A stretch of 64,000 nt of DNA, from the NCBI GenBank assembly GCA_049513055.1, contig JBEKWN010000031.1, positions 8,012 through 72,011 of the forward strand, given 5' to 3'. Made by a program: the position numbers and the translations under genes. Below, piece by piece: positions 1-64,000 of this stretch. The notes below the pieces were generated by a model that made no database searches, was not told where the DNA came from, and was given only the letters and a program-made list of their open reading frames with translations. This DNA is from Thermodesulfobacteriota bacterium. GTDB lineage: Bacteria; Desulfobacterota; BSN033; UBA1163. The stretch's first letter is position 1, and each line of letters begins with the position of its first letter.

Positions 1-2
1 TC

Positions 3-1679
3 CGGGGAGAATTTCCACGGATTGGTGTATTTGTTTGTAAATGCGGGACGAATATCGCAGGCGTGTTAGATGTTCCAGCCATTGCTGAATATGCCCGAAC
101 CCTGCCGGATGTGGTTCATGTGGAGGAGAATCTCTTCAGCTGCTCTCAGGACACCCAAGATAAGATGGCCCAGGTGATCAAAGAACAGAAGCTGAACCGG
201 GTGGTCGTGGCTGCCTGCAGCCCTTTAACCCATGAAGTTCTCTTTCAGGAGACCGTGATCAATGCAGGCATCAACAAATATCTCTTTGAAATGGCAAATA
301 TTCGAAATCAGTGTTCCTGGGTGCACAGCGGTGATTCAAAGGCGGGTACAGAGAAAGCCAAGGATCTTGTGCGCATGGCCGTGGCGAAAGTCGCCTTATT
401 TGAACCCATGTCTGCCCCTCGAATCAAGATCAATCAAACAGCCTTGGTCATTGGGGGTGGCCTTGCAGGCATGAGCGCTGCCAAAAACCTGGCGGTACAG
501 GGATACCGCACCTGTTTGATTGAAAAAGAAGGAGTTTTGGGAGGCCAGGCTCGAAATCTCTATCAAACCTGGAAGGGTGAGAATGTTCAGCAAAATCTGG
601 CCAAGCTGATTCAAGAGGTTCAATCCAACCCGAAGATCGATGTCTACCTGAATACTGAATTGAAGCAGGTGGAAGGATTTGTGGGCAATTTTAAATCCAC
701 CCTTCAAATGAATGGAAATGAAAAGGTATTAGAACATGGGATTGCCATTGTTGCTACGGGTGCTTCGGAGCTAAAGCCAGATCAATATCTCTACGGAAAG
801 GATCCTCGTGTTTTGACCCGACTGGAGTTAGACCGGAGATTTATAGATCAGGATGTCTCTCTGGGAAAGATACGTTCAGCTGTTTTTATTCTGTGTGTGG
901 GGTCGCGAATCAGGGAGAGGCCATACTGCTCCGAGGTGTGCTGTACTCATTCTGTCGTGAGTGCTCTCAAACTGAAAAAGATCAACCCCGAGATGGATGT
1001 CTTTATCGTTTACAGGGATATGCGAACCTTTGGACTATTCGAGGATCTTTATCGTGAGGCACGATCTCAAGGCATTGCCTTCATCCGTTATGATGAGAGC
1101 AAAGAGTTAAAAGTTGCCAAGGATCAGAATGATCTTCAGGTTCTCTTCACCTCCTATGTCCTGAATCGAGAGATGGAGATTCGGCCGGACTTATTGATCC
1201 TAGCCACGGCCGTCGAACCTCCAAAGGAAAACCCTATTGCTAACTTGTTCAAGGTTCCGGTAAATAAGGATGGTTTTTTTGTGGAAGCCCATGTCAAGCT
1301 TCGACCCATTGATTTCTCTACGGACGGGGTTTTTCTCTGCGGCCTCGCCCATTCTCCAAAGGCCATGGATGAATCGATCGCTCAGGGTCTGGGTGCCGCA
1401 GCGCGTGCTGTGACGCTTTTGTCCCAGAAGGAGATGTTCGGCAATGCCATTGTGGCCTTCATCAATCCTGAAAGCTGTGTAGGCTGTCAGGGATGCCTAA
1501 AAGTCTGTCCCTATGAAGCCATTCGATATTTGGAAGATAAAAGAATCTGCGAGATCAACGAAGTGATTTGTAAAGGATGTGGGGCCTGCGCAGCCACCTG
1601 TCAGTCAGCCAGCGCACAGCTCAAGCGTTTCACCAGCAAGCAAATCTATACTCAAATTGAAAAGGCCATGGCGGCCTAG
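3..1679 (+). CDS. hdrA: Heterodisulfide reductase subunit A-like FAD/Fe-S protein (5'-truncated by window edge; probably the C-terminal part of a large HdrA/HdrL-type protein)
   Basis: Frame is open from nt 3 (RGEFPRIGVFVCKCGTNIAG). Contains AACSP, ANIRNQCSWVH, GGGLAG FAD motif, YCSEVCC, GVFLCGLAHSPK and a C-terminal 2x[4Fe-4S] (CVGCQGCLKVCP, CKGCGACAATC). Confidence 0.92.
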   Translation, partial: RGEFPRIGVFVCKCGTNIAGVLDVPAIAEYARTLPDVVHVEENLFSCSQDTQDKMAQVIKEQKLNRVVVAACSPLTHEVLFQETVINAGINKYLFEMANIRNQCSWVHSGDSKAGTEKAKDLVRMAVAKVALFEPMSAPRIKINQTALVIGGGLAGMSAAKNLAVQGYRTCLIEKEGVLGGQARNLYQTWKGENVQQNLAKLIQEVQSNPKIDVYLNTELKQVEGFVGNFKSTLQMNGNEKVLEHGIAIVATGASELKPDQYLYGKDPRVLTRLELDRRFIDQDVSLGKIRSAVFILCVGSRIRERPYCSEVCCTHSVVSALKLKKINPEMDVFIVYRDMRTFGLFEDLYREARSQGIAFIRYDESKELKVAKDQNDLQVLFTSYVLNREMEIRPDLLILATAVEPPKENPIANLFKVPVNKDGFFVEAHVKLRPIDFSTDGVFLCGLAHSPKAMDESIAQGLGAAARAVTLLSQKEMFGNAIVAFINPESCVGCQGCLKVCPYEAIRYLEDKRICEINEVICKGCGACAATCQSASAQLKRFTSKQIYTQIEKAMAA

Positions 1680-1684
1680 TGATC

Positions 1685-1780
1685 ATTGCAAAATGGAAAT
1701 TGTAAATTGCAAATTGAAAACTGAGGAAAAGAAGATAAGAACCAGTTTGAATTTTACATTTTGAACTTTCCATTTTGATT
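1685..1780. repeat. Intergenic hairpin made of 7-nt tandem repeats (AAATTGC-like array plus reverse-complement array)
   Basis: attgcaaaatggaaattgtaaattgcaaattgaaaa ... tttgaattttacattttgaactttccattttga, directly after the hdrA stop. Confidence 0.75.
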
Positions 1781-1795
1781 GAAAGGAAATTCTTC

Positions 1796-2227
1796 ATGGC
1801 AGAGGAGTTTCGACCTAAGATCATTGCTTTTTTGTGCACCTGGTGAGCCTATGCTGCCGCTGACCTGGCTGGGGTCAGTAGAATGCAGTATTCGACAACG
1901 ATCCGGGTCATCCGCGTCATGTGTGCCGGGACGATATCGCCTCACTATATCCTGAAAGCCTTACAGGCAGGGGCAGATGGCGTCTTTGTAGCCGGCTGAC
2001 GTCTCGGCGAATGTCATTACCAGTCTGGTAATGTCATGGCGAGTAAAAGGATGACTTTTCTGAAAAAGTTGCTGGAGTTTTCCGGCATTCACCCAGAGCG
2101 TCTCAGGGCGAGATGGGTGTCTTCGGCGGAAGCGGTTGAATTCGTTCATGAGATTTCAGAGTTTGTAGAAGAAATCAAAAAGTTGGGGCCGAATCCTTTG
2201 AAAGTGAAAGCAAAGGAGGCCGCTTAA
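1796..2227 (+). CDS. mvhD: MvhD/FlxD-type hydrogenase iron-sulfur subunit, selenoprotein with two Sec (UGA at 1844 and 1997), 143 aa
   Basis: ATG 1796 after GAAAGGA gives [26 protein letters not shown]...RVMCAG...DGVFVAG-U-RLGECHY..., in frame with ORF 2036..2227. Both UGAs fall at conserved MvhD Cys positions and each is followed by a hairpin. Confidence 0.93.
1859..1879 (+). promoter_or_regulatory. Putative bacterial SECIS element for UGA 1844
   Basis: GCTGACCT-GGCTG-GGGTCAGT stem-loop; the loop starts with G, 20 nt after the UGA. Confidence 0.7.
2015..2033 (+). promoter_or_regulatory. Putative bacterial SECIS element for UGA 1997
   Basis: Perfect 8-bp stem CATTACCA-GTC-TGGTAATG with a G-containing loop about 23 nt after the UGA. 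Confidence 0.72.
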
Positions 2228-2233
2228 AAAAGT

Positions 2234-3028
2234 ATGAGTCAAAAGATTAGAGAACATGTCCAGAAATTACTGACCGAAGGGAAGATCAAGGGATTTCTTG
2301 GTCTCAGAGAAAAGAATGGCAACATCATGCCGCACCTCTTCTGCGATCCTAAGGAACTCGATCCTCTCTCTTTGGGTGACTGGAAAAAAGCGGGTGATAC
2401 CCGTTATCCCCTTAATCAGTTGATGATTCGATTAACCACGGAATATCCTGAAGAGACCTTTGCAGTACTAGTAAGAGGTTGTGATGAAAGGGGACTCAAA
2501 GAACTCTTCAAGTGGAAACAGTTGAACGAAGAGAAGATTGTCCTGATTGGAATTGGTTGTCCTGATGAACTGGCCAAGGCTTGTGAATGTGAAAAACCAT
2601 TTCCGGATAGTTTGATAGATGGTCCAAAGGGAGAAAAAGCGGATAGCCAGAAAGTGGTCCGCGTCGAGGCAATGGATCTGGACGCTCGACTCCAGTTCTG
2701 GAAAACAGAGTTTGACCGATGCATCAAGTGTTTCGGCTGTCGAAATATCTGTCCGATGTGTTTTTGCAATGAATGCTCCCTGGAAGAAGATCAATTGGTA
2801 GGTACGGGAGAGGTTCCCCCTGCCAATCCTACTTTCCATTTGGCTCGAGCCATCCATATGGTGGGTCGCTGTATTGACTGTGGATTGTGTGAAGAGGCCT
2901 GTCCAGCAGATATTCCTTTAAGAACGCTTTATAAAAAGGTCGCAGAGATTATCAGCAAAGAATTTGGATACAAGACGGGCTTCAGCGTGAATGAGAAATC
3001 ACCCTTCAATATCATTGAGGTGAGGTAA
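2234..3028 (+). CDS. 4Fe-4S dicluster protein, FdhB/FrhB C-terminal (FlxC-like) family
   Basis: VRGCDERG, FDRCIKCFGCRNICPMCFCNEC, FHLARAIHMVGRCIDCGLCEEACPADIPL; lies between mvhD and fdhA. Confidence 0.85.
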   Translation: MSQKIREHVQKLLTEGKIKGFLGLREKNGNIMPHLFCDPKELDPLSLGDWKKAGDTRYPLNQLMIRLTTEYPEETFAVLVRGCDERGLKELFKWKQLNEEKIVLIGIGCPDELAKACECEKPFPDSLIDGPKGEKADSQKVVRVEAMDLDARLQFWKTEFDRCIKCFGCRNICPMCFCNECSLEEDQLVGTGEVPPANPTFHLARAIHMVGRCIDCGLCEEACPADIPLRTLYKKVAEIISKEFGYKTGFSVNEKSPFNIIEVR

Positions 3029-3049
3029 CAATTGAGATCTTCGAAATGA

Positions 3050-3251
3050 AATGGGGATTAAATCTCTTTTCCCCGCCAAAGGCGGGGCCTCCAAATTTTT
3101 AGAATGCGGTTTTTTTATATTTTGTAGTATTGAAATAAAGGAAATGAATGAGACGCTGGATTGCTATTGAGGCCATCTGAATGACTCGGCAAAATGTTGC
3201 CGCTCTAAAAATTTTCCAGTCCCGCCTCTGGCGGAGGCCAGTGCCCCATTA
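3050..3251. repeat. Imperfect long inverted repeat (MITE-like remnant) with GC mini-palindromes in both arms
   Basis: aatgggg...aaatttttagaatgcgg pairs with ccgctctaaaaattt...ccccatt. Arms contain CCCCGCC-AAA-GGCGGGG (3071-3087) and CCGCC-TCT-GGCGG (3222-3234). Confidence 0.45.
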
Positions 3252-3298
3252 GGGAGTTTTTTTAAAAACATGAAGGTGTTACGAGGTAAAATAATTAG

Positions 3299-5374
3299 AT
3301 GGAATTCAAAACGGTTTTAAGCTTCTGTCCTTATTGTGGATGTGGATGCGGGTTGCTGTTGGAAGTCCTCGATGGGAAAATCGTTGGGACCCTTCCTTCT
3401 AAAACCAGTCCTGTGAATCAGGGCAAATTGTGTATCAAAGGATGGACGGTCCATGAGTTTGTTACGAGCCCAAACCGATTAACCAAACCTATGGTTCGCA
3501 AGGGCGATGCTTTAGGGGAAACCTCATGGGATGAGGCGCTCAATCTTGCAGCCACACGCCTGAAAGAGATTAAAGAAAAATATGGTCCGGATAGCATTGG
3601 GGTATTGACCTCTGCCAAGTGTACCAATGAGGAGAACTATGTTTTACAGAAGTTCACCCGGGCAGCCATCGGCACGAACAATATCGACCATTGCGCCCGG
3701 CTCTGACACTCCTCCACGGTGGCCGGGCTGGCCGCAGTATTTGGCAGCGGGGCAATGACCAACTCCATTGAGGAGATCGAGGGTGCTGACTGCATCTTGA
3801 TCATCGGCTCCAATACTTCGATAGCCCACCCCCTCATTGCCACACGTGTCTTCCGAGCGAAAGCCAGAGGAGCCAAGTTAATTGTCGCGGATCCTCGTAG
3901 AATTCCGATCATCCTTCAAAGCGATTTACACCTTCGTCAGAATCTCGGAACGGATGTGGCCCTCATCAACGGTCTGATGCACGTCATCTTGAAAAACGGG
4001 TGGCAAGATCAGGCCTTTATTGATGAGCGCACAGAAAATTTTGAAGAACTGAAAAAGTTGGTTGAAAATTATCCTCCTGAAAGGGTCTCGGAGATCACAG
4101 GGGTCCCGGTGGCTGATCTGGAAAAGGCAGCAGAATATTATGCCAAGGCTGAGCGTGGAAGCATTCTTTACACCATGGGCATTACCCAGCACACCACGGG
4201 TGTGGATAATGTCAAGTCCCTTGCCAATCTGGCGATGCTCACAGGAAATCTCGGCAAGGAATCCACAGGCATCAATCCTCTGCGAGGGCAGAACAATGTC
4301 CAGGGCGCCTGTGACATGGGTGGGTTGCCGAATGTTTATACGGGTTACCAGACAGTGATCGATCAAGCGGTTCGACAAAAATTTGAAGAGGCCTGGGGAG
4401 CTAAACTTTCAGATAAAATTGGATTGACTGCGACTGAAATGTTTCCTGCTGTTCTGAATGGGAAAATGAAAGCCATCGTCATCCTGGGTGAAAATCCAGT
4501 GGTGAGTGATGCGGATTGCCATCATGTGGAAAAGGCACTCAAAGCCCTTGATTTTCTCTTAGTCATCGATATCTTCAATACCCCCACCTCGGACCTGGCT
4601 CATGTGGTTTTGCCCGGGGCTGCCTTTGCAGAGAAAGAGGGTACATTTAGCAACACAGAAAGAAGGGTTCAGTTACTTCGAAAGGCGGTAGAGCCTCCTG
4701 GAGAGTCCAAACCAGACTGGCAGATTATCCAGGAGCTGTCGAGCCGTTTTGGTTATCCCATGGATTATTCATCACCCCGTGCCATCATGGAAGAGATTGC
4801 AAAGCTCACCCCATCTTATGGCGGCATTACTTATGATCGACTTCAAGGCGAGGGGTTGCTGTGGCCCTGTCCCAATACTGAACATCCTGGAACTAAATTT
4901 TTACATCAGGGTCGATTTACCAGAGGCAAAGGTTTGTTTAGCGCCATTGAATACAAACCCGCTGCAGAAACAGCTGATGAGGAGTATCCTTTCCAGTTAA
5001 CCACCGGAAGGGTTCATGTCCATTACCACACCGGTACGATGACGAGAAATTCTCCTTCATTGGAAAGGGAAATCAAGGAATGTTTTCTTGAAATGCATCC
5101 CGAAGATGCTGTTGAACTTAAGGTGGCAGATGGTGATTGGGTCGTCATTGCATCAAGACGCGGGTCGGTTCCCACCCGGGTGAAGTTGACGGACGCAGCA
5201 GGAAGAAAAACAGTATTCATGCCTTTCCACTTCCTTGAAAGCAGAGCTAACATATTAACCAACCCGGCTTTTGATCCCATTGCCAAGATCCCAGAATTTA
5301 AGGTCTGCGCCGTGAAGATTCAAAAAAAGGATCCATCGGACAAAAGCATCTCTTCACCTACCTCAGCTCATTAG
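3299..5374 (+). CDS. fdhA: Formate dehydrogenase alpha subunit (Mo/W-bisPGD), selenocysteine-containing (UGA 3704), 691 aa
   Basis: ORFs 3299..3706 and 3719..5374 are in one frame, joined by the canonical FDH active site IDHCARL-U-HSSTVAGL. Also CPYCGCGC, LRGQNNVQGACDMG and PEFKVCAV. No Tat signal, so cytoplasmic. Confidence 0.96.
3719..3735 (+). promoter_or_regulatory. Putative SECIS element of fdhA
   Basis: GTGGCC-GGGCT-GGCCGC hairpin; the loop starts 18 nt after UGA 3704-3706. Confidence 0.7.
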
Positions 5375-5575
5375 TTGAACCAACCTGAATAATTAACGAA
5401 ACGAATAACTGCAGATCAAAATTAAAATATTTAAATATAAAAATGTTAATTATTTCACTAACTTTTTTGTGTTTATTACAAAACCTGCCTTCAGAATTAA
5501 AATGTTAAATAATAACAATATATTAAGATAGAGCTAAAAAAACTAATTTAACTTCAATTTCTAATAAAATTTTTC

Positions 5576-5604
5576 TTGACAAAAGAAAGGCAATTTTGTA
5601 GTTT
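5576..5604 (+). promoter_or_regulatory. Putative sigma70 promoter of the nuo operon
   Basis: TTGACA (5576) - 17 nt - TAGTTT (5599), preceded by a very AT-rich region. Confidence 0.5.
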
Positions 5605-5737
5605 GGTCACGAACAAGAAACTTTTCACAAATGGAACCTTACATAAGAACTTCCGAAATATTATTGAAGGTTGCTGTGGGGCAACATCCCGACCATGATA
5701 AAACCTATCTCCTCTGTCGGGATAAAGGGGGGCATTC

Positions 5738-6094
5738 ATGTTGATTGAATATCTTGCCATTCTCATCTATATTGTCATAGCTGTTGTTTTTGCCCTCTTT
5801 GCCATTGCCGCTTCCGCTCTCTTAGGCCAGAGAAAACCCACGGCTATCAAACAAGCGCCCTACGAATGTGGGATGACGACCATTGGCTCAAGCTTCCGCA
5901 GGATATCCATCAAGTATTACATTATTGCCATGCTTTTCCTCCTCTTTGATATTGAAGTGGTCTTCCTCTATCCCTGGGCAGTGGTCTTCAAACAGTTTAA
6001 GGTCTTTGCCTTCGTCTCAATGGCTGTCTTCATTGGAATTTTACTCGTCGCCTATATCTACATCTGGAAAAAAGGAGCATTGGAATGGGAATAG
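5738..6094 (+). CDS. nuoA: NADH-quinone oxidoreductase subunit A
   Basis: [28 protein letters not shown]. Confidence 0.97.
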
Positions 6095-6591
6095 AAACCT
6101 ACCTTGAGAAAACGCCTTTTATGCCTGCCCTGGATTGGCTCGTCAACTGGGGTCGAAAGTATTCGATCTGGCCGGTGACCTTTGGCTTGGCCTGCTGCGC
6201 TCTGGAGATGATCGTCACCAGTTCGGCGACGTGGGATATTTCTCGATTTGGTTCAGAGGTTTTCAGGCCCTCCCCCCGGCAGGCAGATTTGATGATCGTT
6301 GCAGGGACCTTGACCAAAAAGATGGCTCCAATGGTCAAACGAATCTATGAACAGATGCCGGAACCCAAATGGGTCATCGCCTATGGAGCCTGTGCCTGCT
6401 CAGGCGGAGTCTTCAAAACCTACAGTGTGGTGCAGGGAGTGGATCAAATTCTTCCAGTGGATATCTATGTTCCAGGTTGTCCACCCAGACCTGAATCTCT
6501 GCTGACGGCCCTTGTTCAGCTCCAGAAGAAGATTGGAAAAGAAACGCTTGCGAATCGAAAAAATGTTCGCAGCAGCCTTGAAATGAAATAA
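6085..6591 (+). CDS. nuoB: NADH-quinone oxidoreductase subunit B
   Basis: [34 protein letters not shown]. Confidence 0.97.
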
Positions 6592-6613
6592 AAGGATAAA
6601 AGAGGAAAAGGGA

Positions 6614-7102
6614 ATGGCTGAAATCAATATCGCAGTGAAGAAATTGCAAGAAAAATTCCCGGCCTCCGTTTTGGAGGTGAAGACATTTCGGGAAGAGGTC
6701 AATGTCACAGTCCAGAAGAAAGACATTTTTGAGATCTGTAAATTTCTCTATTCCGACCCGGATCTCCAATACCAGATGCTCATTGATCTCTGTGGTGTAG
6801 ATTTCTTTCCCGAGTCCCCCCGTTTTGAAGTGGTTTATTTTTTCTACTCGATGAAGAAACAACAAAGATTGAGGCTGAAAATAAAAGTTGGAGAGTCTGA
6901 ATCGGTTTCAAGTGTGGAGTCAATCTGGAAAGCAGCCAACTGGTTAGAACGGGAGGTCTATGACCTCTTCGGGATCCCTTTTGATAACCATCCTGATTTG
7001 AGGAGGATTCTCCTCTGGGATGGTTATGAAGGTCATCCCTTGAGAAAGGATTTTCCGGTCGAAGGACCGGATTTTGACAAACCCTTTGTTCCCGAGGTTT
7101 GA
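6614..7102 (+). CDS. nuoC: NADH-quinone oxidoreductase subunit C
   Basis: ANWLEREVYDLFGI, HPDLRRIL, GHPLRKDFP. Confidence 0.97.
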   Translation: MAEINIAVKKLQEKFPASVLEVKTFREEVNVTVQKKDIFEICKFLYSDPDLQYQMLIDLCGVDFFPESPRFEVVYFFYSMKKQQRLRLKIKVGESESVSSVESIWKAANWLEREVYDLFGIPFDNHPDLRRILLWDGYEGHPLRKDFPVEGPDFDKPFVPEV

Positions 7103-7103
7103 A

Positions 7104-8276
7104 ATGGCAGAGACACGGTTAATGACCATCAACATGGGACCTCAGCACCCGGCCACTCACGGGGTTTTGAGGATCGTGTTGGAATTGGATGGAGAGGTGA
7201 TCGTTAAGGCCGTCCCCCATATCGGCCACCTTCATCGGGGGGTTGAGAAACTCGCTGAAAGTAAAACGTATCACCAAGTCATTCCCCTCACCGACCGTTT
7301 GGATTATACCAATGCGATGGGTAATAACCTGGGCTATGTGTTAGCCGTGGAGAAACTTTTAGGCATTGACATCCCCAAACGGGCTCAATACCTAAGAGTC
7401 ATGATGGCTGAGCTTCAGAGGATTGCCGCCCATCTCATCTGGTTGGGAACGCACGCCTTGGACATCGGCGCCATGACGCTCCTCTTTTACAACTTTCGGG
7501 AAAGGGAAGAGATCCTGAAAATCTTTGAAGAGGTTTCAGGAGGGAGGCTCACGCCCACCTATATGAGAATTGGCGGAGTTTCAAAAGACCTTCCAGACGG
7601 CATAGAAGAAAAGATCAAGGCGTTTGTCCAGTCCTTTCCCGAACACATGAAAGAATATGAAACGCTCCTGACGAAGAATGTGATCTGGTTGAAGAGGACC
7701 AAAGGCGTTGGGTTCATTTCTAAAGAGGATGCGATCAACTGGGGGGTGACCGGGCCCACCCTTCGTGGCTCTGGAGTCAAATATGATGTGAGGAAGGCCT
7801 TTCCCTATTCAAGTTATGATGAGTTCGATTTCGATATCCCCATCGGCTCGGTCGGGGATGTCTACGATCGGTACATCGTGCGTTTGAGGGAGATGGAATG
7901 GTCGAATGCCATTGTGGAACAGGCACTGGAACGGCTGCCAAAAGGTCCTGTCATCGCTAATGATCCACGAATCACCTTGCCACCGAAGGATGATGTTACA
8001 AAAGATATCGCTGCATTGATTCGGCAATTCAAGATTGCCTCTGAGGGCTTCCAACCGCCGAAAGGCGAGGTCTATGTGGGCGTGGAGGCGTCCAAGGGAG
8101 AGTTGGGATACTATCTCGTCAGCGATGGGTCGAATAAGCCCTTGCGGATGAGGATTCGGCCGCCCTCTTTTCTCAATCTCAGTGCCCTTCCTAAGATGAT
8201 TGAGGGGAGTTTAATTGCTGATGTGATTTCAGCGATTGGTAGCATTGACATCGTTTTAGGAGAAATCGACCGATAA
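7104..8276 (+). CDS. nuoD: NADH-quinone oxidoreductase subunit D
   Basis: NMGPQHPATHGVLR, HRGVEK, DIVLGEIDR; likely start is ATG 7104, right after the nuoC stop. Confidence 0.97.
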   Translation: MAETRLMTINMGPQHPATHGVLRIVLELDGEVIVKAVPHIGHLHRGVEKLAESKTYHQVIPLTDRLDYTNAMGNNLGYVLAVEKLLGIDIPKRAQYLRVMMAELQRIAAHLIWLGTHALDIGAMTLLFYNFREREEILKIFEEVSGGRLTPTYMRIGGVSKDLPDGIEEKIKAFVQSFPEHMKEYETLLTKNVIWLKRTKGVGFISKEDAINWGVTGPTLRGSGVKYDVRKAFPYSSYDEFDFDIPIGSVGDVYDRYIVRLREMEWSNAIVEQALERLPKGPVIANDPRITLPPKDDVTKDIAALIRQFKIASEGFQPPKGEVYVGVEASKGELGYYLVSDGSNKPLRMRIRPPSFLNLSALPKMIEGSLIADVISAIGSIDIVLGEIDR

Positions 8277-8281
8277 AAGAG

Positions 8282-8390
8282 AAAATCCAAATGCCAAAAT
8301 CCATAATGTCAAAGGAATGTCAAAATCCAAAAATTTTGAAATTTGGATTTGATTTGTCATTTGAGCTTTGACATTTGAACTTTCATTTTT
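8282..8390. repeat. Intergenic tandem-repeat hairpin (AAATCCA/AATGTCA units plus reverse complement)
   Basis: aaatccaaatgccaaaatccataatgtcaaaggaatgtcaaaatccaa ... atttggatttgatttgtcatttgagctttgacatttgaacttt. Confidence 0.75.
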
Positions 8391-8405
8391 AATGAAGGGG
8401 TCGTT

Positions 8406-10358
8406 ATGACGGACATTCTTTTTAGCAGTTGGGGTGGAGTGGTGACAGATAATCGAGGGAAACCTGAAGCAGAGAGGCAACCCGTCTCCGCTCTCAATCT
8501 ACCCCTGGAATTGGACAAAGAGAAAAAGATCAAAGCCTTCATTGGATGGGATGGGATTGTCATCAGAGACCCTGAAGTCAATATGGTCGATTTGATTCGG
8601 GCTTATTTGGAAGCAGTTCAGGATGAATCCTGCGGAAAGTGCACACCCTGTCGTGTCGGAACTCGGATCATGGCGACCATTATGAACCGGATTGGTGATG
8701 GTCAGGGCAAGGTTGAGGACTTAAAACAATTAAAATTTTTAGGGGAGACGATTCAGAAGAGTTCCAAATGCAATTTGGGACAGACCGGTCCAAAGCCGGT
8801 GTTGGATGCGATCGACCATTTTGAAGACCAATTCTCCGGGGCCATCCAATTGCAGAAAAAAATTCCTCGCCAGGAATATAAAGTGAAGGTGACAGCACCC
8901 TGCGAAAGTGCTTGCCCTTCCCATCTCCCTATTACCCGTTATGTCGAATTGATCAAAGAAGGAAGATTTGAGGAATCCCTTGCAGCCATCCGGGGGGCAA
9001 CCTGCTTGGCCGGAGTTCTGGGGAGGATCTGCGTTCGACCCTGTGAAGATAACTGTCGCCGTGGAAATGTTGATGAATGTATTTCTATTAAATGGCTGAA
9101 AAGGTTTGTGGCAGATTATGAGATAGAAAAGAGAAAGGAACCTCTCCTTAAGAAGGAGGGAGCTCGTTCAGAAAAAGTGGCCATCATCGGAGCAGGTCCA
9201 GCTGGCCTCTCCTGCGCCTATTATCTTGCCCTGAAAGGTTATCAAGCGACCATCTTCGAAAGACTGGGTGAACCAGGTGGAATGGCCGCCATGGGGATCC
9301 CTGACTATCGTCTCCCTAGAGATATTGTTGGATATGAAGCAGAGATTGTAAAGAGGTTAGGGGTCGAGATTAGGTATAACACTCAGGTGGGAAAGGATAT
9401 CACCATCTCTCAGATGTTTGAGCAAGGTTATAAGGCGATCTTTATCGGCGTGGGCGCCCAGACCAATACACCCATGGGTGTGGAGGGAGAGGACAAAGGA
9501 TATAAGGGATTCATCCCCGGTGTTTATTACCTCTTAGAAATCAATCTGGGAAGAGACCCCTATCCCGAGGGAAAAAGAGTGGTGGTGGTCGGTGGCGGAA
9601 ACGTGGCCATCGACTGTGTCCGATCTTCTTTCCGCATTGGCAAAGCAGATGTGAACCTGGTTTATCGTCGAACAAAGAAAGAGATGCCTGCCGATCGAGT
9701 AGAGATTCATGATGCAGAAGAAGAGGGCGTGAAATTTCATTACCTATGTAATCCCGTCCGGATCGTTGAGAAGGAGGGAAAGGTTGTTGGAATGGAATGC
9801 ATCCGGATGGAGTTGGGCGAACCGGATGAGAGCGGAAGGCGAAGACCTGTTCCGATCAAAGGTTCAGAATTTTTCATCGAGGCTGATATTGCCATACCGG
9901 CCATCGGTCAGGCGATTGACCTTTCCTTCCTTGAAGAGAAAGACGGGGTGAAGACAACGAAACGATCCACCATTGCCATCCAGGAAGGGACTTTCTTAAC
10001 AAGCCGTCCAGGAATCTTCTCTGCTGGGGATTGCGTGACCGGACCGGATGTTTTGGTCCGTGCAGCCGGCCATGGTAAGAGGGCTGCTGAGAAGATTGAC
10101 CTCTTCCTTCGAGGGATGGAAGTAAAAGAATCTGAGGAAGAACGTCTGGAGGCCCTGGTTGAGAAGATCAAGGTTTATAACAAGGATGAGAAGATCGGGA
10201 TCTCCGGAGGACAGAAGAGAGCGATGTTGGAGTTGCTTCCTCCTGATTCAAGAAAATGGATCTTCGATGAGGTGGAAGAAGGATTTTCGATTCCGGTGGC
10301 TCAGAAAGAAGCGGAGCGCTGTCTCCGATGTGTGCGGATCGGACTCTTCGCAGTATAG
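8406..10358 (+). CDS. sfrB: SfrB-like NAD(P)H oxidoreductase beta subunit (NuoF-type 4Fe-4S domain plus GltD/NfnB-like FAD domain)
   Basis: N-terminus FSSWG..DNRG..AFIGWDG resembles Geobacter SfrB as I recall it. ESCGKCTPCRVG (NuoF N3 motif), APCESACP, GRICVRPCEDNC, GAGPAG, GGGNVAIDC, YRRT (NADPH-type), EAERCLRC. Confidence 0.85.
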   Translation: MTDILFSSWGGVVTDNRGKPEAERQPVSALNLPLELDKEKKIKAFIGWDGIVIRDPEVNMVDLIRAYLEAVQDESCGKCTPCRVGTRIMATIMNRIGDGQGKVEDLKQLKFLGETIQKSSKCNLGQTGPKPVLDAIDHFEDQFSGAIQLQKKIPRQEYKVKVTAPCESACPSHLPITRYVELIKEGRFEESLAAIRGATCLAGVLGRICVRPCEDNCRRGNVDECISIKWLKRFVADYEIEKRKEPLLKKEGARSEKVAIIGAGPAGLSCAYYLALKGYQATIFERLGEPGGMAAMGIPDYRLPRDIVGYEAEIVKRLGVEIRYNTQVGKDITISQMFEQGYKAIFIGVGAQTNTPMGVEGEDKGYKGFIPGVYYLLEINLGRDPYPEGKRVVVVGGGNVAIDCVRSSFRIGKADVNLVYRRTKKEMPADRVEIHDAEEEGVKFHYLCNPVRIVEKEGKVVGMECIRMELGEPDESGRRRPVPIKGSEFFIEADIAIPAIGQAIDLSFLEEKDGVKTTKRSTIAIQEGTFLTSRPGIFSAGDCVTGPDVLVRAAGHGKRAAEKIDLFLRGMEVKESEEERLEALVEKIKVYNKDEKIGISGGQKRAMLELLPPDSRKWIFDEVEEGFSIPVAQKEAERCLRCVRIGLFAV

Positions 10359-10431
10359 TGTGTTGGTGAATAGTGAGTGGTGAATCGTGGTGAGGGATTC
10401 CAAATCACGATTCAAGAATCTCGAATCACGA
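10357..10431. repeat. Intergenic 7-nt tandem-repeat hairpin
   Basis: tagtgtg ttggtga atagtga gtggtga atcgtg / aatcacg attcaag aatctcg aatcacg. Confidence 0.65.
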
Positions 10432-10437
10432 GGTTTG

Positions 10438-13071
10438 ATGAGAATGCTGAAGCTGACGATTGATGGAAAAGAAGTTACTGGAAGACCGGATCAAACAATC
10501 CTTGAGGTAGCTAAAGAAAATGGGATCACTATTCCCACCCTGTGTTATCACCCCAGATTAAGCCTGCTCAAATCCTGCCGTATCTGCTTGGTCGATGTCG
10601 AGGGTGCGGAAATGCCTATGGCCTCTTGTGCGACGCCTGTGGTCGAGGGGATGGTGGTTCAAACCCGCACGGAGCGCGTGGAGAGGATGAGGCATGAGGC
10701 TTTGAAATTATTACTGGTCAACCATCCTCTGGACTGTCCTGTCTGTGATGCTGGAGGAGAATGCCAGCTCCAGAACCGCACCTATGAATTCGGGATCGAA
10801 AAGAACGAGTTTCCTCCAGAGAAAAGAGAGTTTCCCTCCATCCCTTATGGGACTCCCCTGATCCGGCAGTGGTTTGATCGATGTGTCATGTGTCTCCGCT
10901 GCATCCAGGCCTGTGTCGATGTGCCAGGAGCGGATGTCCTCGAGGTGGCAGAACATGGTTTCATCTCCCATGTGAAGGCCGTTCGGAAAGAAAATTGTAT
11001 CTCCTGCGGAGAATGCCTCCATATGTGTCCGGTGGGTGCCTTAACAGAGGATTTCAGCCCCATCAAAGGAAGGACATGGCAACTGGACAGAATCCAGACC
11101 ACCTGTACTTTCTGTGGATGTGGTTGCCAGCTGGAGCTCAATACCCTTGCAGATAGGAAGGTGGTCAAGGTGACCACAAAAGAGGATGCCGGGGTCAACC
11201 AGGGTAGCCTCTGCGTGAAGGGGAGATTCGGTTTTGATTTTATTCATCATCCGGGCAGGCTTCAAAAACCTCTTGTGAAAAAATCCGGAGTTTTTGTGGA
11301 GGTCTCCTGGGAAGAAGCCTTGGGTCTGGTCGCCACAAAATTTCAAGAAATAAAGGAGAAGTATGGCGTCCAGAGCATCGGAGGAATCTCTTCCTCCAGG
11401 GCCACCAATGAAGAGAATTACCTCTTTCAGAAATGGATGAGAGCCTGCATCGGGACAAACCATATTGACAATGGTGCCCGATTGTCTAGCGGCTCTTCCC
11501 TCTATGGGATGATGGCCTCTACTGGATGTGGGGCAATGACTCACGGGATGGACGAGGTAGCCAAGGCTGACCTCATTCTTATCGTCGGTGCGGATGCGTA
11601 TGATGATAACCTCATCTTCAGCAATAAGATGAGGGAGGCCATCCGTGAGAACAACGCTAAAATCATCCTGGCCGATCCTCGAAAGACCCAATGGGAAAAA
11701 TGGGCTGACTTATGGTTGAGACCTGTACCGGGGACGGATATCGCCTGGATCAATGGTCTGGTTCGTCTCCTTATCGAAAAGGGTGCTCCTTCAAGAGAGT
11801 TTATTGGATCTAAGACAGAGGGTTTTGAAACCCTGCGGTCCTCTTTAGAGAAATTTTCTGCCGAGTTTGTCAAGAATACCACAGGAATCTTTCCAGCTGA
11901 TTTAGAAAGGGTTGCCAATCTTTATCTCTCGGCGAAAAAGAGGGCGATCGTCTTTGGTTCTGGTGTAACTCAGCATGCCAATGGAACAGAGATAGTAAAA
12001 GCTCTTTGCAACCTGGCCCTGCTGACCGGAGAGACAGAAGCGGGAGGAGGGGGCGTCTACCCACTGCTCACTCAGAATAATGTCCAAGGCGCTTTTGATA
12101 TGGGTTCTCTTTCTGAATTCCTTCCCGGTTATCAGAAGGTGGAAGACGAAAAGGCGCGCAGGAAGTTCGAGGAGATTTGGGAGAGAGGGATTCCAGAAAA
12201 ACCAGGTTTCACCTATGTGGAGATGTTCGATAAGATTTTGGAAGGAAGGATCAAAGCCCTCTATATTTTTGGTGAGGACCCCTTCATCAATCTTCCTAAC
12301 TTGGAGAGATTGAAGAACGGACTCCATCAATTGGAATTTTTGGTGGTTCAGGATCTTTTCATGACCCACATTGGGAGTTATGCACAGGTGATTTTGCCTG
12401 GAGTGAGTTTTGCTGAGAAGGACGGAACCTTCACCAACATGGAGAGAAGGATACAAAGGGTGCGGAAGGCCATCTCACCGGTCGGTGATTCCAGACCCGA
12501 CTGGAAAATCCTCTGCGATCTTTCAACGAAGATGGGTTATCCATTGGGATACCAGAACCCGGCTGAGATCATGGAGGAGATTACCTCTCTGGTGCCTTTC
12601 TATGCTGGAGCCAATTACTCCAATCTGGAGAAGGGCGGGATCCAGTGGCCTTCAAGGAATGGATGGAAAAAAAGATTCCTCCCCGTCGAATACAAAGGGC
12701 CAGAAGAGCAGCCCGATGACAAATATCCTTTATGGATCATTCCCAGAGGTTTTCATTACCATTACGGAATCGGGACGACGACCAAGAGAGCCATGGGGTT
12801 AGCCAAGGTCTTTTCTGATTCCTGCATCGAAGTTCACTCAGAGGATGCCACCAAAGCAGGCTTGGGAGATGGGGATAGGGTGAAGGTCATTTCACCCAGA
12901 GGTGAGGTGGAGACGATCTGCCGGATTTCAGGAGCCGTTCCCAGAGGGGTGGCTTATTTTGCCACCACGTTTTTCCCTGTTTTTGTGAATAACCTTTTGA
13001 TTTCCGGATACGACCCTGTGAGTCAGCACCCTGAATACAAGGTCTTCATTGGAAGGGTGGAGAAACGGTAG
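10438..13071 (+). CDS. sfrA: SfrA/NuoG-like Fe-S protein with a degenerate molybdopterin-oxidoreductase fold
   Basis: [2Fe-2S] LCYHP..SCRICLV..ASC, HPLDCPVCDAGGECQLQ, two CxxCxxCxxxC motifs and CTFCGCGC. The FDH-like active site reads IDNGARLSSGSS with no Cys/Sec or His. Likely start ATG 10438 after GAGGT. Confidence 0.82.
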   Translation: MRMLKLTIDGKEVTGRPDQTILEVAKENGITIPTLCYHPRLSLLKSCRICLVDVEGAEMPMASCATPVVEGMVVQTRTERVERMRHEALKLLLVNHPLDCPVCDAGGECQLQNRTYEFGIEKNEFPPEKREFPSIPYGTPLIRQWFDRCVMCLRCIQACVDVPGADVLEVAEHGFISHVKAVRKENCISCGECLHMCPVGALTEDFSPIKGRTWQLDRIQTTCTFCGCGCQLELNTLADRKVVKVTTKEDAGVNQGSLCVKGRFGFDFIHHPGRLQKPLVKKSGVFVEVSWEEALGLVATKFQEIKEKYGVQSIGGISSSRATNEENYLFQKWMRACIGTNHIDNGARLSSGSSLYGMMASTGCGAMTHGMDEVAKADLILIVGADAYDDNLIFSNKMREAIRENNAKIILADPRKTQWEKWADLWLRPVPGTDIAWINGLVRLLIEKGAPSREFIGSKTEGFETLRSSLEKFSAEFVKNTTGIFPADLERVANLYLSAKKRAIVFGSGVTQHANGTEIVKALCNLALLTGETEAGGGGVYPLLTQNNVQGAFDMGSLSEFLPGYQKVEDEKARRKFEEIWERGIPEKPGFTYVEMFDKILEGRIKALYIFGEDPFINLPNLERLKNGLHQLEFLVVQDLFMTHIGSYAQVILPGVSFAEKDGTFTNMERRIQRVRKAISPVGDSRPDWKILCDLSTKMGYPLGYQNPAEIMEEITSLVPFYAGANYSNLEKGGIQWPSRNGWKKRFLPVEYKGPEEQPDDKYPLWIIPRGFHYHYGIGTTTKRAMGLAKVFSDSCIEVHSEDATKAGLGDGDRVKVISPRGEVETICRISGAVPRGVAYFATTFFPVFVNNLLISGYDPVSQHPEYKVFIGRVEKR

Positions 13072-13083
13072 AGGAGAAGCAGG

Positions 13084-14103
13084 ATGCAACTGTTGTATCT
13101 TCTCATTGAGATCATTGTCAAATGCGTGGTGGTTTTTGCCGGTCTGATGATTGTTGTAGCCTATTTGACCTGGCTGGAACGGAAGGTTTTGGGTCATATC
13201 CAGATTCGTTATGGCCCTAATCGCTGTGGGCCCTTTGGATTACTTCAACCCTTTTCGGATGCGGTCAAAGCCTTCTTTAAAGAGGACCTGGTTCCTGGAA
13301 GGGCGGATAAGGTCATCTTCGTCATGGCCCCGATGATTTCGATCATCGCAGCCATCAGCATCTTTGCCGTCATCCCCTTTGGAAATCAGTTTACCATCCC
13401 TGGAACGAATTGGGTGGTCAAACTGCGGCTGGCCGATGTGGATATAGGACTTCTCTATATCTTTGGTGTGGCCTCTCTTGGAGAATTTGGGATTATCTTA
13501 GGAGGCTGGTCTTCTGGAAATAAGTATGGATTGACCGGTTCCCTTCGGGCTGCGGCTCAGATGATCAGTTATGAAGTAGCTCTTGGCATCGCGGTCATAG
13601 GAGTCCTCATCCTCTCAGAAAGCCTGAGACTGACCGAGATCGTTCGTCTTCAGGGAGGAGGGTTCTGGAATTGGAATATTTGGTATCAGCCGGTGGCCTT
13701 TGTCCTTTATCTGATTTGCGGTCTGGCTGAGATCAACCGAACTCCCTTTGACATGCCTGAGGCTGAAGCAGAGCTGGCCTGCGGGTTCAACATTGAATAC
13801 AGCAGCATGAAATTTGCCCTCTTCTTCATGGCTGAATACGCCCATATGGTTACGATGGGCGCCGTGGCCGTGACGCTCTTTCTGGGAGGATGGCAGCCGA
13901 TTATTCCTCAGCTCAGTTTCATTCCCGGCATCGTCTGGTTCTGCGCAAAACTCTTTATCTTCCTCTTCTTCTTCATCTGGGAGCGAGGGACCATGCCGCG
14001 ACTCCGATACGATCAGATCATGAAGTTTGGCTGGAAGATTTTAATTCCATTGGCACTGATCAATCTTTTAGTAACTGGATTGGTCGTTTCACTGAAAGGG
14101 TAA
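13084..14103 (+). CDS. nuoH: NADH-quinone oxidoreductase subunit H
   Basis: ERKVLGHIQIRYGPN, LRAAAQMISYE, AEINRTPFDMPEAE, PRLRYDQ. Confidence 0.97.
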   Translation: MQLLYLLIEIIVKCVVVFAGLMIVVAYLTWLERKVLGHIQIRYGPNRCGPFGLLQPFSDAVKAFFKEDLVPGRADKVIFVMAPMISIIAAISIFAVIPFGNQFTIPGTNWVVKLRLADVDIGLLYIFGVASLGEFGIILGGWSSGNKYGLTGSLRAAAQMISYEVALGIAVIGVLILSESLRLTEIVRLQGGGFWNWNIWYQPVAFVLYLICGLAEINRTPFDMPEAEAELACGFNIEYSSMKFALFFMAEYAHMVTMGAVAVTLFLGGWQPIIPQLSFIPGIVWFCAKLFIFLFFFIWERGTMPRLRYDQIMKFGWKILIPLALINLLVTGLVVSLKG

Positions 14104-14117
14104 GAAAGAGGTCAACG

Positions 14118-14531
14118 ATGATCATTCCATTGCTGAAAGGTTTGGCGCTTACTTTGAACCGGTTTTTTTCCAAACCCATCACCATCCAATATCCTGAAGA
14201 GAAGGTACCTCCAGCAAAACGTTGGAGAGGCATTCAATATTTTGAAAAGGATGAGCGCGGGAAAACCAAATGTGTGGCCTGCGGCCTCTGTATGGCGGTC
14301 TGTCCCTCTCAGTGCATCTATATTGAGACGGCTGAAGATGAAGAGGGTCGACGGTATCCTCTTACCTATGAACTCGATGCCAGCCGATGTATCTTTTGTG
14401 GTTATTGCGAAGAGGTCTGTCCGGTGAATGCCATCTTTTTAGGAAAGAACTATGAATGGGTGGAAGGGGATCGAAAAGTCTATCTCATGACCACCGAGAA
14501 ACTTTTAGAAGAGAAAAAGGTTAATCCATAA
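14118..14531 (+). CDS. nuoI: NADH-quinone oxidoreductase subunit I
   Basis: TIQYPEEK, CVACGLCMAVCP, CIFCGYCEEVCP; start is ATG 14118 (the ORF track over-extends it). Confidence 0.96.
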   Translation: MIIPLLKGLALTLNRFFSKPITIQYPEEKVPPAKRWRGIQYFEKDERGKTKCVACGLCMAVCPSQCIYIETAEDEEGRRYPLTYELDASRCIFCGYCEEVCPVNAIFLGKNYEWVEGDRKVYLMTTEKLLEEKKVNP

Positions 14532-14543
14532 GGAGTAAAACGG

Positions 14544-15071
14544 ATGGCTGAAAATATCGTAACGATATTTCAATGGTTGATCTTTTTGGGGGTGGCCTTT
14601 GTCTCCATTATCGCCTCCTTATTAGTCATCACTCGAAAGAACCCTATTCACAGTGCTCTTTTTTTGGTGTTGACCTTCCTCTGCGTGGCGGTGCTTTATC
14701 TCCTGCTCTATAGTCAATTCATCGCCGTCATCCAGGTGGTGGTTTACGCCGGTGCCATCGCGATGCTGATCGTTTTTGTCATCATGCTTCTGGATCTGGA
14801 GCAGGAGCTTCGATCCGGTTTAAAACTTTTTTATTCAAAAGTGATCGGTGGCATGCTGATGGTCCTTTTTCTTTTCGGGATTATTTATTCGGTCGTGGCC
14901 AAATCCCCAACTGGCAAGATGGGTTCCTATACACCGGATCAGGCGAGTGCCAATGTGAAGGCCGTCGGCGAGATGCTTTTTACTCAATACCTTTTCCCCT
15001 TTGAGATTGTCTCCGTCCTTCTCGTGGCGGCCATCGTCGGAGCGGTCATTTTAAGTAAGAAAAGGACTTAA
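14544..15071 (+). CDS. nuoJ: NADH-quinone oxidoreductase subunit J
   Basis: [30 protein letters not shown]. Confidence 0.96.
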
Positions 15072-15081
15072 GGAGAGGATT

Positions 15082-15396
15082 ATGGTGATTCCATCCGTTC
15101 CCCCTGAATGTTATTTGGTCTTGAGCGGATTGCTCTTCACGATTGGAGTAATCGGAGCCCTGACCCGGCGAAATGCCATTGTGGTCTTCATGTGCATCGA
15201 GATGATGCTCAATGCTGTGAACATTACCTTCATCACCCTATCCCGTTTTCTCCAGTCATTGGACGGGGTTCTCTTCGCCTTTTTTGTAATGGCCGTGGCC
15301 GCCGCGGAGGCTGCGGTTGGGTTAGCGATCTTTGTAATGATCTATCGCTCAAGAGAAACAATCAATGTGGACGAAATTAATATTATGAAGTGGTGA
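15082..15396 (+). CDS. nuoK: NADH-quinone oxidoreductase subunit K
   Basis: [27 protein letters not shown]. Confidence 0.97.
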
Positions 15397-15401
15397 TCCA
15401 A

Positions 15402-15480
15402 AGTTATGAGTTAAGAATTATGAGTTATGAATTAAAATCAGATTTCAACTCTCAACTCTTAACTCTCAACTCTTAGCTCT
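15402..15480. repeat. Intergenic 7-nt tandem-repeat hairpin (GTTATGA / AACTCTY)
   Basis: gttatga gttaaga attatga gttatga att ... aactctc aactctt aactctc aactctt agctct. Confidence 0.8.
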
Positions 15481-15499
15481 TTTTTTAAAGGAGTCTTTC

Positions 15500-17491
15500 A
15501 TGTTTGATTATGTCTGGTTGATCCCCATGTTTCCGGCGATCGGGTTTTTGATCAACGGATTTTTTGGAAGACAATATTCAAAAAAAGTGGTCGGTTGGGT
15601 GGCCTGTTCAGCCCTCGGACTCTCCTTTCTCACTTCCATCCTCATCTTCTTTGAATTGATTGGGAGGCCATCCACTGAGCGCGTCTTTGAAAAAGTGATT
15701 TTTGATTGGGTGGTCTCGGGCTCTTTCCAAACAGTGATCGGCTACCAGATCGACCCTCTCTCCATCCTGATGGCACTGGTGGTCAGCGGGGTCAGTTTCT
15801 TCATCCACATCTACTCTGTAGGATACATGCATGACGATCCGGGTTATCCACGGTATTTCACCTACCTCAACCTCTTCGTCTTCATGATGCTCAACCTCAT
15901 CCTGGCCAACAACTTCTTGCTGATGTTTGTGGGATGGGAGGGTGTCGGCCTCTGTTCCTATCTCTTGATCGGTTTCTGGTTTGAGAAGGATTCCGCTGCT
16001 AACGCAGGGAAAAAGGCTTTTGTGGTCAACCGAGTGGGCGACTTCGGTTTCATTCTTGGAATGTTCCTCCTCTTCACCAGTCTTGGAAAACACGGGATCT
16101 GGACATTAGATTTTACAGAAGTCTTTGCCAATGCAAATAAGCTCGATACCGCCACGGTGACCGCCATCACCATTCTGTTCTTTATCGGTGCATGTGGAAA
16201 ATCGGCACAGATTCCCCTATATGTGTGGCTCCCTGATGCCATGGAAGGTCCCACGCCGGTCAGTTCCCTTATCCACGCGGCCACCATGGTGACCGCAGGG
16301 GTATACATGATCGCCCGGTGTAATGTACTCTACACCATGGCACCTCTCTCCATGGCGATCGTTGCCATTGTCGGCGTGGCGACTGCCATCTATACTGCTT
16401 CCATTGGATTCTGTCAGAACGATATCAAGAAAGTTCTGGCCTATTCTACAATCAGCCAGCTGGGATATATGTTTCTGGGCGTGGGAGTAGGTGCATTCAG
16501 CGCTGGCATCTTCCATCTGATGACCCATGCCTTTTTCAAGGGGCTTCTCTTTCTTGGCGCAGGAAGTGTCATGCATGCCCTGAGTGGCGAATTGGATATG
16601 AGAAAGATGGGAGCTCTCAGAAAAAAGATTCCCATCACCTTCTGGACATTCTTCTTTGCCACGCTGGCGATTGCCGGGATTCCTGGGCTCTCTGGATTTT
16701 TCAGCAAGGATGAAATCCTCTGGCAAGCCTTTTCCAGCTCCCACGGCCATTTCTTATTGTGGCTGGTGGCTGCTATCGCTGCTGGGATGACGGCCTTCTA
16801 TATGTTCAGGGCTCTGTTCATGACCTTCTTTGGTGAGTCCAGGGTTGATGAGCATGTGGCACATCATATCCATGAATCGCCCAAGATCATGACAGTTCCT
16901 TTAATGGTCCTTGCTGTGCTCTCCATTGTTGGAGGTTATATAGGTGTTCCCCATGTTTTGGGAGGAGCCAATCACATCCATGAGTTCCTCGCTCCTGTAT
17001 TAGGAGGTGGGGCTGAGCCGGCCAAAGCCCATGCCGGGATTTCAATCCTCTCACAGGCCTGGGCATCAGGAGGAGAGGGAGGAGGACATGGGGCTACCTT
17101 AGAACTTCTCATGATGGTGGTCTCTGTGGTCATCGCACTCATCGGGATTGGGATCGCTTACCTCTTCTACGTGAAGAACCCAGCCCTTCCCAAACTGTTG
17201 GCCGAGAGGTGGAAGGGACTCTACAAACTTGTTTTTAACAAATATTATGTTGACGAACTCTATGAAATCCTCTTCATCAACTCTCTTAAAAATTTGGGCA
17301 TGGGACTCTGGAAAGGGTTTGATGACTTTGTCATCGATGGTACGATCAATGGCATTGCCTATCTTATCGGTTTGCTCTCCGGAGCGATGAGAAAGATGCA
17401 GACCGGTTTGGTTCAAAACTACGCCTTTTCAATGATCATTGGTGGAATCGTCCTTGTAGCCTATTATATCGTGCGTGCTATTTTCTACTAA
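15500..17491 (+). CDS. nuoL: NADH-quinone oxidoreductase subunit L
   Basis: [44 protein letters not shown]. Confidence 0.97.
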
Positions 17492-17525
17492 ATCCGTTGC
17501 CGCACAGAGCAAAGGAGCTGGTTTC

Positions 17526-19076
17526 ATGTACATTTTGGGAATTCCCATCCTATCGCTGCTGATCTTCTTTCCAATATTGGGCGCCATTGTTCTCCTCTTC
17601 ATCAACAAAGAGAATGGGAGAGCGATCAGGTGGGTCACCTTAATTTTTTCTCTCATTGAATTCATTTTCTCGCTGCCCCTCTTCTTTGCCTTCGATTCCA
17701 AGACAGGAGCGATGCAATTCGTGGAGGATTGGTGGTGGATTCAGAGCTATGGGATCAGCTATAAATTGGGCATTGATGGAATCAGTCTTCTTCTGGTTCT
17801 CTTGACTACCTTTTTGACCATCCTATGCATCCTGTGCTCCTGGACAGCGATCACCTTCCGAGTAAAAGAATTCATGATTTCGTTCTTCTTCCTTGAGACA
17901 GGAATGATCGGTGCCTTGGTGGCCCTCGATCTCGTCCTTTTCTATGTCTTCTGGGAAGTGATGCTGATCCCGATGTACCTCCTCATCGGTGTCTGGGGTG
18001 ATCCCAAGAGACGAATTTATGCAGCGATCAAGTTCTTCCTCTTTACCATGGCAGGAAGCGTGCTGATGCTTGTGGCTATCTTAATCCTCTATTTCCTCAA
18101 TCAGAAAGCAACGGGTATATCCACCTTCGATGTACTCGAACTCTATAAGTTGGGATTACCGGTCGGGACGCAGTACTGGCTCTTCGGAGCCTTTGCCCTG
18201 GCCTTTGCCATCAAGGTTCCGATGTTTCCATTTCATACCTGGTTACCCGATGCCCACACCGAGGCGCCGACCGCTGGAAGCGTGATCCTGGCAGGTGTCT
18301 TGCTGAAGATGGGAACCTATGGGTTCATCCGATTTGCCATCCCCCTGTTTCCGAAGGCAGCCTTCGATCTTTTGCCCCTGGTCTCTGTTTTGGCGCTTAT
18401 CGGAATTATCTATGGAGCATTAGTTTCGATGATGCAACCCGATCTCAAACGACTGGTCGCTTTCTCGAGCGTGAGCCACCTGGGATATGTCATGCTCGGG
18501 ATGTTTGCTTTCAATATGCAAGGGATCGAGGGGTCGATCTATCAGATGCTCAACCACGGGATTAGCACAGGGTCCCTCTTTTTGATCGTCGGGATGGTCT
18601 ACGAACGCCGCCATACGCGGCTGATTGCCGACTTCGGAGGACTCTCGAAGGTGATGCCGATTTATGCTGTCTTCTTCATGATCGTGACCCTCTCATCGAT
18701 TGGTCTCCCCGGGACGAATGGGTTTGTGGGAGAGTTTTTGATCCTGCTCGGTGCTTTTCAACGCAATGTCATCTACGGGGTGTTGGCTGCCACCGGTGTT
18801 ATTTTGGGAGCCGCTTATATGCTATGGATGTTTCAAAGGGTGATGTTTGGGAAGATCACCCGTCCTGAAAATGAAAAGCTGAAGGACCTCAATGCGAGAG
18901 AGATTACTATCCTCGTTCCGATGGTCATCATGATTTTCCTCATGGGGATCTATCCTAAACTTTTTTTCAGTAAGATGGACGCCAGCGTAGAGAAGTTTAT
19001 AAAGGATTTCAAGGGAAAGGTTGAAATGAAGGCTGACCTTCCCTCGCCGAAAATATTGGCAGAGATAAAAAAATAG
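17526..19076 (+). CDS. nuoM: NADH-quinone oxidoreductase subunit M
   Basis: [41 protein letters not shown]; likely start ATG 17526 after AAGGAG. Confidence 0.97.
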
Positions 19077-19171
19077 GGTTTAAGGGGTCTAGGGTTCAAG
19101 TGTCCTAATGAAATAATCTTTAACTCATCTTAAGCCCTGAAATCCATGAACCCTCGAATCCTTGGACCCTT
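19076..19171. repeat. Intergenic 8-nt tandem-repeat hairpin (GGGTTCAA / TGAACCCT)
   Basis: gggtttaa ggggtcta gggttcaa gtg ... taagccct gaaatcca tgaaccct cgaatcct tggaccct. Confidence 0.75.
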
Positions 19172-19191
19172 TTAATTGGAGGATTCTTTAG

Positions 19192-20649
19192 ATGAAAATA
19201 CCAGAGATTGACCTCTATCTCATTGCACCGGAGATCATCATCACCGCCTTCGGGTTTTTAGTGCTTCTGGTGGACGTCTTTTTACCCAAAGAAGAAAGAA
19301 AGGGGTACCTCGGAGTAATTAGCCTCATCGGGATCGTGGTCGCCTTTCTTTTCACCCTTCCTCAGATGGGAGATGTCAAATCCGGTTTTGAAGGGATGTT
19401 CATTTCGGATGGATATGCTCTCTTCTTCAAGATCACTTTTCTGATCATTGCCTTTTTGACCGTCCTGATCTCCATTGGATACACCCAGAGGGAAGGGATC
19501 GCATTCGGAGAATATTATGCCCTGATCCTTTTTGCAACCCTCGGGATGATGCTGATGGCAGCAGGGACTCACCTCATCATCATCTTTCTCGGGTTGGAAA
19601 CGATGTCCATTTCCATCTATATCCTGGCAGGAATGATGCGAGAGGATAAGAGGTCAGTGGAAGCGGCATTGAAATATTTTCTTTTAGGGGCCTTTGCCAC
19701 AGGATTCCTCCTCTATGGTATTGCCCTCATCTATGGGGCCACAGGATCCTTTCATCTGAAGGATATCGCCTCTTATATCGCTACCAAAAATCTCTTGAGA
19801 AGCCCGATGCTCCTGATGAGCCTTGTTTTTCTCACCATTGGGTTTGGTTTCAAGATTGCTTCGGTTCCTTTTCATATGTGGACGCCTGATGTCTATGAAG
19901 GGGCTCCCACTACCATCACGGCTTTTATGGCGACAGGGGTGAAGGCAGCAGGTTTTTCAGCTTTGATCAGGGTCTTCTTCTCCGCCTTGCCCGCTTTTCG
20001 TCCGGATTGGACCTCGATCATGTGGGTAATTTGTGTGGCGACGATGACGCTCGGAAATATTGTGGCGATCTCCCAGACCAATATCAAGCGGATGCTGGCT
20101 TACTCGAGCATTGCTCATGCTGGATACATTTTGGTCGCCTTTGTTGCAGGCAACGATTTAGGAACCTCAGGCATTCTTTTCTATCTCATGACTTATGCCT
20201 TTATGAACCTCGGTGCCTTTACCGTAGTCATCCTCCTCGGGAAGAAGGGAGAAGAGAATACCCTCATCAGTGATTATGCAGGGATTGGATTCAAATATCC
20301 GCTCTTAGCAGTTTCCATGACCATTTTTCTCCTCTCCATGGCAGGTATTCCTCCTCTGGGTGGATTTATGGCCAAATTCTATATCTTCAGCGCAGCGGTG
20401 AAATCGAAATTTTATTGGTTGGCCATCCTTGGTGTCCTGAACAGTGCGGTTTCGGTTTACTATTATCTCCGGGTCACCGTGCTCATGTATTTCAGGGAAT
20501 CCGAACGGGAGATCACCGGCCTCCAATTTTCACCCGCTTCTGTGCTCGCATTGATTTTGGCCGTGATCGGGACCCTTTACCTGGGGATCTTCCCCGCCAA
20601 TGTGCTCTCCTTCGTTTTTTTTCTCGGCCACAAGAGGGATTTGATTTGA
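19192..20649 (+). CDS. nuoN: NADH-quinone oxidoreductase subunit N (last ~12 codons appear foreign)
   Basis: EAALKYF, GFKIASVPFHMWTPDVYEGAP, KRMLAYSSIAHAGY, LSMAGIPP. The stop codon overlaps the next promoter's -35 box. Confidence 0.95.
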   Translation: MKIPEIDLYLIAPEIIITAFGFLVLLVDVFLPKEERKGYLGVISLIGIVVAFLFTLPQMGDVKSGFEGMFISDGYALFFKITFLIIAFLTVLISIGYTQREGIAFGEYYALILFATLGMMLMAAGTHLIIIFLGLETMSISIYILAGMMREDKRSVEAALKYFLLGAFATGFLLYGIALIYGATGSFHLKDIASYIATKNLLRSPMLLMSLVFLTIGFGFKIASVPFHMWTPDVYEGAPTTITAFMATGVKAAGFSALIRVFFSALPAFRPDWTSIMWVICVATMTLGNIVAISQTNIKRMLAYSSIAHAGYILVAFVAGNDLGTSGILFYLMTYAFMNLGAFTVVILLGKKGEENTLISDYAGIGFKYPLLAVSMTIFLLSMAGIPPLGGFMAKFYIFSAAVKSKFYWLAILGVLNSAVSVYYYLRVTVLMYFRESEREITGLQFSPASVLALILAVIGTLYLGIFPANVLSFVFFLGHKRDLI

Positions 20650-20692
20650 CTTCTGAAAAGATGTGGATTATTATAGCTATTGATATAGCTAT
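20646..20692 (+). promoter_or_regulatory. Toxin-antitoxin promoter with paired palindromic operator
   Basis: TTGACT (20646) - 17 nt - TATTAT (20669); the palindrome ATAGCTAT occurs at 20673 and 20685. Confidence 0.6.
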
Positions 20693-20709
20693 TCCATCAA
20701 TTAGGAGGT

Positions 20710-21172
20710 ATGATGAAGACGGTGCAGATGACCTTAGATGAGAATCTCATAGTATCCGTAGACAAGGTGGCCAAACGTCTTGGTACAACTCGCTCTGCAT
20801 TTACAAGGCAAGCCCTTAAGATCGCCCTCAGGGAAGTTCGTATCAATGAGTTGGAGCGGAAACATTGCGAGGGCTATAAACGTAAACCTGTTAAAAAAGG
20901 AGAGTTTGAGGATTGGGAGGCTTATTCTGACCCGGGATTCCGCATTAGAGTTCCTGGGAGAGGTAACGATAGCTCCCATTACATCCACGATTCGGGATAT
21001 CCCTACCGAAGTTTTATTGGCGAAAGAAGATGGAATGCCCAAAGACTGTGCCGTGAATCTCGATCACATCCAGACTGTTTCAAAAGGAAAGATTGGGCCT
21101 TTGATCGCAACACTGAGTTCCATTAAGATGTCAGAGTTAAGGTCGGCTATGCTATTTGCCCTGGGGTTTTAG
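20710..21172 (+). pseudogene. mazF: RHH antitoxin plus PemK/MazF toxin pair collapsed by an internal deletion
   Basis: RHH N-terminus (MKTVQMTLDE..TTRSAFTRQAL..GEFEDWE) runs at ~20920 into toxin sequence in another frame (LILTRDSALEFLGEVTIAPITSTIRDIP..VNLDHIQTVSK). The toxin start and N-terminal KRP-type segment are absent. Confidence 0.8.
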
Positions 21173-21192
21173 TCCCTGCCTCAACCTCAACC

Positions 21193-23205
21193 TTATTTTT
21201 TTCCTCTTCTCACATCCACGGTGTTGTCATAAAACGTACTTCCTCCCCCTTGGTCTGTCAAACGCTGGGAAGTCAGGGCATTTACAGAACGAGGGCCAGG
21301 GCAGTGGTTCAGCCACCAGACCCCTTCTGCCACCACAATGCCGGAAGGAACTTTTGGAGTTACATGGAGGGTGAAAGAGACCTCACCGAGTTGATTGAAG
21401 GCAATGACAGAGTCGCCCTCTCTCATCCCCTTCGCCTCCGCATCAGCAGGGTTCATCTGAAGAAACATGGCCTTTTCCTTCTTGCGGAGGTCTTTTCTTT
21501 CCCTGAAAGAGGAGTTTAAGGCATAATGGCTGGGGCTCGTCATCAAGCGAAAGGGATAATTCCCTTCATAAGGAGGGAGATAACAGGGCAACGGGTGAAA
21601 TTCTTTTGGGTTCAAAATTTCAATCTTTCCTGAAGGAGTTTTAAAACGAGTGCGCGCATCTGATGGAAGTGGAATTTCGACTGCCTTCCCAACCGAAAAG
21701 GCTTCTTGATCAATGGCTTCTCTCATGGGGCTCGGAATGGAAAGAAGATGGTCAATCAGTTCATCAGCAGTTTGATGGAAAAAGGGCTCATGAAATCCCA
21801 TCCCATGAGCCAATAGACAGAAGACCTCCCAGTTCGATTTGCTTTCTCCAACAGGCGGGAGAACCGCTTTTGCACGCTGAATGCAGTAGGTACCATAGGA
21901 ACGGTAGAGATCGCTGTGTTCGAGAGAGGATGTTGAGGGCAGCACAATATCTGCGTATCGAGCCGTGTCCGTCATGAATCTTTCGTGAACAATGGTGAAG
22001 AGGTTTTCTCGCGCCAGACCTTTTAAAACCTGATTCTGATCAGGAGTAACAGCCGCCGGGTTGGAATGATAGACATAGAGGCTTTGGACAGGAGGATCAT
22101 TAAGTTCATCCAATGCCCAACCCAGGCGATTCATATTAATGGTACGAGTTTTCTTAGCCATAAAGTCTTCTCGCAGGAATTCATTGATAGCAAAAGCCCC
22201 AGCCGTGCTGGTGCCGGTAAAACACCCGCCTCCTCTTTTCCCATAAGCCCCTACTAAAGCAGGTAAACAGACAATGGTGCGTATGGTCATGGCTCCGTTG
22301 CCATATCGGGAGAGTCCGCTCCCAAGGCGGATGAAGGGATTCTTCGCTTTACCATAAGCATGAGCCATAGCTTTAATGGTCTCTGGAGAAAGACCTGTGA
22401 GGAGGCTGACTTTTTCGGGTGGAAAGTCTGGGAGAATTTTTTCTTTCAATTCCTCAAATCCCTGAACATGGGCAGTGAGAAAATCATGGTCAATGAGGTC
22501 GTCCCTGACGAGAAGGTGCATCAATCCCAAAGCGAGAGAGCCGTCGCTTCCTGGGCGGACGATGTAAATTTGATCAACTGTAGAGGAAGTGAGGGTTTGG
22601 TAAGTGTCAATAAGCCAAATCGTTGCTCCATTTTGTTTGGCTCTCTTGACCCCATGGAGAAAATGGATATTGGTAGCTACAGCATTGATTCCCCATAGAA
22701 TCACCAGATCGCTCTCTGCCACCTCATCAGGATGGGGGGCTGGCGTTTCTCCCATCACCACTTTCCAACCCACCTCTTTAGCAGGAGAGCATATAGTTCG
22801 GTTGAGGCGAGAGGCTCCAAGTCGATAGAAAAAAGGATGCCCGGCATTCCGCTGGATGAGACCCATTGTTCCAGCATAGGAGTATGGAAGAATAGCCTCC
22901 GAGCCATACTGATTGATGATATTTTGCCAGCGCCCTGTAATCCGGTTAATTGCTTCTTCCCAAGAAATAGAATGAAATTCACCGGAGCCTTTGGCTCCTG
23001 CCCGAAAAAGGGGACGAGTGAGGCGGAGCGGTGAATGGACGGTTTCTTGATAGCGATTCATCTTCACGCAAAGGGTGCCCCTTGTAAAAGGATGTTCAGG
23101 GTCGCCAGAAACTTTGACTGCTTTTCCGTCTATGACTTCTACCAGAAGTCCGCAGGTGTCAGGTCAATCATAAGGGCAAACCGATCGTTTTATCTTTTTC
23201 AACAT
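21193..23205 (-). CDS. Molybdopterin (bisPGD) oxidoreductase, 670 aa if the in-frame UGA at codon 14 is read as Sec
   Basis: AAGGAG RBS and ATG at 23205 give MLKKIKRSVCPYD-(TGA 23166..23164)-PDTCG..GDPEHPFTRGTLC, in frame with ORF 21193..23067. Also RTICS (Cys Mo-ligand position), FMTDTARYADIVLP, FKTPSGKIE. Confidence 0.85.
23134..23150 (-). promoter_or_regulatory. Putative SECIS element for UGA at 23166..23164
   Basis: Minus strand GACTTCT-GGT-AGAAGTC: perfect 7-bp stem with a G-first loop 20 nt after the UGA. Confidence 0.65.
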
Positions 23206-23347
23206 GAAAAATCTCCTTCATTATCGCCTGGGATTAAGAGAAAACATGGCATTTCAATGGATGAAACTTCTTTACCATCTTCGCCAGAAGTATATTCTAC
23301 CTTTATGACAACTTCAATCCCATTACAAAAAACTACCTTCCCATATC

Positions 23348-23375
23348 TTGACATACACATTTTTTTTAATATAAT
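23348..23375 (+). promoter_or_regulatory. Sigma70 promoter of vapBC
   Basis: TTGACA (23348) - 16 nt - TATAAT (23370). Confidence 0.65.
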
Positions 23376-23402
23376 ATGTATAGAAGTAAGGTGGAGGCAG
23401 AA

Positions 23403-23606
23403 ATGAAACGTACAAACATTGTTATGGACGAAAAGCTAATAAAAGAAGGGATGAAGACCACTGGGATTAAAACTCGTAGGGCCTTGGTTGACTATGCCTT
23501 GCGGGACCTTCTTCGTCGCGAATCTCAAAAAAGGATCTTAGAGTTAAAAGGAAAGGTTCATTGGGAAGGCGATTTGTCATCCATGCGAAAAGGAAGAAGG
23601 GTTTAA
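23403..23606 (+). CDS. vapB: VapB-family antitoxin
   Basis: MKRTNIVMDEKLI..TGIKTRRALVDYAL..LKGKVHWEGDL; overlaps the PIN toxin start (TAATG). Confidence 0.88.
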   Translation: MKRTNIVMDEKLIKEGMKTTGIKTRRALVDYALRDLLRRESQKRILELKGKVHWEGDLSSMRKGRRV

Positions 23607-24007
23607 TGGTCTTGGTTGATACAACGGTCTGGGTAGACCTTTTTTCAGGGTTGACCACTCCTCAGGTGATTGTACTCGAATCGCTGATTTTAAAAAGAGA
23701 AGATATCTGCCTCTGCGGTGTTATTCTTACAGAGGTTTTACAAGGAATACGGGATGACAAAGAGCACGGCAAGACACAAGCCATTTTCTCGAACCTTTTG
23801 TACCTTCCAATGACCCGTGAGACATTCCTACTGGCGGCCCACATCTACCGCTTTCTTCGAGCACGGGGAATCACCATAAGGAACTCGATTGACTGTATGA
23901 TAGCCGCTGTATGTATTGAGAATAAGGTGGCATTGCTCCATCACGACAGGGATTTCGACCTTATCTCAAAAAAATTTGATTTGGAAATTGTAAATTTGCC
24001 CACCTGA
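23606..24007 (+). CDS. vapC: VapC PIN-domain toxin
   Basis: MVLVDTTVWVD, EVLQG, IDCMIAA, LLHHDRDF. Confidence 0.92.
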   Translation: MVLVDTTVWVDLFSGLTTPQVIVLESLILKREDICLCGVILTEVLQGIRDDKEHGKTQAIFSNLLYLPMTRETFLLAAHIYRFLRARGITIRNSIDCMIAAVCIENKVALLHHDRDFDLISKKFDLEIVNLPT

Positions 24008-24125
24008 CTTTGAAAAGTACTCTTCCTTTGCTTCCTTTTTAAATTTTATTCCCGTTTGACTTCTTCGCCCAAATTCAATAAACTCTAAAACAAATTGAGG
24101 TGTTTAATCGAGAGAAGAGTGATAA

Positions 24126-24491
24126 ATGGATAAAGATTCCTCTTTTACTGTCCGGGATCTTCCAAGACAAGAAAGGCCTCGTGAAAGGCTCCAAAAATTT
24201 GGCCCAGAGGCACTTTCTGCTCAAGAACTTTTAGCTCTGGTCATTGGGCGGGGTATTCCCAAAAAATCAGTAATGAGTATTGCACAGGAGTTATTGGTGA
24301 GATTTGGTAATATTAAAGCAATAAGCCAGGCAACCATAGAGGAACTCTCTCAAATAAGGGGGATCGGTTTTGCCAAAGCAGCCCAACTTAAAGCATGTTT
24401 TGAGCTTGGAAAAAGAGAAGAATTAGAACCAGAGTTGAAAAATTTTGATATTAAAGATCCTGAAATGGTTGATTCGAAAGGAATTGATTAG
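24126..24491 (+). pseudogene. radC: Truncated RadC (N-terminal/HhH part only; JAB domain missing)
   Basis: DLPRQERPRERL..ALSAQELLA..GIGFAKAAQLKACFELGKR, then an abrupt end with no HNHPSG motif. Confidence 0.8.
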
Positions 24492-24496
24492 AGGAT

Positions 24497-24742
24497 ATGG
24501 CTCCAAAGAAAGAAGAAAATTTATCTAAGGAAAAACTTCTGGCTGAGATTGAGCGGTTGAAGAAAGAATTAAAGAAGAGAAAGAAGTATGGTCTGGTTTG
24601 GGAGGAAAAGCCTGAAGAAGTTGTCGAGATGTGTAAGAAAAAATTGCCTGCCACTCCAAGAGATTTAGCCTTTCGTTGCAAGGAAGTGACTGAAGAGGCA
24701 GGCCTTCAAAGGGTGAGGCTTGGGAATTTGCATCTCCTTTAA
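24497..24742 (+). pseudogene. Chimeric remnant: DNA-methyltransferase (Mod-like) N-terminus joined to a radical-SAM-like C-terminus
   Basis: KKYGLVWEEKPEEVVEMCKKKLP resembles Mod N-termini; ATPRDLAFRCKEVTEEAGLQRVRLGNLHLL resembles C-termini of PFL-activase-like radical SAM proteins. Both recognised by eye. Confidence 0.55.
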
Positions 24743-24755
24743 TCTCACATAACTT

Positions 24756-24794
24756 CCCCCTCTCCCTCGATGGGAGAGGGCGGGGGTGAGGGTG
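24756..24794. repeat. REP-like palindrome CCCTCTCCC-N5-GGGAGAGGG..GGGGTGAGGG
   Basis: 9-bp stem 24758-24766/24772-24780 followed by a GGGGGTGAGGG tail; matches a widespread extragenic repeat pattern. Confidence 0.7.
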
Positions 24795-27151
24795 GACACT
24801 TGGACGTGAGATCCAATATTTCCTTAAGCGAAGCAGACACCAAAGCAAAATTAATTGATCCTGTTCTTCATCAACGGGGTTGGACAGAAGACCTTATTCG
24901 CCGTGAGGAGACAGAGCGCGGGATTGACATCATAGATGGTAAACCAAGACGAAGAGAGCGAGGCAGGACAGATTATCTTTTAAGGGTAAGGGTCAACATC
25001 AGCACTCAGCCCGTTGCTATTGCCCTGATTGAAGCCAAACGAAGCGATGAGCCTCCCGATAAAGGACTTGAACAGGCTAAGAAATATGCCCGTTTGAACC
25101 ACGTCCCTTTTGTCTATTCATCCAATGGCCACCTCTTTGTAGAGTATGATCATTTTACTGGCCAAACTACAAGACCAAATCCTCTCCCAGAATTCCCAAC
25201 GCCTGAGATACTTCATAAGCGTTATGAGGAAGGTGTTGGTTTTTTGTTAGAAAGCAATAGTGCAAGGCCGCTTCTTGTTCCGTATCCAGGAGGAGAGGCG
25301 AGTAGACGCTATTACCAAGATGCCGCTATCCGTGCATTGCTTGAGAAAATAGCCGCAGGTGAAAAACGACTTCTTTTATACCTGGCCACAGGCTCAGGAA
25401 AAACTTTTATTGCAGTTCATATTTTGAAGAAGATTGCGGATGCCGGACAGTTGCGCCGTGCTTTGTTTGTGTGTGACCGGGATGAGTTGCGTGCCCAGGG
25501 CCTTGGGGCTTTCCAGAATGTTTTTGGGGCTGACGCCGCAGAAGTCACCACGGCAAACCCCCAGAAGAACGCCCGTATCTTGATTTCAACCTACCAAACA
25601 CTCAATGTGGCAGGGGAAACCGATGATGCCAAGTTTTTCCTCGAAAATTATCCCCAAAATTATTTTGGCCATATCATTATTGATGAATGCCACAGAAGCG
25701 CGTGGGGGAAATGGAGTATTGTGCTTCGCCAGAACCCAGAAGCTATTCAAATAGGGCTCACTGCAACCCCGCGATTCTTTGAAGGAGGAAGGCCAGAAGA
25801 GCGTCGGGAGGATGAAGAAATTACAGCCAATAATCTCAAATATTTTGGTGAGCCTGTTTATGAGTACGACATGGCCCAGGGGATTGAGGATGGATATCTT
25901 CCTGGCTGCGAGATTATCAGGCGAGAGGCGAATCTGGATAACGTGGGGGTTACACGAGAAGACATTAAGCGTCTTGGGGCAAAAGATGCGATAACCGGTC
26001 AAACGATCAGGCCTGATGAAACCCGCGAGCATTATGAAGCACCTTCTTTTGAAGATATGATCCAGTTACCTGACAGAGTAAAAATCATGTGTCAGGACCT
26101 CTTTGAAATGTTTCTTCAAACCGGTGGCCCACACCAGAAGACTGTAATCTTCTGTACCCGGGATACTCATGCGGATGCTGTTGATGCTGAAATGAACAAT
26201 CTCTATGCCCAATGGTGTGCTCGAAACGGCCAATCGCGCCTCGATCCTTATGCCTTCAAATGCACCGCTTCTGTGGGTGGGAGCCAGTTCATTTCTGAAT
26301 TGAGAGGTTCAGAGCGGACCCACTTCATTGCAACTACCGTTGACTTAATCACGACCGGTGTTGATGTTCCAATACTTCGTAATGTCGTTTTTTTCAAATA
26401 TGTCCGTTCCCCTATTGCATTTCAGCAGATGATGGGTAGAGGTTCGAGAATTCATCTCCCTACCAACAAGTTAATGTTTCGTGTCTATGATTATACAAAT
26501 GCTACCCGTCTCTTAGGGAAAGATTTTGGAAGCCGTCCTTTGCCCACCCGTGAAACAAGAGAACTTGAAGAGGAGAGAAAGGAAAAAATAATTCGTGTTG
26601 AAGGGTTTGATGTCCATATTAATCCTGCCGGCACGTATATTGTCACAAAAGTTGGTGATCGATTGGGGATGGTTACCGTGGAAGAATACAAACAGACGTT
26701 GGCCCAGCGCTTGATCGAAGAGGCAAAGACGCTGGATGATTTTCGCAGCCTCTGGATTGACCCACAGAAACGAAAAACACTTATTGGGCTTTTGCCTGAT
26801 GACGGACAAGGTCTCAGATTACTTCGGGAACTTTTGAAATACCAGGATTATGATCTTTATGATGTGTTGGCAGAGATTGGTTATGGAATTGCCCCGAAAA
26901 ACCGTGTTGAGCGTGTTTCAGCATTAAAATATAAGCACATCAATTGGTTCAATAGCCTCCCTCAAAAGACGAGTAGCGCCTTGATAGCCCTCGCTAAGCA
27001 ATTTGAAAAGGGTGGTACAGAAGAGTTAGAAAATCCATTTATTTTCAATGCGCCTGATGTTATCAAAGCAGGAGGTCTTGAGGCTTTGAAGGGTTTGGGT
27101 GAACCCAAGGATATTATCAACGAGACCAAAATGAGGCTTTTTGCAGCATGA
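24770..27151 (+). CDS. hsdR: Type I restriction enzyme R subunit (EcoEI-like); true start probably 24800 or 24806
   Basis: SEADTKAKLIDP, D..IEAK nuclease motif, QAKKYA, ATGSGKT, IIIDECHRS, GLTATP, FQQMMGRGSR. Confidence 0.92.
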   Translation: MGEGGGEGGHLDVRSNISLSEADTKAKLIDPVLHQRGWTEDLIRREETERGIDIIDGKPRRRERGRTDYLLRVRVNISTQPVAIALIEAKRSDEPPDKGLEQAKKYARLNHVPFVYSSNGHLFVEYDHFTGQTTRPNPLPEFPTPEILHKRYEEGVGFLLESNSARPLLVPYPGGEASRRYYQDAAIRALLEKIAAGEKRLLLYLATGSGKTFIAVHILKKIADAGQLRRALFVCDRDELRAQGLGAFQNVFGADAAEVTTANPQKNARILISTYQTLNVAGETDDAKFFLENYPQNYFGHIIIDECHRSAWGKWSIVLRQNPEAIQIGLTATPRFFEGGRPEERREDEEITANNLKYFGEPVYEYDMAQGIEDGYLPGCEIIRREANLDNVGVTREDIKRLGAKDAITGQTIRPDETREHYEAPSFEDMIQLPDRVKIMCQDLFEMFLQTGGPHQKTVIFCTRDTHADAVDAEMNNLYAQWCARNGQSRLDPYAFKCTASVGGSQFISELRGSERTHFIATTVDLITTGVDVPILRNVVFFKYVRSPIAFQQMMGRGSRIHLPTNKLMFRVYDYTNATRLLGKDFGSRPLPTRETRELEEERKEKIIRVEGFDVHINPAGTYIVTKVGDRLGMVTVEEYKQTLAQRLIEEAKTLDDFRSLWIDPQKRKTLIGLLPDDGQGLRLLRELLKYQDYDLYDVLAEIGYGIAPKNRVERVSALKYKHINWFNSLPQKTSSALIALAKQFEKGGTEELENPFIFNAPDVIKAGGLEALKGLGEPKDIINETKMRLFAA

Positions 27152-28077
27152 ACCAAAAGACTTTACCTCAGAAGGAAGTTTTTGATTTCCTTGTTGCAAA
27201 TGGAATCTATCCAATGTACAGCAAGAAGGGGAAGATTTTCTTTAGAGGTTTAATCAGGATAGGTCTATCAACCACCGAAAAGACGAATGAGTTGATCGCA
27301 CAGCTGAATTTAAAGACAGACGAAGATTGCAAAAAAATAAGAAAAGAAGTTAAGGAGGCCGTGGCTGCTATTAGACCCACCCGGCCGATAAAGGAATGGA
27401 TAAAAGAAGAGAGGCCGAGAGAAATGCTGATCAAATATGGTCCGGAAGCTATCTCTCTATCGAAACTGCTGGCCATCATCCTTCGGACGGGGAAGGAGGG
27501 TACGAACGCTGAAGAATTGTCAAAAAGGTTGTTGAATCATTTCAAGACATTAAGAGAAATAGATTCCGCACCCATTTCTGAAATCTGCAAGATGGACGGG
27601 ATAGGATATACAAAAGCTGTTCAGATAAAGGCTGCTTTAGAACTCGGTAAAAGGCTTTACAAGGAAGAGGCGGAAAAGAAGAAAAGAATTGGAGGGGCTG
27701 ATGATGTCATAGGATATGTGGCGGAGTATTATGGCCCATATCTGAGGGACGCGAAGAAAGAGTTTTTCCATGTGATTCTCTTAGATATTAAGAATAAACC
27801 CCTTCACAACATAGAGATCAGTAAAGGTAGTCTGAATGCCGCGATCGTTGACCCAAAAGAAGTTATAAAAGAGGCAACATTAAGGTCTGCCTCTTCCATT
27901 ATATTGGTCCACAATCATCCATCAGGAGAGACAGAGCCATCCTCTGAAGATGTCGAAATAACAAGTCGCATCATTCAAGCCTGTGACCTTGTGGGTATAA
28001 AAGTTTTAGACCATATCATCATTGGGAAGAACAAAGACGATTATTTCAGTTTCGCAAAGGCAGGACTGATTAGATGA
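27148..28077 (+). CDS. radC: RadC-family JAB-domain protein with ~75 aa N-terminal extension
   Basis: EERPREML, GIGYTKAVQIKAALELGKR, intact JAB motif HNHPSG..PSSED..LDHIIIG. ATGA overlaps with hsdR and hsdS. Confidence 0.92.
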   Translation: MNQKTLPQKEVFDFLVANGIYPMYSKKGKIFFRGLIRIGLSTTEKTNELIAQLNLKTDEDCKKIRKEVKEAVAAIRPTRPIKEWIKEERPREMLIKYGPEAISLSKLLAIILRTGKEGTNAEELSKRLLNHFKTLREIDSAPISEICKMDGIGYTKAVQIKAALELGKRLYKEEAEKKKRIGGADDVIGYVAEYYGPYLRDAKKEFFHVILLDIKNKPLHNIEISKGSLNAAIVDPKEVIKEATLRSASSIILVHNHPSGETEPSSEDVEITSRIIQACDLVGIKVLDHIIIGKNKDDYFSFAKAGLIR

Positions 28078-29315
28078 ATAGCAACCTCTCATTCCCAATT
28101 CCCAATTCCGAACTCCCCGATGGTTGGCGCTGGGTGAAACTGGGAGAGGTTGCAAAAGAATTTGTAAATGGTGGGACACCAAGTACAAATATACCGGAGT
28201 ATTGGGATGGAAATATACCTTGGATCACTGGTGCTGATGTAACTGATTTTTGGGTTTCAGGGGGAAGAAAGTTCATAACAGAGGACGGACTTAAGAATAG
28301 TGTGACCCACCTGGTTCCAAGAAATACAGTTTTAGTCGTTACAAGAACAGGCGTCGGTAAAGTAGGGATCGCTGCAAATGATTTGTGTTTTAGTCAGGAT
28401 ATTACTGGTGTAATCTGCAGCGAAGAAATCTATCCTGAATATTTAGCATGGTACATCTTCTCGGAGAGGAATAATTTAACAAATATTCAAAGAGGTGCAA
28501 CCATTAAAGGCCTGACGAGAAATGATATTGAAAGCTTGCAGATCCCTTTACCGCCTTTAGAGGAACAAAAGAGCATTTCGTTAAAAATTCAGGAATTGAT
28601 GCAAGAGGTGGAACGTGCCCGAACTGCCTGCGAAAAGCAATTAGAAGCAGCCAAAGCCCTTCCTTCCGCCCACCTGCGAGAGGTCTTCAAAAGCGAAGAA
28701 GCAAAGAAGTGGGAGAGAAAGAGGCTGGGGGAGGTATTAGAGGAACCTTTAAAAAACGGTTTAAATTACAGGAAAGAAGACTTTGGAGCAGGGGTTAAAT
28801 TTGTAAATGTATCCGATGTCTTTTGCAGTGCAAGGATTAATAATAAAAAGTTGGACAGAATAAATGTATCAATAGAAGATGTTAAGAAATATCAATTACA
28901 AACCGGGGACATTCTCATTGTGCGATCATCCTTGAAAAGAGAAGGGATAGCATATCCAGCCTTGTTTATAGAAGATGAGGAACCGGTAGTTTTTTGTGGC
29001 TTCTTAATAAGAATTAGACCTGATAAAGGGAAAGTTGCTCCCTTTTATTTGCTCAATTATTTACGCTCTTCAATTGCAAGGGAAAAATTGATCGGTGATT
29101 CTGACACAGTAACCATAACCAATGTTGACCAAGGAACTCTTCTTTCTTTAGATATCCCTATACCATCTTTAGATGAACAACAACGTATCACTTTCGAACT
29201 CAAAGAAAAAATGGTACAGGTAGAAAATCTGCAATCGGCGATCCAAAATCAACATTCCGCATTAAGTGTCTTACCCCAGTCAATTTTGAGAAAGGCATTT
29301 GGTGGAAAATTATGA
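28074..29315 (+). CDS. hsdS: Type I R-M specificity subunit
   Basis: LPDGWRWVKLGEV, GGTPS, IPLPPLEEQ, second repeat IPIPSLDEQ, SILRKAFGGKL. Confidence 0.93.
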   Translation: MNSNLSFPIPNSELPDGWRWVKLGEVAKEFVNGGTPSTNIPEYWDGNIPWITGADVTDFWVSGGRKFITEDGLKNSVTHLVPRNTVLVVTRTGVGKVGIAANDLCFSQDITGVICSEEIYPEYLAWYIFSERNNLTNIQRGATIKGLTRNDIESLQIPLPPLEEQKSISLKIQELMQEVERARTACEKQLEAAKALPSAHLREVFKSEEAKKWERKRLGEVLEEPLKNGLNYRKEDFGAGVKFVNVSDVFCSARINNKKLDRINVSIEDVKKYQLQTGDILIVRSSLKREGIAYPALFIEDEEPVVFCGFLIRIRPDKGKVAPFYLLNYLRSSIAREKLIGDSDTVTITNVDQGTLLSLDIPIPSLDEQQRITFELKEKMVQVENLQSAIQNQHSALSVLPQSILRKAFGGKL

Positions 29316-30124
29316 AAGTTAAAGTGCTTATTGAGAAGATTACAGAATTCAGAAATTTATTAAAAGAACATTCTGAGTTATGGAGAAAATCCTTAGATCA
29401 CCCAATTCCTGATTATCCTGTAAGGAGCACCGACAAATTAAAAGAGCAACAAATACAGCTTTTCAGGATATATTATCAAATTGATGAATATTTAACAAAA
29501 TTTAGCAAAGGGCGTTTGATGCGCCACCCTATGACAGGTATTGAATGGGATGTTTATAGATCTTCTATTGGTAACGACGTTGCACAAATTAAAGGACCTT
29601 CTTTAAATAATTCGCTTTTGGAGCTTGAAGGGATTATTGCAATATTAGAGGGAGAAGATCCAGAAAAGGAGATTACCGGCGGTCGTATTTCACAAGAAGA
29701 CAAAAGGGTTTTTATAAGTCACGGCGGTGAAACTAAAGCCCTACTAAAAATAGAACGGTTTCTAAGAGGTTTAGGAATCACACCTGTTATTGTTAAACAT
29801 GAACCCAGTTTAGGAAAATCTTTGGATGATTTGGTAGAGGAACAAATGGAAACCTGTGTAGCAGTTATTATACTTGCTACGAAAGACGATAAAATCAAGA
29901 ATGAAAAAGGTGAAGAATACTTTCAGCCTCGGCCAAATGTTATCCATGAAATAGGACTCGCTCAAGAAAAAGTTAGGGATAGAATTATTTATCTAAAAGA
30001 GGAGGGATGCAGATTTCCTTCAAATATTGCTCCGAAAGTATGGGAAAACTTCATTCAAGATAACATGGAAAATGCTTTCATTAAGGTAGGAAAAGAACTT
30101 AAAGCATTTGGGATTATTGAATAG
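29312..30124 (+). CDS. TIR-like domain protein (predicted nucleotide-binding/Cap12-type TIR) with unknown N-terminal domain
   Basis: VFISHG..IERFL..LGITPVIV..GKSLDD..VIILATKDD..PRPNVIHEIG, with the predicted catalytic Glu present; AT-rich gene. Confidence 0.85.
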   Translation: MKVKVLIEKITEFRNLLKEHSELWRKSLDHPIPDYPVRSTDKLKEQQIQLFRIYYQIDEYLTKFSKGRLMRHPMTGIEWDVYRSSIGNDVAQIKGPSLNNSLLELEGIIAILEGEDPEKEITGGRISQEDKRVFISHGGETKALLKIERFLRGLGITPVIVKHEPSLGKSLDDLVEEQMETCVAVIILATKDDKIKNEKGEEYFQPRPNVIHEIGLAQEKVRDRIIYLKEEGCRFPSNIAPKVWENFIQDNMENAFIKVGKELKAFGIIE

Positions 30125-30133
30125 GAGCGAAAT

Positions 30134-31669
30134 TTGCCTAAGTTCAACAATCGTAAAATTACATCTCCGCAATCGTTGAATGCCTACATCAAGGGTATTT
30201 GCGATATTATGAGGAGGTCGGGGAGGGCGGGGGCGCTTCAATATGTCCCTGAGCTTACCTGGATGCTTTTCCTTCGCATTCTTGATGAGCGGGAAGAGAA
30301 AGAAGCAGAACAGGCAAAGGCAGTGGGGGCCGATTTCAGACACTCCTTAGAATTTCCTTACAGGTGGAGGGATTGGGCAGCACCATTCAATTGCGGAATG
30401 CGGAATGAAGAATGCGGAATAAAAAGAAAAGAATTGCAAAATAGTACTCTTGGGGCGTTCATGTCTTTTATGAATGGAGACCTTATACCCTATCTTAAGA
30501 ACCTCAAGAACAAAACAGGTGCAACACCGCGCCAAAAAGTAATCAGTGAGGTCTTTTCATCTATTGAAAAAACAGGTGTAGATACAGAGCGTAATCTTCT
30601 TGATATCCTCGATAAAATTCACGAGCTTTCCTTAGAACAGGTTGACGAAACACACATGTTCCCAATATCTCAGGTCTATGAGGGGTTACTCCAGAAGATG
30701 GGAGAGAAAAACAATGACGGTGGGCAGTTCTTCACGCCGAGAGAAGTTATCCGTATAATGGTAAGGGTAATCAACCCTGGAATTGGCGAGACAGTTTATG
30801 ACCCATGCTGCGGCACCGGGGGATTTTTGGCTCAGGCGTATCAGTACATGAGGCCGAAGGCAAATACTGGAGTGGATATAGAGATCCTGAAAACAGGAAC
30901 TTTTTATGGCCGGGAGAAAGAAAACCTTGTTTACCCAATTGTTTTAGCAAACCTTGTCCTTCAGGAGATAGATGAACCACACATCTGGCATGGAAATACG
31001 CTAACAGGATATGAGGTTTATGGTGGCCTGTTTTCGGGTGCTCCACCTCTTTTTGATGTGGTGCTTACAAATCCTCCTTTCGGTGGTAAAGAGGGGAAGG
31101 ATGCCCGAACCCGTTTTGCATATAAGACAAGCTCAACGCAAGTGCTCTTTCTCCAGCATGTGATCGATAGCCTTAAGGCAGGTGGAAGGTGTGGGATCGT
31201 CATGGACGAAGGCGTACTCTTCCGCACAAACGAAACTGCCTTTGTTCAGACCAAGCGTAAACTTGTCAACGAATGCAATTTGTGGTGCATCGTGAGCCTT
31301 CCAGCGAAGGTTTTCCTCAATGCTGGCGCTGCCAGCAAAACTAATCTACTATTTTTTACGAAAGGTGAGCCAACAAAACAAATCTGGTATTACGATTTAT
31401 CTGACCTCAATATCACTAAAAAGCAACCCTTAACCCTGGAACAGTTCGAGGAATTTTTCAAATTGCTGCCTGAAAGGGCATCCGGTGAACGATCTTGGGT
31501 TGTTTCGATAGAAGAGATACAAGGTAAAAATTATGACATCAAGGCAGTTAATCCCAACCGAAAGGGATCGGAAGATAATCGGACACCAGAGGAACTTCTT
31601 TCTATAATTGAATCACAAGAAGAGGACATAAAGAAAGCCTTAATGGCATTGAAAAATAGGATGTCCTAA
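30134..31669 (+). CDS. hsdM: Type I R-M N6-adenine methyltransferase subunit
   Basis: GQFFTPREVI, YDPCCGTGGFL, LTNPPFG. Confidence 0.95.
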   Translation: MPKFNNRKITSPQSLNAYIKGICDIMRRSGRAGALQYVPELTWMLFLRILDEREEKEAEQAKAVGADFRHSLEFPYRWRDWAAPFNCGMRNEECGIKRKELQNSTLGAFMSFMNGDLIPYLKNLKNKTGATPRQKVISEVFSSIEKTGVDTERNLLDILDKIHELSLEQVDETHMFPISQVYEGLLQKMGEKNNDGGQFFTPREVIRIMVRVINPGIGETVYDPCCGTGGFLAQAYQYMRPKANTGVDIEILKTGTFYGREKENLVYPIVLANLVLQEIDEPHIWHGNTLTGYEVYGGLFSGAPPLFDVVLTNPPFGGKEGKDARTRFAYKTSSTQVLFLQHVIDSLKAGGRCGIVMDEGVLFRTNETAFVQTKRKLVNECNLWCIVSLPAKVFLNAGAASKTNLLFFTKGEPTKQIWYYDLSDLNITKKQPLTLEQFEEFFKLLPERASGERSWVVSIEEIQGKNYDIKAVNPNRKGSEDNRTPEELLSIIESQEEDIKKALMALKNRMS

Positions 31670-32277
31670 AAAGCTCAGGGAGAAACGATAACGAAGTGGG
31701 AACAGGATTTACTCAGAAACTTGCTGGACCCAAAATTGATGGTTTATTCTATTACATCCAAAGCGAAAATAACAAAAATAAAAATCTTTTTGGTGGGATT
31801 GTAGTAAACACAGACCAAAGGGATTATCGTGGGAGATGGGTTTATTTTGATAAGGCAAGCAGGGAATTAAAAGACAATGATTTTAGCAATTGGAAGAATC
31901 TAGAATTATAACAATACATTCTCTGACAAAAAAATACCTTTAAAGAAAGCCAAAAGAGAAGTGGAAGAATTTATTGGAAAAGGCTAACCCTATATGAAGA
32001 TTTAGAATGAGCAGACCCTAAAACTTCAATGAAGAATAAAGGATTTGAACCGAAAATTTACAATAGCTTACTTGATAGGATTGTTTATATCCTTGTCGTG
32101 GCGAGAACAAAACTCGTTAGCGGTGCAACCAAAAGGGTCTTTCTATCATGGAAACATAGTTAGCATATTATCGGAATAAATGTCAAGTATGATTACGTCT
32201 CGAACATCGTCCTGCTTAATTCCCGTTGACTTCCTTTTACGAAACCGGTAACTTTAGTTATCTAAATCAGAAAGGAG

Positions 32278-33285
32278 TTGGAAGCGTACAATGCGGTCTT
32301 GAAACAACTGGAAGCCCAGAGAGAGGCCGAACTGAAGCCGGAAAAGAAACTTGAGGAAAAGAAGGCGAAGGAGGTGATTCAGGTTGCAGAATCTTTGTCA
32401 TCAGAAGGGATTGCCAGGGAGACCAGCAATCTGAAGATAGAAACAGGAAAGATGCTCGCTCAAATTTCTGACCGTCTGGAGGAAGAGATTGGTAAATTCA
32501 AAGCGATTCAGAACGCAATCGTATTGAAGGAAAAAGAGCTTCAGGAACTTTATGAGATTGAAAAATCGGCTGTGACTCTGGCGGCCTTAATTGAATCTCA
32601 AAATCAGAAACGGCAGGCATTTGAACTCGAGATGGCTGAGAAGAAGGAAGCATTAAGTCAAGAGATTGAGGCTCTCCGTGCTCAGCGGGAGCAAGAGAAA
32701 AAGGAATATGAGGAAGAGATCAAGGAACGGGATATGACGGAAAAGAAGAGGCGCGAAAGAGAGAAAGACGATTACGAATATTCTTTTAAAAGAGAGCAAA
32801 AGTTAACCAAGGATAAATTTGAAGATGAAAAGTCGAAATTGGAAAAGGAAATCCAGATCAAAAAAGAGCAGATGGAAAGTGAGTTAAAGGAAAGAGAAAA
32901 AGCCATTGCCGGACGGGAAGATGAATTGAATGAGCTAAGGAAGAAGGCCAGTGTCTTTCCCAAAGAGATGGAAACCGCTGTTGCCAAGGCCATCAAAGAG
33001 ACAACAGAAAAGTTGAATCTGGAAGCTAAAAATAGAGAGGAGTTGCAGAGAAAAGAGTTTGTCGGGGAGCGAAATGTTCTTACTACCCGAATTGAATCTC
33101 TTGAAAAAAGTGTAAAAGAACAGAGTGAACAAATTGCTAAGTTTTCTCAGCAACTGGAGAAGGCATATCAGCAGGTACAGGAGATTGCCGTTAAAACCAT
33201 CGAGGGCTCTTCAACCATCAAGTCCTTTGCCAATCTTCAGCAATGGATCAGCGAACAGACAAGAAAGGCACCTCAGGAGAAATAA
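32278..33285 (+). CDS. Coiled-coil hypothetical protein, probably missing its original start and N-terminus
   Basis: E/K-rich heptad sequence; a strong RBS (AGAAAGGAG) abuts the TTG with zero spacing. Confidence 0.7.
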   Translation: MEAYNAVLKQLEAQREAELKPEKKLEEKKAKEVIQVAESLSSEGIARETSNLKIETGKMLAQISDRLEEEIGKFKAIQNAIVLKEKELQELYEIEKSAVTLAALIESQNQKRQAFELEMAEKKEALSQEIEALRAQREQEKKEYEEEIKERDMTEKKRREREKDDYEYSFKREQKLTKDKFEDEKSKLEKEIQIKKEQMESELKEREKAIAGREDELNELRKKASVFPKEMETAVAKAIKETTEKLNLEAKNREELQRKEFVGERNVLTTRIESLEKSVKEQSEQIAKFSQQLEKAYQQVQEIAVKTIEGSSTIKSFANLQQWISEQTRKAPQEK

Positions 33286-33356
33286 TTATTCGGTGTGGTT
33301 TGTAAACAATAGATAGGGTGAGAATGAAAAGGTCTTGGGTTAACCTTTAAAATTCG

Positions 33357-33767
33357 ATGAGACAAAAGACGTGGATCTACAGCCCACCAAAGCCAAAAGT
33401 GCCTGATGCCGTCAAAATGGAAGTTGAGACAAAGTCAATGGCGTTGGTAAACGACATCCTGAAGCCGGAACACCTTAAGCCTCCACCGAAGAATGCGAAG
33501 TGGAACTATATCGTTGACATCTACACCAAATGGCATCGTAACTACTTCTATTTCTGTGCCGAGTATGCCTGTCCAGGTCCTAATGCACTGTCCCCTTTTT
33601 TTGACACAGGGTTTGCTCGCCTGGAATACACTGGCGGTGCAGGTCGACAGAGCAGGTTCCACTTGTCCTACATGCGCCATACGGGGAGGTGGTGGGAGAT
33701 TCGACATGGCCTGTCACTTGAACAATGTTTGGCCGAAATCAGAGGGGATGGGCTCTTCCACCCCTGA
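33357..33767 (+). CDS. Hypothetical protein
   Basis: 136 aa ORF with ATG start and globular, aromatic-rich composition (WNYIVDIYTKW, FARLEY, SYMRHTGRW). Confidence 0.7.
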   Translation: MRQKTWIYSPPKPKVPDAVKMEVETKSMALVNDILKPEHLKPPPKNAKWNYIVDIYTKWHRNYFYFCAEYACPGPNALSPFFDTGFARLEYTGGAGRQSRFHLSYMRHTGRWWEIRHGLSLEQCLAEIRGDGLFHP

Positions 33768-33942
33768 GTTTGCGTTGGTCTTTCAGTATAAGAAGGGTTC
33801 TATTAAATTTCAAAAGACGCGGGATGTTAAGAGCTGGATATGAGCAATAGAGTCTTTGCTCCCAAGTATAATTGGCGTTATCTTCAGAGAAAGAATTAAG
33901 ACTTAAACTAAAATCAATACCAAGAATGTTGGAAGATAAGCA

Positions 33943-36459
33943 TTGACTAATCCAGAAGATCTTCAAACCCAGCTCCAAAAAGCATTAGCAGAATGTGCTT
34001 CCCTAAGGGAGGAAAATGAACGACTAAAGAAGCTACTTGGTTTGCCTCCTGAGCAGATTGTTCCACCTCACGAACTTGTCATTTCAGAACCACCGAGCTT
34101 ATATACCGCCACCGTCCCTCCAGTTACCAATAATTCTTCGATAGAAGAGCAAGTTACTCTTTTCCGATCTTTGTTCCGTGGACGGGAAGACGTATATCCA
34201 GTCAGATGGGAAGGGAAATATGGAAATTCTGGATATTCTCCTGCGTGTGCAAACGAATGGAAACGTCCCTTATGTGGCAAACCTAGGACTAAATGTGGGG
34301 ATTGTGAAAACCGAGATCTCATTCTAGTAACGGATGAAATAATCCGGGACCATCTAACCGGGAAACATATCATTGGAGTCTACCCACTTTTATTGGATGA
34401 GACATGTTGGTTTCTTGCCATAGATTTTGATAAGAAAACTTGGCAGGAGGATGTGGTCGCCTTTCTTGAAGTCTGCCGAGAAATGAGTGTACCCACGGCG
34501 CTTGAGCGTTCTCGGTCAGGGCAGGGTGGTCATGTTTGGATATTCTTTGATCGTCCAATTGAGGCTTCCATGGCCCGGAAGTTTGGTTGTACCATCCTGA
34601 CCCGTGCCATGGAGCGAAGACACCAAATTGGTTTGGATTCCTATGACAGATTCTTTCCTAGTCAAGATACCCTACCCAAAGGTGGCTTTGGGAATCTTAT
34701 TGCCCTTCCCTTACAATTTGCTTCAAAAAAGAAGGGCAATAGCGTTTTTGTGGACGAAGGCTTCGAAGCCTATCCCGACCAGTGGCTGTTCCTTTCAACA
34801 ATCAAGAGAATCCAGTGGGACGATGTAGAAGCTATCGTCCGGGAGGCATCGAGAAATGGAACCATCATTGACGTCCGCATAAGTCTTACTGATGGAGAAG
34901 CCTCTGAAGACCCTTGGACTTTACCGCCGTCAAAGAAAAGAATTGAAAAACCCATTCAAGGACCGCTGCCCCGAACTGTTCAGTTGGTCCAAAGCAACCT
35001 GGTCTATGTAGAAAAGAAGGGGTTACCCCCGGCCATGCTAAACCGATTAATTCGTTTAGCTGCTTTCCAAAACCCTGATTTCTATAGGGCTCAGGCGATG
35101 CGACTGTCCACATTCGGCAAACCGCGAGTCATTGGTTGTGCTGATGATTTCCCAGACCATATCGGTCTTCCGAGAGGCTGTCTCGAGGATGCTCTGGCAA
35201 TGTTAAAAGCCCACAACATCAAAGCAGAAATCGACAAAAAGCGTTTTGAGGGTGCCTCGATAGATGCAACTTTTCATGGTGAACTTCATCCTTTTCAGCA
35301 AGAAGCCGGCGAGAAATTGTTAGCTTATGACAACGGCATTTTGTCTGCTCCCACCGCTTTTGGTAAAACGGTGTTAGCGGCATGGCTTATTGCTCAAAGA
35401 AAAGTGAATACCCTCGTATTAGTGCATCGCAGACAACTCATGGATCAGTGGAGAGAACGGTTAGCACTGTTTTTTGATAAACCTATAGAAGATCTTGGTC
35501 AGATTGGTGGGGGCAAGACGAAGGTGACCGGTCATATTGACGTTGGTTTAATACAGAGCCTCATTCGCAAGGGCGAGGTCAAGGACATAGTGGCTGAATA
35601 CGGTCAAGTCATCGTTGATGAATGCCACCATATTCCCGCTTTTACCTTTGAACAAGTTCTCAAACAGGTGAAGGCCAGATATGTTGTCGGCCTTACCGCA
35701 ACTCCTATTCGTAAGGATGGTCATCACCCGATAATCATGATGCAGTGCGGTCCGATTCGTTTCAGAGAGAACGCCAAAAGACAGGCAGCGACAATGCCAT
35801 TTAAACATGTGGTCTTGACAAGGTTCACAGATTTTAAATTGCCTGCAGAATTAACCGATCCTAAAATACAAGATATTTATTCAGCCCTTGTATTTGACAA
35901 ACATCGCAATGAATTAATTTTCAACGATCTATTGAAAGCTTTAGAAATGGGACGGTCGCCCTTACTTCTAACCGAGCGTACTGAGCATTTAGAATGGTTT
36001 GCAGAACATCTTAAAGGTTTTGCTCAGAATATCATAATCCTGAGGGGCGGCATGGGCCCAAAACAACGTAAGGCACTGGCCGAACAGATTAAAGCAGTTC
36101 CCGATTCAAAGGAAAGAGTGATCATTGCCACGGGGCGCTATATTGGTGAAGGTTTTGATGATGCCAGACTAGACACATTATTTTTAGCTATGCCTATCTC
36201 TTGGCGGGGCACGCTCCAGCAATATGTGGGGCGTCTACACCGACATCACGATAACAAACAAGTCGTGCAGGTCTATGATTATGTTGACATTCATATCCCC
36301 ACATTAATGCGAATGTATAAGAAGCGACTTAAGGGTTATGATGCTATCGGATATCTGGTTCAGAATTCTCAGGAGAACCAGGGCATAGATAAGAATAAAC
36401 CCATTTTAAATATATTGAAGGTGTTTTCCCCGGAGATAAGGTTTCAGGGAAGGTGCTGA
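33943..36459 (+). CDS. AEP (TOTE-type) primase-like domain fused to an SF2 DEAD/DEAH helicase
   Basis: [49 protein letters not shown]; helicase motifs [27 protein letters not shown]. Confidence 0.85.
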
Positions 36460-37700
36460 AAGTCAGCAAGGATACGATCTTTGTTGATTTAGGGGGTAAG
36501 AGCGAGGGCCTTGCGGATATTCAGGAATTCCTGGACAAGGAGGGCAACCCCACCATCAAAGAAGGTGATTGGGTTGAGATGAGGGTGGCATCGATCCGGG
36601 ATGGAATTCATCTCACCAAGGGAATGAAGGTTCATGGTGCTGATGCTCTTGAGATCTTACGGGAGGCGAAAGAAAATCTCATCCCTGTAGAAGGAAGAGT
36701 TTCAGGTGTCGTGAAGGGAGGCTTTGAGATCGATCTTTCCGGCATTCGTGCCTTTTGCCCCTTAGGCCAGTTCGACCTTCATTTCTGTGAAAAACCTGAG
36801 GAGTATGTTGGATTGAGATCTCCATTTCGCATTGGCCTTGAGTGTGAAGGGAGAGTAATGAAACTGACCGACTTTGGCGCCTTTGTCGATATCGGGGGAA
36901 TCGAAGGGATGGTTCATATCTCTGAGATATCCCATGGAAGGATTAACCATCCATCAGAGATTCTCAAAACAGGCCAGCAGGTGAAGGTAAAAGTGTTGAA
37001 GATTGAAACAGATAAGGAGGGCCGGGTTAAAGTCTCTCTCTCCATCAAGGCCTTGCTGCCCGACTCATGGGATAAGGGTCTCGGATTTGAAGAAGGGGAG
37101 ATCATTCGTGGGAAGGTCTCCAGGCTCACTGACTTCGGTGCCTTTGTTGAGGTGGCGCCTGGCGTGGATGGCCTTGTTCACATTTCTGAAATCAGCTACG
37201 AACGTGTCTCTCATCCGAGCAGATTTCTTCATGAAGGGGATATGGTTGAGGTGCTGGTGATGGGAATAGATCGCCAAACGCACCGGGTTTCCCTATCGAT
37301 CAAAGAGGCGACTATTAAGAAAAGGATGGATATGGAGGGAGAGGGATTGGATAAGGTGCGCCTTGAAGTGGGACAGATTCTGAGAGGAATTGTTGAAGAC
37401 AGTAAGCCTTACGGTCTTTTTGTCAGGCTTCCCCAGCTCGGAGTAAAGGTAAGGGGTTTGCTTCCCATGGCGGAACTGAGAAATTCTGAAAAGGGGGATA
37501 TAAAAAAGAAGTTCCCCAAAGGTCAGGAGATTCAGGTGGAGATCATCTCCATAGACGAGCAGGGGAGAATACGGCTGTCACAAAGAGTGATGGAGGAGAG
37601 AGAAGACCGGGAGGACTACAAAAACTTTCTGGAGAAAGAGGATAAGGGCGGGAAGCTGGGAACTTTAGGAGACGTTTTCAAGAACTTGAAGCTGAAGTGA
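36423..37700 (+). pseudogene. Ribosomal protein S1-like multi-S1-domain protein, damaged (N-terminus lost, internal deletion)
   Basis: Repeated S1 motifs ([21 protein letters not shown]; [22 protein letters not shown]). The frame begins mid-domain ([10 protein letters not shown]) after stop 36396 with no ATG, and PFRI|GLECEG lacks the usual 'VSRR' strand and helix. Confidence 0.7.
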
Positions 37701-37711
37701 GGTAACTAGGA

Positions 37712-38197
37712 TTGACGTCAATGAAAAAAACGAATGCGGCAAGGTTTCTGGATGGTTTAAAGATTGAGTACAAACTATGCGAATATGAGATCGATGAGTC
37801 AGACCTCAGCGCCGAAAGTGTTGCAAAGAAGGTGGGTCTGCCTCCAGAGCAGGTATTTAAAACACTGGTTGCCCGCGGTGACAAAATAGGAGTATTAATG
37901 ACTTGTATTCCAGGAAATTCTGAACTCGACTTGAAAGCCATTGCTGCAACAAGCGGCAATAAAAAGGTGGAAATGGTCCATGTAAAAGAAATTCAGCAAT
38001 TAACGGGATATATCCGGGGAGGGGTTTCCCCAATTGGTACAAAAAAGCGCTATCCCATTTTTTTAGATGAAAGTGCTAAGAGGTTTCCATTTATCTCGAT
38101 CAGCGCTGGGACAAGGGGCTCCCAAATTTTTATTTCGCCAGGTGATTTGATCAAAGCGCTGGATATAACGGTATGCAAGATCGCCCAAAGTGAATAA
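37712..38197 (+). CDS. ybaK: Cys-tRNA(Pro) deacylase
   Basis: [36 protein letters not shown]. Confidence 0.93.
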
Positions 38198-38220
38198 ACT
38201 TCTGGAAAAGAGGATAAAAA

Positions 38221-39009
38221 ATGGGTGAACCGCATATACTCTATCGAATTGAGGGAAACATAGCCATCCTAACCATTAATCGGCCTGAAGCCAAAAATAC
38301 ATTTAGCCCTGAAATGCTGACCCTCTGGCGTCAGTTTCTTGAGGAGGCCAAGGCAGATCATAACGTCCGAGTTATTATTGTGACAGGAAAGGGCGATACG
38401 TTCTGTTCTGGAGGGGATATTCGAGAAATGGCAGAGGGGAGACTTCGGTCTTGGGATATGAAAAAATTTCTCTGGGAAGGAATACACAGGATTGTATTCG
38501 CCCTTGAAGATTTGGACAAACCCATTATTGCAGCCATTAATGGTGCAGCAATGGGGGCTGGGCTGGATATGGCCATTATGTGCGACCTCAGGGTTTGCTC
38601 GGATCGAGCCAAACTATCAGAATCTTATATCCTGCTAGGGCTTGTGCCTGGCGATGGAGGAGCCTATTTCCTTCCAAGATTGATTGGAATTGGGAAAGCT
38701 CTGGAGTTGTTATTTACAGGGGATGTTCTCAGTCCTCAGGAAGCTCTTGAAATAGGGCTTGTCAATCGTGTTGTTCCTCATGACCGACTCATGGAAGAGA
38801 CGATAATTCTGGCAGAAAAGATTGCGAGTAAACCTCCCCTTGCCATTCGCATGATGAAAAGGGCTGTTTACCAAGCCCAAACAAGTACCTTGAGGGCTCA
38901 TCTGGATTATATCTCCTCCCAACTCGGACTCTTATCAGAAACCCAGGATCATCAGGAGGCTGCTCGATCTTTTCTTGAGAAGAGAAAGCCGACATTTGAA
39001 GGAAAGTGA
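38221..39009 (+). CDS. Enoyl-CoA hydratase/isomerase family protein
   Basis: NRPEAKN, FCSGGDI, KPIIAAINGAAMGAG, GLVPGDGG. Confidence 0.93.
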   Translation: MGEPHILYRIEGNIAILTINRPEAKNTFSPEMLTLWRQFLEEAKADHNVRVIIVTGKGDTFCSGGDIREMAEGRLRSWDMKKFLWEGIHRIVFALEDLDKPIIAAINGAAMGAGLDMAIMCDLRVCSDRAKLSESYILLGLVPGDGGAYFLPRLIGIGKALELLFTGDVLSPQEALEIGLVNRVVPHDRLMEETIILAEKIASKPPLAIRMMKRAVYQAQTSTLRAHLDYISSQLGLLSETQDHQEAARSFLEKRKPTFEGK

Positions 39010-39103
39010 AGGATGAGTTGGCGTCAAGCGGTTATCCTGGGTTATGATGTTTTGTATTAGGTGGATCTGCATAAACAAAATAAATAAAAAGAAAGGAGTT
39101 TAA

Positions 39104-39769
39104 ATGAAATTACGACTGATCGTAGTTTTGGGTGTTCTGTTTTTGGTGAGTCAGGTGAGTGCACAAGAAAATCTGGTCCTGAAAAATCAGAAGGACAAAG
39201 TTAGTTATATTATCGGCATGAACATTGGGAATGACCTAAAGAGACAGTCGATTGATATTAGCCCGAAAATTCTTGCAGAAGGGGTTCAGCAGGCCCTCGC
39301 CGGCTCCAAGCCCTTATTGACCGAGCAAGAGATTCAAGAAACCATGATGGCCTTCCAAAAAGAAATGATGGCGAAGCAGAAGGAGCGAGGAGATGCTTTT
39401 CTTGCTGAGAATAAGAAGAAGGAAGGGGTTAAAACCTTGCCGAGCGGTTTGCAGTATAAGGTGATCAAGGCAGGAACCGGTAAGAAACCCAAATTAAATG
39501 ATACCGTGATGACACATTATCGAGGGACCCTGATTGATGGGACTGAATTTGACAGCTCCTACAAGCGCGGGCAACCCGTAAGCTTTCTAGTTTCTGGTGT
39601 TCTTCCTGGTTGGACCGAAGCGTTGCAGCTCATGGAAGAGGGTGCGAAATGGCAGCTCTTTATTCCTTCAAATCTCGCCTACGGCGAGCGAGGTGCGGGG
39701 GGCATCATCGGGCCAAATGCAACGCTGATTTTCGAAATTGAGCTGATCTCGATTCAAGAGAAAAAATAA
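39104..39769 (+). CDS. FKBP-type peptidyl-prolyl isomerase (Mip/FkpA-like), exported
   Basis: Signal peptide, KVSYIIG, LPSGLQYKV, HYRGTLIDGTEFDSS, LAYGERG. Confidence 0.94.
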   Translation: MKLRLIVVLGVLFLVSQVSAQENLVLKNQKDKVSYIIGMNIGNDLKRQSIDISPKILAEGVQQALAGSKPLLTEQEIQETMMAFQKEMMAKQKERGDAFLAENKKKEGVKTLPSGLQYKVIKAGTGKKPKLNDTVMTHYRGTLIDGTEFDSSYKRGQPVSFLVSGVLPGWTEALQLMEEGAKWQLFIPSNLAYGERGAGGIIGPNATLIFEIELISIQEKK

Positions 39770-39839
39770 GGTCGTTCAGGGAATTGTAAAAGAAGTGCCT
39801 TCAAAAAGGCGGTAACAAGAGGGGGGGCGTAAACAAGAA

Positions 39840-40275
39840 ATGAAGAACCAATTTAGATGGATTATTGCCGTCCTTCTTTTTGTCATCTTTTTCTGATACG
39901 CTTCCTCCACCTGGGGTTAATGTGGAGATAAAGGAATTTAAAGAAGATACGACAGAAAGACCAAAAACAAGAGAATATTTTCAAAAGTCCAAGAGTGAAA
40001 GTATTCAGGAGAAAAGACCCTATAGGGATATCCATGTCATTATGTATATGACATCGTGGTGTCCCTATTGTGTCAAGGCAAGAACCTTTCTTCATTCTTT
40101 TGATGTTAATTTGATCGAATACAATATTGAAAGAGATAAAAGCAAAAGAGAAGAGATGCTGAGTAAAAACAGTGGCTCAACGGGTGTGCCCCTCATCGAT
40201 GTTGAAGGGATTATCATCAGAGGGTACAATCCTGATGCCCTTAAGGCAGCCATCGAAAGAAGAAGAAATCTATAA
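39840..40275 (+). pseudogene. Exported glutaredoxin/NrdH-like protein, frameshifted by deletion after the signal peptide
   Basis: ATG 39840 gives a signal-like MKNQFRWIIAVLLFVIFF*. The mature part is in another frame: FSDTLPP (DUF4124-like) ... MYMTSWCPYC ... GVPLIDV. Confidence 0.7.
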
Positions 40276-40489
40276 ATTTGGCAAATAATGTGTCAAGATC
40301 AAAACTTGGTTTGATAGATATTGTCAGGTAAGCCCCTCCCTAACCACTTCACTATAAAAATTTACTCTAAGATAGCTCTGGAAGGTAACGATTACTGATA
40401 GAAACATTCATGCCGACAAGTCGCCACAAAGAAGAATGAAGGTTCATCATCCCACGCTTAAAGTTTTTCCCCTTCTTGAGCCACCGAAT

Positions 40490-40999
40490 TCAAAGGCCTC
40501 TTTTTTTGAAGTCTCTTGAAAGGTCCACATAAAAGTTAGCTGCAGAAATAATCCTCTCTATCTCTTTTCTGTTCACAGTTCTCTTTATTCTGGCTGGTAC
40601 TCCTACCACCATAGATCTTGGAGGGACTTTAAAATTATCCTTCACCATCGAATGAGCACCGATAATACAGTAGTCACCAATTTCTGAGAAAATACCCAGG
40701 GTTGTATCCATTCCAATAAGAACATGATCCCCGATTCTGGCACAGTGGATGATGGAACCATGGCCCACCGTAACATTATTCCCAATCATTACGTCCGATA
40801 TCCCTGCATGGATGACACAATTATCCTGAATATTGCAATTGTACCCAATTTGAATTCGGAATCGATCAGCTCTTAGAACTGCCCCAGGCCAAATACTAGA
40901 ATTTCTCCCAATTTTTATATCTCCAACTACATAGGCATTCTCGCTGACAAAAACAGAGGCGTCAATTTTTGGCCTTTTCTTCCCCAAGCTTCTAATCAT
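40490..40999 (-). CDS. Gamma carbonic anhydrase family (hexapeptide repeat) protein
   Basis: SIWPGAVLRAD, NIQDNCVIH, TVGHGSIIH. Confidence 0.92.
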   Translation of the reverse strand: MIRSLGKKRPKIDASVFVSENAYVVGDIKIGRNSSIWPGAVLRADRFRIQIGYNCNIQDNCVIHAGISDVMIGNNVTVGHGSIIHCARIGDHVLIGMDTTLGIFSEIGDYCIIGAHSMVKDNFKVPPRSMVVGVPARIKRTVNRKEIERIISAANFYVDLSRDFKKRGL

Positions 41000-41230
41000 A
41001 ACTTCAACCTACTCCCTCCGATGAGAAAATGGTGGCGGCATCAAAATAGCATTAAGGAGTTCAAAATTAGTCAAGTATTCCTAATTTATGACAAGATGTT
41101 GCATTGTAGACACAAAAATTTAATTAGATCAAGGTATCAAATAAAAAAATTAAAATAGCACCGTGTTTAATATTTCATAGACGATACAATGGTGTTATGA
41201 CAAAAAAGTAACACCTCTTAGCTTTGGCAT

Positions 41231-41530
41231 TTAGCTCACCACGTGATACCGCCGAATATCCGGTTCAGCTGCGACGAGGTTGGGCAACTTGATCAAGGCA
41301 TCTTTGAAGTGCTTTGTGGCAAAGTGAGATTCGAGAGCTGTGTTGCTCTGCCACTTCTCTATTAAAGTGAAATCTGTTGGATCTTCGTTGTTTTGCAGCA
41401 GCTTGTAGCTTAGGCACCCAGGCTCCTTGCGAGTAGGCTCAACCAGAGAGCTGAGTACTGATAGGAGCTCGTTCACCTTGCCAGGGCGTGCCTTAACCCT
41501 TGCAATTACTCTCAAAGTATCTTCTGCCAT
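41231..41530 (-). CDS. ABM-domain protein (putative quinol monooxygenase)
   Basis: VIARVKARPGK, TRKEPGCLSYKL, ALESHFATKHF. Confidence 0.88.
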   Translation of the reverse strand: MAEDTLRVIARVKARPGKVNELLSVLSSLVEPTRKEPGCLSYKLLQNNEDPTDFTLIEKWQSNTALESHFATKHFKDALIKLPNLVAAEPDIRRYHVVS

Positions 41531-41730
41531 TCTTTACCTCCCTTCTTTCCTGCCTTCTCACAGCTTAGATTATGTAAATTATACGGCAGATGTGTCGTAT
41601 AATCAACAAGACATAGTATTGATTTTCAGCAGTAATCTTCATCATTAATAGGATACTTTCGAGTTAGGCCCTCATTAACTCCTTAATTTTCTTGAAAAAG
41701 GTTAAGACTCATGTTAATTTTGATTAAATT

Positions 41731-42453
41731 ATGAATGAAACGATGATTGAGATGCACCATGTTTCTAAGACTTATCCAAGTCAAATCTCCGCTCTTTCGG
41801 ATATCACCTTGGAGATCTTACTAGGAGAATTCATATTCATTGCTGGTCCCAGTGGTTCCGGGAAAAGCACCCTTCTTCGCATCCTATTCTGTGCAGAAAG
41901 ACCGACGAGTGGAGAGGTGATCGTTCATGGAATGCATATCACCCAACCTGGTTTCAAAAAAATTTATCAATTGAGAAGGACGATGGGAATCGTTTCCCAG
42001 GATTTCAAATTGTTACGGGACCGAACCGTGAACGAAAATATCGCCTTCGCTTTGGAAGTCACCGGTCATACCCGGAAGGAGGCAAAAAATAAAGCCTCGG
42101 AAATTTTGAAACGGGTGGGCCTTGAAGAGAGGGAAGGAGATTCGATTCTTGCTCTCTCAGCAGGAGAACAACAACGGGTAGCCATCGCTCGAGCCCTGGT
42201 CCATTCCCCACCCTTGATTCTCGCCGATGAGCCCACAGGGAATTTAGATGCCAAGATGACCCTGAGTGTTATGGATATCCTCACCGATCTCCACCAAAAA
42301 GGAACCACCATCGTGTTCGCCACTCAATTTACAGGACTGATTAAACGTTATTCCTATCGTATTATCCAGATTTTGAATGGGCAGATCTGGGATGGAAGAA
42401 AGGCGGACACGAATAAGATGAATAAGGTTGAAGAGGCGAAAGCAGGGGAATGA
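41731..42453 (+). CDS. ftsE: Cell division ABC ATPase FtsE
   Basis: [34 protein letters not shown]; upstream of ftsX. The H-loop reads ATQ rather than ATH. Confidence 0.9.
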
Positions 42454-43349
42454 CATTTTTTCTCCAATATGTGATGAGACGGACTTTCCAAAACATGATG
42501 GGAAACTTGTTCCCCAATCTCATCACCATTGGCATCATTGCCATCTCGATGCTCATCTTTTCGACCTTTACCTTGCTCGCTTACAATCTGACCAACTTCC
42601 TCAAGATCTGGGAAGATAAAATCGAGGTCATTGCCTACCTGAAGCGGGGAACTCCCTCCGGTGAGGTAGAACCCCTTTTAGATAAAACTCGTCTCCTCGA
42701 AGGGGTGGAGGTTGTGAGATATGTGTCTCCCTATGATGCGATGACCTTTATGGAAAAGAAGTTAGGCAGGCAGAAGAACCTTCTCGAAGGGATTCAGCCA
42801 GCGGTCCTTCCGCCTTCTTTGGAAATTCAATTGAAGAAAGAATACCGAAATTCCACAAAGATTAAAGAAGTGGTCACCCATTTAAAAAAGATTCCACAAT
42901 TCGAGGAAATTGAATATGGCCAGGAGTGGGTGGAGACATTTTCTGTGCTCGTCCATATCCTGCGCCTCACCCAATGGATCCTGGGAGGGCTTCTCCTCAT
43001 CGCGATCGTATTCATCACCTCCAACACCCTCCAATTAACCATCTCCTCCCGTCGGGAGGAGATCGAAGTGATGCACTGGGTGGGTGCGAGCCCTGGCTTT
43101 ATCCGAGTCCCCTTCTATGTGGAAGGGCTCATTCAAGGCCTCCTCGGAGGAGGATTGGCGATTCTTTTTCTCTTTTTATTGCATCAAGGGCTTTTTCTCT
43201 ACATCCCCCCGTCGATGCAAGCGTGGTTGGCAAAGATTCCTGTCCTTTTTTTACCACCGAAGACTATTGTCTGGATATTACTGGGGGGAATGGTCCTTGG
43301 TTTTTTTGGCAGCATCGTCGCTTCGATGAGGGTTCTGAAATATAAATGA
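42450..43349 (+). CDS. ftsX: Cell division permease FtsX
   Basis: Four predicted TM segments, SRREEIEVM..VGAS..FIRVPFYVEG. Confidence 0.92.
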   Translation: MTFFLQYVMRRTFQNMMGNLFPNLITIGIIAISMLIFSTFTLLAYNLTNFLKIWEDKIEVIAYLKRGTPSGEVEPLLDKTRLLEGVEVVRYVSPYDAMTFMEKKLGRQKNLLEGIQPAVLPPSLEIQLKKEYRNSTKIKEVVTHLKKIPQFEEIEYGQEWVETFSVLVHILRLTQWILGGLLLIAIVFITSNTLQLTISSRREEIEVMHWVGASPGFIRVPFYVEGLIQGLLGGGLAILFLFLLHQGLFLYIPPSMQAWLAKIPVLFLPPKTIVWILLGGMVLGFFGSIVASMRVLKYK

Positions 43350-44569
43350 AAGGGTCTTTGAATAGAAAATGGATAGGGGGATGGATCGGATGTTTCCTGA
43401 TAGGATGGATGTTCTTCTTCGGGATGCCTGACCTTGAGGTCGCCCGGACCGATCAGATAGATAAGGACATCACTCAAAAAAAGAAGGACCTCAAAGATAT
43501 TAAAAAAGAAATCAACTTAACCAAGGAGAAGGAAAAGGGGATTCGGGGAAAAGAATCCTCCATCCTTGGAACTCTCCATTTTCTGGAAGTTGAGCTTTAT
43601 CAGAAGGAGAAAGAATTAAAACAGATGGAGACGCAGTTGGTCCAAACCCAGGAGAGACTTCGTCAGACAAAGCACCAGATCGTCATGCTCGGCAAAGGAA
43701 TGGAGCACACCAAAGAAGAGCTCTTTTCCAGGCTGATCGCCCTTTATAAGATGGGAAGGATCCCTACGGAGGGTCTCCTTCTGACTTCACAATCTTACCC
43801 CGATCTATTGAGGCTTGATAAATATTTAAGAGTCATTATTGATTACGATGCTCGCCTGGTCGAGACCTATCGTTATCAAGTGGTTTTGAAAGAGCGATAT
43901 CAGGAGGAGTTGGTTCAGGATCAGTTCCAATGGCAGCGAAATATCTCTGGGATCGAGAAGAAGAAGAAGGAGATCACAAAGGTCAGTGGAGAGAAACGGA
44001 CACTGCTCAAGTCCATTCAGAATCAAAAGGTGGTTTACCAGAAACTTATTGGGGAATTGGAGGAGAGGGCCAAGGAACTTCAAACGCTCGTTGATAAACT
44101 GGAGCGGGGGAAGAGTCTTCTGGCTTACGGGCAATCGAAATATGAAACCCTCAAGGGGAAGCTCACCCCGCCCGTACAGGGGAAAGTGCTCAGTTTATTT
44201 AAAGAGAAGGGACAGAATGGGATTGAAATCAAAGCCCCGATGGGAGCCGAGATTCGAGCGGTTCTCTCCGGGAAAATTCTCTATGCCGATTGGTTCAAAG
44301 GGTTTGGAAATATTGTGATCATCGATCATGGAGATCATACCTTTACTGTCTCTGGTTACTGTTCTGAATTATTAAAGAAACCTGGAGATGCTGTTTCCCA
44401 GGGGGAAACGATCGCCCTGGTAGGGAGCGTGGGATCGTTGAAGGGTCCTTGCCTCTATTTCGAAATCCGTCATCACGGAAAACCTCAGGATCCCATGGAA
44501 TGGCTCTCTCACTTAGATCGAGTCGTTTCCCTTCCAGAGGAGAATAAAAAAGGAAAGAAGGGATTATAA
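43346..44569 (+). CDS. envC: Murein hydrolase activator EnvC (coiled coil plus degenerate M23 domain)
   Basis: Long coiled coil, NGIEI, GFGNIVIIDHG, LYFEIRH..PQDP; follows ftsEX. Confidence 0.88.
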   Translation: MKGSLNRKWIGGWIGCFLIGWMFFFGMPDLEVARTDQIDKDITQKKKDLKDIKKEINLTKEKEKGIRGKESSILGTLHFLEVELYQKEKELKQMETQLVQTQERLRQTKHQIVMLGKGMEHTKEELFSRLIALYKMGRIPTEGLLLTSQSYPDLLRLDKYLRVIIDYDARLVETYRYQVVLKERYQEELVQDQFQWQRNISGIEKKKKEITKVSGEKRTLLKSIQNQKVVYQKLIGELEERAKELQTLVDKLERGKSLLAYGQSKYETLKGKLTPPVQGKVLSLFKEKGQNGIEIKAPMGAEIRAVLSGKILYADWFKGFGNIVIIDHGDHTFTVSGYCSELLKKPGDAVSQGETIALVGSVGSLKGPCLYFEIRHHGKPQDPMEWLSHLDRVVSLPEENKKGKKGL

Positions 44570-44599
44570 AGAAGTCTCTCAAAAACAAATAAATCTTTA

Positions 44600-44730
44600 T
44601 CAGAGACCTCTGATTACATGGATTTCAAAAAATGATTAAACAGATTTTCTCTATTTCCAATACATTCCTGCCGGCGGCAGGCAGGTCTAATCTGTGTAAT
44701 CGTTTCATAATCTCTGTAATCAGAGATTTC
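44600..44730. repeat. Intergenic 9-nt tandem-repeat hairpin (GATTACAYR / AATCTGTGT) containing a 19-bp palindrome at 44667-44685
   Basis: tctgattacatggattt..gattaaacagattt .. CCTGCCGGCGGCAGGCAGG .. aatctgtgtaatc..aatctctgtaatcaga. Confidence 0.7.
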
Positions 44731-44764
44731 TGGACTTTTTAGAAATCTCATAAAGGAGGATGAT

Positions 44765-46105
44765 ATGTCTCAATGGAAAAGAATCGGAAATTTTAGAATC
44801 GTTTTGGTGATCTTTGCGGTCTTCCTCATCGGAGTCCTCATCGGGTCGGGCCAATCTCAAAGAGTTTCAGCCCTTTCCAATAATATGTATGAAGACCTGA
44901 AGGTGTTTACGGATGTCCTCGGTCTCATTCAGAAGGATTATGTCGAGGAGACGAAATCGAAGGACCTGGTCTACGGGGCGATCAAAGGGATGCTGGAAAC
45001 CTTAGACCCCCATTCCGCCTTCATGCCTCCTAATATGTATAAAGAGATGCAGGAAGAGACAAAAGGTCGGTTTGAAGGATTGGGAATCGAGATCACTATG
45101 AAGGATGGTATTCTCACCGTCGTCTCTCCCATCGAAGAAACTCCCGCCTACAGGGCTGGGATCCTGGCCGGGGATCAGATTATTAAGATCGATGGAGAAT
45201 CGACAAAAAATTTCACCCTCATGGATAGCGTGAAACGATTGCGAGGCCCAAGGGGAAGCAAAGTCACGATCACCATCATGCGAGAAGGCTTCACCAAACC
45301 TAAAGAATACACGTTGGTCCGGGATGTCATCCCCGTTCGAAGTGTCCGCCATGAATTGTTAGAAAAAAATTACGGGTATATTCGCCTCTCCCAATTTCAA
45401 GAAAAGACAGATGATGAATTTGAGAAGGCAATGAAGGCATTGGAGGAGGAGAGCAAGGGAACCTTGAAAGGTTTAGTCCTTGATCTTCGGAACAACCCAG
45501 GAGGCCTTTTGGATCAAGCCGTCAAAATAGCAGATCGATTCATTGACTCGGGTCTGATTGTTTCTGTGGAAGGGAGAAAAGAGGATCAGAAAATGAAATT
45601 TTATGCTCACCCTGATGGGAGTGCTTCCCGTTATCCACTGGTCGTCTTGGTCAACGGCGGGAGCGCCAGCGGTGCAGAGATCGTGGCAGGTGCCATTCAG
45701 GACCAAGGTCGTGGCATACTCGTCGGAACTCAGACCTTTGGAAAGGGATCGGTTCAAACAATCATCCCGTTGAAGGATGGATCGGGTTTGAGGCTGACCA
45801 CCGCAAGATACTATACCCCGAACGGTCGTTCCATCCAGGCCAAAGGGATTGTGCCTGATATCATCGTCAAACCTTCAAAGCCTGAGGAGGAGAAGGAAGT
45901 CCTTATTCCCAAGCTCCCTACGGAAAGGGATTTGGAGAGACATTTGATGGATGTGGAGAAGGGAGCCCCCAAGGAGAAAGAAAAGTCAAAGAAGGAAGAG
46001 GTGAAGGAGAAGAAACCGGTCGATAATCAACTGGAACGAGCCCTTGATCTCCTCAAAAGTTGGGATATTTTTAAAAATATAGCCAAAGGGAAACAGACCC
46101 CATAG
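44765..46105 (+). CDS. ctpA: S41 family carboxy-terminal processing protease
   Basis: LDPHS, GLGIEI (PDZ), LDLRNNPGGLL, SASGAEIVAGA, TFGKGSVQ. Confidence 0.93.
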   Translation: MSQWKRIGNFRIVLVIFAVFLIGVLIGSGQSQRVSALSNNMYEDLKVFTDVLGLIQKDYVEETKSKDLVYGAIKGMLETLDPHSAFMPPNMYKEMQEETKGRFEGLGIEITMKDGILTVVSPIEETPAYRAGILAGDQIIKIDGESTKNFTLMDSVKRLRGPRGSKVTITIMREGFTKPKEYTLVRDVIPVRSVRHELLEKNYGYIRLSQFQEKTDDEFEKAMKALEEESKGTLKGLVLDLRNNPGGLLDQAVKIADRFIDSGLIVSVEGRKEDQKMKFYAHPDGSASRYPLVVLVNGGSASGAEIVAGAIQDQGRGILVGTQTFGKGSVQTIIPLKDGSGLRLTTARYYTPNGRSIQAKGIVPDIIVKPSKPEEEKEVLIPKLPTERDLERHLMDVEKGAPKEKEKSKKEEVKEKKPVDNQLERALDLLKSWDIFKNIAKGKQTP

Positions 46106-46209
46106 TTGAATGAACAGCTTGGGTGAACCGAAACGGTGAAGCATTGTACAATGGTCTGCTGAATTTTGGCATGACGATATTTACAACAACGGGGTAGAGT
46201 TAGTCAAAG

Positions 46210-47355
46210 ATGGTTAGGCCATCGGCACATCGACTCAGGAAAGGGAGACTAAGGAGTCGGATCGGTTACCTCCTCTCCTTTCTCCTCGGTGTCCTTCTGA
46301 CCTTTGGCGGAGTCACCTATCTGGCACGAGAAAAACCTTTCTCTCCAGAGGATTTTTCTCAGAAAGTTTTTCTGGTTGACCAAATTATTCAAAGCCAACT
46401 CTATGAGATTGGTATTCAGAAAAAGAATATCCTTCTTCACCGATCGTCTTTAAAAAAAGAGGGGGGCCTGGTCTGGGAACAGTCTTCCTTGAAGGTCCAG
46501 GTTCTCCCCTCTCTTCCTTTTTCGCTGATTGAAGGGAATTTTAAGCGAAGCCTTTCTGCCCTCGGAAAACCCGTTTCGATTCAATCTTCCCAAATATCAG
46601 AATCCCTCCATCTGGAGGTCAAGGTTTTGGATCGAGTCACCCATCAGCTTACCTTTTTCTCCTCTATCCCATCCACTCTGAAAACTGCTCTCCGCCCTAA
46701 GATTGCTATTGTCATTGACGACCTTGGGGGAGAAAACAAAATTTCTCAAGAACTCCTTCTTTGGGATCTTCCAATCACCTTTTCCATTCTTCCTTTCACC
46801 CCCTATTCTAAAACTCTTGCTGGAGAGGCTCACCGAAAGGGAAAGGAAGTCATCCTCCATCTTCCCATGGAGCCCCGTGGCTATCCACAAATCAAGCCTG
46901 GCGAAGGAGTTCTCCTTGAAGAGATGGATGAAGCGAGATTGCTTCGCCAACTCTCCAAAGATATCGAGGCGGTCCCTTATATCAAAGGGGTAAGCAATCA
47001 TATGGGATCTCGATTGATGGAAGATCCTGAGAAGATAAGGATTGTCTTTTCTGAATTGAAAAGAAGAGGACTTTTCTTTTTAGATAGTCGGACCACTCCT
47101 CAAACCGTTGGTCTCGAAGTTGCCCAATCTGTCGGCTTGAAGGCCATGGAGAGAAGTCTTTTTATTGACCATTCGTCGGATGAAGAAGAGATCAAACAGA
47201 AACTGGAGCGGCTGATCCAATACTCCCTCTCCACTGGGAAAGCAATCGGGATTGGCCACCCTCATCCCTCCACGCTCAAATCTCTCAAGGAGATGATTCC
47301 CAAGATGAAGGAGAAAGGAATCGAGATTGTTCCTCTCTCTGCGGTGATGGAATAA
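46210..47355 (+). CDS. Divergent polysaccharide deacetylase (YibQ family)
   Basis: IAIVIDDLG, LHLPMEP, GVSNHMGS, FFLDSRT, AIGIGHP. Confidence 0.92.
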   Translation: MVRPSAHRLRKGRLRSRIGYLLSFLLGVLLTFGGVTYLAREKPFSPEDFSQKVFLVDQIIQSQLYEIGIQKKNILLHRSSLKKEGGLVWEQSSLKVQVLPSLPFSLIEGNFKRSLSALGKPVSIQSSQISESLHLEVKVLDRVTHQLTFFSSIPSTLKTALRPKIAIVIDDLGGENKISQELLLWDLPITFSILPFTPYSKTLAGEAHRKGKEVILHLPMEPRGYPQIKPGEGVLLEEMDEARLLRQLSKDIEAVPYIKGVSNHMGSRLMEDPEKIRIVFSELKRRGLFFLDSRTTPQTVGLEVAQSVGLKAMERSLFIDHSSDEEEIKQKLERLIQYSLSTGKAIGIGHPHPSTLKSLKEMIPKMKEKGIEIVPLSAVME

Positions 47356-47358
47356 AAT

Positions 47359-47433
47359 CGGTTCGAACGTTATGACCGTTTAGAACGTTTTGATCGTTTA
47401 ACGATCTTAACGAGCTCAACGATCCAAACGATA
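47359..47433. repeat. 9-nt tandem-repeat hairpin (CGTT.../AACG...) between convergent genes; possible bidirectional terminator
   Basis: cggttcgaa cgttatgac cgtttagaa cgttttgat cgttt / aacgatctt aacgagctc aacgatcca aacgat, followed by a T-run. Confidence 0.75.
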
Positions 47434-47518
47434 TCTTTTTTGCTCTCCCATCAATATTAAGGCCAGGAAAGCCTCTATGAGATCTGTCCCCCAGGCCCTC
47501 TCGCTCCTTTCTGCAATC

Positions 47519-47537
47519 CCTGCCTGCGGCAGGCAGG
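47519..47537. repeat. 19-bp palindrome CCTGCCTGCGGCAGGCAGG interrupting a 7-nt array
   Basis: Removing it restores ttctgc aatctga aatttaa aatctgc. Confidence 0.75.
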
Positions 47538-47556
47538 TGAAATTTAAAATCTGCGA

Positions 47557-48537
47557 TCAGTTGTAAATCTTACTCTTCAAGACCCTCGCTGGCCCTTTTT
47601 TCACCTTACCGATGACCTGGAAGGGAATGGAATTTCTTCTGAAGGCTTTTTGAAGTGGGGAAAGGTCTGATGGAGATAGGGTTAATAGCAATGCCCCGGA
47701 AGCGATGACACCGAGAGGGTTCAATCCAAATTGCTCACAGAGGATACGGGATTCTTTGTAGATGAAAACTTTTTCTAAATTGACTTCTATCTCTTTTTCA
47801 GAGGCCCATGCCATCTCGATCACCCCATTGATCAAACCTCCCTCTGTCGGATCATGCATCGAATGGACAGAGGCGACCTCACAAGCAATCCGGGCAGGTC
47901 GAAGGACATCGATGCCAGGATCGAAAATAAATCTCTTTGCCTTTCGAATCAAGGAAGAGGAAATGCCCCTTTTCAAAAGTTCAGCTTCCTTTTCCCTTGC
48001 CATAATCGAAGTTCCTTCAATGCAGATTCCCTTGACCAGGAGAAGGAGGTCTCCAGGCATTGCGCCACTGGTGGTCACCAGCTTATCTTTTTTGACCTCT
48101 CCAATCATATGACCGGAGAGGATCATTTTTTTAATCCCGGGTGTGATCTCTGTATGCCCGCCGATAAAAGAGATTTTAAATCGGTGACAGGCATTATGAA
48201 TTTGCTTGAAAACCTTTTCGATGACCTTTAGATCTGACCCTTCTGGAAAGAGGAGAGTCGCTAAAAACCATTTGGGGATCGCCCCCATTGTTGCAATGTC
48301 ATTCAGATTGACCACCACTCCATAATATCCAATCTCCTCTGTCGTAAAGGTAATTGGATCTGAAGTAATTACCCAGTAATGATTGGTTCCCTTCCCCAGA
48401 TCAATGACCGCAGCATCTTCACCGATCTTTGGACCTACGACTACCTGGGGATCAAGAATCGTGTTTCTTTCTAAAAATCTTTTCAGAATATCGATGTCCA
48501 ATTTCCCAGTCTTCAGGAGTCTTGTTTTCCGTTTCAA
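47557..48537 (-). CDS. AIR synthase-related (HypE/PurM-like) protein
   Basis: GPKIGEDAAV, SDPIT, NLNDIATMGA, GGHTEIT, MHDPTEGG. Confidence 0.9.
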   Translation of the reverse strand: MKRKTRLLKTGKLDIDILKRFLERNTILDPQVVVGPKIGEDAAVIDLGKGTNHYWVITSDPITFTTEEIGYYGVVVNLNDIATMGAIPKWFLATLLFPEGSDLKVIEKVFKQIHNACHRFKISFIGGHTEITPGIKKMILSGHMIGEVKKDKLVTTSGAMPGDLLLLVKGICIEGTSIMAREKEAELLKRGISSSLIRKAKRFIFDPGIDVLRPARIACEVASVHSMHDPTEGGLINGVIEMAWASEKEIEVNLEKVFIYKESRILCEQFGLNPLGVIASGALLLTLSPSDLSPLQKAFRRNSIPFQVIGKVKKGPARVLKSKIYN

Positions 48538-48649
48538 GGCTTTTCCTCCGAAGGCATTAAACCAAATTTCATTAAGAGGTGCAAGTGCCTTGTTAGAGGA
48601 GAGATGGATTAATCGTAGATTGATTTGGTAGAGATTATTTTTGATGAGT

Positions 48650-48856
48650 TCAGGGCTTAATAATCAGTTCGATCTGGGGAGCTCCCTTCTCTGTCTTCAT
48701 GCCAACGGAGTAGGAACAATAGGCACAGAGGTATTCATATTGATCGCCTTCAGGTAAGACCAAAAGCAATCTCTTTCTTACGGGCACTGCTGCCTTACAC
48801 CTGGGACAGTAAAGGGAGGTCGCTTCGAACTGTTCAAAACTTGGTTTTTGCATCAT
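48650..48856 (-). CDS. Small zinc-ribbon protein
   Basis: LYCPRC...YLCAYC dual CxxC. Confidence 0.75.
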   Translation of the reverse strand: MMQKPSFEQFEATSLYCPRCKAAVPVRKRLLLVLPEGDQYEYLCAYCSYSVGMKTEKGAPQIELIIKP

Positions 48857-48924
48857 ATTAATTATTATAAGGAAAAATGGATTCCACGGCAACCTTTTTT
48901 AACTTATTTTCCCTTCTAATTTCA

Positions 48925-48978
48925 TCGTGAATTTTTTCTCATTCTTTCATTGACTTTTTATTTTTACACATTTATAAT
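48925..48978 (+). promoter_or_regulatory. Sigma70 promoter of the redox cluster with an upstream Rex-like box
   Basis: TTGACT (48950) - 17 nt - TATAAT (48973). TCGTGAA-TTTT-TTCTCAT at 48925-48942 resembles TTGTGAA-N4-TTCACAA. Confidence 0.6.
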
Positions 48979-49016
48979 CGCATCGAAAAAAAGCCTAAGG
49001 GATAAGGAGATTCGAT

Positions 49017-49382
49017 ATGGGAATTAAAGTTGATCCAAAGAAATGTGTTTCATGTATGGCTTGTGAAATGGCCTGCGGTTATCACAGAGATGATGGATTT
49101 GCTCTGCTTTCTTCCTGTATTATGGTCACTCGGGGAAGGGAAAAGAAAGATTACTCGGCAGTGGTCCTGAAGGAAGAAGAAAACCTGGTGATCGCCAGGC
49201 CAGAGGGATTGGAAATTCGGAGAATCGGTGCTGTGGGGGAGGGAGCCGGAGCTGACCAAAGCAAAAGTGATGCCTCAGCAAAACCACTTCTGCTGAGAGA
49301 GCCCTGTGATCTCTGCAGCGATCGGGAGGATGGGCCTCTTTGCTTACAGTTCTGTCCTGTCAATGCGATCTCGATGGATTGA
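49017..49382 (+). CDS. 4Fe-4S ferredoxin-type protein
   Basis: CVSCMACEMAC; CDLC..PLCLQFCP. Confidence 0.85.
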   Translation: MGIKVDPKKCVSCMACEMACGYHRDDGFALLSSCIMVTRGREKKDYSAVVLKEEENLVIARPEGLEIRRIGAVGEGAGADQSKSDASAKPLLLREPCDLCSDREDGPLCLQFCPVNAISMD

Positions 49383-49452
49383 TTAAAGAGATTTCTGAAA
49401 AAACGTGCAAATCTCAATCTGTGTAATCATCTTTGAAATCTGCGTAATCAAG
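49378..49452. repeat. Intergenic 9-nt repeat hairpin, same family as 44600-44730
   Basis: gattgattaaagagattt ... aatctcaatctgtgtaatc .. aatctgcgtaatc. Confidence 0.65.
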
Positions 49453-49487
49453 AGAGCTTCGGGGTTCTCTAAAGAGGGAGATGAGAG

Positions 49488-50798
49488 ATGGAATATTTAT
49501 CAACCAATAAAATAGCGATCATTGATTTAGCGACTTCTAAAATCACCGACCAGGAAGTGGATGAAGATCTGGTGAGAGAGAAGATAGGTGGAGTAGGGAT
49601 CACAACGGCTCTCTATGAGCAATATCAGAGTGAGGATCCCATTGTTTTGGGAACCGGCCTGTTAACCGGCACCCTCGCTCCTGCGTCAGCTTTAGGTATG
49701 ATCACGGCAAAAAGCCCCTTAACCGGTAAGGTATGTCATGCCCCATTAACCTTATATGCAGGGTTGGAGTTAAAATATTCTGGTTTTGATTATCTCGTGA
49801 TTAAAGGGAGTTCTAAAAAACCTGTTTATCTATGGATTCATGATGGCGTGGCGGATATCAGCGATGCCAAGGATGTTTGGGGAAAGGATGTTTGGGCCTC
49901 CACTGATACCATACGAGAGTTGATGGGAGACAGCCTGATCCAAGTTCTGGTCATAGGAAAAGCAGGGGAGTCTGAATCGGATTTTGCACAGGTTTGTATT
50001 AACTATTGGGCAAGCGGAGACCGCTGGGGATTTGGCAAGCTGTTTGGCCGGAAGAAGCTAAAACTGGTCGCCTTAAGAGGAATGAGTCTTTTGGAAGTTT
50101 TAGATGCCGAGGGATTCGTTAAACAATGTAAAGAACTGCTTTCAACCCTCAAGGCCGGAGCTTTTGCGGACAAGAAAGGGATTGAAGAAATTCCAGCGGC
50201 CATTGGAGAAGAGGATATCCAAAAATGGCTTGCTCCTCTTGTCCATAGACATCAATCTTGTTTTAACACTCCTTTTCCCACCAATACCTTTGTCTTTCTT
50301 GATGAAGACCCTGGCCTTTTGAAGGAAAGTGAAAAGGATGAACCCGGTTTTTTGATCACGGATGTCTATGGTTTGTTGGGATTTAAAAAATTAGGTTTAT
50401 CTGCTGCGGATGCCTGCGCTTTGCTGAGAGAATGTGCAAGATATGGGATAGATGCCGTCGCTGTCGCGGAGTTGAGCCAAAAAGCAGGCAAGAAAAAACC
50501 CGATGAGATCAAAAAGTCTTTTTCTGGCCTGAAAGGTACTCTTGAAAATATAGGGAAGGGAAGGTTTAGCCCCTGGTCTCCTCCGAAACCAATCTTTGCC
50601 AATTTTGGCGGCAGTCAGGATGCCCAATGGTGGGAGAGAAGGCAGGCCGTGGCCTATATTTTCGGGATCCATCCTATTTTTGCCCTCATGTCTCCTGAAC
50701 TGAGTGAAGAGAAATTGATTGAACTGGCCAATCTCGGAACTGGATTAGGATTCACTTCAGAGATATTGGACAAGGTGATCGCTGATATTTCAAAGTGA
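49488..50798 (+). CDS. Aldehyde:ferredoxin oxidoreductase-like protein, shortened and degenerate
   Basis: AOR N-domain motifs (GTGLLTGT, KSPLTG, LKYSGFDYLVIKG..KPVYL, GKAGE, KKLKLVA). Only 436 aa, and the Fe-S region reads SCFNTP. Confidence 0.8.
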   Translation: MEYLSTNKIAIIDLATSKITDQEVDEDLVREKIGGVGITTALYEQYQSEDPIVLGTGLLTGTLAPASALGMITAKSPLTGKVCHAPLTLYAGLELKYSGFDYLVIKGSSKKPVYLWIHDGVADISDAKDVWGKDVWASTDTIRELMGDSLIQVLVIGKAGESESDFAQVCINYWASGDRWGFGKLFGRKKLKLVALRGMSLLEVLDAEGFVKQCKELLSTLKAGAFADKKGIEEIPAAIGEEDIQKWLAPLVHRHQSCFNTPFPTNTFVFLDEDPGLLKESEKDEPGFLITDVYGLLGFKKLGLSAADACALLRECARYGIDAVAVAELSQKAGKKKPDEIKKSFSGLKGTLENIGKGRFSPWSPPKPIFANFGGSQDAQWWERRQAVAYIFGIHPIFALMSPELSEEKLIELANLGTGLGFTSEILDKVIADISK

Positions 50799-50862
50799 AT
50801 TCAGAAAATGTTCTGAGAGTTTGACGGTTGGGGAGAGCCTTTTGGCTTTTAAAAATTCAAGC

Positions 50863-52107
50863 ATGTCTCTCATTTCAACTCGTGATCATCTTCCTTATCC
50901 CTCCCCAATAGGCATCTATACGGGTAGCGGTGCCTCTCATTCATGGCTCTGGTTCGTTGGAATCCTTGACAGAATGGGTTTTTATAATGTCCATTTTGTT
51001 GACGAGAAAGATATCCTGTCAAACGCGTTAGAACCCCTCAGCGTTTTACTCATGTCAGGAGGAGACACTTTTGCCATTGCAGAAGGTCTTGGAGCAGAGG
51101 GTTCGAATAAACTGAGGAGTTTTATAAATAGAGGAGGACTCTATATCGGCACCTGTGCTGGGGCCTATCTTCCGCTGAAATCCTCCATGGATTCCCTGAA
51201 TCAATTTAATTTTATCAATGTGAAGATCTCAAATATTTCGCGAAGACTTTCAGAACCCGAACGACATTCATTCCAGAAGGCTGCCTGCAATTCTTATGGT
51301 TGTGATTTTGTCTTCCATGTGGTGAGAGAGGATGTTGTTTTGGAAATGGTGAATGGTTTTCAAGCCGATGGGAAAAAAGAGGTCATTGCGCCTCTTTATG
51401 GGGGTCCATCGATGTTACCCTCAGAGGATATTGAACCCATTGCCACCTATAAGGGTTTTACAAGAAAGACGAAATTTCTTGTCAAGAAAGAATTGGCTGA
51501 AAAGACCTTGATTGGAAACATTGCCGTGGCTAAAAAGTCGATGGGAAAGGGTCATCTCTATATATTCGGACCCCACTTCGAACATCCCTATTATCCCTCC
51601 TGTAATCTCTTTCTCGAAGAGATCATTCGTAAAGAGCAGAATGGGAGACCTCATTATAGTAAAAAAGATTCTTCTGAAGATCTCCAAAACCGAATCAAAG
51701 GGAAGGCATTGAGAGAATTATTAAAAGATCTGAAGAGGGAATTGAGCAATACTCGTATTATGGCTTCAGGAATGAGTGACTTTTCTGTGAGTTGGTTGAT
51801 CGGAAATAAATATTATGAGCCAGAAAAGATAAGCGTCTTTATCAACACGGTTTGGGATAAGATGAAGGTTCTCGAGTCCATGCCCTACTTGGAGGTGAAT
51901 AGAACTCTATTACTTCAATGTGTAGAGATTTCCAAAGAGATTACAAAAGATGTAAAAATAATCAAATCTGAGATAAAAGAACGGGGTGATGCCACCTCTC
52001 TTACGTCGAAGTTGTTTTTAAATTTGAAGACATTGTCTTCTCATTTTTTCAAGTTATACTTTAAAGTAAAGAGAGATCAGCTTCAGGACCAACCCTTGGG
52101 GGAATAA
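50863..52107 (+). CDS. BPL-N (class I glutamine amidotransferase-like) domain protein
   Basis: LLMSGGD, GGLYIGTCAGAY nucleophile elbow, GPHFE triad; start at ATG 50863 or TTG 50821. Confidence 0.8.
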   Translation: MSLISTRDHLPYPSPIGIYTGSGASHSWLWFVGILDRMGFYNVHFVDEKDILSNALEPLSVLLMSGGDTFAIAEGLGAEGSNKLRSFINRGGLYIGTCAGAYLPLKSSMDSLNQFNFINVKISNISRRLSEPERHSFQKAACNSYGCDFVFHVVREDVVLEMVNGFQADGKKEVIAPLYGGPSMLPSEDIEPIATYKGFTRKTKFLVKKELAEKTLIGNIAVAKKSMGKGHLYIFGPHFEHPYYPSCNLFLEEIIRKEQNGRPHYSKKDSSEDLQNRIKGKALRELLKDLKRELSNTRIMASGMSDFSVSWLIGNKYYEPEKISVFINTVWDKMKVLESMPYLEVNRTLLLQCVEISKEITKDVKIIKSEIKERGDATSLTSKLFLNLKTLSSHFFKLYFKVKRDQLQDQPLGE

Positions 52108-52695
52108 GTGAATAAGATCAAATATGGCATGGTTATAGATCTTCGCCGGTGCATCGGTTGCCACACCTGTGAAGTGGCTTGCAAGATGGAGAACAGGGTT
52201 CCCCTCGGTGTATGGCCGGCGTGGGTCAAACAGATTGAAAAAGGGTCTTATCCCAACGTAAGGAAGTCATTTCTACCCATTCTCTGCGATCACTGTGACC
52301 ATCCTATCTGTGTCACGGTTTGTCCTACCAATGCCTCGTTTAAACGGAAAGATGGAATTGTGATGATCGATCCCCATACCTGTATTGGATGCCGATATTG
52401 TATGGCGGCTTGTCCTTATGCGGTCAGATATATTCATCCCATCCAAAAGATCGCTCAGAAGTGTTCCTTCTGTTCGCACAGGATAGATGCCGGGCTCAAA
52501 CCTGCCTGTGTGGAGGCTTGTGCCACCGGGGCAAGGGTATTCGGGAATCTTCTCGATCCGCGAGAGGAAGTGGCGATTCTTAAGAACACCCATCCTGTTC
52601 AAACGATCAAACCGGAATCCGGAACCCACCCAAATATTTACTATATCGGTTTGGATAAGGATGTCGTCTCCTCCACCGGCAAAGGAGAAAGATAA
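52108..52695 (+). CDS. NrfC/PsrB/QrcC-type 4x[4Fe-4S] subunit (no Tat signal)
   Basis: YGMVIDLRRCIGCHTCEVAC, CDHCDHPICVTVCP, CIGCRYCMAACPY, KCSFC, PACVEAC. Confidence 0.92.
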   Translation: MNKIKYGMVIDLRRCIGCHTCEVACKMENRVPLGVWPAWVKQIEKGSYPNVRKSFLPILCDHCDHPICVTVCPTNASFKRKDGIVMIDPHTCIGCRYCMAACPYAVRYIHPIQKIAQKCSFCSHRIDAGLKPACVEACATGARVFGNLLDPREEVAILKNTHPVQTIKPESGTHPNIYYIGLDKDVVSSTGKGER

Positions 52696-52703
52696 GTCTC
52701 AAC

Positions 52704-53597
52704 ATGATCGATATCTTATACAATGTGGAGCATCAAGAGGCATTGGGCATATTGATCTCTATCTATTTCTATCTGACAGGGATTAGTGCTGGATCCTTTA
52801 TCCTATCCACTTTGGCGTATGTATTTGGTCAGGCAAAGTACAAACCGATCGGAAAGATTGCCGTCATTCTGGCGACAGTCGTTCTCATCATTGCGCCAAT
52901 GGCATTGCTCATCCATGTCGGAAGACCCTTTCGGGCCTGGAGGCTGTTTTACAATATCAATTTCACCTCCCCCATCTCTTGGGGTTCGTTTTTACTCACC
53001 CTTTATCCGATCAACTGTATACTCTATGGGTATTTCATCTTTAAGAACAATGCCAAGATGACAAAGCTCTTTGGGACCATCGGCATTCCTCTGGCTATTT
53101 CTGTTCATGGATATTGCGGATTTATCCTTGGCTTTGCCAAGGCGAGGCATCTCTGGAATACGGCCCTGATGCCCATCTTATTTCTTGTCTCGGCGATCGT
53201 ATCAGGCATTGCCCTGGTGATCTTCGTGGTGTATATCAAAGATAAGTTTTTCTCCCAAGAGCGAAAAGTGAATGAAGAACTGATCTTTGACCTGGCAAAA
53301 TTGATGGGAGGTTTTCTCCTCCTCGATCTCTTCCTGGTATTGAGTGATGTGCTCATCTTGTTGACCGGTAACGAAGAGGCCATCAAGGTAGGTTGGCTCC
53401 TTTTGACCGGGAAGTATGCCATTCCGTTCTTGGGTATTGAGAACGGGCTGGGCAAGATACTGCCTGCTCTTTTAATATTTTCGACAAAACTCAGGACGAC
53501 CAATCGACTCGTATTGGCCTCCTTTCTGGTCATGTTTGGCATATTTTTTATGAGGTTCGTGGTGGTCTTTGCAGGAGAATTTTATCCTCTGATCTAA
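52704..53597 (+). CDS. NrfD/PsrC-type membrane quinone-interacting subunit
   Basis: IYFYLTGISAG, HVGRPFR, SPISWG, VSAIVSG; about 8 TM segments. Confidence 0.9.
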   Translation: MIDILYNVEHQEALGILISIYFYLTGISAGSFILSTLAYVFGQAKYKPIGKIAVILATVVLIIAPMALLIHVGRPFRAWRLFYNINFTSPISWGSFLLTLYPINCILYGYFIFKNNAKMTKLFGTIGIPLAISVHGYCGFILGFAKARHLWNTALMPILFLVSAIVSGIALVIFVVYIKDKFFSQERKVNEELIFDLAKLMGGFLLLDLFLVLSDVLILLTGNEEAIKVGWLLLTGKYAIPFLGIENGLGKILPALLIFSTKLRTTNRLVLASFLVMFGIFFMRFVVVFAGEFYPLI

Positions 53598-53608
53598 CAG
53601 GCTTGTCC

Positions 53609-53698
53609 TGTCACCCTGAACGCCTGCCTGCGGTAGGCAGGAAGTGAAGGGTCTCAGCGCTTGGAAGAAAGAGATTCTTCGCTTCGTCCAGAATGACA
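53609..53698. repeat. REP/MITE-like inverted repeat (TGTCACCCTGAAC..GAAGTGAAGGGTCT / AGATTCTTCGCTTCG..AGAATGACA) with a 19-bp palindrome inserted at 53623-53641
   Basis: Terminal TGTCA...TGACA; the left arm is interrupted by CCTGCCTGCGGTAGGCAGG. Confidence 0.75.
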
Positions 53699-53758
53699 AA
53701 TTCCGTGGTTTCCATGTTTTTTAAGCACCGTTAAGAATTCAATGAAGAGGGATAGAAA

Positions 53759-55972
53759 GTGACACTTCTTACGCGTAGAGTCTTTTTAAGAACAGGAATC
53801 CTTGGGACGGCTGGGTTTGCCCTTGGGACCCAATTGGATAAATTGCTCTATGCGTTTGAAAAAGATGGAGACCTTTATTCCTTCCAGAAAGCCATCAGAC
53901 CTTTTACACTCGTCCCTTCTATTTGCCATCAGTGTCAAGCTGGCTGTGGTTTGCTTGGAATGGCCGTGGATGAGGAGCTCATCGGCATATTGGGCAATCC
54001 TCGATATCCAAATAATAAAGGGGGGCTTTGTGCCAGAGCCATTGGGGGAGTGAATCTCGTCTACGATCCTGAAAGAATCCTTTATCCCTTAAAGAGAAAA
54101 AAGGAAAGAGGTGGCAATCAGTGGGAAAGGATATCCTGGCAGGAGGCCATTCAAGAGATCTCCTCAAGGTTGGCAGAATTAATATCGAAAGGACAAAACC
54201 AGAGGTTTGTGGTTCAAATGGGAGTGGATGAGGGTGCTACCCCGGCAAAAATTCTTCTCAAGAAGATTGGTCTTCCCGCCCTGATCGATGACCTTTACCT
54301 ACGCGACCTAAACAGTGTGAAGGCTCATGAGTTGGTATGGGGAGAAGAAGGGGGTGTGGCGGATGTGGCTCATAGCCAAACCATCCTAAACTTCGGTTCC
54401 AATCCCTATGAAAGCCATGAAAGTTATATTCCCTTTGTTCAAAGATTAATTTCAGCAAGGATTAATAATCATGCCAAACTCATCACGTTTGATGTCAGGC
54501 TTTCCAATACAGCCGGCCGAAGTGATGAGTGGTATCCTGTCAGGCCTGGAACAGATATGGTGATCATTCTGGCCATCTGCAAACAGATATTAGACCGTGG
54601 CCTGGCAGACAAAACCTTTTTGACTCAGTGGACCAATCTCTCACCCGATCAGATTCTTTCCTATTTAGCTCCCTATAAACCCCAAATGGCTGAAAAAGAG
54701 AGTGGCATCCCTGCCAAAGAAATCATCAAGGTCGCCAATGACTTTGCTACCTTTAAACCCTCTGTTGCCTTTTGTGGAAGTGGATTAACTCATCAACGTT
54801 CTGGGACTTATCATCAAATGGCGATCCTTCTTCTCAATGCCCTGGTGGGGAACATCGATCAAAAGGGAGGATACTGTCTCCCGAAAAGAGTTCGTTTTGA
54901 AGAGCCCGATCTTCCTTCCATCGTTTCTGGGATTGACCATTTGATTGATGAAGAAAAAAGATCGATAGGTTTCTATTTAACCTATCTCTCAAATCCTGTC
55001 TATGCTAACCCCTCTGGGAAGCGGATTGGAGAGATATTAAAGGATGAAAAGTTGATCCCTTTTTATGCTGCAGCCGATACCCACATCACAGAGACCTCTC
55101 TCTTCGCAGATATCATCCTTCCCGTAGCCACCCAATTCGAAAGCTGGGGATTGGATTCAAGACAGGCCGTGGATAGGATTCCCTATATCGGTCTTCGGCA
55201 ACCCCTTACGAAGCCAAGAGGCGAGGCGGTTTCTTTCTCTCATCTCCTTGGTATGATTGGGAAGAGGGTCAAGAAAGGGGTTGAACTTGACGAAAAGGGA
55301 TATATCCAGGCGCAACTCAAAAAGATAATAGGTCTTGAAGGGAGCGATGGGATAAAGCGTTTAGAAAAAGATGGATTCTGGATGGATCCAAACTTGAGTC
55401 CGCCCTATGAGTCATACCGACCATCCGGTTTTAAGACACCATCCCGAAAGATGGAGCTTTACGTTTCAAAACTTAAAAAGGAAGGGCTTTCTCCGTTCCC
55501 GGCGTACAAAGAGAATGATAAAAAATCGAATTTAAATAATGGTGAGCTATTCTTAACTGCCTTTAGTAAAAATGTAGCCGCACGGTACAACCCGAACTCA
55601 AAGTGGCTCTCCGAGATTTTTCATGAGAATCCACTTTGGATAAACGAAAAGACTGCTGGAAGGCTTGGAATTATAGAAGGAGAGAAGGTTGAAATCCACT
55701 CAAAAGGAATGAAAACGACCGTTTGCGTTCACCTATCACAATCCGTCCATCCAGAGGTCGTAGCGATTGCAAGAGATCTTGGCCATTGGGCATATGGGCA
55801 TGCCGCAAGAGGTAAAAAATTTAAAAGCCCGGATGCAGATACTTCGTTAATCTGGTGGGACCATGGTAAAAGTTTTCATGTGAACTGGTTGATCCAAGAG
55901 GAAAAAGATAGGGTGAGCGGTGGATTAAGTGGGACAGGTACAGTGGTGAAGATAAAGAAGAGTGGTGGATAA
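53759..55972 (+). CDS. Tat-exported molybdopterin-oxidoreductase-fold protein (PsrA/QrcB-like), probably lacking the Mo ligand
   Basis: TRRVFL Tat motif, CHQCQAGC..LC, ERISWQEA, FGSNPYESH, ETSLFADIILP. The ligand region GLPALIDDLYLRD has no Cys/Ser at the PsrA 'SIC' position. Confidence 0.82.
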   Translation: MTLLTRRVFLRTGILGTAGFALGTQLDKLLYAFEKDGDLYSFQKAIRPFTLVPSICHQCQAGCGLLGMAVDEELIGILGNPRYPNNKGGLCARAIGGVNLVYDPERILYPLKRKKERGGNQWERISWQEAIQEISSRLAELISKGQNQRFVVQMGVDEGATPAKILLKKIGLPALIDDLYLRDLNSVKAHELVWGEEGGVADVAHSQTILNFGSNPYESHESYIPFVQRLISARINNHAKLITFDVRLSNTAGRSDEWYPVRPGTDMVIILAICKQILDRGLADKTFLTQWTNLSPDQILSYLAPYKPQMAEKESGIPAKEIIKVANDFATFKPSVAFCGSGLTHQRSGTYHQMAILLLNALVGNIDQKGGYCLPKRVRFEEPDLPSIVSGIDHLIDEEKRSIGFYLTYLSNPVYANPSGKRIGEILKDEKLIPFYAAADTHITETSLFADIILPVATQFESWGLDSRQAVDRIPYIGLRQPLTKPRGEAVSFSHLLGMIGKRVKKGVELDEKGYIQAQLKKIIGLEGSDGIKRLEKDGFWMDPNLSPPYESYRPSGFKTPSRKMELYVSKLKKEGLSPFPAYKENDKKSNLNNGELFLTAFSKNVAARYNPNSKWLSEIFHENPLWINEKTAGRLGIIEGEKVEIHSKGMKTTVCVHLSQSVHPEVVAIARDLGHWAYGHAARGKKFKSPDADTSLIWWDHGKSFHVNWLIQEEKDRVSGGLSGTGTVVKIKKSGG

Positions 55973-56583
55973 TGGTCCGACTAACTTTATCACAAAAAGC
56001 CTGGTTGATCGGCGTGGTGATGGCAGGGATATTTCTATGCGTCAATCTCGTATTTGTCCTCATCGGATACTCGACCAACAATCCCTCTGAATGTAAGACT
56101 TGTCATCCAGGTTCCTATAAACTATGGAAAGAGAATAAAGCTCACAGACAGAGTATCACCTGCACCTTTTGCCACAGCCGTCATTTGAGCAGTCAATTTG
56201 CCTATGCTCCGGGCAGGCTCTCCAATATGCCCAAAGAATTGGATCGGGACTGTATCAAATGTCATAAGAATTATATGGAGGAGAAGAAAAAAAAGATCCT
56301 GGTCTTCGCCGAACAATTAGATGAAGAGAGCGGAAAGGTCCAGAAGGTCTTTGGTCCTTGGAATTTGAAAGAGATTACCTGCAGAGGGAAGTTTTCTTGT
56401 ATCGTCTGCCATAAAAATATCGCCCATGATCGGGGTTCTTTTCGATCCAATCTTCCGAGAGTGGACTACTGTGCCGAATGCCATTACCACCGTGCGAAGG
56501 ATCCCTTTTGCCAAGTCTCTCCGAGGCCGAGATTGGTCTTTATTGAAGATGGGAAGAGAATGATATCCCCAGCGATTCGATAG
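55972..56583 (+). CDS. Membrane-anchored pentaheme c-type cytochrome
   Basis: N-terminal TM segment; CKTCH, CTFCH, CIKCH, CIVCH, CAECH. Confidence 0.9.
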   Translation: MVRLTLSQKAWLIGVVMAGIFLCVNLVFVLIGYSTNNPSECKTCHPGSYKLWKENKAHRQSITCTFCHSRHLSSQFAYAPGRLSNMPKELDRDCIKCHKNYMEEKKKKILVFAEQLDEESGKVQKVFGPWNLKEITCRGKFSCIVCHKNIAHDRGSFRSNLPRVDYCAECHYHRAKDPFCQVSPRPRLVFIEDGKRMISPAIR

Positions 56584-56594
56584 AGGAGAAACGA

Positions 56595-57500
56595 ATGCAG
56601 AGGAGATGGATAAGGTTGTCATTGGCTGTCCTTTTAGCAGGGGGCCTTTTTCTGATGTTCAATGTTCAGGCCTTTGCCAGTGAACCTTATGTGAAGCAGA
56701 CGAAAAAGGACTGTAGAGAATGCCATGTCGATAGGTACTACCCGGGCAAGGACTTCTTCAAGGCAGAGACCCAGACGAAATGGCATTATCATTGGTGGGC
56801 TTTCAGTCTTTTCCTTTTTGTATTTTGTGCTGGAGTACTGGGGAAGGTCTATGTATGGAGTATGGGGCGTGGGAAAGTCCTTCCAAGGGAAGGAATAGAA
56901 CAGAAGAGAATGGTCAATTTTCTATTTTTTGAAGCCATCCTCCAAAGAAGACTCTTCAAAGAGAGTCGATTGAGATGGTTCATCTATTTATCAGAATCGT
57001 TTGGATTTATGGCACTCTTTTTCGTATTTCTAGTTTTTGCCTTCACCCGATTTGTTTTACAAATAGATTTTTTTATCACGGGCGCTGGTGGTTTGATCTT
57101 AGAGTTCTTAATGGATTTCTTAGGACTCCTCATCTTGAGTGGAACGATCGCCTCCTTTATCCGAAGGTCTATCAAACGTCCAAATATGATCACAGAGAGG
57201 GAGGATATTATAGCTGTTTTGCTTTTATTCCTCATCGTCCTCACAGGCTTTCTCCTTGAGGGTTTCAGGCTGGCTGTCCTGCCGGTATCCTTTGAATCCT
57301 ATTTTTCCTTTGCGGGTTTGGCCATGGCCAGCTTGTTCCGCCTGATCCCCCTGGCCTGGACAGATATCCACTTTTATACCTGGATCGTTCATGCGACCAT
57401 CGTTTTCATATTTTTGGCCTATATCCCTTTCAGTAAATTTATTCATTTCATTGCCTGTCCGGTTTCGATTCTGGCCTCCTCTTCTGATCCTCAAGGATAA
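56595..57500 (+). CDS. NarI/DsrM-like membrane subunit with an N-terminal exported c-heme motif
   Basis: Signal-like N-terminus, CRECH, then TM helices, LTGFLLEGFR and IVH..FLAYIPFSKFIH. Confidence 0.85.
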   Translation: MQRRWIRLSLAVLLAGGLFLMFNVQAFASEPYVKQTKKDCRECHVDRYYPGKDFFKAETQTKWHYHWWAFSLFLFVFCAGVLGKVYVWSMGRGKVLPREGIEQKRMVNFLFFEAILQRRLFKESRLRWFIYLSESFGFMALFFVFLVFAFTRFVLQIDFFITGAGGLILEFLMDFLGLLILSGTIASFIRRSIKRPNMITEREDIIAVLLLFLIVLTGFLLEGFRLAVLPVSFESYFSFAGLAMASLFRLIPLAWTDIHFYTWIVHATIVFIFLAYIPFSKFIHFIACPVSILASSSDPQG

Positions 57501-57523
57501 CTCATACGAAGGAGGAAAAAGAA

Positions 57524-58138
57524 GTGGAAGAAGTGAAAGAAGTAAAAGAAGAAGTAAAAGAGATTAAGATAGATAACTTTGATAAGATCAGAATCCTGGA
57601 ACTGGATGCCTGCACCAACTGTGGTGAGTGCATCAAGTGGTGCCCGGTGATCGAGGTGGCTCCAGAACTCACCTTATCGATTTCACCTCCAGCCAAGATA
57701 AGAAAGCTCAAAAAGATCCTCACTGCTCAGTATGGTTTGAGAAGGATACTCTTTGGTAAAAAAGATAATTTTTTTAACCGACTTTTCAGAACTCCTACAG
57801 TCACGAAGGAAGATATTGAACATTTTGTTAATGATATTTATGCCTGCACCACATGCAGACAATGTCATATGGTCTGCCCAGCCCATATTGAGACGGTTGA
57901 ATTGTGGGAGAGGGTCAGGAGGTCTCTGGTTGACGCAGAATACGGTCCTCTTGAAAATCATAAAGCTCTGATTTTGAGCTCTCGTGCCTATGATGACCCT
58001 TGGCAACAGCCCAGAAGCAACCGGGCGAGATGGACAAAGGTGGCAAAAAAGGAAGGGAGGATTAAGGAGATTCCTAAAACGATTAAAACACCCCAAGGAG
58101 TAGCACCTCCTAACCAGCCGATCAAGCGAAAATTCTGA
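57524..58138 (+). CDS. HdrC-like / HdrD N-terminal 2x[4Fe-4S] protein
   Basis: LDACTNCGECIKWCP, YACTTCRQCHMVCPAHI. Confidence 0.85.
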   Translation: MEEVKEVKEEVKEIKIDNFDKIRILELDACTNCGECIKWCPVIEVAPELTLSISPPAKIRKLKKILTAQYGLRRILFGKKDNFFNRLFRTPTVTKEDIEHFVNDIYACTTCRQCHMVCPAHIETVELWERVRRSLVDAEYGPLENHKALILSSRAYDDPWQQPRSNRARWTKVAKKEGRIKEIPKTIKTPQGVAPPNQPIKRKF

Positions 58139-58160
58139 AAGAGAGGGAAGTTAAGGCAAC

Positions 58161-59030
58161 ATGACGGAAGAGAAAGAAAAAGATCTGGATCAGGCGCCTG
58201 AAACCAAAGAGGTTGAAGCGGCTGAGCGAGCTGAGAAGATTGAAGAAACAGCAAACAAATTGATGGAAGAAAAACAGGTTCAGAGTGCTGATTCAATCGA
58301 TGTCCTTTATTATGTGGGATGTACGGCCTCTTATGACATTAATGTTAAAGAAGTGGGGATCAACACCATCAACATCCTCGATGCCCTGGGAATTAAGGTA
58401 GGGATATTGGGGACGGAAGAAAAATGCTGTGGAAGTCCATTTCTACGGATCGGGGACTATGAGTTTGAGAGACTGGCGGAATATAACATCAGGCTGTTCA
58501 ATTCCCTGAATGTCAAAATGCTGATCACGGCCTGTGCAGGCTGTTACCGTACGATCAGTGTGGATTATAAGAAGATGGGTACCCTCAATATGGAGGTATT
58601 GCATATCTCTCAACTCCTGTTGAGGTTGATCAAGGAGAAAAAAATAGAGCTGAAGCATGAGATCCTCTCCAAAGTGACTTATCATGATCCTTGTCACTTG
58701 GGCAGACATAGTAATGTTTACGATACTCCCCGGGAGATTCTTAAAGCTATACCGGGTTTGGAATTTGTGGAGATGGATCGAATCCGGGAATTTTCCCGTT
58801 GCTGTGGAGCAGGAGGAGGATTTAAAGCAGGCTTTGCTGATATTCAAAACAGAATGGCCCAGGAAAGAGTCAAAGATGCTGAGAAGACGGATGCGGAACG
58901 TTTAGTCACCTCCTGTCCGTTTTGCTACCAGGGATTACAAATAGGGATCAATGCTTTAAAATCGAAGCTGAAGATGACTGATCTTAGCGAATTGGTTGCC
59001 CTTTCCATGGGAATTGGAGCCAAGAGCTAA
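58161..59030 (+). CDS. CCG-domain (HdrB/HdrD/GlpC-like) protein
   Basis: YYVGC, EKCCG, TACAGC, YHDPCHLGR, RCCGAGGG, TSCPFC. Confidence 0.9.
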   Translation: MTEEKEKDLDQAPETKEVEAAERAEKIEETANKLMEEKQVQSADSIDVLYYVGCTASYDINVKEVGINTINILDALGIKVGILGTEEKCCGSPFLRIGDYEFERLAEYNIRLFNSLNVKMLITACAGCYRTISVDYKKMGTLNMEVLHISQLLLRLIKEKKIELKHEILSKVTYHDPCHLGRHSNVYDTPREILKAIPGLEFVEMDRIREFSRCCGAGGGFKAGFADIQNRMAQERVKDAEKTDAERLVTSCPFCYQGLQIGINALKSKLKMTDLSELVALSMGIGAKS

Positions 59031-59042
59031 TTTCCCATGTAA

Positions 59043-59777
59043 ATGGTTAGGAGAAAGAAGATATTTAAGTATCAGAAATTTTCCTACTGGTTGACGGAAA
59101 CAGATTTCCACTTCTTGAGAGAAAACCTAAGTCAAAAAGGAATTGACCTCTTTACAAGTAAAAGAGCAGTCTGTGTGCCATTGTCCAAAGAGGTGGGAAT
59201 TGGCTTTGTGCCAGCCGATGCTTGGGACAAATATCCCTTTTGTAGAAGGCCGTTGTCCTGGTATAAAGCCTCACCCTTTGTGGGCAAGACCCTGGTGGTC
59301 AGTTCTTTTGAGCTTCTGGAATATCATTTTACCCCGGAAACGATTATTCGGGAGTGCGATTTTCAGCCTCCCAAACTTCCTGATCGGGAGGAAAAGTTGA
59401 AATTGATCGAGCAGGAAAGTTATCAGAAAACAAAGCCCCCGGAATGGGAGAATATTGATGGTGAAGGCCCCGAACTTCACCATCAATGGTTAAAAATGAT
59501 GGGGCTGAGAGGAGTGTCGTACGAAGAGTTATTTATCACGCATTGTGCCAATCATGCCAATTTCATTGAACCAATCTATTTTATCGTTGAGGAGAATGGG
59601 CTTGTACCTTATTCCATTGATAAGACCTCCCATATCTGTTCACCCTGCCTCGAATTTTTTAACATCATCGGGACTCAATTTAGAAGAAAGATGGTTGTCC
59701 CCTGTCCAGGGGCTGTTCTATTTGCCGGGATGGCCGCCAATCGATATTATGAAGTCATCTCAACGCATCGCGCATAG
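59043..59777 (+). CDS. Hypothetical Cys/His-rich protein
   Basis: 244 aa ORF in the operon; HCANHANF, ICSPC, VPCPG suggest metal binding. Confidence 0.75.
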   Translation: MVRRKKIFKYQKFSYWLTETDFHFLRENLSQKGIDLFTSKRAVCVPLSKEVGIGFVPADAWDKYPFCRRPLSWYKASPFVGKTLVVSSFELLEYHFTPETIIRECDFQPPKLPDREEKLKLIEQESYQKTKPPEWENIDGEGPELHHQWLKMMGLRGVSYEELFITHCANHANFIEPIYFIVEENGLVPYSIDKTSHICSPCLEFFNIIGTQFRRKMVVPCPGAVLFAGMAANRYYEVISTHRA

Positions 59778-59832
59778 AGCATAGCGCAAAGCGCAAAAAG
59801 CTGAGGCACGATGCCTGCCCGCCGCAGGCAGG
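59769..59832. repeat. 7-nt array (GCGCAWA) followed by the 19-bp palindrome CCTGCCCGCCGCAGGCAGG (59814-59832)
   Basis: gcgcata gagcata gcgcaaa gcgcaaa; fourth copy of the palindrome. Confidence 0.65.
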
Positions 59833-59894
59833 TGCTACCCGTTATGTGTTTTGGGGTTTTAGTAAAGTTAGAGGGAGTAGGATCGAGGGGCCAA

Positions 59895-60845
59895 ATGAAG
59901 AAGTTAGCCTTATTGTTTTTGGTTAACTTGTTATTCTTAGTTGGGATAGCACACGGAGAACCTGTGCGGATCGCTTATCTCCAAAGCGATATCCATCAAC
60001 TCCCCTGCTGGGTGGCTTTGGAAAAAGGATTCTTTGAAAAAGAGGGAGTAAAAGTGGAAGTGGCCGGCATCTTCAAGGCAGGACCAGAACTGATGAGCGC
60101 CTTTGCAGCCGGAGCTCTGGACATGGGGTATGTGGGAGTTGCACCCGCTACCACAGCCGTGGCCAACAAAACGGCCAGGGTGGTTGTGTTAGCTCAAGTT
60201 AACACCGAAGGTTCAGCGATCGTTGTCAAAAAGGATGGTAAGATCCAGAGCATTCCAGAATTGGTGGGTAAGAGTGCTGTTGTCCCGGGTCACTCTACTG
60301 TACAAGATGCCCTTTTCCGCAAAGCTCTCTATCAATTCAAGACATCTCCTGATCAGGTCAAGATTATGGTCTTGAAGCCGCCTGAGATGATCGGGGCCCT
60401 GAGAACCGATCAGATCGATGCTTTTATTGCATGGGAGCCCTATCCAGCCAAAGCAGTCACCATGGGAGTGGGAAGGATACTGGCTTCCTCCCGTGACATC
60501 TGGAAAGATCATCCCTGTTGTGTGCTAGCAGCTGATGTGCGTTTTTTAGAAACGCAACTGGAAAAAGCCAAGGGCGTGGTGCGCGGTCATGTAAAGGCAA
60601 TCGAATTTATCCGTCAACATCGTGAGGAGGCCATCAAAATTGGTGTCAAATATACGGGGATGGATGAAGCGTCCATCCGAATGGCGATGGAGAATGTCAA
60701 TTATACTTATGTCCTCAGTGTCGAGGGTGAAAAAGAATATGTCGATTTTTTGACAAAATTGAAATATATAAAGGTAGAGGATGTGCAGATTTTTGTCGAT
60801 CGGTTTATAAGGCCTGAGTTCATCAAAGAAATAATCAAAAGATGA
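59895..60845 (+). CDS. ABC transporter substrate-binding protein (SsuA/NrtA/TauA family)
   Basis: Signal peptide from ATG 59895; GFFEKEG, GPELM, IDAFIAWEPY, HPCC. Confidence 0.9.
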   Translation: MKKLALLFLVNLLFLVGIAHGEPVRIAYLQSDIHQLPCWVALEKGFFEKEGVKVEVAGIFKAGPELMSAFAAGALDMGYVGVAPATTAVANKTARVVVLAQVNTEGSAIVVKKDGKIQSIPELVGKSAVVPGHSTVQDALFRKALYQFKTSPDQVKIMVLKPPEMIGALRTDQIDAFIAWEPYPAKAVTMGVGRILASSRDIWKDHPCCVLAADVRFLETQLEKAKGVVRGHVKAIEFIRQHREEAIKIGVKYTGMDEASIRMAMENVNYTYVLSVEGEKEYVDFLTKLKYIKVEDVQIFVDRFIRPEFIKEIIKR

Positions 60846-61597
60846 AAAAGGAACGTTTTCTTATTCCCCTGTTACTGATCTTAATCTGGCAGGGCTTATC
60901 TTCTATCCAGGTAATCCCTTCCTATAAACTTCCCTCTCCTGTTGAGATCGTCTTAGGCTTTAAAGATATTTTAATCGTTGGAGTGCCGCCCGGATATCTT
61001 CTCCACAATCATATGCTCTATAGTCTCTATCGGGTTGCTTTGGGCTATGCCGTAGCCGCCTTGCTGGCTATCCCTTTGGGGCTCTTGATGGGATGGTCAC
61101 CTGGGTTCTTGAGAATGGTCCGTTCCCTCTTTGAATTGGTAAGACCCATTCCGCCCCTGGCTTGGATTCCCATTGCTATCTTGTGGTTCGGTATCGGCAT
61201 TAAATCCGCAGCGTTTATTATCTTTCTGGGAGCTTTTTTCCCAATTCTCTTGAATACGATCTCTGGAGTTTTGTCGATCCATCCCATCCTGATAGAGGCT
61301 GCCCGAACTTTGCATGCGAGGGAGAAGGATATCTTTCTCAAAGTTTTGCTTCCCGGAGCAGTTCCTTCGATCTTTGTGGGAATGCGAATTGGTATCGGCA
61401 TTGGATGGATGACCCTGGTGGCAGCGGAATTTACTGGGGTCAAGGAAGGCTATGGTCTGGGCTACATGATCATGACCGCCCGGGATATACAGAGACCAGA
61501 TGAAATCCTGGCAGGGATGCTGGTGATTGGTGTGATTGGTCTATTGATTGATATTGGCCTGAGGGCTACGGAATCAAAAACCATCAAGTGGCAATAA
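60842..61597 (+). CDS. ABC transporter permease (SsuC/TauC family)
   Basis: LPSP, SLYRV, RPIPPLAWIP, EAA loop, LVAAE. Confidence 0.92.
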   Translation: MKKERFLIPLLLILIWQGLSSIQVIPSYKLPSPVEIVLGFKDILIVGVPPGYLLHNHMLYSLYRVALGYAVAALLAIPLGLLMGWSPGFLRMVRSLFELVRPIPPLAWIPIAILWFGIGIKSAAFIIFLGAFFPILLNTISGVLSIHPILIEAARTLHAREKDIFLKVLLPGAVPSIFVGMRIGIGIGWMTLVAAEFTGVKEGYGLGYMIMTARDIQRPDEILAGMLVIGVIGLLIDIGLRATESKTIKWQ

Positions 61598-61609
61598 AGG
61601 AGTATCCTT

Positions 61610-62410
61610 TTGAGCTTGGATTTTTTAGAACTCAGTAAAACCTTCCCGGGTAAGGGGCTGGGAGAAAGCGTCCATGTCCTGGAAAATCTTCAGCATCGGA
61701 TTGAGAATGGGCGGTTTGTTTCGATCATTGGTCCAAGTGGCTGCGGAAAGACCACCCTTCTAAGAATCATTGCTGGATTGGAAAAGGCATCGGCAGGCAG
61801 GGTCCTTTTGGATGGGAAGGAATTGGCTCAGGGATCAGAAGAGATTGGATTGGTTTTTCAAGAGTACGCCCTTTTCCCCTGGAGGACAACGCTCCAGAAT
61901 ATTGAGATGGGCCTTGAGATCAAGGGAGTGGATAAAGAAAAAAGGCGCTCCACGGCAATGGAATACATCAAGATGTTTAACCTAAGCGGGTTTGAAAATC
62001 GCTATCCTCGGGAACTCTCGGGTGGCATGAAGCAGCGGGTCGCCATTGCTCGGACCTTGATCATGAATCCTCATGTCGTTTTAATGGATGAGCCTTTTGG
62101 TGCTTTGGATAGTCAGACGAGGAATGCCCTGCAGGAATTCGTGCTCCGAATCTGGGAAAAGAGGGGTGAGACAATCATCTTTGTAACGCACAATGTCGAT
62201 GAGGCTGTTTTCCTCAGCGATCAGATTGTTATCCTTTCAAGGAGACCTGCTCGGATTGTTAAAATAATGGAGGTAGGGCTTCCAAGGTCAAGAGATCGAA
62301 CCAGCCAGGAATGTAATCAGATCAGAAGAGATGTTCTGAAGGTCTTAAGCGAAGAGATAAAAGTAGAAAGGAAGGACGGTGGAGATGAAAATTGTTGGGA
62401 TATCTTGTAG
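61610..62410 (+). CDS. ABC transporter ATP-binding protein (SsuB/TauB family)
   Basis: GPSGCGKTT, LFPWRT, LSGGMKQR, MDEPFGALD, FVTH. Confidence 0.93.
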   Translation: MSLDFLELSKTFPGKGLGESVHVLENLQHRIENGRFVSIIGPSGCGKTTLLRIIAGLEKASAGRVLLDGKELAQGSEEIGLVFQEYALFPWRTTLQNIEMGLEIKGVDKEKRRSTAMEYIKMFNLSGFENRYPRELSGGMKQRVAIARTLIMNPHVVLMDEPFGALDSQTRNALQEFVLRIWEKRGETIIFVTHNVDEAVFLSDQIVILSRRPARIVKIMEVGLPRSRDRTSQECNQIRRDVLKVLSEEIKVERKDGGDENCWDIL

Positions 62411-62981
62411 CCCTCGAAAAGGGAAATCGACTTTTTATGCACTGGAGACTTGTCTCCAAGCGGCAAAAGATGCTGTCCCTGGGATCGAAACAGCGTTGAT
62501 TGAACTTTCAGACATGAAGATGAATGGTTGTGTAGCCTGTGGCAAATGCATGAAGGTTTTGGAATGCAGTCAGGAAGATGATTTCCCAAAGATGATCCCC
62601 ATTCTCTCTGACCCAGAGTTGGCAGGACTTGTGGTGGCGACGCCTGTCTATTTTGGATCCATGACTTCACAATGCAAGGCCTTCCTGGATCGTTGTGTCA
62701 TGTTCAGAAGAAACGGATTCATGCTCCGGAACAAGGTGGGCGGTGCCATAGCTGTGGGAGGGGTCCGAAATGGTGGCCAAGAACTGACGATTCAGGCTGT
62801 TCAAACCGCGATGTTGGTTCAGGATATGGTAGTGGTCAGTGAAGGTCGACCCACCTCACATTATGGAGCTACCTTATGGAGCGGCCACCCTGATGGAATT
62901 GAAAAGGATGTGTTTGGTTTGGAGACCGCTCGAAATCTTGGTAAACGAGTGACGGAAGTAGCCGCAAGGATGCATGGGTAG
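62385..62981 (+). CDS. Iron-sulfur flavoprotein (Isf) / flavodoxin family
   Basis: GISCSPRKGKST, CVACGKC..CSQEDD, TPVYFG, RNGGQE. Confidence 0.9.
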   Translation: MKIVGISCSPRKGKSTFYALETCLQAAKDAVPGIETALIELSDMKMNGCVACGKCMKVLECSQEDDFPKMIPILSDPELAGLVVATPVYFGSMTSQCKAFLDRCVMFRRNGFMLRNKVGGAIAVGGVRNGGQELTIQAVQTAMLVQDMVVVSEGRPTSHYGATLWSGHPDGIEKDVFGLETARNLGKRVTEVAARMHG

Positions 62982-64000
62982 AGAGATGATTAGCCATCTT
63001 ATCACCGAACTCCAGAGTTTTGGTTTACGTTTTCAGGGGCAACTCTCATCGCGGAAAGGTGGCGCTGGTCCGGCTGAAGGCGGGACTTTTTTAATTGAGG
63101 AAATTCCGGTAAGCCTTCCCATCGGCAGTGAATATGTTTCCAAGTCTCCTTATGTCTTAAGAGAAGAAGGAGATCAGTTCCTGATTTTCAAGGATGGGAA
63201 AGCGGTCTGTCCAGTCAGTTTCATAGACAGGCCAGTGAGAGATGCCGGTTTTGTGGAATAGAGCTCTCTTATGGAAACGATCTAACAATAAAGGTTAAGA
63301 CTCCTGACCAACTATCTGAAGTGGCTCTTAAAGCCAAAGAACTTGACTCAATTAAGCACATTGTTTTGACCACTGGAACGGTTCGACCACCGGGGAGAGA
63401 GATCTCACAGTAGGGATTCACATTGAAAGTTTTGATTTTGAGACCCTGTCCCAGGTGGCTCCAGCCAAAGCGGCCATGGGTCTTGAAAGGTACGAGAAGG
63501 CCTGGAAGATGGCAGTGGAGATCTTTGGCCCCAATCAGGTTAGTAGTTTTTTGATTGTTGGCCTTGGAGAAAAAAGAGATTCAATCATTTGGGGTAGCAA
63601 ATTTCTGGCCGATCTGGGGGTCTACCCCTTTGTAGTTCCCCTGAGACCTATTCCCGGGTCGCTCATGCAGGATTCCCTGCCACCAGACCCAGAAGAGATG
63701 AAACGCATTTTTGAAGCGGTTGCTTGCATATTAAAGAGAGAAGGACTTTCTGCTTCCCAGTCCCTTGCTGGCTGTGTTCGCTGTGGAACCTGTTCGGCTT
63801 TACACGCATTTGAACAGGTAACGGATAGTCTGATCTGTCATCCTGTCAGAGCAAGGGTTGAACAGGAAAAGGCCTTTGAAATTCGAAAAGAGGTCTTTGT
63901 TCTGGAGCAGAAGATTTTTTCAGATTCTGATCTCGATGAGAATGATGCTAAAAGCATCCACTTAGTAGCAGAATGGAATCATCAGGTAGTGGGAACGGTA
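62974..64000 (+). pseudogene. MSMEG_0568-family radical SAM fused to an MSMEG_0567/Sll0786-type GNAT; two frameshifting deletions; runs off the window
   Basis: Three frames: 62974-~63233 (RKGGAGPAEG), ~63234-63413 (CRFCGIE..KTPDQL..VLTTGT) and ~63407-64000 (VGIHIESFD..NQVSSFLIVGLGE..YPFVVPLRP..GCVRCGTCS, then AFEIRKEVFVLEQ..DENDA..VVGTV). Confidence 0.78.

What the first reader, a model, noticed from the sequence alone, without database searches (positions are those of the whole stretch)
5738..20649. Complex I operon with an SfrB-SfrA (NADPH-type) input module exactly in the nuoEFG slot
Seen: the order is nuoA-B-C-D-[650 aa GltD-like flavoprotein with an N-terminal NuoF N3-type ESCGKCTPCRVG cluster]-[NuoG/FDH-fold Fe-S protein]-nuoH-N, with no nuoE or FMN-binding nuoF. 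The flavoprotein has the GGGNVA..YRRT signature of NADPH-preferring GltD/NfnB enzymes. The G-like protein keeps the NuoG clusters but reads DNGARLSS where FdhA here has DHCARLUH, so it looks like a wire rather than a Mo enzyme. Established: Geobacter SfrAB is an NADPH oxidoreductase; as I recall it is encoded apart from nuo, and docking to a membrane complex has been only a proposal. Inference: a genetically hard-wired proton-pumping NADPH:quinone oxidoreductase, possibly reversible, or bifurcating given the NfnB-like fold.
Basis: partly seen in the sequence, partly recalled or inferred. Interest (0 to 1): 0.8.

Follow-up and report, generated by a model that had tools for sequence, protein, structure and literature searches.

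The report
Complex I with decayed formate-dehydrogenase input module
This bacterium's only respiratory complex I operon carries, where the usual NADH-oxidising genes sit, a two-gene module derived from an NADP-linked formate dehydrogenase whose catalytic site has decayed into what looks like a pure electron wire, while relatives keep an intact-looking formate dehydrogenase at the same spot.

Summary
The gene order is nuoA-B-C-D, a 650-aa flavoprotein (NuoF-type 4Fe-4S domain plus a GltD/NfnB-like FAD/NADPH body), an FdhA/NuoG-like Fe-S protein, then nuoH-N. There is no nuoE or nuoF on the contig, and this is the genome's only nuoH.

The pair is best described as a decayed Moorella-type NADP-dependent formate dehydrogenase (FdhAB, annotated sfrB/sfrA there). 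All 20 Fe-S ligands of the alpha-like protein are kept. The residues aligned to the catalytic Sec, His and Arg are replaced, and about one third of the columns invariant in active FdhAs are lost. The domain is still under strong purifying selection.

A close ortholog of the flavoprotein occurs in 49 of 55 genomes of the window's order. In 14 of them the slot holds only the flavoprotein, and a long Sec-FdhA lies upstream of nuoA. In three genomes of another order a Sec- or Cys-containing FdhA sits in the nuoG slot. One relative has the pair unlinked from an 11-gene nuo operon.

Physical docking has only weak support from a fold model, and NADPH preference is inferred from homology. No paper describing this arrangement was found. 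Verdict: a real, lineage-wide new variant of complex I input module.

The parts
5738..6094 (+). nuoA
   Evidence: PF00507, E 2.5e-36
6085..6591 (+). nuoB (N2 cluster subunit)
   Evidence: PF01058; NF005012 scores 240 bits against a cut-off of 116. Cys37, Cys38, Cys103 and Cys132 are present.
6614..7102 (+). nuoC
   Evidence: PF00329; TIGR01961 scores 153 bits against a cut-off of 122
7074..8276 (+). nuoD (likely start at 7104)
   Evidence: TIGR01962 scores 572.6 bits against a cut-off of 459. The HPATHG and LDY motifs are present.
8277..8405 (+). AT-rich 129-nt spacer between nuoD and the flavoprotein gene, with palindromic repeats
   Evidence: Sequence printed. Metatranscriptome contigs of relatives replace it with 47 other letters (table 5).
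8406..10358 (+). FdhB/SfrB-like flavoprotein (P0001, 650 aa): NuoF-type 4Fe-4S domain, two 4Fe-4S clusters (Fer4_20), and FAD and NAD(P)H sites; no FMN domain
   Evidence: Pfam domains. NuoF profile positions 293-408 match residues 30-145. Solved homologs are NfnA, StnA type, NfnB and GltD. The NADPH-site motif is shared with them.
10387..13071 (+). Decayed FdhA / NuoG-like Fe-S protein (P0002; likely start 10438): one 2Fe-2S and four 4Fe-4S sites kept, Mo/W active site lost
   Evidence: Domains. TIGR01591 scores 659 against a cut-off of 666; TIGR01973 NuoG scores 423 against 470. Decay analysis. dN/dS of the Mo domain is 0.09-0.13.
13084..14103 (+). nuoH (the only one in the genome)
   Evidence: PF00146, E 8e-122; single genome hit
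14118..14531 (+). nuoI (137 aa; two 4Fe-4S motifs)
   Evidence: TIGR01971 scores 141.7 against a cut-off of 113. Start and ribosome-binding site.
14544..15071 (+). nuoJ
   Evidence: PF00499
15082..15396 (+). nuoK
   Evidence: PF00420
15500..17491 (+). nuoL
   Evidence: PF00361 and PF00662
17475..19076 (+). nuoM
   Evidence: PF00361
19192..20649 (+). nuoN
   Evidence: PF00361

Best explanation
The operon encodes a 13-subunit complex I. Its canonical NADH module (NuoEFG) is replaced by a two-subunit module captured from a Moorella-type NADP-dependent formate dehydrogenase.

Shown:
- The beta-like flavoprotein keeps the NuoF C-terminal 4Fe-4S domain, two further 4Fe-4S sites, and FAD and NAD(P)H sites.
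- The alpha-like protein keeps every Fe-S ligand of its NuoG-type N-terminus and of the Mo-domain 4Fe-4S site.
- The alpha-like protein has lost the residues aligned to the FDH catalytic Sec/Cys, His and Arg, and much of the cofactor-pocket conservation. It stays under strong purifying selection.
- The arrangement is close to universal in the order.

Inferred:
- NADPH reduces FAD. Electrons then pass through the flavoprotein's clusters to its NuoF-type cluster, then along the alpha-like protein's chain to NuoI, NuoB and quinone, with proton pumping by NuoH and NuoL/M/N.
- The alpha-like protein docks on NuoI/NuoCD as NuoG does.
- The reaction is reversible in principle.

The physiological direction is open. 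The genome has six NrfD-type quinone-linked anchors, so forward NADPH:quinone respiration is plausible.
For: Gene content, order and tight spacing of -29 to +129 nt.

There is a single nuoH in a genome estimated 100% complete.

A flavoprotein ortholog at 75% identity or more occurs in 49 of 55 genomes of the order (45 full-length, 4 partial).

The flavoprotein gene sits next to nuo genes in 40 of the 80 best loci and in 8 of 8 further genomes fetched. The census within the order is 33 with a degenerate G in the slot plus 1 probable, 14 with the flavoprotein alone in the slot, and 1 unclassified.

On decay: all 20 Fe-S ligand columns are invariant. In the N-terminal domain 39 of 43 columns invariant in active FdhAs are kept, against 105 of 155 in the Mo domain. 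The Sec-aligned position is S or A, the His-aligned position is S, N or G, and the Arg-aligned position is L, F or V.

dN/dS of the Mo domain is 0.09-0.13 in 5 of 5 pairwise comparisons, against 0.03-0.10 for NuoD, NuoH and NuoL.

The flavoprotein tree puts all nuo-linked copies of the order in one clade (SH-aLRT 100), with Sec-FDH pairs as next relatives.

Passages of PMC13040438 say the Moorella NADP-FDH is encoded by sfrB2 and sfrA2+fdhF3.

The NADPH-site motif is shared with solved NADPH subunits.

NuoD and NuoB keep the quinone-site and N2 motifs (the motif identities are recalled).

Fold model of the G-like protein with NuoI: weak support, scores 0.43, 0.43 and 0.49, best of 3 controls 0.02. 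That mark was reached by 58 of 80 solved complexes and 2 of 110 mismatched pairs. At 0.60 or under, only 7 of the 80 solved complexes and both mismatches that passed reached it. Runs agree in at least 89% of contacts, and partner pLDDT is at least 80.

Sediment metatranscriptome contigs of relatives cover all 30 bins of the operon in two runs, and one contig type bridges nuoD to the flavoprotein gene. These are one study and contigs only, so this is a weak hint.
Against: - Docking is not demonstrated. The fold score is in the weak range and may reflect memory of solved NuoG-NuoI interfaces.
- One relative (G056) has a plain 11-gene nuoABCDHIJKLMN operon with its sfrB/Sec-fdhA pair on another contig.
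- Homologous pairs show no nuo genes in their fetched flanks in the other 40 of 80 loci and in 7 of 7 pairs checked in another order, where only about 1.5 kb of flank was held. So the pair can work apart from nuo.
- Three NuoE/NuoF-like pairs exist elsewhere in the genome.
- NADPH rather than NADH is inferred from homology and a motif only.
- Neither MenD nor MqnA was found in the genome. Only these two markers were tried, so the quinone itself is unconfirmed.
- Promoter and terminator scans are at chance level and do not define the transcript.
Confidence: 0.6

Rival explanations
1. The two proteins form a soluble NADPH oxidoreductase, like Geobacter SfrAB. It is only co-transcribed with an 11-subunit, ferredoxin-fed complex I. 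It might, for example, exchange electrons between NADPH and ferredoxin or another carrier, which then feeds NuoI.
For: Homologous pairs lie away from nuo genes in 40 of 80 loci. G056 has an 11-gene nuo operon with the pair unlinked. Docking has only weak model support. The literature holds that 11-subunit enzymes may use separate donors (passages of PMC11238625).
Against: The insertion lies exactly between nuoD and nuoH in two separate lineages. With its active site dead, the alpha-like protein has no substrate site of its own left, yet all its clusters and its fold are under strong purifying selection. The flavoprotein keeps the NuoF domain that meets NuoG in complex I.
Confidence: 0.22
2. 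The module is docked as proposed, but the physiological nucleotide is NADH (or both nucleotides), so the enzyme is an ordinary NADH:quinone oxidoreductase built from unusual parts.
For: Specificity was not measured. Only a motif and family membership point to NADPH.
Against: For the nucleotide-site segment, the 11 solved matches are NADP(H)-linked by name or belong to Nfn/Stn-type entries. The five aligned all share VYRR(T/S)..EM with no acidic residue in it. The biochemically characterised family member is NADP-dependent (PMC13040438 passages).
Confidence: 0.1
3. The alpha-like protein is still an enzyme with a new substrate at a remodelled pterin site, and not only a wire.
For: The Mo domain is under strong purifying selection. 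TIGR01591 scores 659 bits, just under its cut-off of 666. Ser can ligate Mo in other members of the DMSO-reductase family (recalled).
Against: The position aligned to Sec is Ala in 6 of the 10 window-type sequences examined, and the neighbouring positions vary. The SNT..HP loop and other columns invariant in active FdhAs are replaced.
Confidence: 0.05
4. One of the three NuoE/NuoF-like pairs encoded elsewhere docks on the G-like protein and supplies NADH, with the GltD-like flavoprotein as an accessory.
For: Three such pairs exist.
Against: Each lies in its own cluster with its own NuoG-like or 2Fe-2S/4Fe-4S partner. C4 has a NuoG/FdhA-like gene and EtfAB. C10 has MTHFR, an HdrB-like gene and a HoxU-like gene. 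C34 has 2-oxoacid:ferredoxin oxidoreductase genes. All three NuoF-like proteins are long forms of 595-642 aa. The in-operon flavoprotein already carries the NuoF-type cluster domain.
Confidence: 0.03

Closest known systems
NADP-dependent formate dehydrogenase of Moorella thermoacetica (beta from sfrB2, alpha from sfrA2+fdhF3; passages of PMC13040438)
   Same: The same two-subunit family by gene annotation there.
   Different: The window's alpha-like protein has lost the Sec/Cys, His and Arg positions, and the pair sits inside a nuo operon. No Moorella sequence was in hand, so the link rests on annotation and on the relatives seen here.
Geobacter sulfurreducens SfrAB, soluble NADPH oxidoreductase (Coppi et al. 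2007; seen only as citations and short passages)
   Same: An NADPH-type GltD-like beta subunit with an FdhA-like alpha subunit. That the alpha subunit lacks the Sec/Cys ligand is recalled, not tested.
   Different: SfrAB is described as soluble. Orthology was not tested, because no Geobacter sequence was among the best 80 of 352 loci. The window pair's closest kin are Sec-containing FDH pairs, so the loss of catalysis looks independent.
Canonical NuoEFG N-module of complex I
   Same: The same operon slot. NuoF-type 4Fe-4S domain, NuoG-type 2Fe-2S and 4Fe-4S sites including the His-Cys3 site, and a cofactor-less molybdoenzyme-like C-terminal domain.
   Different: No NuoE, and no FMN domain. A GltD/NfnB-type FAD/NAD(P)H body with two extra 4Fe-4S clusters. 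The G-like protein scores below the NuoG cut-off (423 against 470) and is much closer to real FDHs: 573 bits to YjgC against 257 to NuoG.
Nuo-Bfu of Geobacter and others (Schut et al. 2022, passages of PMC9304861)
   Same: A nuo operon whose NuoEFG is replaced by a different electron-input module.
   Different: Bfu uses NuoF/NuoE-like BfuBC with FMN. Here the flavoprotein is GltD-like and no PF01512 domain lies in the operon.
Sporomusa-type Nfn (StnABC) and NfnABC (PDB 8oh5, 9bov, 9n5u)
   Same: A GltD/NfnB-like NADPH module wired to NuoG/HydA-like Fe-S domains. P0001 residues 155-647 align to these chains.
   Different: Those are soluble bifurcating enzymes that also contain NuoF/NuoE-like subunits. 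Their GltD body is fused to the G-like protein rather than to a NuoF C-terminal domain.
FDH-like CISM protein of Dehalococcoides (passages of PMC5736913)
   Same: A formate-dehydrogenase homolog without FDH activity, thought to serve as an electron conduit in a respiratory complex.
   Different: A different FDH subfamily (periplasmic FdnG type) and a different partner complex.

Membership tests
Respiratory complex I (Nuo) membrane and Q modules | Homologs of NuoA, B, C, D, H, I, J, K, L, M and N in one cluster | tested here: met
   Pfam and NCBIfam hits for all 11. NuoD scores 572.6 on TIGR01962 against a cut-off of 459.
Respiratory complex I (Nuo) membrane and Q modules | Quinone-site His/Tyr motifs in NuoD and N2 cluster cysteines in NuoB, and no NiFe-site signature | tested here: met
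   HPATHG and LDY in NuoD; Cys37, Cys38, Cys103 and Cys132 in NuoB. The identity of these motifs is recalled. Hydrogenase models score far below their cut-offs.
Canonical 14-subunit complex I (with NuoEFG) | NuoE (PF01257) and FMN-binding NuoF (PF01512) in or with the operon | tested here: not met
   No hit on contig C31. The only three pairs lie on C4, C10 and C34, in other clusters.
NuoG (TIGR01973) | Score over the curated cut-off | tested here: not met
   423.1 bits against a cut-off of 470.05. The N-terminal cluster motifs are all present.
Formate dehydrogenase alpha (TIGR01591) | Catalytic Sec/Cys, the adjacent His, and the Arg of the RGQNNVQG motif (residue roles recalled from E. coli FdhH) | tested here: not met
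   The aligned positions 367, 368 and 561 are S, S and L in the window, and S/A, S/N/G and L/F/V across 10 window-type sequences. The 17 comparison FdhAs keep Sec (Cys in one), His and Arg at these columns. The family score is 659 against a cut-off of 666.25.
SfrAB / NADP-type FdhAB family | Beta subunit: NuoF-type 4Fe-4S domain plus GltD-like body with two 4Fe-4S clusters, FAD and an NADPH site | tested here: met
   PF10589, PF14691 and PF07992. The nucleotide motif is shared with solved NADPH subunits.
SfrAB / NADP-type FdhAB family | Alpha subunit: NuoG-type N-terminus fused to an FdhA-type molybdopterin domain, encoded next to beta | tested here: met
   Domains. The adjacent beta-alpha gene order is shared with the pairs in L057, L072, L073 and L124-L131.
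SfrAB / NADP-type FdhAB family | Orthology to Geobacter SfrAB proper | not tested
   No Geobacter sequence was in hand, and none was among the best 80 of 352 loci. The nearest kin are Sec-FDH pairs.
SfrAB / NADP-type FdhAB family | NADPH-dependent activity | not testable with these tools
   Needs enzyme assays.
Electron-bifurcating NfnAB / Bfu enzymes | A second electron path from the flavin (NfnA-type 2Fe-2S/FAD partner, or BfuBC core) | tested here: not met
   No such gene lies in the operon, and there is no PF01512 or PF01257 on the contig. This does not exclude a partner encoded elsewhere.

The most novel reading that the evidence does not exclude
This lineage and its kin show complex I capturing a whole NADP-type formate dehydrogenase as its input module. 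In relatives with a Sec- or Cys-containing FdhA in the nuoG slot or just upstream of nuoA, the enzyme would be a three-site machine handling formate/CO2, NADP(H) and quinone. It could pump protons on formate or NADPH, or run backwards and use the membrane potential to drive CO2 or NADP+ reduction from quinol. The window shows the next step: the FDH site has died and the subunit survives as a NuoG-like wire, leaving a hard-wired NADPH-specific complex I. That would be a living replay of how NuoG itself arose from a molybdoenzyme. It would also name one real electron donor for the '11-subunit' complex I of anaerobes.
Probability: 0.35. Interest if true: 0.85.

Novelty: new variant of a known kind. 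Interest (0 to 1): 0.72.

Why it matters
What feeds the 11-subunit complex I of anaerobes is a long-standing open question. Passages of PMC11238625 say no common donor has been found.

Here an order-level lineage carries a specific candidate written into the operon, so the question becomes testable. The tests would be NADPH against NADH:quinone activity and complexome profiling in enrichments of these bacteria, which are abundant in sediment and soil.

The series is: pair unlinked, then a catalytically intact-looking FDH in the slot, then FDH moved upstream, then dead FDH in the slot. It offers natural intermediates for the idea that NuoG descends from a formate-dehydrogenase-like enzyme.

An NADPH-linked or formate-linked proton-pumping complex I would change energy budgets drawn for such anaerobes. 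It would also explain why marker-based surveys score complex I as mostly absent in related groups. One example is nuoA-N at 5, 4, 38 and 0% across four genome groups in a table of PMC13685792.

Tried and rejected
- Literature: eight full-text searches and passages of 15 papers turned up no description of a GltD-type or FdhA-type module inside a nuo operon. The library lacks most subscription journals, and supplements were closed. The SI on 'NuoEFG complexes' of PMC13343851, the tables of PMC13685792 and the cluster lists of PMC9304861 could mention it.
- Promoter and terminator scans were at chance level (18 found against 17.4 expected, 16 against 18.4), so they say nothing about the transcript.
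- RNA evidence: only contigs from four runs of one sediment study, mostly 90-95% alike (that is, relatives). They cannot show a single transcript or expression level.
- Idea that genus g2 is an intermediate with both a dead in-slot G and a long upstream FdhA: rejected. Its upstream gene is the same Fe-S protein plus short Sec-FdhA as in the window.
- Idea that the upstream HdrA-like/Fe-S/short Sec-FdhA cluster belongs to the operon: rejected. It is upstream of nuoA in only some window-type loci: L018, L025, L027, L031, L038, G001, G002 and G004. It is absent upstream in L022, L028, L029, L033, L034, L042 and L054.
- Idea that the convergent molybdoenzyme downstream (21193-23205) is the missing long FdhA: rejected at 27-29% identity.
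- Reverse electron transport as the main role: left open. No DsrA, no RnfC over the cut-off and no cytochrome bd were found. But six NrfD-type anchors show quinone-linked reductases are present.
- Order of events among the variants: not resolved. In the quick LG+G4 trees the branching of the two in-order variants is weakly supported. The AU test does not reject one clade of all nuo-linked G proteins (p 0.53), which does not show a clade.
- The 138-aa ORF after nuoN (20710-21126) has no Pfam hit and no match in related loci.

Full report
**1. What is there**

Between 5738 and 20649, thirteen genes lie head to tail on the + strand. Pfam and NCBIfam identify nuoA, B, C, D and nuoH, I, J, K, L, M, N. 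NuoD passes its equivalog cut-off at 572.6 bits against 459.

Between nuoD and nuoH lie two genes.

P0001 (8406-10358, 650 aa) has these parts:
- A NuoF C-terminal 4Fe-4S domain (PF10589, residues 62-144). NuoF profile positions 293-408 align to residues 30-145.
- The two-cluster Fer4_20 domain.
- A Pyr_redox_2 FAD/NAD(P)H body.
- No FMN domain.

P0002 (10387-13071) has the NuoG-type 2Fe-2S, His-Cys3 and ferredoxin-like 4Fe-4S domains, followed by a full formate-dehydrogenase-type molybdopterin domain. Homologs are 869-877 aa, so its start is probably 10438.

It scores 659 bits on the Fdh-alpha model (cut-off 666) and 423 on NuoG (cut-off 470). Among solved structures it is far closer to real FDHs than to NuoG: 573 bits to YjgC and 553-556 to FdsA, against about 257 bits to NuoG, mostly in the N-terminus.

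Gene spacing is tight: nuoD to P0001 129 nt, P0001 to P0002 28 nt, P0002 to nuoH 12 nt. nuoI starts at 14118.

NuoD keeps HPATHG and LDY, and NuoB keeps its four cysteines. That these are the quinone-site and N2 motifs is recalled.

**2. Is it the organism's complex I, and are nuoEF elsewhere?**

The genome has 204 contigs and is estimated 100% complete. It has one nuoH, which is this one.

NuoF FMN domains and NuoE domains occur at three other places. Each sits in its own cluster:
- C4: NuoE, a 595-aa NuoF-like protein, an 847-aa NuoG/FdhA-like protein and EtfBA.
- C10: MTHFR, an HdrB-like CCG protein, NuoE, a 642-aa NuoF-like protein and a HoxU-like protein.
- C34: 2-oxoacid:ferredoxin oxidoreductase genes, NuoE, a 623-aa NuoF-like protein and a 2Fe-2S/4Fe-4S protein.

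None is near nuo genes. This does not prove they never serve complex I, but nothing points that way.

**3. How widespread**

Record titles of the closest genomes name Syntrophaceae and Thermodesulfobacteriota MAGs.

Of the 80 best loci encoding a relative of P0001, 40 have it beside nuo genes and 40 show no nuo gene in the fetched flanks.

The window's order holds one family, 21 genera and 55 genomes. An ortholog at 75% identity or more is present in 49 of them (45 full-length, 4 partial). It was not found in six genomes that are 70-91% complete.

With eight more genomes fetched, the census is as follows.
- Variant 1: 33 genomes including the window, plus 1 probable. The order is flavoprotein, degenerate G, then nuoH.
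- Variant 2: 14 genomes. The flavoprotein is followed directly by nuoH.
- Unclassified: 1 genome.

In variant 2, a long (about 887 aa) FdhA with the NuoG-type N-terminus lies directly upstream of nuoA. It carries an in-frame TGA followed by His at the catalytic position. This holds in 10 of the 10 loci that reach upstream of nuoA.

In another order, 3 of 96 genomes (G055, G149, G150) have nuoABCD, flavoprotein, FdhA, then nuoH-N. Their FdhA carries Sec-His (G055) or Cys-His (G149, G150). That operon holds G055's only nuoH.

One relative, G056, has a plain 11-gene nuoABCDHIJKLMN operon whose NuoD is 68% identical to the window's. Its flavoprotein/Sec-FdhA pair, 59% identical to P0001, lies on another contig.

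Elsewhere the pair stands alone:
- Desulfacinum pairs (L072, L073) carry the TGA-His motif.
- In G055's order, 7 of 7 pairs checked carry Sec (6) or Cys (1).
- Syntrophomonadaceae pairs carry a different degenerate motif.

**4. What the pair is**

Passages of PMC13040438 state that the purified NADP-dependent FDH of Moorella thermoacetica has its beta subunit encoded by sfrB2. Its alpha subunit is encoded by sfrA2 plus fdhF3, that is, split in annotation. So 'SfrAB' and this NADP-type FdhAB are one family by annotation. Automatic cluster names for P0001 include 'putative Formate dehydrogenase beta subunit' (a lead only).

In the flavoprotein tree (37 rows, quick LG+G4), all nuo-linked copies of the order form one clade (SH-aLRT 100). 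L055 and L057 come next, then Desulfacinum.

In the alpha-subunit tree (36 rows):
- The upstream long Sec-FdhAs of variant 2 group with L055's in-slot Sec-FdhA (SH-aLRT 100).
- The window-type proteins form their own clade on a long stem of 0.44, and its position is unresolved.
- Holding all nuo-linked alpha proteins as one clade is not rejected (p-AU 0.53). That does not prove a clade.

The window genome has no other long FdhA of this kind. P0002 is the best match to the variant-2 protein, at 46% over the full length.

**5. Wire or enzyme**

An alignment compared 10 window-type proteins with 17 FdhAs that keep the Sec/Cys-His motif.
- All 20 Fe-S ligand columns are invariant: 4 Cys, then His plus 3 Cys, then three sets of 4 Cys.
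- In the N-terminal domain, 39 of the 43 columns invariant in the active set are kept in the window protein.
- In the Mo domain, 105 of 155 are kept in the window protein, and only 67 in all ten.
- The position aligned to Sec is S or A (Ala in 6 of 10).
- The adjacent His-aligned position is S, N or G.
- The Arg of the RGQNNVQG motif is L, F or V.
- The SNT..HP loop and several other invariant columns are replaced.

That these three are the catalytic residues is recalled from E. coli FdhH.

The domain is nonetheless not decaying freely. dN/dS is 0.09-0.13 in 5 of 5 comparisons. That compares with 0.06-0.19 for the N-terminal part, 0.04-0.06 for the flavoprotein and 0.03-0.10 for NuoD, NuoH and NuoL.

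**6. Nucleotide**

For the nucleotide-site segment, all 11 solved matches are Nfn/Stn-type entries, GltD or dihydropyrimidine dehydrogenase. The five aligned share GGGN.A.D...VYRR(T/S)..EM. Together with the Moorella enzyme, this makes NADPH the likelier substrate, but it is an inference.

**7. Docking**

A fold model paired P0002 (residues 22-888, 17-row alignment) with NuoI (residues 1-130, 14-row alignment). It gave weak support.
- Scores were 0.43, 0.43 and 0.49, and the best of 3 controls was 0.02.
- That mark was reached by 58 of 80 solved complexes and 2 of 110 mismatched pairs.
- At 0.60 or under, it was reached by only 7 of the 80 solved complexes and by both mismatches that passed.
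- Runs agree in at least 89% of contacts, and partner pLDDT is at least 80.

NuoG-NuoI complexes are solved, so the pass may only show likeness to them.

**8. Expression**

Four metatranscriptome runs of one sediment study hold contigs, mostly 90-95% alike, over the whole operon. All 30 bins are covered in two of the runs. One contig type spans the end of nuoD and the start of the flavoprotein gene. This is a weak hint only.

**9. Mechanism proposed**

The steps below are inferred, not shown.

NADPH reduces FAD. Electrons then pass through the two Fer4_20 clusters, the NuoF-type cluster, and P0002's 2Fe-2S and 4Fe-4S chain to NuoI, NuoB (N2) and quinone, with proton pumping. This path follows the canonical N3-to-N2 chain, which is recalled.

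Passages give a cellular NADPH potential near -370 mV and CO2/formate at -432 mV (PMC13040438), and menaquinone at -74 mV (PMC9304861). With these values the reaction could run either way.

On direction, the genome has:
- no DsrA, no RnfC over its cut-off and no cytochrome bd;
- six NrfD-type anchors;
- a molybdoenzyme/NrfD cluster and a DsrMK-like set in this very window.

Forward NADPH:quinone respiration is therefore plausible.

Neither MenD nor MqnA was found. Only two markers were tried, so the quinone remains unconfirmed.

**10. Comparison and novelty**

Swapped input modules are a known idea. Examples are Nuo-Bfu (passages of PMC9304861), and the concept of 11-subunit enzymes with unknown donors (passages of PMC11238625, and PMC5736913).

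SfrB-like proteins are described as NADPH partners of hydrogenases (PMC3543383; PMC9888536).

Eight searches found no paper that places a GltD-type flavoprotein and an FdhA-type protein in the nuoEFG slot. The limits of the library and the closed supplements apply.

I rate it a new variant of a known kind.

**11. Verdict**

The main addition is that the module is a captured NADP-type formate dehydrogenase, still intact-looking in relatives and decayed here.

Noticed in passing
window 21193-23205 (- strand): A stand-alone 670-aa molybdopterin oxidoreductase, convergent with nuoN. It has an in-frame TGA inside its N-terminal Fe-S motif (CPYD-TGA-PDTC), at the place I recall as a cluster-ligand Cys. 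An ortholog in another genus (G013) has TGA at the same place, while four other orthologs examined have Cys. It is a candidate selenoprotein with Sec at an Fe-S ligand position.
   Followed up: partly
window 3-5374 (+ strand): An HdrA-like protein (3-1679), a 264-aa Fe-S protein (2234-3028) and a short Sec-FdhA (3299-5374, TGA at 3704-3706) lie just upstream of nuoA. This looks like an Hdr-linked formate dehydrogenase unit. It is upstream of nuoA in only some relatives.
   Followed up: partly
L036, L037, L043-L045, L049, L050, L052, L113, L116: In 14 genomes of the order the nuoG slot is empty. In the 10 of these loci that reach upstream of nuoA, a long Sec-FdhA with a NuoG-type N-terminus lies directly upstream. 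This suggests a formate-linked complex I.
   Followed up: yes
L055 11951-14674; L134 10051-12756; L135 6970-9645: Three genomes of another order have an FdhA with Sec-His or Cys-His sitting between the flavoprotein gene and nuoH.
   Followed up: yes
L133 (G056:C2) and L057: A relative has an 11-gene nuoABCDHIJKLMN operon, with the flavoprotein/Sec-FdhA pair on a different contig. It is a possible 'before capture' state, or an in-trans donor for an 11-subunit complex I.
   Followed up: partly
window 8277-8405: The 129-nt nuoD-to-flavoprotein spacer is AT-rich with palindromic CAAAATCCA/TGGATTTG-type repeats. It differs between relatives: RNA contigs carry 47 other letters there.
   Followed up: no
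whole genome (G000): Neither MenD nor MqnA was found, although the genome has complex I and six NrfD-type quinone-linked anchors. Quinone type and source are open.
   Followed up: partly
window 49488-59030: An aldehyde:ferredoxin oxidoreductase-like gene, a 4Fe-4S/NrfD/molybdoenzyme trio (52108-55972), and a NarI-like, Fe-S and CCG-domain set resembling DsrMK/Hme (56595-59030).
   Followed up: no
window 24770-31669: A type I restriction enzyme R subunit (ResIII, EcoEI_R_C) starts a run of genes in a stretch where GC falls to 0.38. It may be an acquired defence island.
   Followed up: no
G000 contigs C4, C10, C34: Three long NuoF-like/NuoE-like pairs lie in clusters with EtfAB plus a NuoG/FdhA-like protein, with MTHFR plus an HdrB-like protein, and with 2-oxoacid:ferredoxin oxidoreductase genes. 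They are likely Bfu-type soluble enzymes.
   Followed up: partly

What the first reader, a model, noticed from the sequence alone, without database searches (positions are those of the whole stretch)
21193..23205. Candidate unusual selenoprotein: UGA in the [4Fe-4S]-binding motif, not the Mo ligand, of a molybdopterin oxidoreductase
Seen: on the minus strand a good RBS (AAGGAG) and ATG 23205 give MLKKIKRSVCPYD-TGA-PDTCG...GTLC, continuous with the 624-aa ORF. The TGA replaces the second Cys of the CPxDCPDxC...C cluster motif. A perfect hairpin GACTTCT-GGT-AGAAGTC has its G-first loop 20 nt after the UGA, matching the 18-23 nt geometry of the three SECIS-like hairpins in mvhD and fdhA. The presumed Mo ligand (RTIC) is an ordinary Cys and the rest of the gene is intact. 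Established: in the DMSO-reductase superfamily Sec is normally the Mo/W ligand. Inference: Sec as an FS0 cluster ligand, which I do not recognise as a described arrangement. A single TGY>TGA nonsense mutation remains possible.
Basis: partly seen in the sequence, partly recalled or inferred. Interest (0 to 1): 0.85.

Follow-up and report, generated by a model that had tools for sequence, protein, structure and literature searches.

The report
Selenocysteine in a molybdoenzyme's iron-sulfur site
A cytoplasmic molybdenum/tungsten enzyme of a peat-dwelling deltaproteobacterium almost certainly carries selenocysteine, encoded by a conserved UGA, in place of one of the four cysteines that hold its iron-sulfur cluster, a position where selenium has not been reported in this enzyme superfamily.

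Summary
On the minus strand, ATG 23205 with a GAAGGAG ribosome site opens a 670-codon Mo/W-bisPGD oxidoreductase. Codon 14 (23166-23164) is TGA, at the second Cys of the C10-x3-U14-x3-C18...C46 [4Fe-4S] motif.

The TGA is not a singleton or a recent nonsense mutation:
- The same TGA is present in 2 other species genomes and in 19 metagenome contigs of the same gene. Ten of these are full length and intact, and 7 are open to the contig end.
- TGA-bearing genes differ by dS up to 1.28 with dN/dS 0.065-0.15. The codons on either side of the TGA (codons 1-45) are equally constrained (pN/pS 0.12).
- A 7-bp hairpin with a GGU loop lies 20 nt after the UGA. That geometry matches the window's fdhA and mvhD Sec sites.
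- The hairpin's synonymous sites are frozen in all 16 distinct Sec forms and drift in Cys forms.
- SelA, SelB, SelD and tRNA-Sec are present.

The predicted Mo ligand (C139) is an ordinary Cys.

A 2026 inventory of 119 prokaryotic selenoprotein families lists no such form.

Not shown: protein-level selenium, compensatory covariation, the substrate, or more than one Cys/Sec switch.

Verdict: real, a new variant of a known kind.

The parts
21193..23205 (-). CDS of a 670-residue cytoplasmic Mo/W-bisPGD (DMSO-reductase superfamily) oxidoreductase, read through UGA14; TAA stop at 21195-21193
   Evidence: sequence and translation. (Pfam PF04879 at 4-55, PF00384 at 61-466, PF01568 at 552-658). No NCBIfam model reaches its cut-off.
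23213..23219 (-). Ribosome-binding site GAAGGAG, 7 nt before the ATG
   Evidence: A purine-rich site (GAAGGAG, GGAGG, GAGGGAG or similar; CAGAGAG in L079) stands at this place in all 17 Sec-form rows printed.
23203..23205 (-). Start codon ATG
   Evidence: Codons 1-13 are under purifying selection in Sec forms (pN/pS 0.21).
23164..23166 (-). UGA codon 14, read as selenocysteine; homologous to the second Cys ligand of the FS0 [4Fe-4S] cluster
   Evidence: TGY in 24 of 27 homolog rows, 25 orthologs plus two 44-45% relatives; TGA in 3. (TGA in 2 MAG records and in 19 metagenome contigs of this gene). (aligned with the second Cys of the FdhF motif).
23134..23150 (-). SECIS-like hairpin: 7-bp stem GACUUCU/AGAAGUC with GGU loop; loop starts at +24 from the U of UGA; lies inside codons G19-V24
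   Evidence: fold; same geometry as the fdhA and mvhD Sec sites of this window. (codons L20, L21 and V24 invariant in 16 of 16 distinct Sec rows, against 21 of 222 comparable columns gene-wide). (96.1% of cells paired in Sec rows, 79.6% in Cys rows).
23115..23170 (-). Possible extended element: 6-bp lower helix (23170-23165 with 23120-23115) that includes the U and G of UGA
   Evidence: part of the minimum-energy fold; paired in 98.9% of cells in Sec rows but also 93.7% in Cys rows, so it is not Sec-specific and its role is open.
23176..23178 (-). Cys10, first FS0 ligand
   Evidence: Invariant in alignment A3.
23152..23154 (-). Cys18, third FS0 ligand
   Evidence: Invariant in alignment A3.
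23068..23070 (-). Cys46, fourth FS0 ligand
   Evidence: Invariant in alignment A3. Aligned with the fourth Cys of FdhF.
22789..22791 (-). Cys139 (RTICS), predicted Mo/W ligand; ordinary TGC codon, followed by Ser rather than the His of formate dehydrogenases
   Evidence: ticspak aligned with RLCHAPT of 7qv7_S. Invariant in alignment A3.

Best explanation
UGA14 is a genuine selenocysteine codon.

How recoding most likely works: translation starts at ATG 23205. Thirteen codons later the ribosome meets UGA-C. SelB carrying Sec-tRNA(Sec) is recruited by the in-frame hairpin (7-bp stem, GGU loop, loop G at +24) and inserts Sec instead of terminating.

What the residue most likely does: Sec14 takes the place of the second of the four Cys that ligate FS0. 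FS0 is the single [4Fe-4S] cluster that passes electrons to or from the Mo/W-bis-pyranopterin centre of this monomeric cytoplasmic enzyme. The metal itself is ligated by an ordinary Cys (C139).

In acetylene hydratase, the homologous second Cys (Cys12) shares a bridging water with one pterin cofactor. By analogy, selenium would sit at the cluster-to-pterin junction, where it could shift the cluster potential, the electronic coupling or the oxidative robustness.

What is shown: the conserved UGA, the selected coding sequence on both sides of it, the Sec-specific RNA constraint, and the presence of the Sec machinery.

What is inferred: actual Sec insertion, Fe-Se ligation, and the effect on the cluster.

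The substrate is unknown. The protein is not a formate dehydrogenase, not a DmsA and not an acetylene hydratase by their defining features.
For: 1. Recurrence of the TGA.
- TGA stands at codon 14 in G000, G049 (another genus, 679-aa open frame) and G009. It is TGY in the other 24 of 27 homolog rows.
- A motif scan of 185,579 species genomes found 2 records with the TGA form.
- The metagenome scan found 20 contigs. Ten have the full 661 residues after C10, 7 are open to the contig end, 2 carry one extra TAA, and 1 is a deleted remnant.

2. Selection.
- Among 13 long Sec rows (78 pairs), dN/dS is 0.065-0.151 wherever dS exceeds 0.1, and dS reaches 1.279.
- Pooled pN/pS is 0.21 for codons 1-13, 0.088 for codons 15-45 and 0.139 for the rest. 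The stretch upstream of any internal start is therefore translated.

3. Phylogeny.
- All 20 Sec rows fall in one 100/100 clade together with 7 Cys rows.
- All-Sec subclades of 11 and 7 rows show that the TGA was inherited through divergence.

4. RNA constraint.
- Codons L20 CTT, L21 CTG and V24 GTC are invariant, and G19 is always GGR, in 16 of 16 distinct Sec rows.
- Only 21 of 222 (9.5%) conserved four- or six-fold-degenerate columns are codon-invariant gene-wide, and three of those are these hairpin codons.
- Stem cells are paired in 96.1% of Sec rows against 79.6% of Cys rows. The two outer pairs are broken in 7 and 13 of 21 Cys rows and in 0 of 11 Sec rows.

5. Geometry. The loop G is at +24. 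The window's own Sec sites have G-first loops at +22 (fdhA U136), +24 (mvhD U) and +27 (mvhD U2).

6. Machinery.
- SelB scores 367 bits, tRNA-Sec 82.2 bits, SelA 636 bits, and SelD 371.9 bits with its own in-frame TGA.
- SelA is present in 5 of 5 relatives tested.

7. TGA is an ordinary stop in this genome: it ends 13 of 42 ORFs of 200 aa or more in the window.

8. Homology of the site. U14 aligns with the second motif Cys of solved FdhF. Only four Cys/Sec residues are available for the cluster.

9. Acetylene hydratase Cys12 shares a bridging water with a cofactor (PMC12096430, passage read).
Against: - There is no protein, 75Se or mass-spectrometry evidence.
- No pair of the stem shows a change on both sides. 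The support is frozen synonymous sites, not covariation.
- The core four stem pairs are largely dictated by the conserved Leu-Leu-Val-Glu peptide. Two Cys forms (L021 and L056) keep the full hairpin.
- The region is not more stable than shuffled sequence (z = 0.18).
- No Rfam family matches.
- Some copies are damaged. Two TGA-form contigs have one extra TAA each (L075 and L089). G009's copy changes frame several times. The Cys-form copies of G013 and G044 carry a TGA at Gly322 and a frameshift respectively. The gene is therefore dispensable in some lineages.
- A single origin of the TGA is not rejected (AU p = 0.29), so the Sec rows are not many independent events.
- The Sec rows from metagenomes were picked by the TGA pattern itself. 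No Cys-form DNA from metagenomes was sampled.
Confidence: 0.82

Rival explanations
1. Nonsense allele or pseudogene. TGY mutated to TGA and the gene is dead or dying. The many TGA copies are recurrent or hitch-hiking null alleles.
For: - TGY to TGA is a single base change.
- Other defects occur in this gene family: G013 has TGA at Gly322, G044 has a frameshift, G009 has several frame changes, and L075 and L089 have one TAA each.
- 7 of 15 genomes of the genus gave no N-terminal match.
Against: - TGA-form genes stay intact over dS up to 1.28 with dN/dS about 0.1.
- All-Sec subclades of 11 and 7 rows show inheritance of the TGA through divergence.
- Defects at other codons are scattered singletons, whereas this codon carries TGA in 22 copies of the gene besides the window's and in one deleted remnant of another lineage (L080).
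- The hairpin's synonymous sites are frozen only in TGA forms.
Confidence: 0.05
2. Internal start. The TGA terminates a 13-residue leader, and the real enzyme starts downstream (GTG at codon 47 in the window, ATG at codon 25 or 49 in relatives). This would give an FS0-less or partly FS0-less protein, as gene callers annotate it.
For: Gene callers produce 622-654-aa products that begin after codon 14. These make up 13 of the 120 clusters listed. All seven shortened proteins among the 12 fetched start at codon 17, 22, 25 or 49.
Against: - Codons 1-13 and 15-45 are under purifying selection as strong as the rest of the gene (pN/pS 0.21 and 0.088 against 0.139).
- The ribosome-binding site is conserved before codon 1.
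- The downstream start differs between lineages (codon 25 is ATG, ATA, GTA, ATC or GTT).
- C10 and C18 remain invariant in Sec forms.
Confidence: 0.04
3. Read-through without selenium. UGA-C is decoded by a near-cognate tRNA (Trp or Cys), or by Cys-loaded tRNA(Sec), so that the mature protein carries Cys or Trp at position 14.
For: - The base after the UGA is always C, because Pro15 is invariant. From recalled knowledge, this is the leakiest stop context in bacteria.
- Selection analyses cannot tell which residue is inserted.
Against: - Low-level leak would not explain long-term maintenance of TGA in preference to the one-step TGY.
- It would not explain the Sec-specific hairpin constraint.
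- The complete Sec machinery and other selenoproteins with the same hairpin geometry are present.
Confidence: 0.06
4. Sec is inserted but is not a cluster ligand. It would act as a separate redox-active selenol, for example forming a selenylsulfide with a neighbouring Cys. Something similar has recently been proposed for Sec197 of HdrA.
For: In the M. maripaludis Hdr-Vhu-Fwd structure, Sec197 of HdrA is described as paired with a Cys in a possible selenylsulfide relay rather than bound to a cluster (PMC13518236, passages read).
Against: - The N-terminal domain has exactly four Cys/Sec residues at the four conserved ligand positions.
- Cys-form orthologs up to 91% identical keep Cys there.
- The position aligns with a structurally established ligand in FdhF and acetylene hydratase.
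Confidence: 0.08

Closest known systems
Sec-containing formate dehydrogenase alpha subunit (FdhA/FdhF; Mo/W-bisPGD, motif U-H)
   Same: - Same superfamily and domain order (Fe4S4, Molybdopterin, Molydop_binding).
- It is the best solved relatives: 7qv7_S at E 8e-52 and 1aa6 at 8e-42.
- Sec is inserted through an in-frame hairpin just after the UGA. The window's own fdhA (U136, TGA at 3704) shows the same loop geometry.
   Different: - Here Sec is at the second FS0 ligand (residue 14), not at the metal.
- The metal-ligand position is Cys139 followed by Ser, not the U/C-His dyad.
- TIGR01591 scores 265.9 against a cut-off of 666.25.
MvhD/VhuD and HdrA (CxxU selenoproteins of Fe-S/flavin electron-transfer complexes)
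   Same: - Sec replaces a Cys within a Cys motif of an Fe-S protein.
- The same window encodes an MvhD with two Sec (1775-2227).
- Both families are listed in PMC13188914, Table 1.
   Different: - The folds are unrelated.
- These are small electron-transfer subunits, not the catalytic Mo/W subunit.
- The role of Sec197 in HdrA is itself debated (PMC13518236).
Acetylene hydratase (W-bisPGD, cytoplasmic, single [4Fe-4S]; 2e7z)
   Same: - It is a monomeric cytoplasmic enzyme with only FS0 and a Cys metal ligand.
- Ligand spacing is similar: C9, C12, C16, C46 against C10, U14, C18, C46.
- Its second Cys contacts a pterin through a bridging water (PMC12096430).
- Sequence match has E 1.8e-31.
   Different: - The catalytic Asp that follows the second Cys (C-D) is Pro here (U-P).
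- There is one extra residue between the first two ligands.
- Similarity is weaker than to formate dehydrogenases.
DmsA/YnfE-type reductases (Cx3Cx3C FS0 motif)
   Same: - Full-length match to TIGR02166 (residues 4-667 on profile positions 43-793).
- Same Cx3Cx3C spacing. The E. coli DmsA spacing is recalled, not tested here.
   Different: - The score of 235.1 is far below the cut-off of 777.7.
- There is no twin-arginine leader and no adjacent DmsB/DmsC-like genes.

Membership tests
Bacterial SelB/SECIS-dependent selenoprotein | In-frame UGA aligned with Cys in homologs | tested here: met
   TGA in 3 and TGY in 24 of 27 homolog rows (25 orthologs plus two 44-45% relatives). Cys forms up to 91% identical exist.
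Bacterial SelB/SECIS-dependent selenoprotein | Coding sequence conserved and under selection on both sides of the UGA | tested here: met
   pN/pS is 0.21 for codons 1-13, 0.088 for codons 15-45 and 0.139 for codons 46 to the end. dN/dS is 0.065-0.151.
Bacterial SelB/SECIS-dependent selenoprotein | Stem-loop shortly after the UGA with a G early in the apical loop (the distance window of roughly 16-37 nt is recalled from bSECISearch) | tested here: met
   7-bp stem with GGU loop 20 nt after the UGA. Its synonymous sites are frozen in Sec forms only. No compensatory double changes were seen.
Bacterial SelB/SECIS-dependent selenoprotein | SelA, SelB, SelD and tRNA-Sec in the genome | tested here: met
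   all four are above their curated cut-offs.
Bacterial SelB/SECIS-dependent selenoprotein | Selenium found in the protein (75Se label or mass spectrometry) | not testable with these tools
   No proteomic data were available.
Mo/W-bisPGD (DMSO reductase) superfamily | Molybdopterin and Molydop_binding domains with an N-terminal Fe4S4 domain | tested here: met
   PF00384 at 1.1e-43, PF01568 at 3.8e-18, PF04879 at 5.5e-13; all are above the gathering scores.
Mo/W-bisPGD (DMSO reductase) superfamily | Protein ligand to the metal at the conserved position | tested here: met
   C139 aligns with the ligand Cys of 7qv7_S. The alignment to 9t1s_L is offset by an insertion, so this rests on one of the two printed alignments.
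Formate dehydrogenase (FdhA/FdhF) | Family score above cut-off, and a Sec/Cys-His dyad at the metal | tested here: not met
   TIGR01591 scores 265.9 against 666.25. The sequence is C139-S140, not C/U-H.
Acetylene hydratase subfamily | Conserved Asp directly after the second FS0 Cys (Cys12-Asp13) | tested here: not met
   U14 is followed by Pro15. The feature is taken from PMC12096430.
DmsA/YnfE reductases | Family score above cut-off; Tat leader; DmsB/DmsC partners | tested here: not met
   TIGR02166 scores 235.1 against 777.7. The N-terminus MLKKIKRSVC has no twin arginine. The neighbours are nuoL/M/N (convergent) and RadC/PIN/restriction genes.

The most novel reading that the evidence does not exclude
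This would be the first Mo/W-bisPGD enzyme lineage in which selenium sits on the Fe-S relay rather than on the metal. It would be a selenolate ligand of FS0 at the cluster-to-pterin junction.

The Sec and Cys states may be toggled repeatedly by one-base changes within a single genus-level clade, giving natural Se/S isoenzyme pairs at 90-97% identity whose choice tracks selenium supply.
- The maximum-likelihood tree needs 4 changes; bootstrap trees give 2-4.
- A Cys form (P0004) and an N-truncated, presumably Sec, form (P0008) are 97% identical.

If so, it offers a ready-made system for measuring what a single Fe-Se bond does to a biological [4Fe-4S] cluster.
Probability: 0.4. Interest if true: 0.78.

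Novelty: new variant of a known kind. Interest (0 to 1): 0.64.

Why it matters
In the Mo/W-bisPGD superfamily, selenium has been known only as the ligand of the metal itself (FdhA and FwdB). Here it appears instead at a ligand of the proximal [4Fe-4S] cluster, while the metal keeps an ordinary Cys.

Why Sec is chosen over Cys remains an open question. The reviews seen say that most metal-binding roles of Sec are inferred from Cys homologs (PMC13188914, passage read).

This lineage supplies close natural Cys counterparts (up to 91% identical). Potential, coupling and oxygen robustness of one Fe-Se bond could therefore be compared directly.

There is also a practical point. Gene callers truncate these genes to 622-654 aa and drop the Fe4S4 domain. 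The enzyme is therefore mis-annotated wherever the Sec form occurs.

Tried and rejected
- Folding energy: the 71-nt region is no more stable than shuffles (z = 0.18), so it is not used as support.
- Rfam at permissive threshold on 22900-23300: 4 chance-level matches, none to a SECIS family.
- Strict covariation: 0 pairs with changes on both sides.
- Lower helix that includes the U and G of UGA: paired in 98.9% of Sec cells and 93.7% of Cys cells. It is not Sec-specific and is left open.
- AlphaFold2 on a 17-row alignment: mean pLDDT 58.2 and pTM 0.52, with residues 13-17 below 50. This is too poor for a fold search, so none was run, and the second job was not used.
- PF04879 across 31 related genomes, to look for TGA inside other FS0 domains: only the best 150 of 323 matches were listed, none with a stop. 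TGA-bearing matches score lower and would lie among the 173 unlisted, so the result is inconclusive. In the window's own genome, 1 of 15 FS0 domains (this one) has a TGA inside.
- Test for several independent Cys/Sec switches: holding all 20 Sec rows as one clade costs 9.1 log-likelihood units (AU p = 0.29). A single origin is not rejected.
- Reads:
  - The exact DNA is held by 18 peat or wetland runs, which may include the source and so are not independent.
  - Contigs of a relative about 91-92% identical, from two sediment metatranscriptome runs of one study, cover most of the gene including the start region.
  - An RNA library can hold DNA, and contigs cannot show expression.
  - The table of differences was cut (195 rows not shown), so the letter at the TGA in those contigs was not seen.
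  - No claim of expression is made.
- G009's copy: several frame changes. Decay and assembly indel error could not be told apart.
- L080: a CPHD-TGA-PDAC motif fused to the C-terminal end of the protein. It is an internally deleted remnant of a more distant lineage and is not counted as support.
- Literature: six searches found no Mo/W oxidoreductase with Sec in the FS0 motif. Table 1 of PMC13188914 (119 families or subfamilies, read whole) lists only FdhA and FwdB (motif UHxP) from this superfamily. Supplementary tables of selenoproteome papers were closed and might list it under a generic name.
Full report
**What is there.** On the minus strand a GAAGGAG site (23219-23213) precedes ATG 23205-23203. 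The frame runs to TAA 21195-21193 and is interrupted only by TGA at 23166-23164, which is codon 14. Read through, it gives a 670-residue protein with Pfam Molybdop_Fe4S4 (4-55), Molybdopterin (61-466) and Molydop_binding (552-658). The N-terminus is MLKKIKRSVCPYD-U-PDTCGLLVEV...GTLC, so the cluster motif is C10-x3-U14-x3-C18-x27-C46. There is no twin-arginine leader.

None of the 25 NCBIfam models listed reaches its cut-off. The best are Fdh-alpha at 265.9 against 666.25 and dmsA_ynfE at 235.1 against 777.7. The nearest solved relatives are FdhF-type formate dehydrogenases (7qv7_S at 8e-52, 1aa6 at 8e-42). Acetylene hydratase is more distant (2e7z at 1.8e-31).

In the 7qv7_S alignment:
- U14 falls on the second motif Cys.
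- C46 falls on the fourth motif Cys.
- C139 (RTICS) falls on the metal-ligand Cys.
- The His that follows the ligand in formate dehydrogenases is Ser here.

**Is the TGA real and recurrent?** The exact sequence is held whole by 18 peat or wetland DNA runs. These may include the source, so they are not independent.

Among 55 genomes of the order, 25 have an ortholog of the first 120 residues. At the nucleotide level codon 14 is TGA in G000, in G049 (a different genus; frame open for 679 aa) and in G009. It is TGT or TGC in the other 24 of 27 rows, which are 25 orthologs plus the two 44-45% relatives L028 and L029.

A motif scan for the TGA form gave:
- 2 records among one genome each of 185,579 species. 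Both are MAGs titled 'uncultured delta proteobacterium'.
- 20 metagenome contigs.

Of those 20 contigs:
- 10 run the full 661 residues from C10 to a stop.
- 7 are open to the contig end.
- 2 (L075 and L089) have one additional in-frame TAA.
- 1 (L080) is an internally deleted remnant of a more distant lineage.
- Three of the full-length contigs are identical and a fourth is nearly so.

**Is the TGA-bearing gene under selection?** Among 13 long Sec rows (78 pairs), dN/dS lies between 0.065 and 0.151 for every pair with dS above 0.1. dS reaches 1.279.

Pooled over the 16 Sec rows that differ in the first 45 codons, pN/pS is as follows:

| Region | pN/pS |
|---|---|
| Codons 1-13 | 0.21 |
| Codons 15-45 | 0.088 |
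| Codon 46 to the end | 0.139 |

The peptide before the TGA, and the stretch between the TGA and any downstream start, are thus as constrained as the body of the enzyme. The ribosome site before codon 1 is kept in all 17 Sec rows printed. The first downstream start differs between lineages: codon 25 is ATG, ATA, GTA, ATC or GTT. This speaks against both a dead gene and an internal start.

TGA is otherwise an ordinary stop here. It ends 13 of 42 ORFs of at least 200 aa in the window.

**Phylogeny.** A maximum-likelihood tree of 43 rows was built with codons 14-25 left out.
- All 20 Sec rows fall in one 100/100 clade together with 7 Cys rows (G044; G013 with G014; G010, G002, G007 and G012).
- Every row outside that clade is Cys.
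- Inside the clade there are all-Sec subclades of 11 and 7 rows, so the TGA was passed on through divergence.
- The tree needs 4 Cys/Sec changes. Bootstrap trees give 2-4.
- Well-supported branches force only 1 change, and holding all Sec rows together is not rejected (AU p = 0.29).

I therefore claim at least one Cys-to-Sec replacement, at or near the base of this clade, and do not claim many.

Two cautions apply:
- The metagenome Sec rows were selected by the TGA pattern, and no Cys-form DNA from metagenomes was sampled.
- In the protein collection, full-length Cys forms reach 91% identity to the window protein (P0004). Thirteen of the 120 listed clusters are 622-654 aa, and all seven shortened ones among the 12 fetched begin just after codon 14 (at codon 17, 22, 25 or 49), as a gene caller would cut a Sec form. 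One such pair, P0004 and P0008, is 97% identical. That P0008 is a Sec form is an inference, because its DNA was not seen.

**The hairpin.** GACUUCU-GGU-AGAAGUC (23150-23134) lies inside codons G19-V24, and its loop starts at +24 from the U of UGA. The three other Sec sites of this window have 6-8-bp stems with G-first loops:

| Site | Loop start |
|---|---|
| fdhA U136 | +22 |
| mvhD first U | +24 |
| mvhD second U | +27 |

In the 16 distinct Sec rows the codons are as follows:

| Codon | Sec rows (16) |
|---|---|
| G19 | GGG 15, GGA 1 (always a purine, pairing with the U of V24) |
| L20 | CTT 16 of 16 |
| L21 | CTG 16 of 16 |
| E23 | GAA 15, GAG 1 |
| V24 | GTC 16 of 16 |

Only the loop-closing third base of V22 varies.

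Gene-wide, only 21 of 222 columns (9.5%) with a conserved four- or six-fold-degenerate residue have an invariant codon in the 12 full-length Sec rows. Three of those 21 are L20, L21 and V24.

In Cys rows the same sites drift:
- In the 14 Cys rows outside the clade, G19 is GGC or GGT in 13, L21 is CTG in 6, and V24 is GTC in 6.
- 5 of the 7 Cys rows inside the clade carry a change in the stem. L019, L020, L022 and L023 lose a pair; in L024 the change (GAG at E23) leaves a U-G wobble.

Counted formally, 96.1% of stem cells pair in Sec rows (11 distinct 36-nt rows) against 79.6% in 21 Cys rows. The two outer pairs are broken in 0 of 11 Sec rows, and in 7 and 13 of 21 Cys rows.

The evidence against or limiting this reading is:
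- No pair changes on both sides.
- The inner four pairs follow largely from the conserved peptide.
- Two Cys rows (L021 and L056) still carry the whole hairpin.
- The region is not unusually stable.
- Rfam finds nothing.
- A possible 6-bp lower helix that includes the U and G of the UGA is equally kept in Cys rows, so it says nothing.

My reading is that a hairpin half-given by the Leu-Leu-Val-Glu codons was completed when the clade acquired Sec. It has been held by selection only where the TGA remains.

**Machinery.** In the genome:
- SelB scores 367 bits.
- tRNA-Sec scores 82.2 bits.
- SelA scores 636 bits.
- SelD scores 371.9 bits and has its own in-frame TGA.
- All four are above their curated cut-offs.
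- SelA is present in all 5 relatives tested, including the two other TGA genomes.

The window also encodes a Sec-type FdhA and an MvhD with two Sec. Of 15 Fe4S4 domains in the genome, only this one holds a TGA.

**How it most likely works.** SelB-dependent recoding at UGA14 places a selenolate where all Cys-form orthologs, and the solved relatives, have the second thiolate ligand of FS0. The metal is bound by ordinary Cys139.

For acetylene hydratase, a review states that the cluster is held by Cys9, 12, 16 and 46. It also states that Cys12 shares a bridging water with one pterin cofactor (PMC12096430, passages read). By homology, Sec14 would face the pterin, on the electron path between the cluster and the metal. 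That it alters potential, coupling or oxidative robustness is inference.

The substrate is unknown. The gene stands alone, convergent to nuoL/M/N in 6 loci, with RadC-like genes upstream. Its partner is therefore probably a soluble carrier.

**Comparison with what is known.** The 2026 inventory of prokaryotic selenoproteins was read whole for its Table 1 (PMC13188914; 119 families or subfamilies). From this superfamily it lists only FdhA and FwdB, both with Sec at the metal (motif UHxP).

It does list Sec in Fe-S-related motifs of other folds: MvhD/VhuD, HdrA, an Fe-S cluster domain protein, 2Fe-2S-binding proteins and HgcB. A 2025 prediction paper adds a formate dehydrogenase beta subunit (PMC12013277, passages read). 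For HdrA, a 2026 structure paper describes Sec197 as possibly forming a selenylsulfide rather than binding a cluster (PMC13518236, passages read).

Six full-text searches found no Mo/W oxidoreductase with Sec in the cluster motif. Supplementary tables were closed and could hold one under a generic name. Database names for this family are generic: a COG label, and 'molybdopterin oxidoreductase family protein' from Syntrophaceae or Thermodesulfobacteriota MAGs.

**Verdict.** This is a real feature and very probably a true selenoprotein (0.82). It is a new variant of a known kind: a known recoding mechanism and a known enzyme superfamily, but selenium at the Fe-S relay instead of the metal.

Still missing are protein-level proof, the residue's coordination, the substrate and the number of switches. 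Interest 0.64.

Noticed in passing
window 3-5374 (+): An HdrA-like flavoprotein (3-1679) is followed by MvhD with two in-frame TGA (1775-2227; TGA at 1844 and 1997), an Fe-S protein (2234-3028) and a Sec-type FdhA (3299-5374; TGA at 3704, U136). This is a selenoprotein-rich formate/Hdr-type cluster just upstream of the nuo operon.
   Followed up: partly
window 5738-20649 (+): A complex I-like operon. Its usual NuoE/F place is taken by a 650-aa fusion of a NuoF Fe-S region with a GltD/Pyr_redox_2 module (8406-10358). It is followed by an 894-aa NuoG-like protein with a complete molybdopterin domain (10387-13071).
   Followed up: no
window 23561-30124 (+): A defence or mobile island directly upstream of the gene. 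It holds a PIN-domain protein (23561-24007), two RadC/UPF0758 genes (24126-24491 and 27148-28077), a type I restriction R subunit (24770-27151) and S subunit (28074-29315), and a CAP12/Pycsar-type TIR protein (29312-30124).
   Followed up: no
L019 (G013), codon 322 of the ortholog: This Cys14-form ortholog has TGA where the window has GGA (Gly322, in GAYGKRGGG). The frame otherwise continues to the normal end. It could be a nonsense mutation, a sequencing error or something else; this was not resolved.
   Followed up: partly
L030/L073 (G009): This ortholog has TGA at codon 14 but also several changes of reading frame along the gene. The first is a one-base insertion right after the hairpin. 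A decaying copy and assembly indel errors could not be told apart.
   Followed up: partly
L080 (metagenome contig), pattern at 1235-1263 (-): A CPHD-TGA-PDAC motif is joined directly to the last roughly 40 residues of the enzyme. It is an internally deleted remnant from the more distant CPHD lineage, hinting that a TGA form may also have existed there.
   Followed up: partly
codon 15 of the orthologs (window 23163-23161): The Pro codon after position 14 is CCT in 14 of 16 Sec rows but CCG in 16 of 21 Cys rows. This may be a context preference next to the UGA, or it may reflect shared ancestry.
   Followed up: no
window 53759-55972 (+): A second Mo/W oxidoreductase paralog (737-aa ORF; the PF04879 match reports a 738-aa open frame) with an Fe4S4 domain and no in-frame stop. 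It is one of 15 Fe4S4-domain genes in this genome.
   Followed up: no
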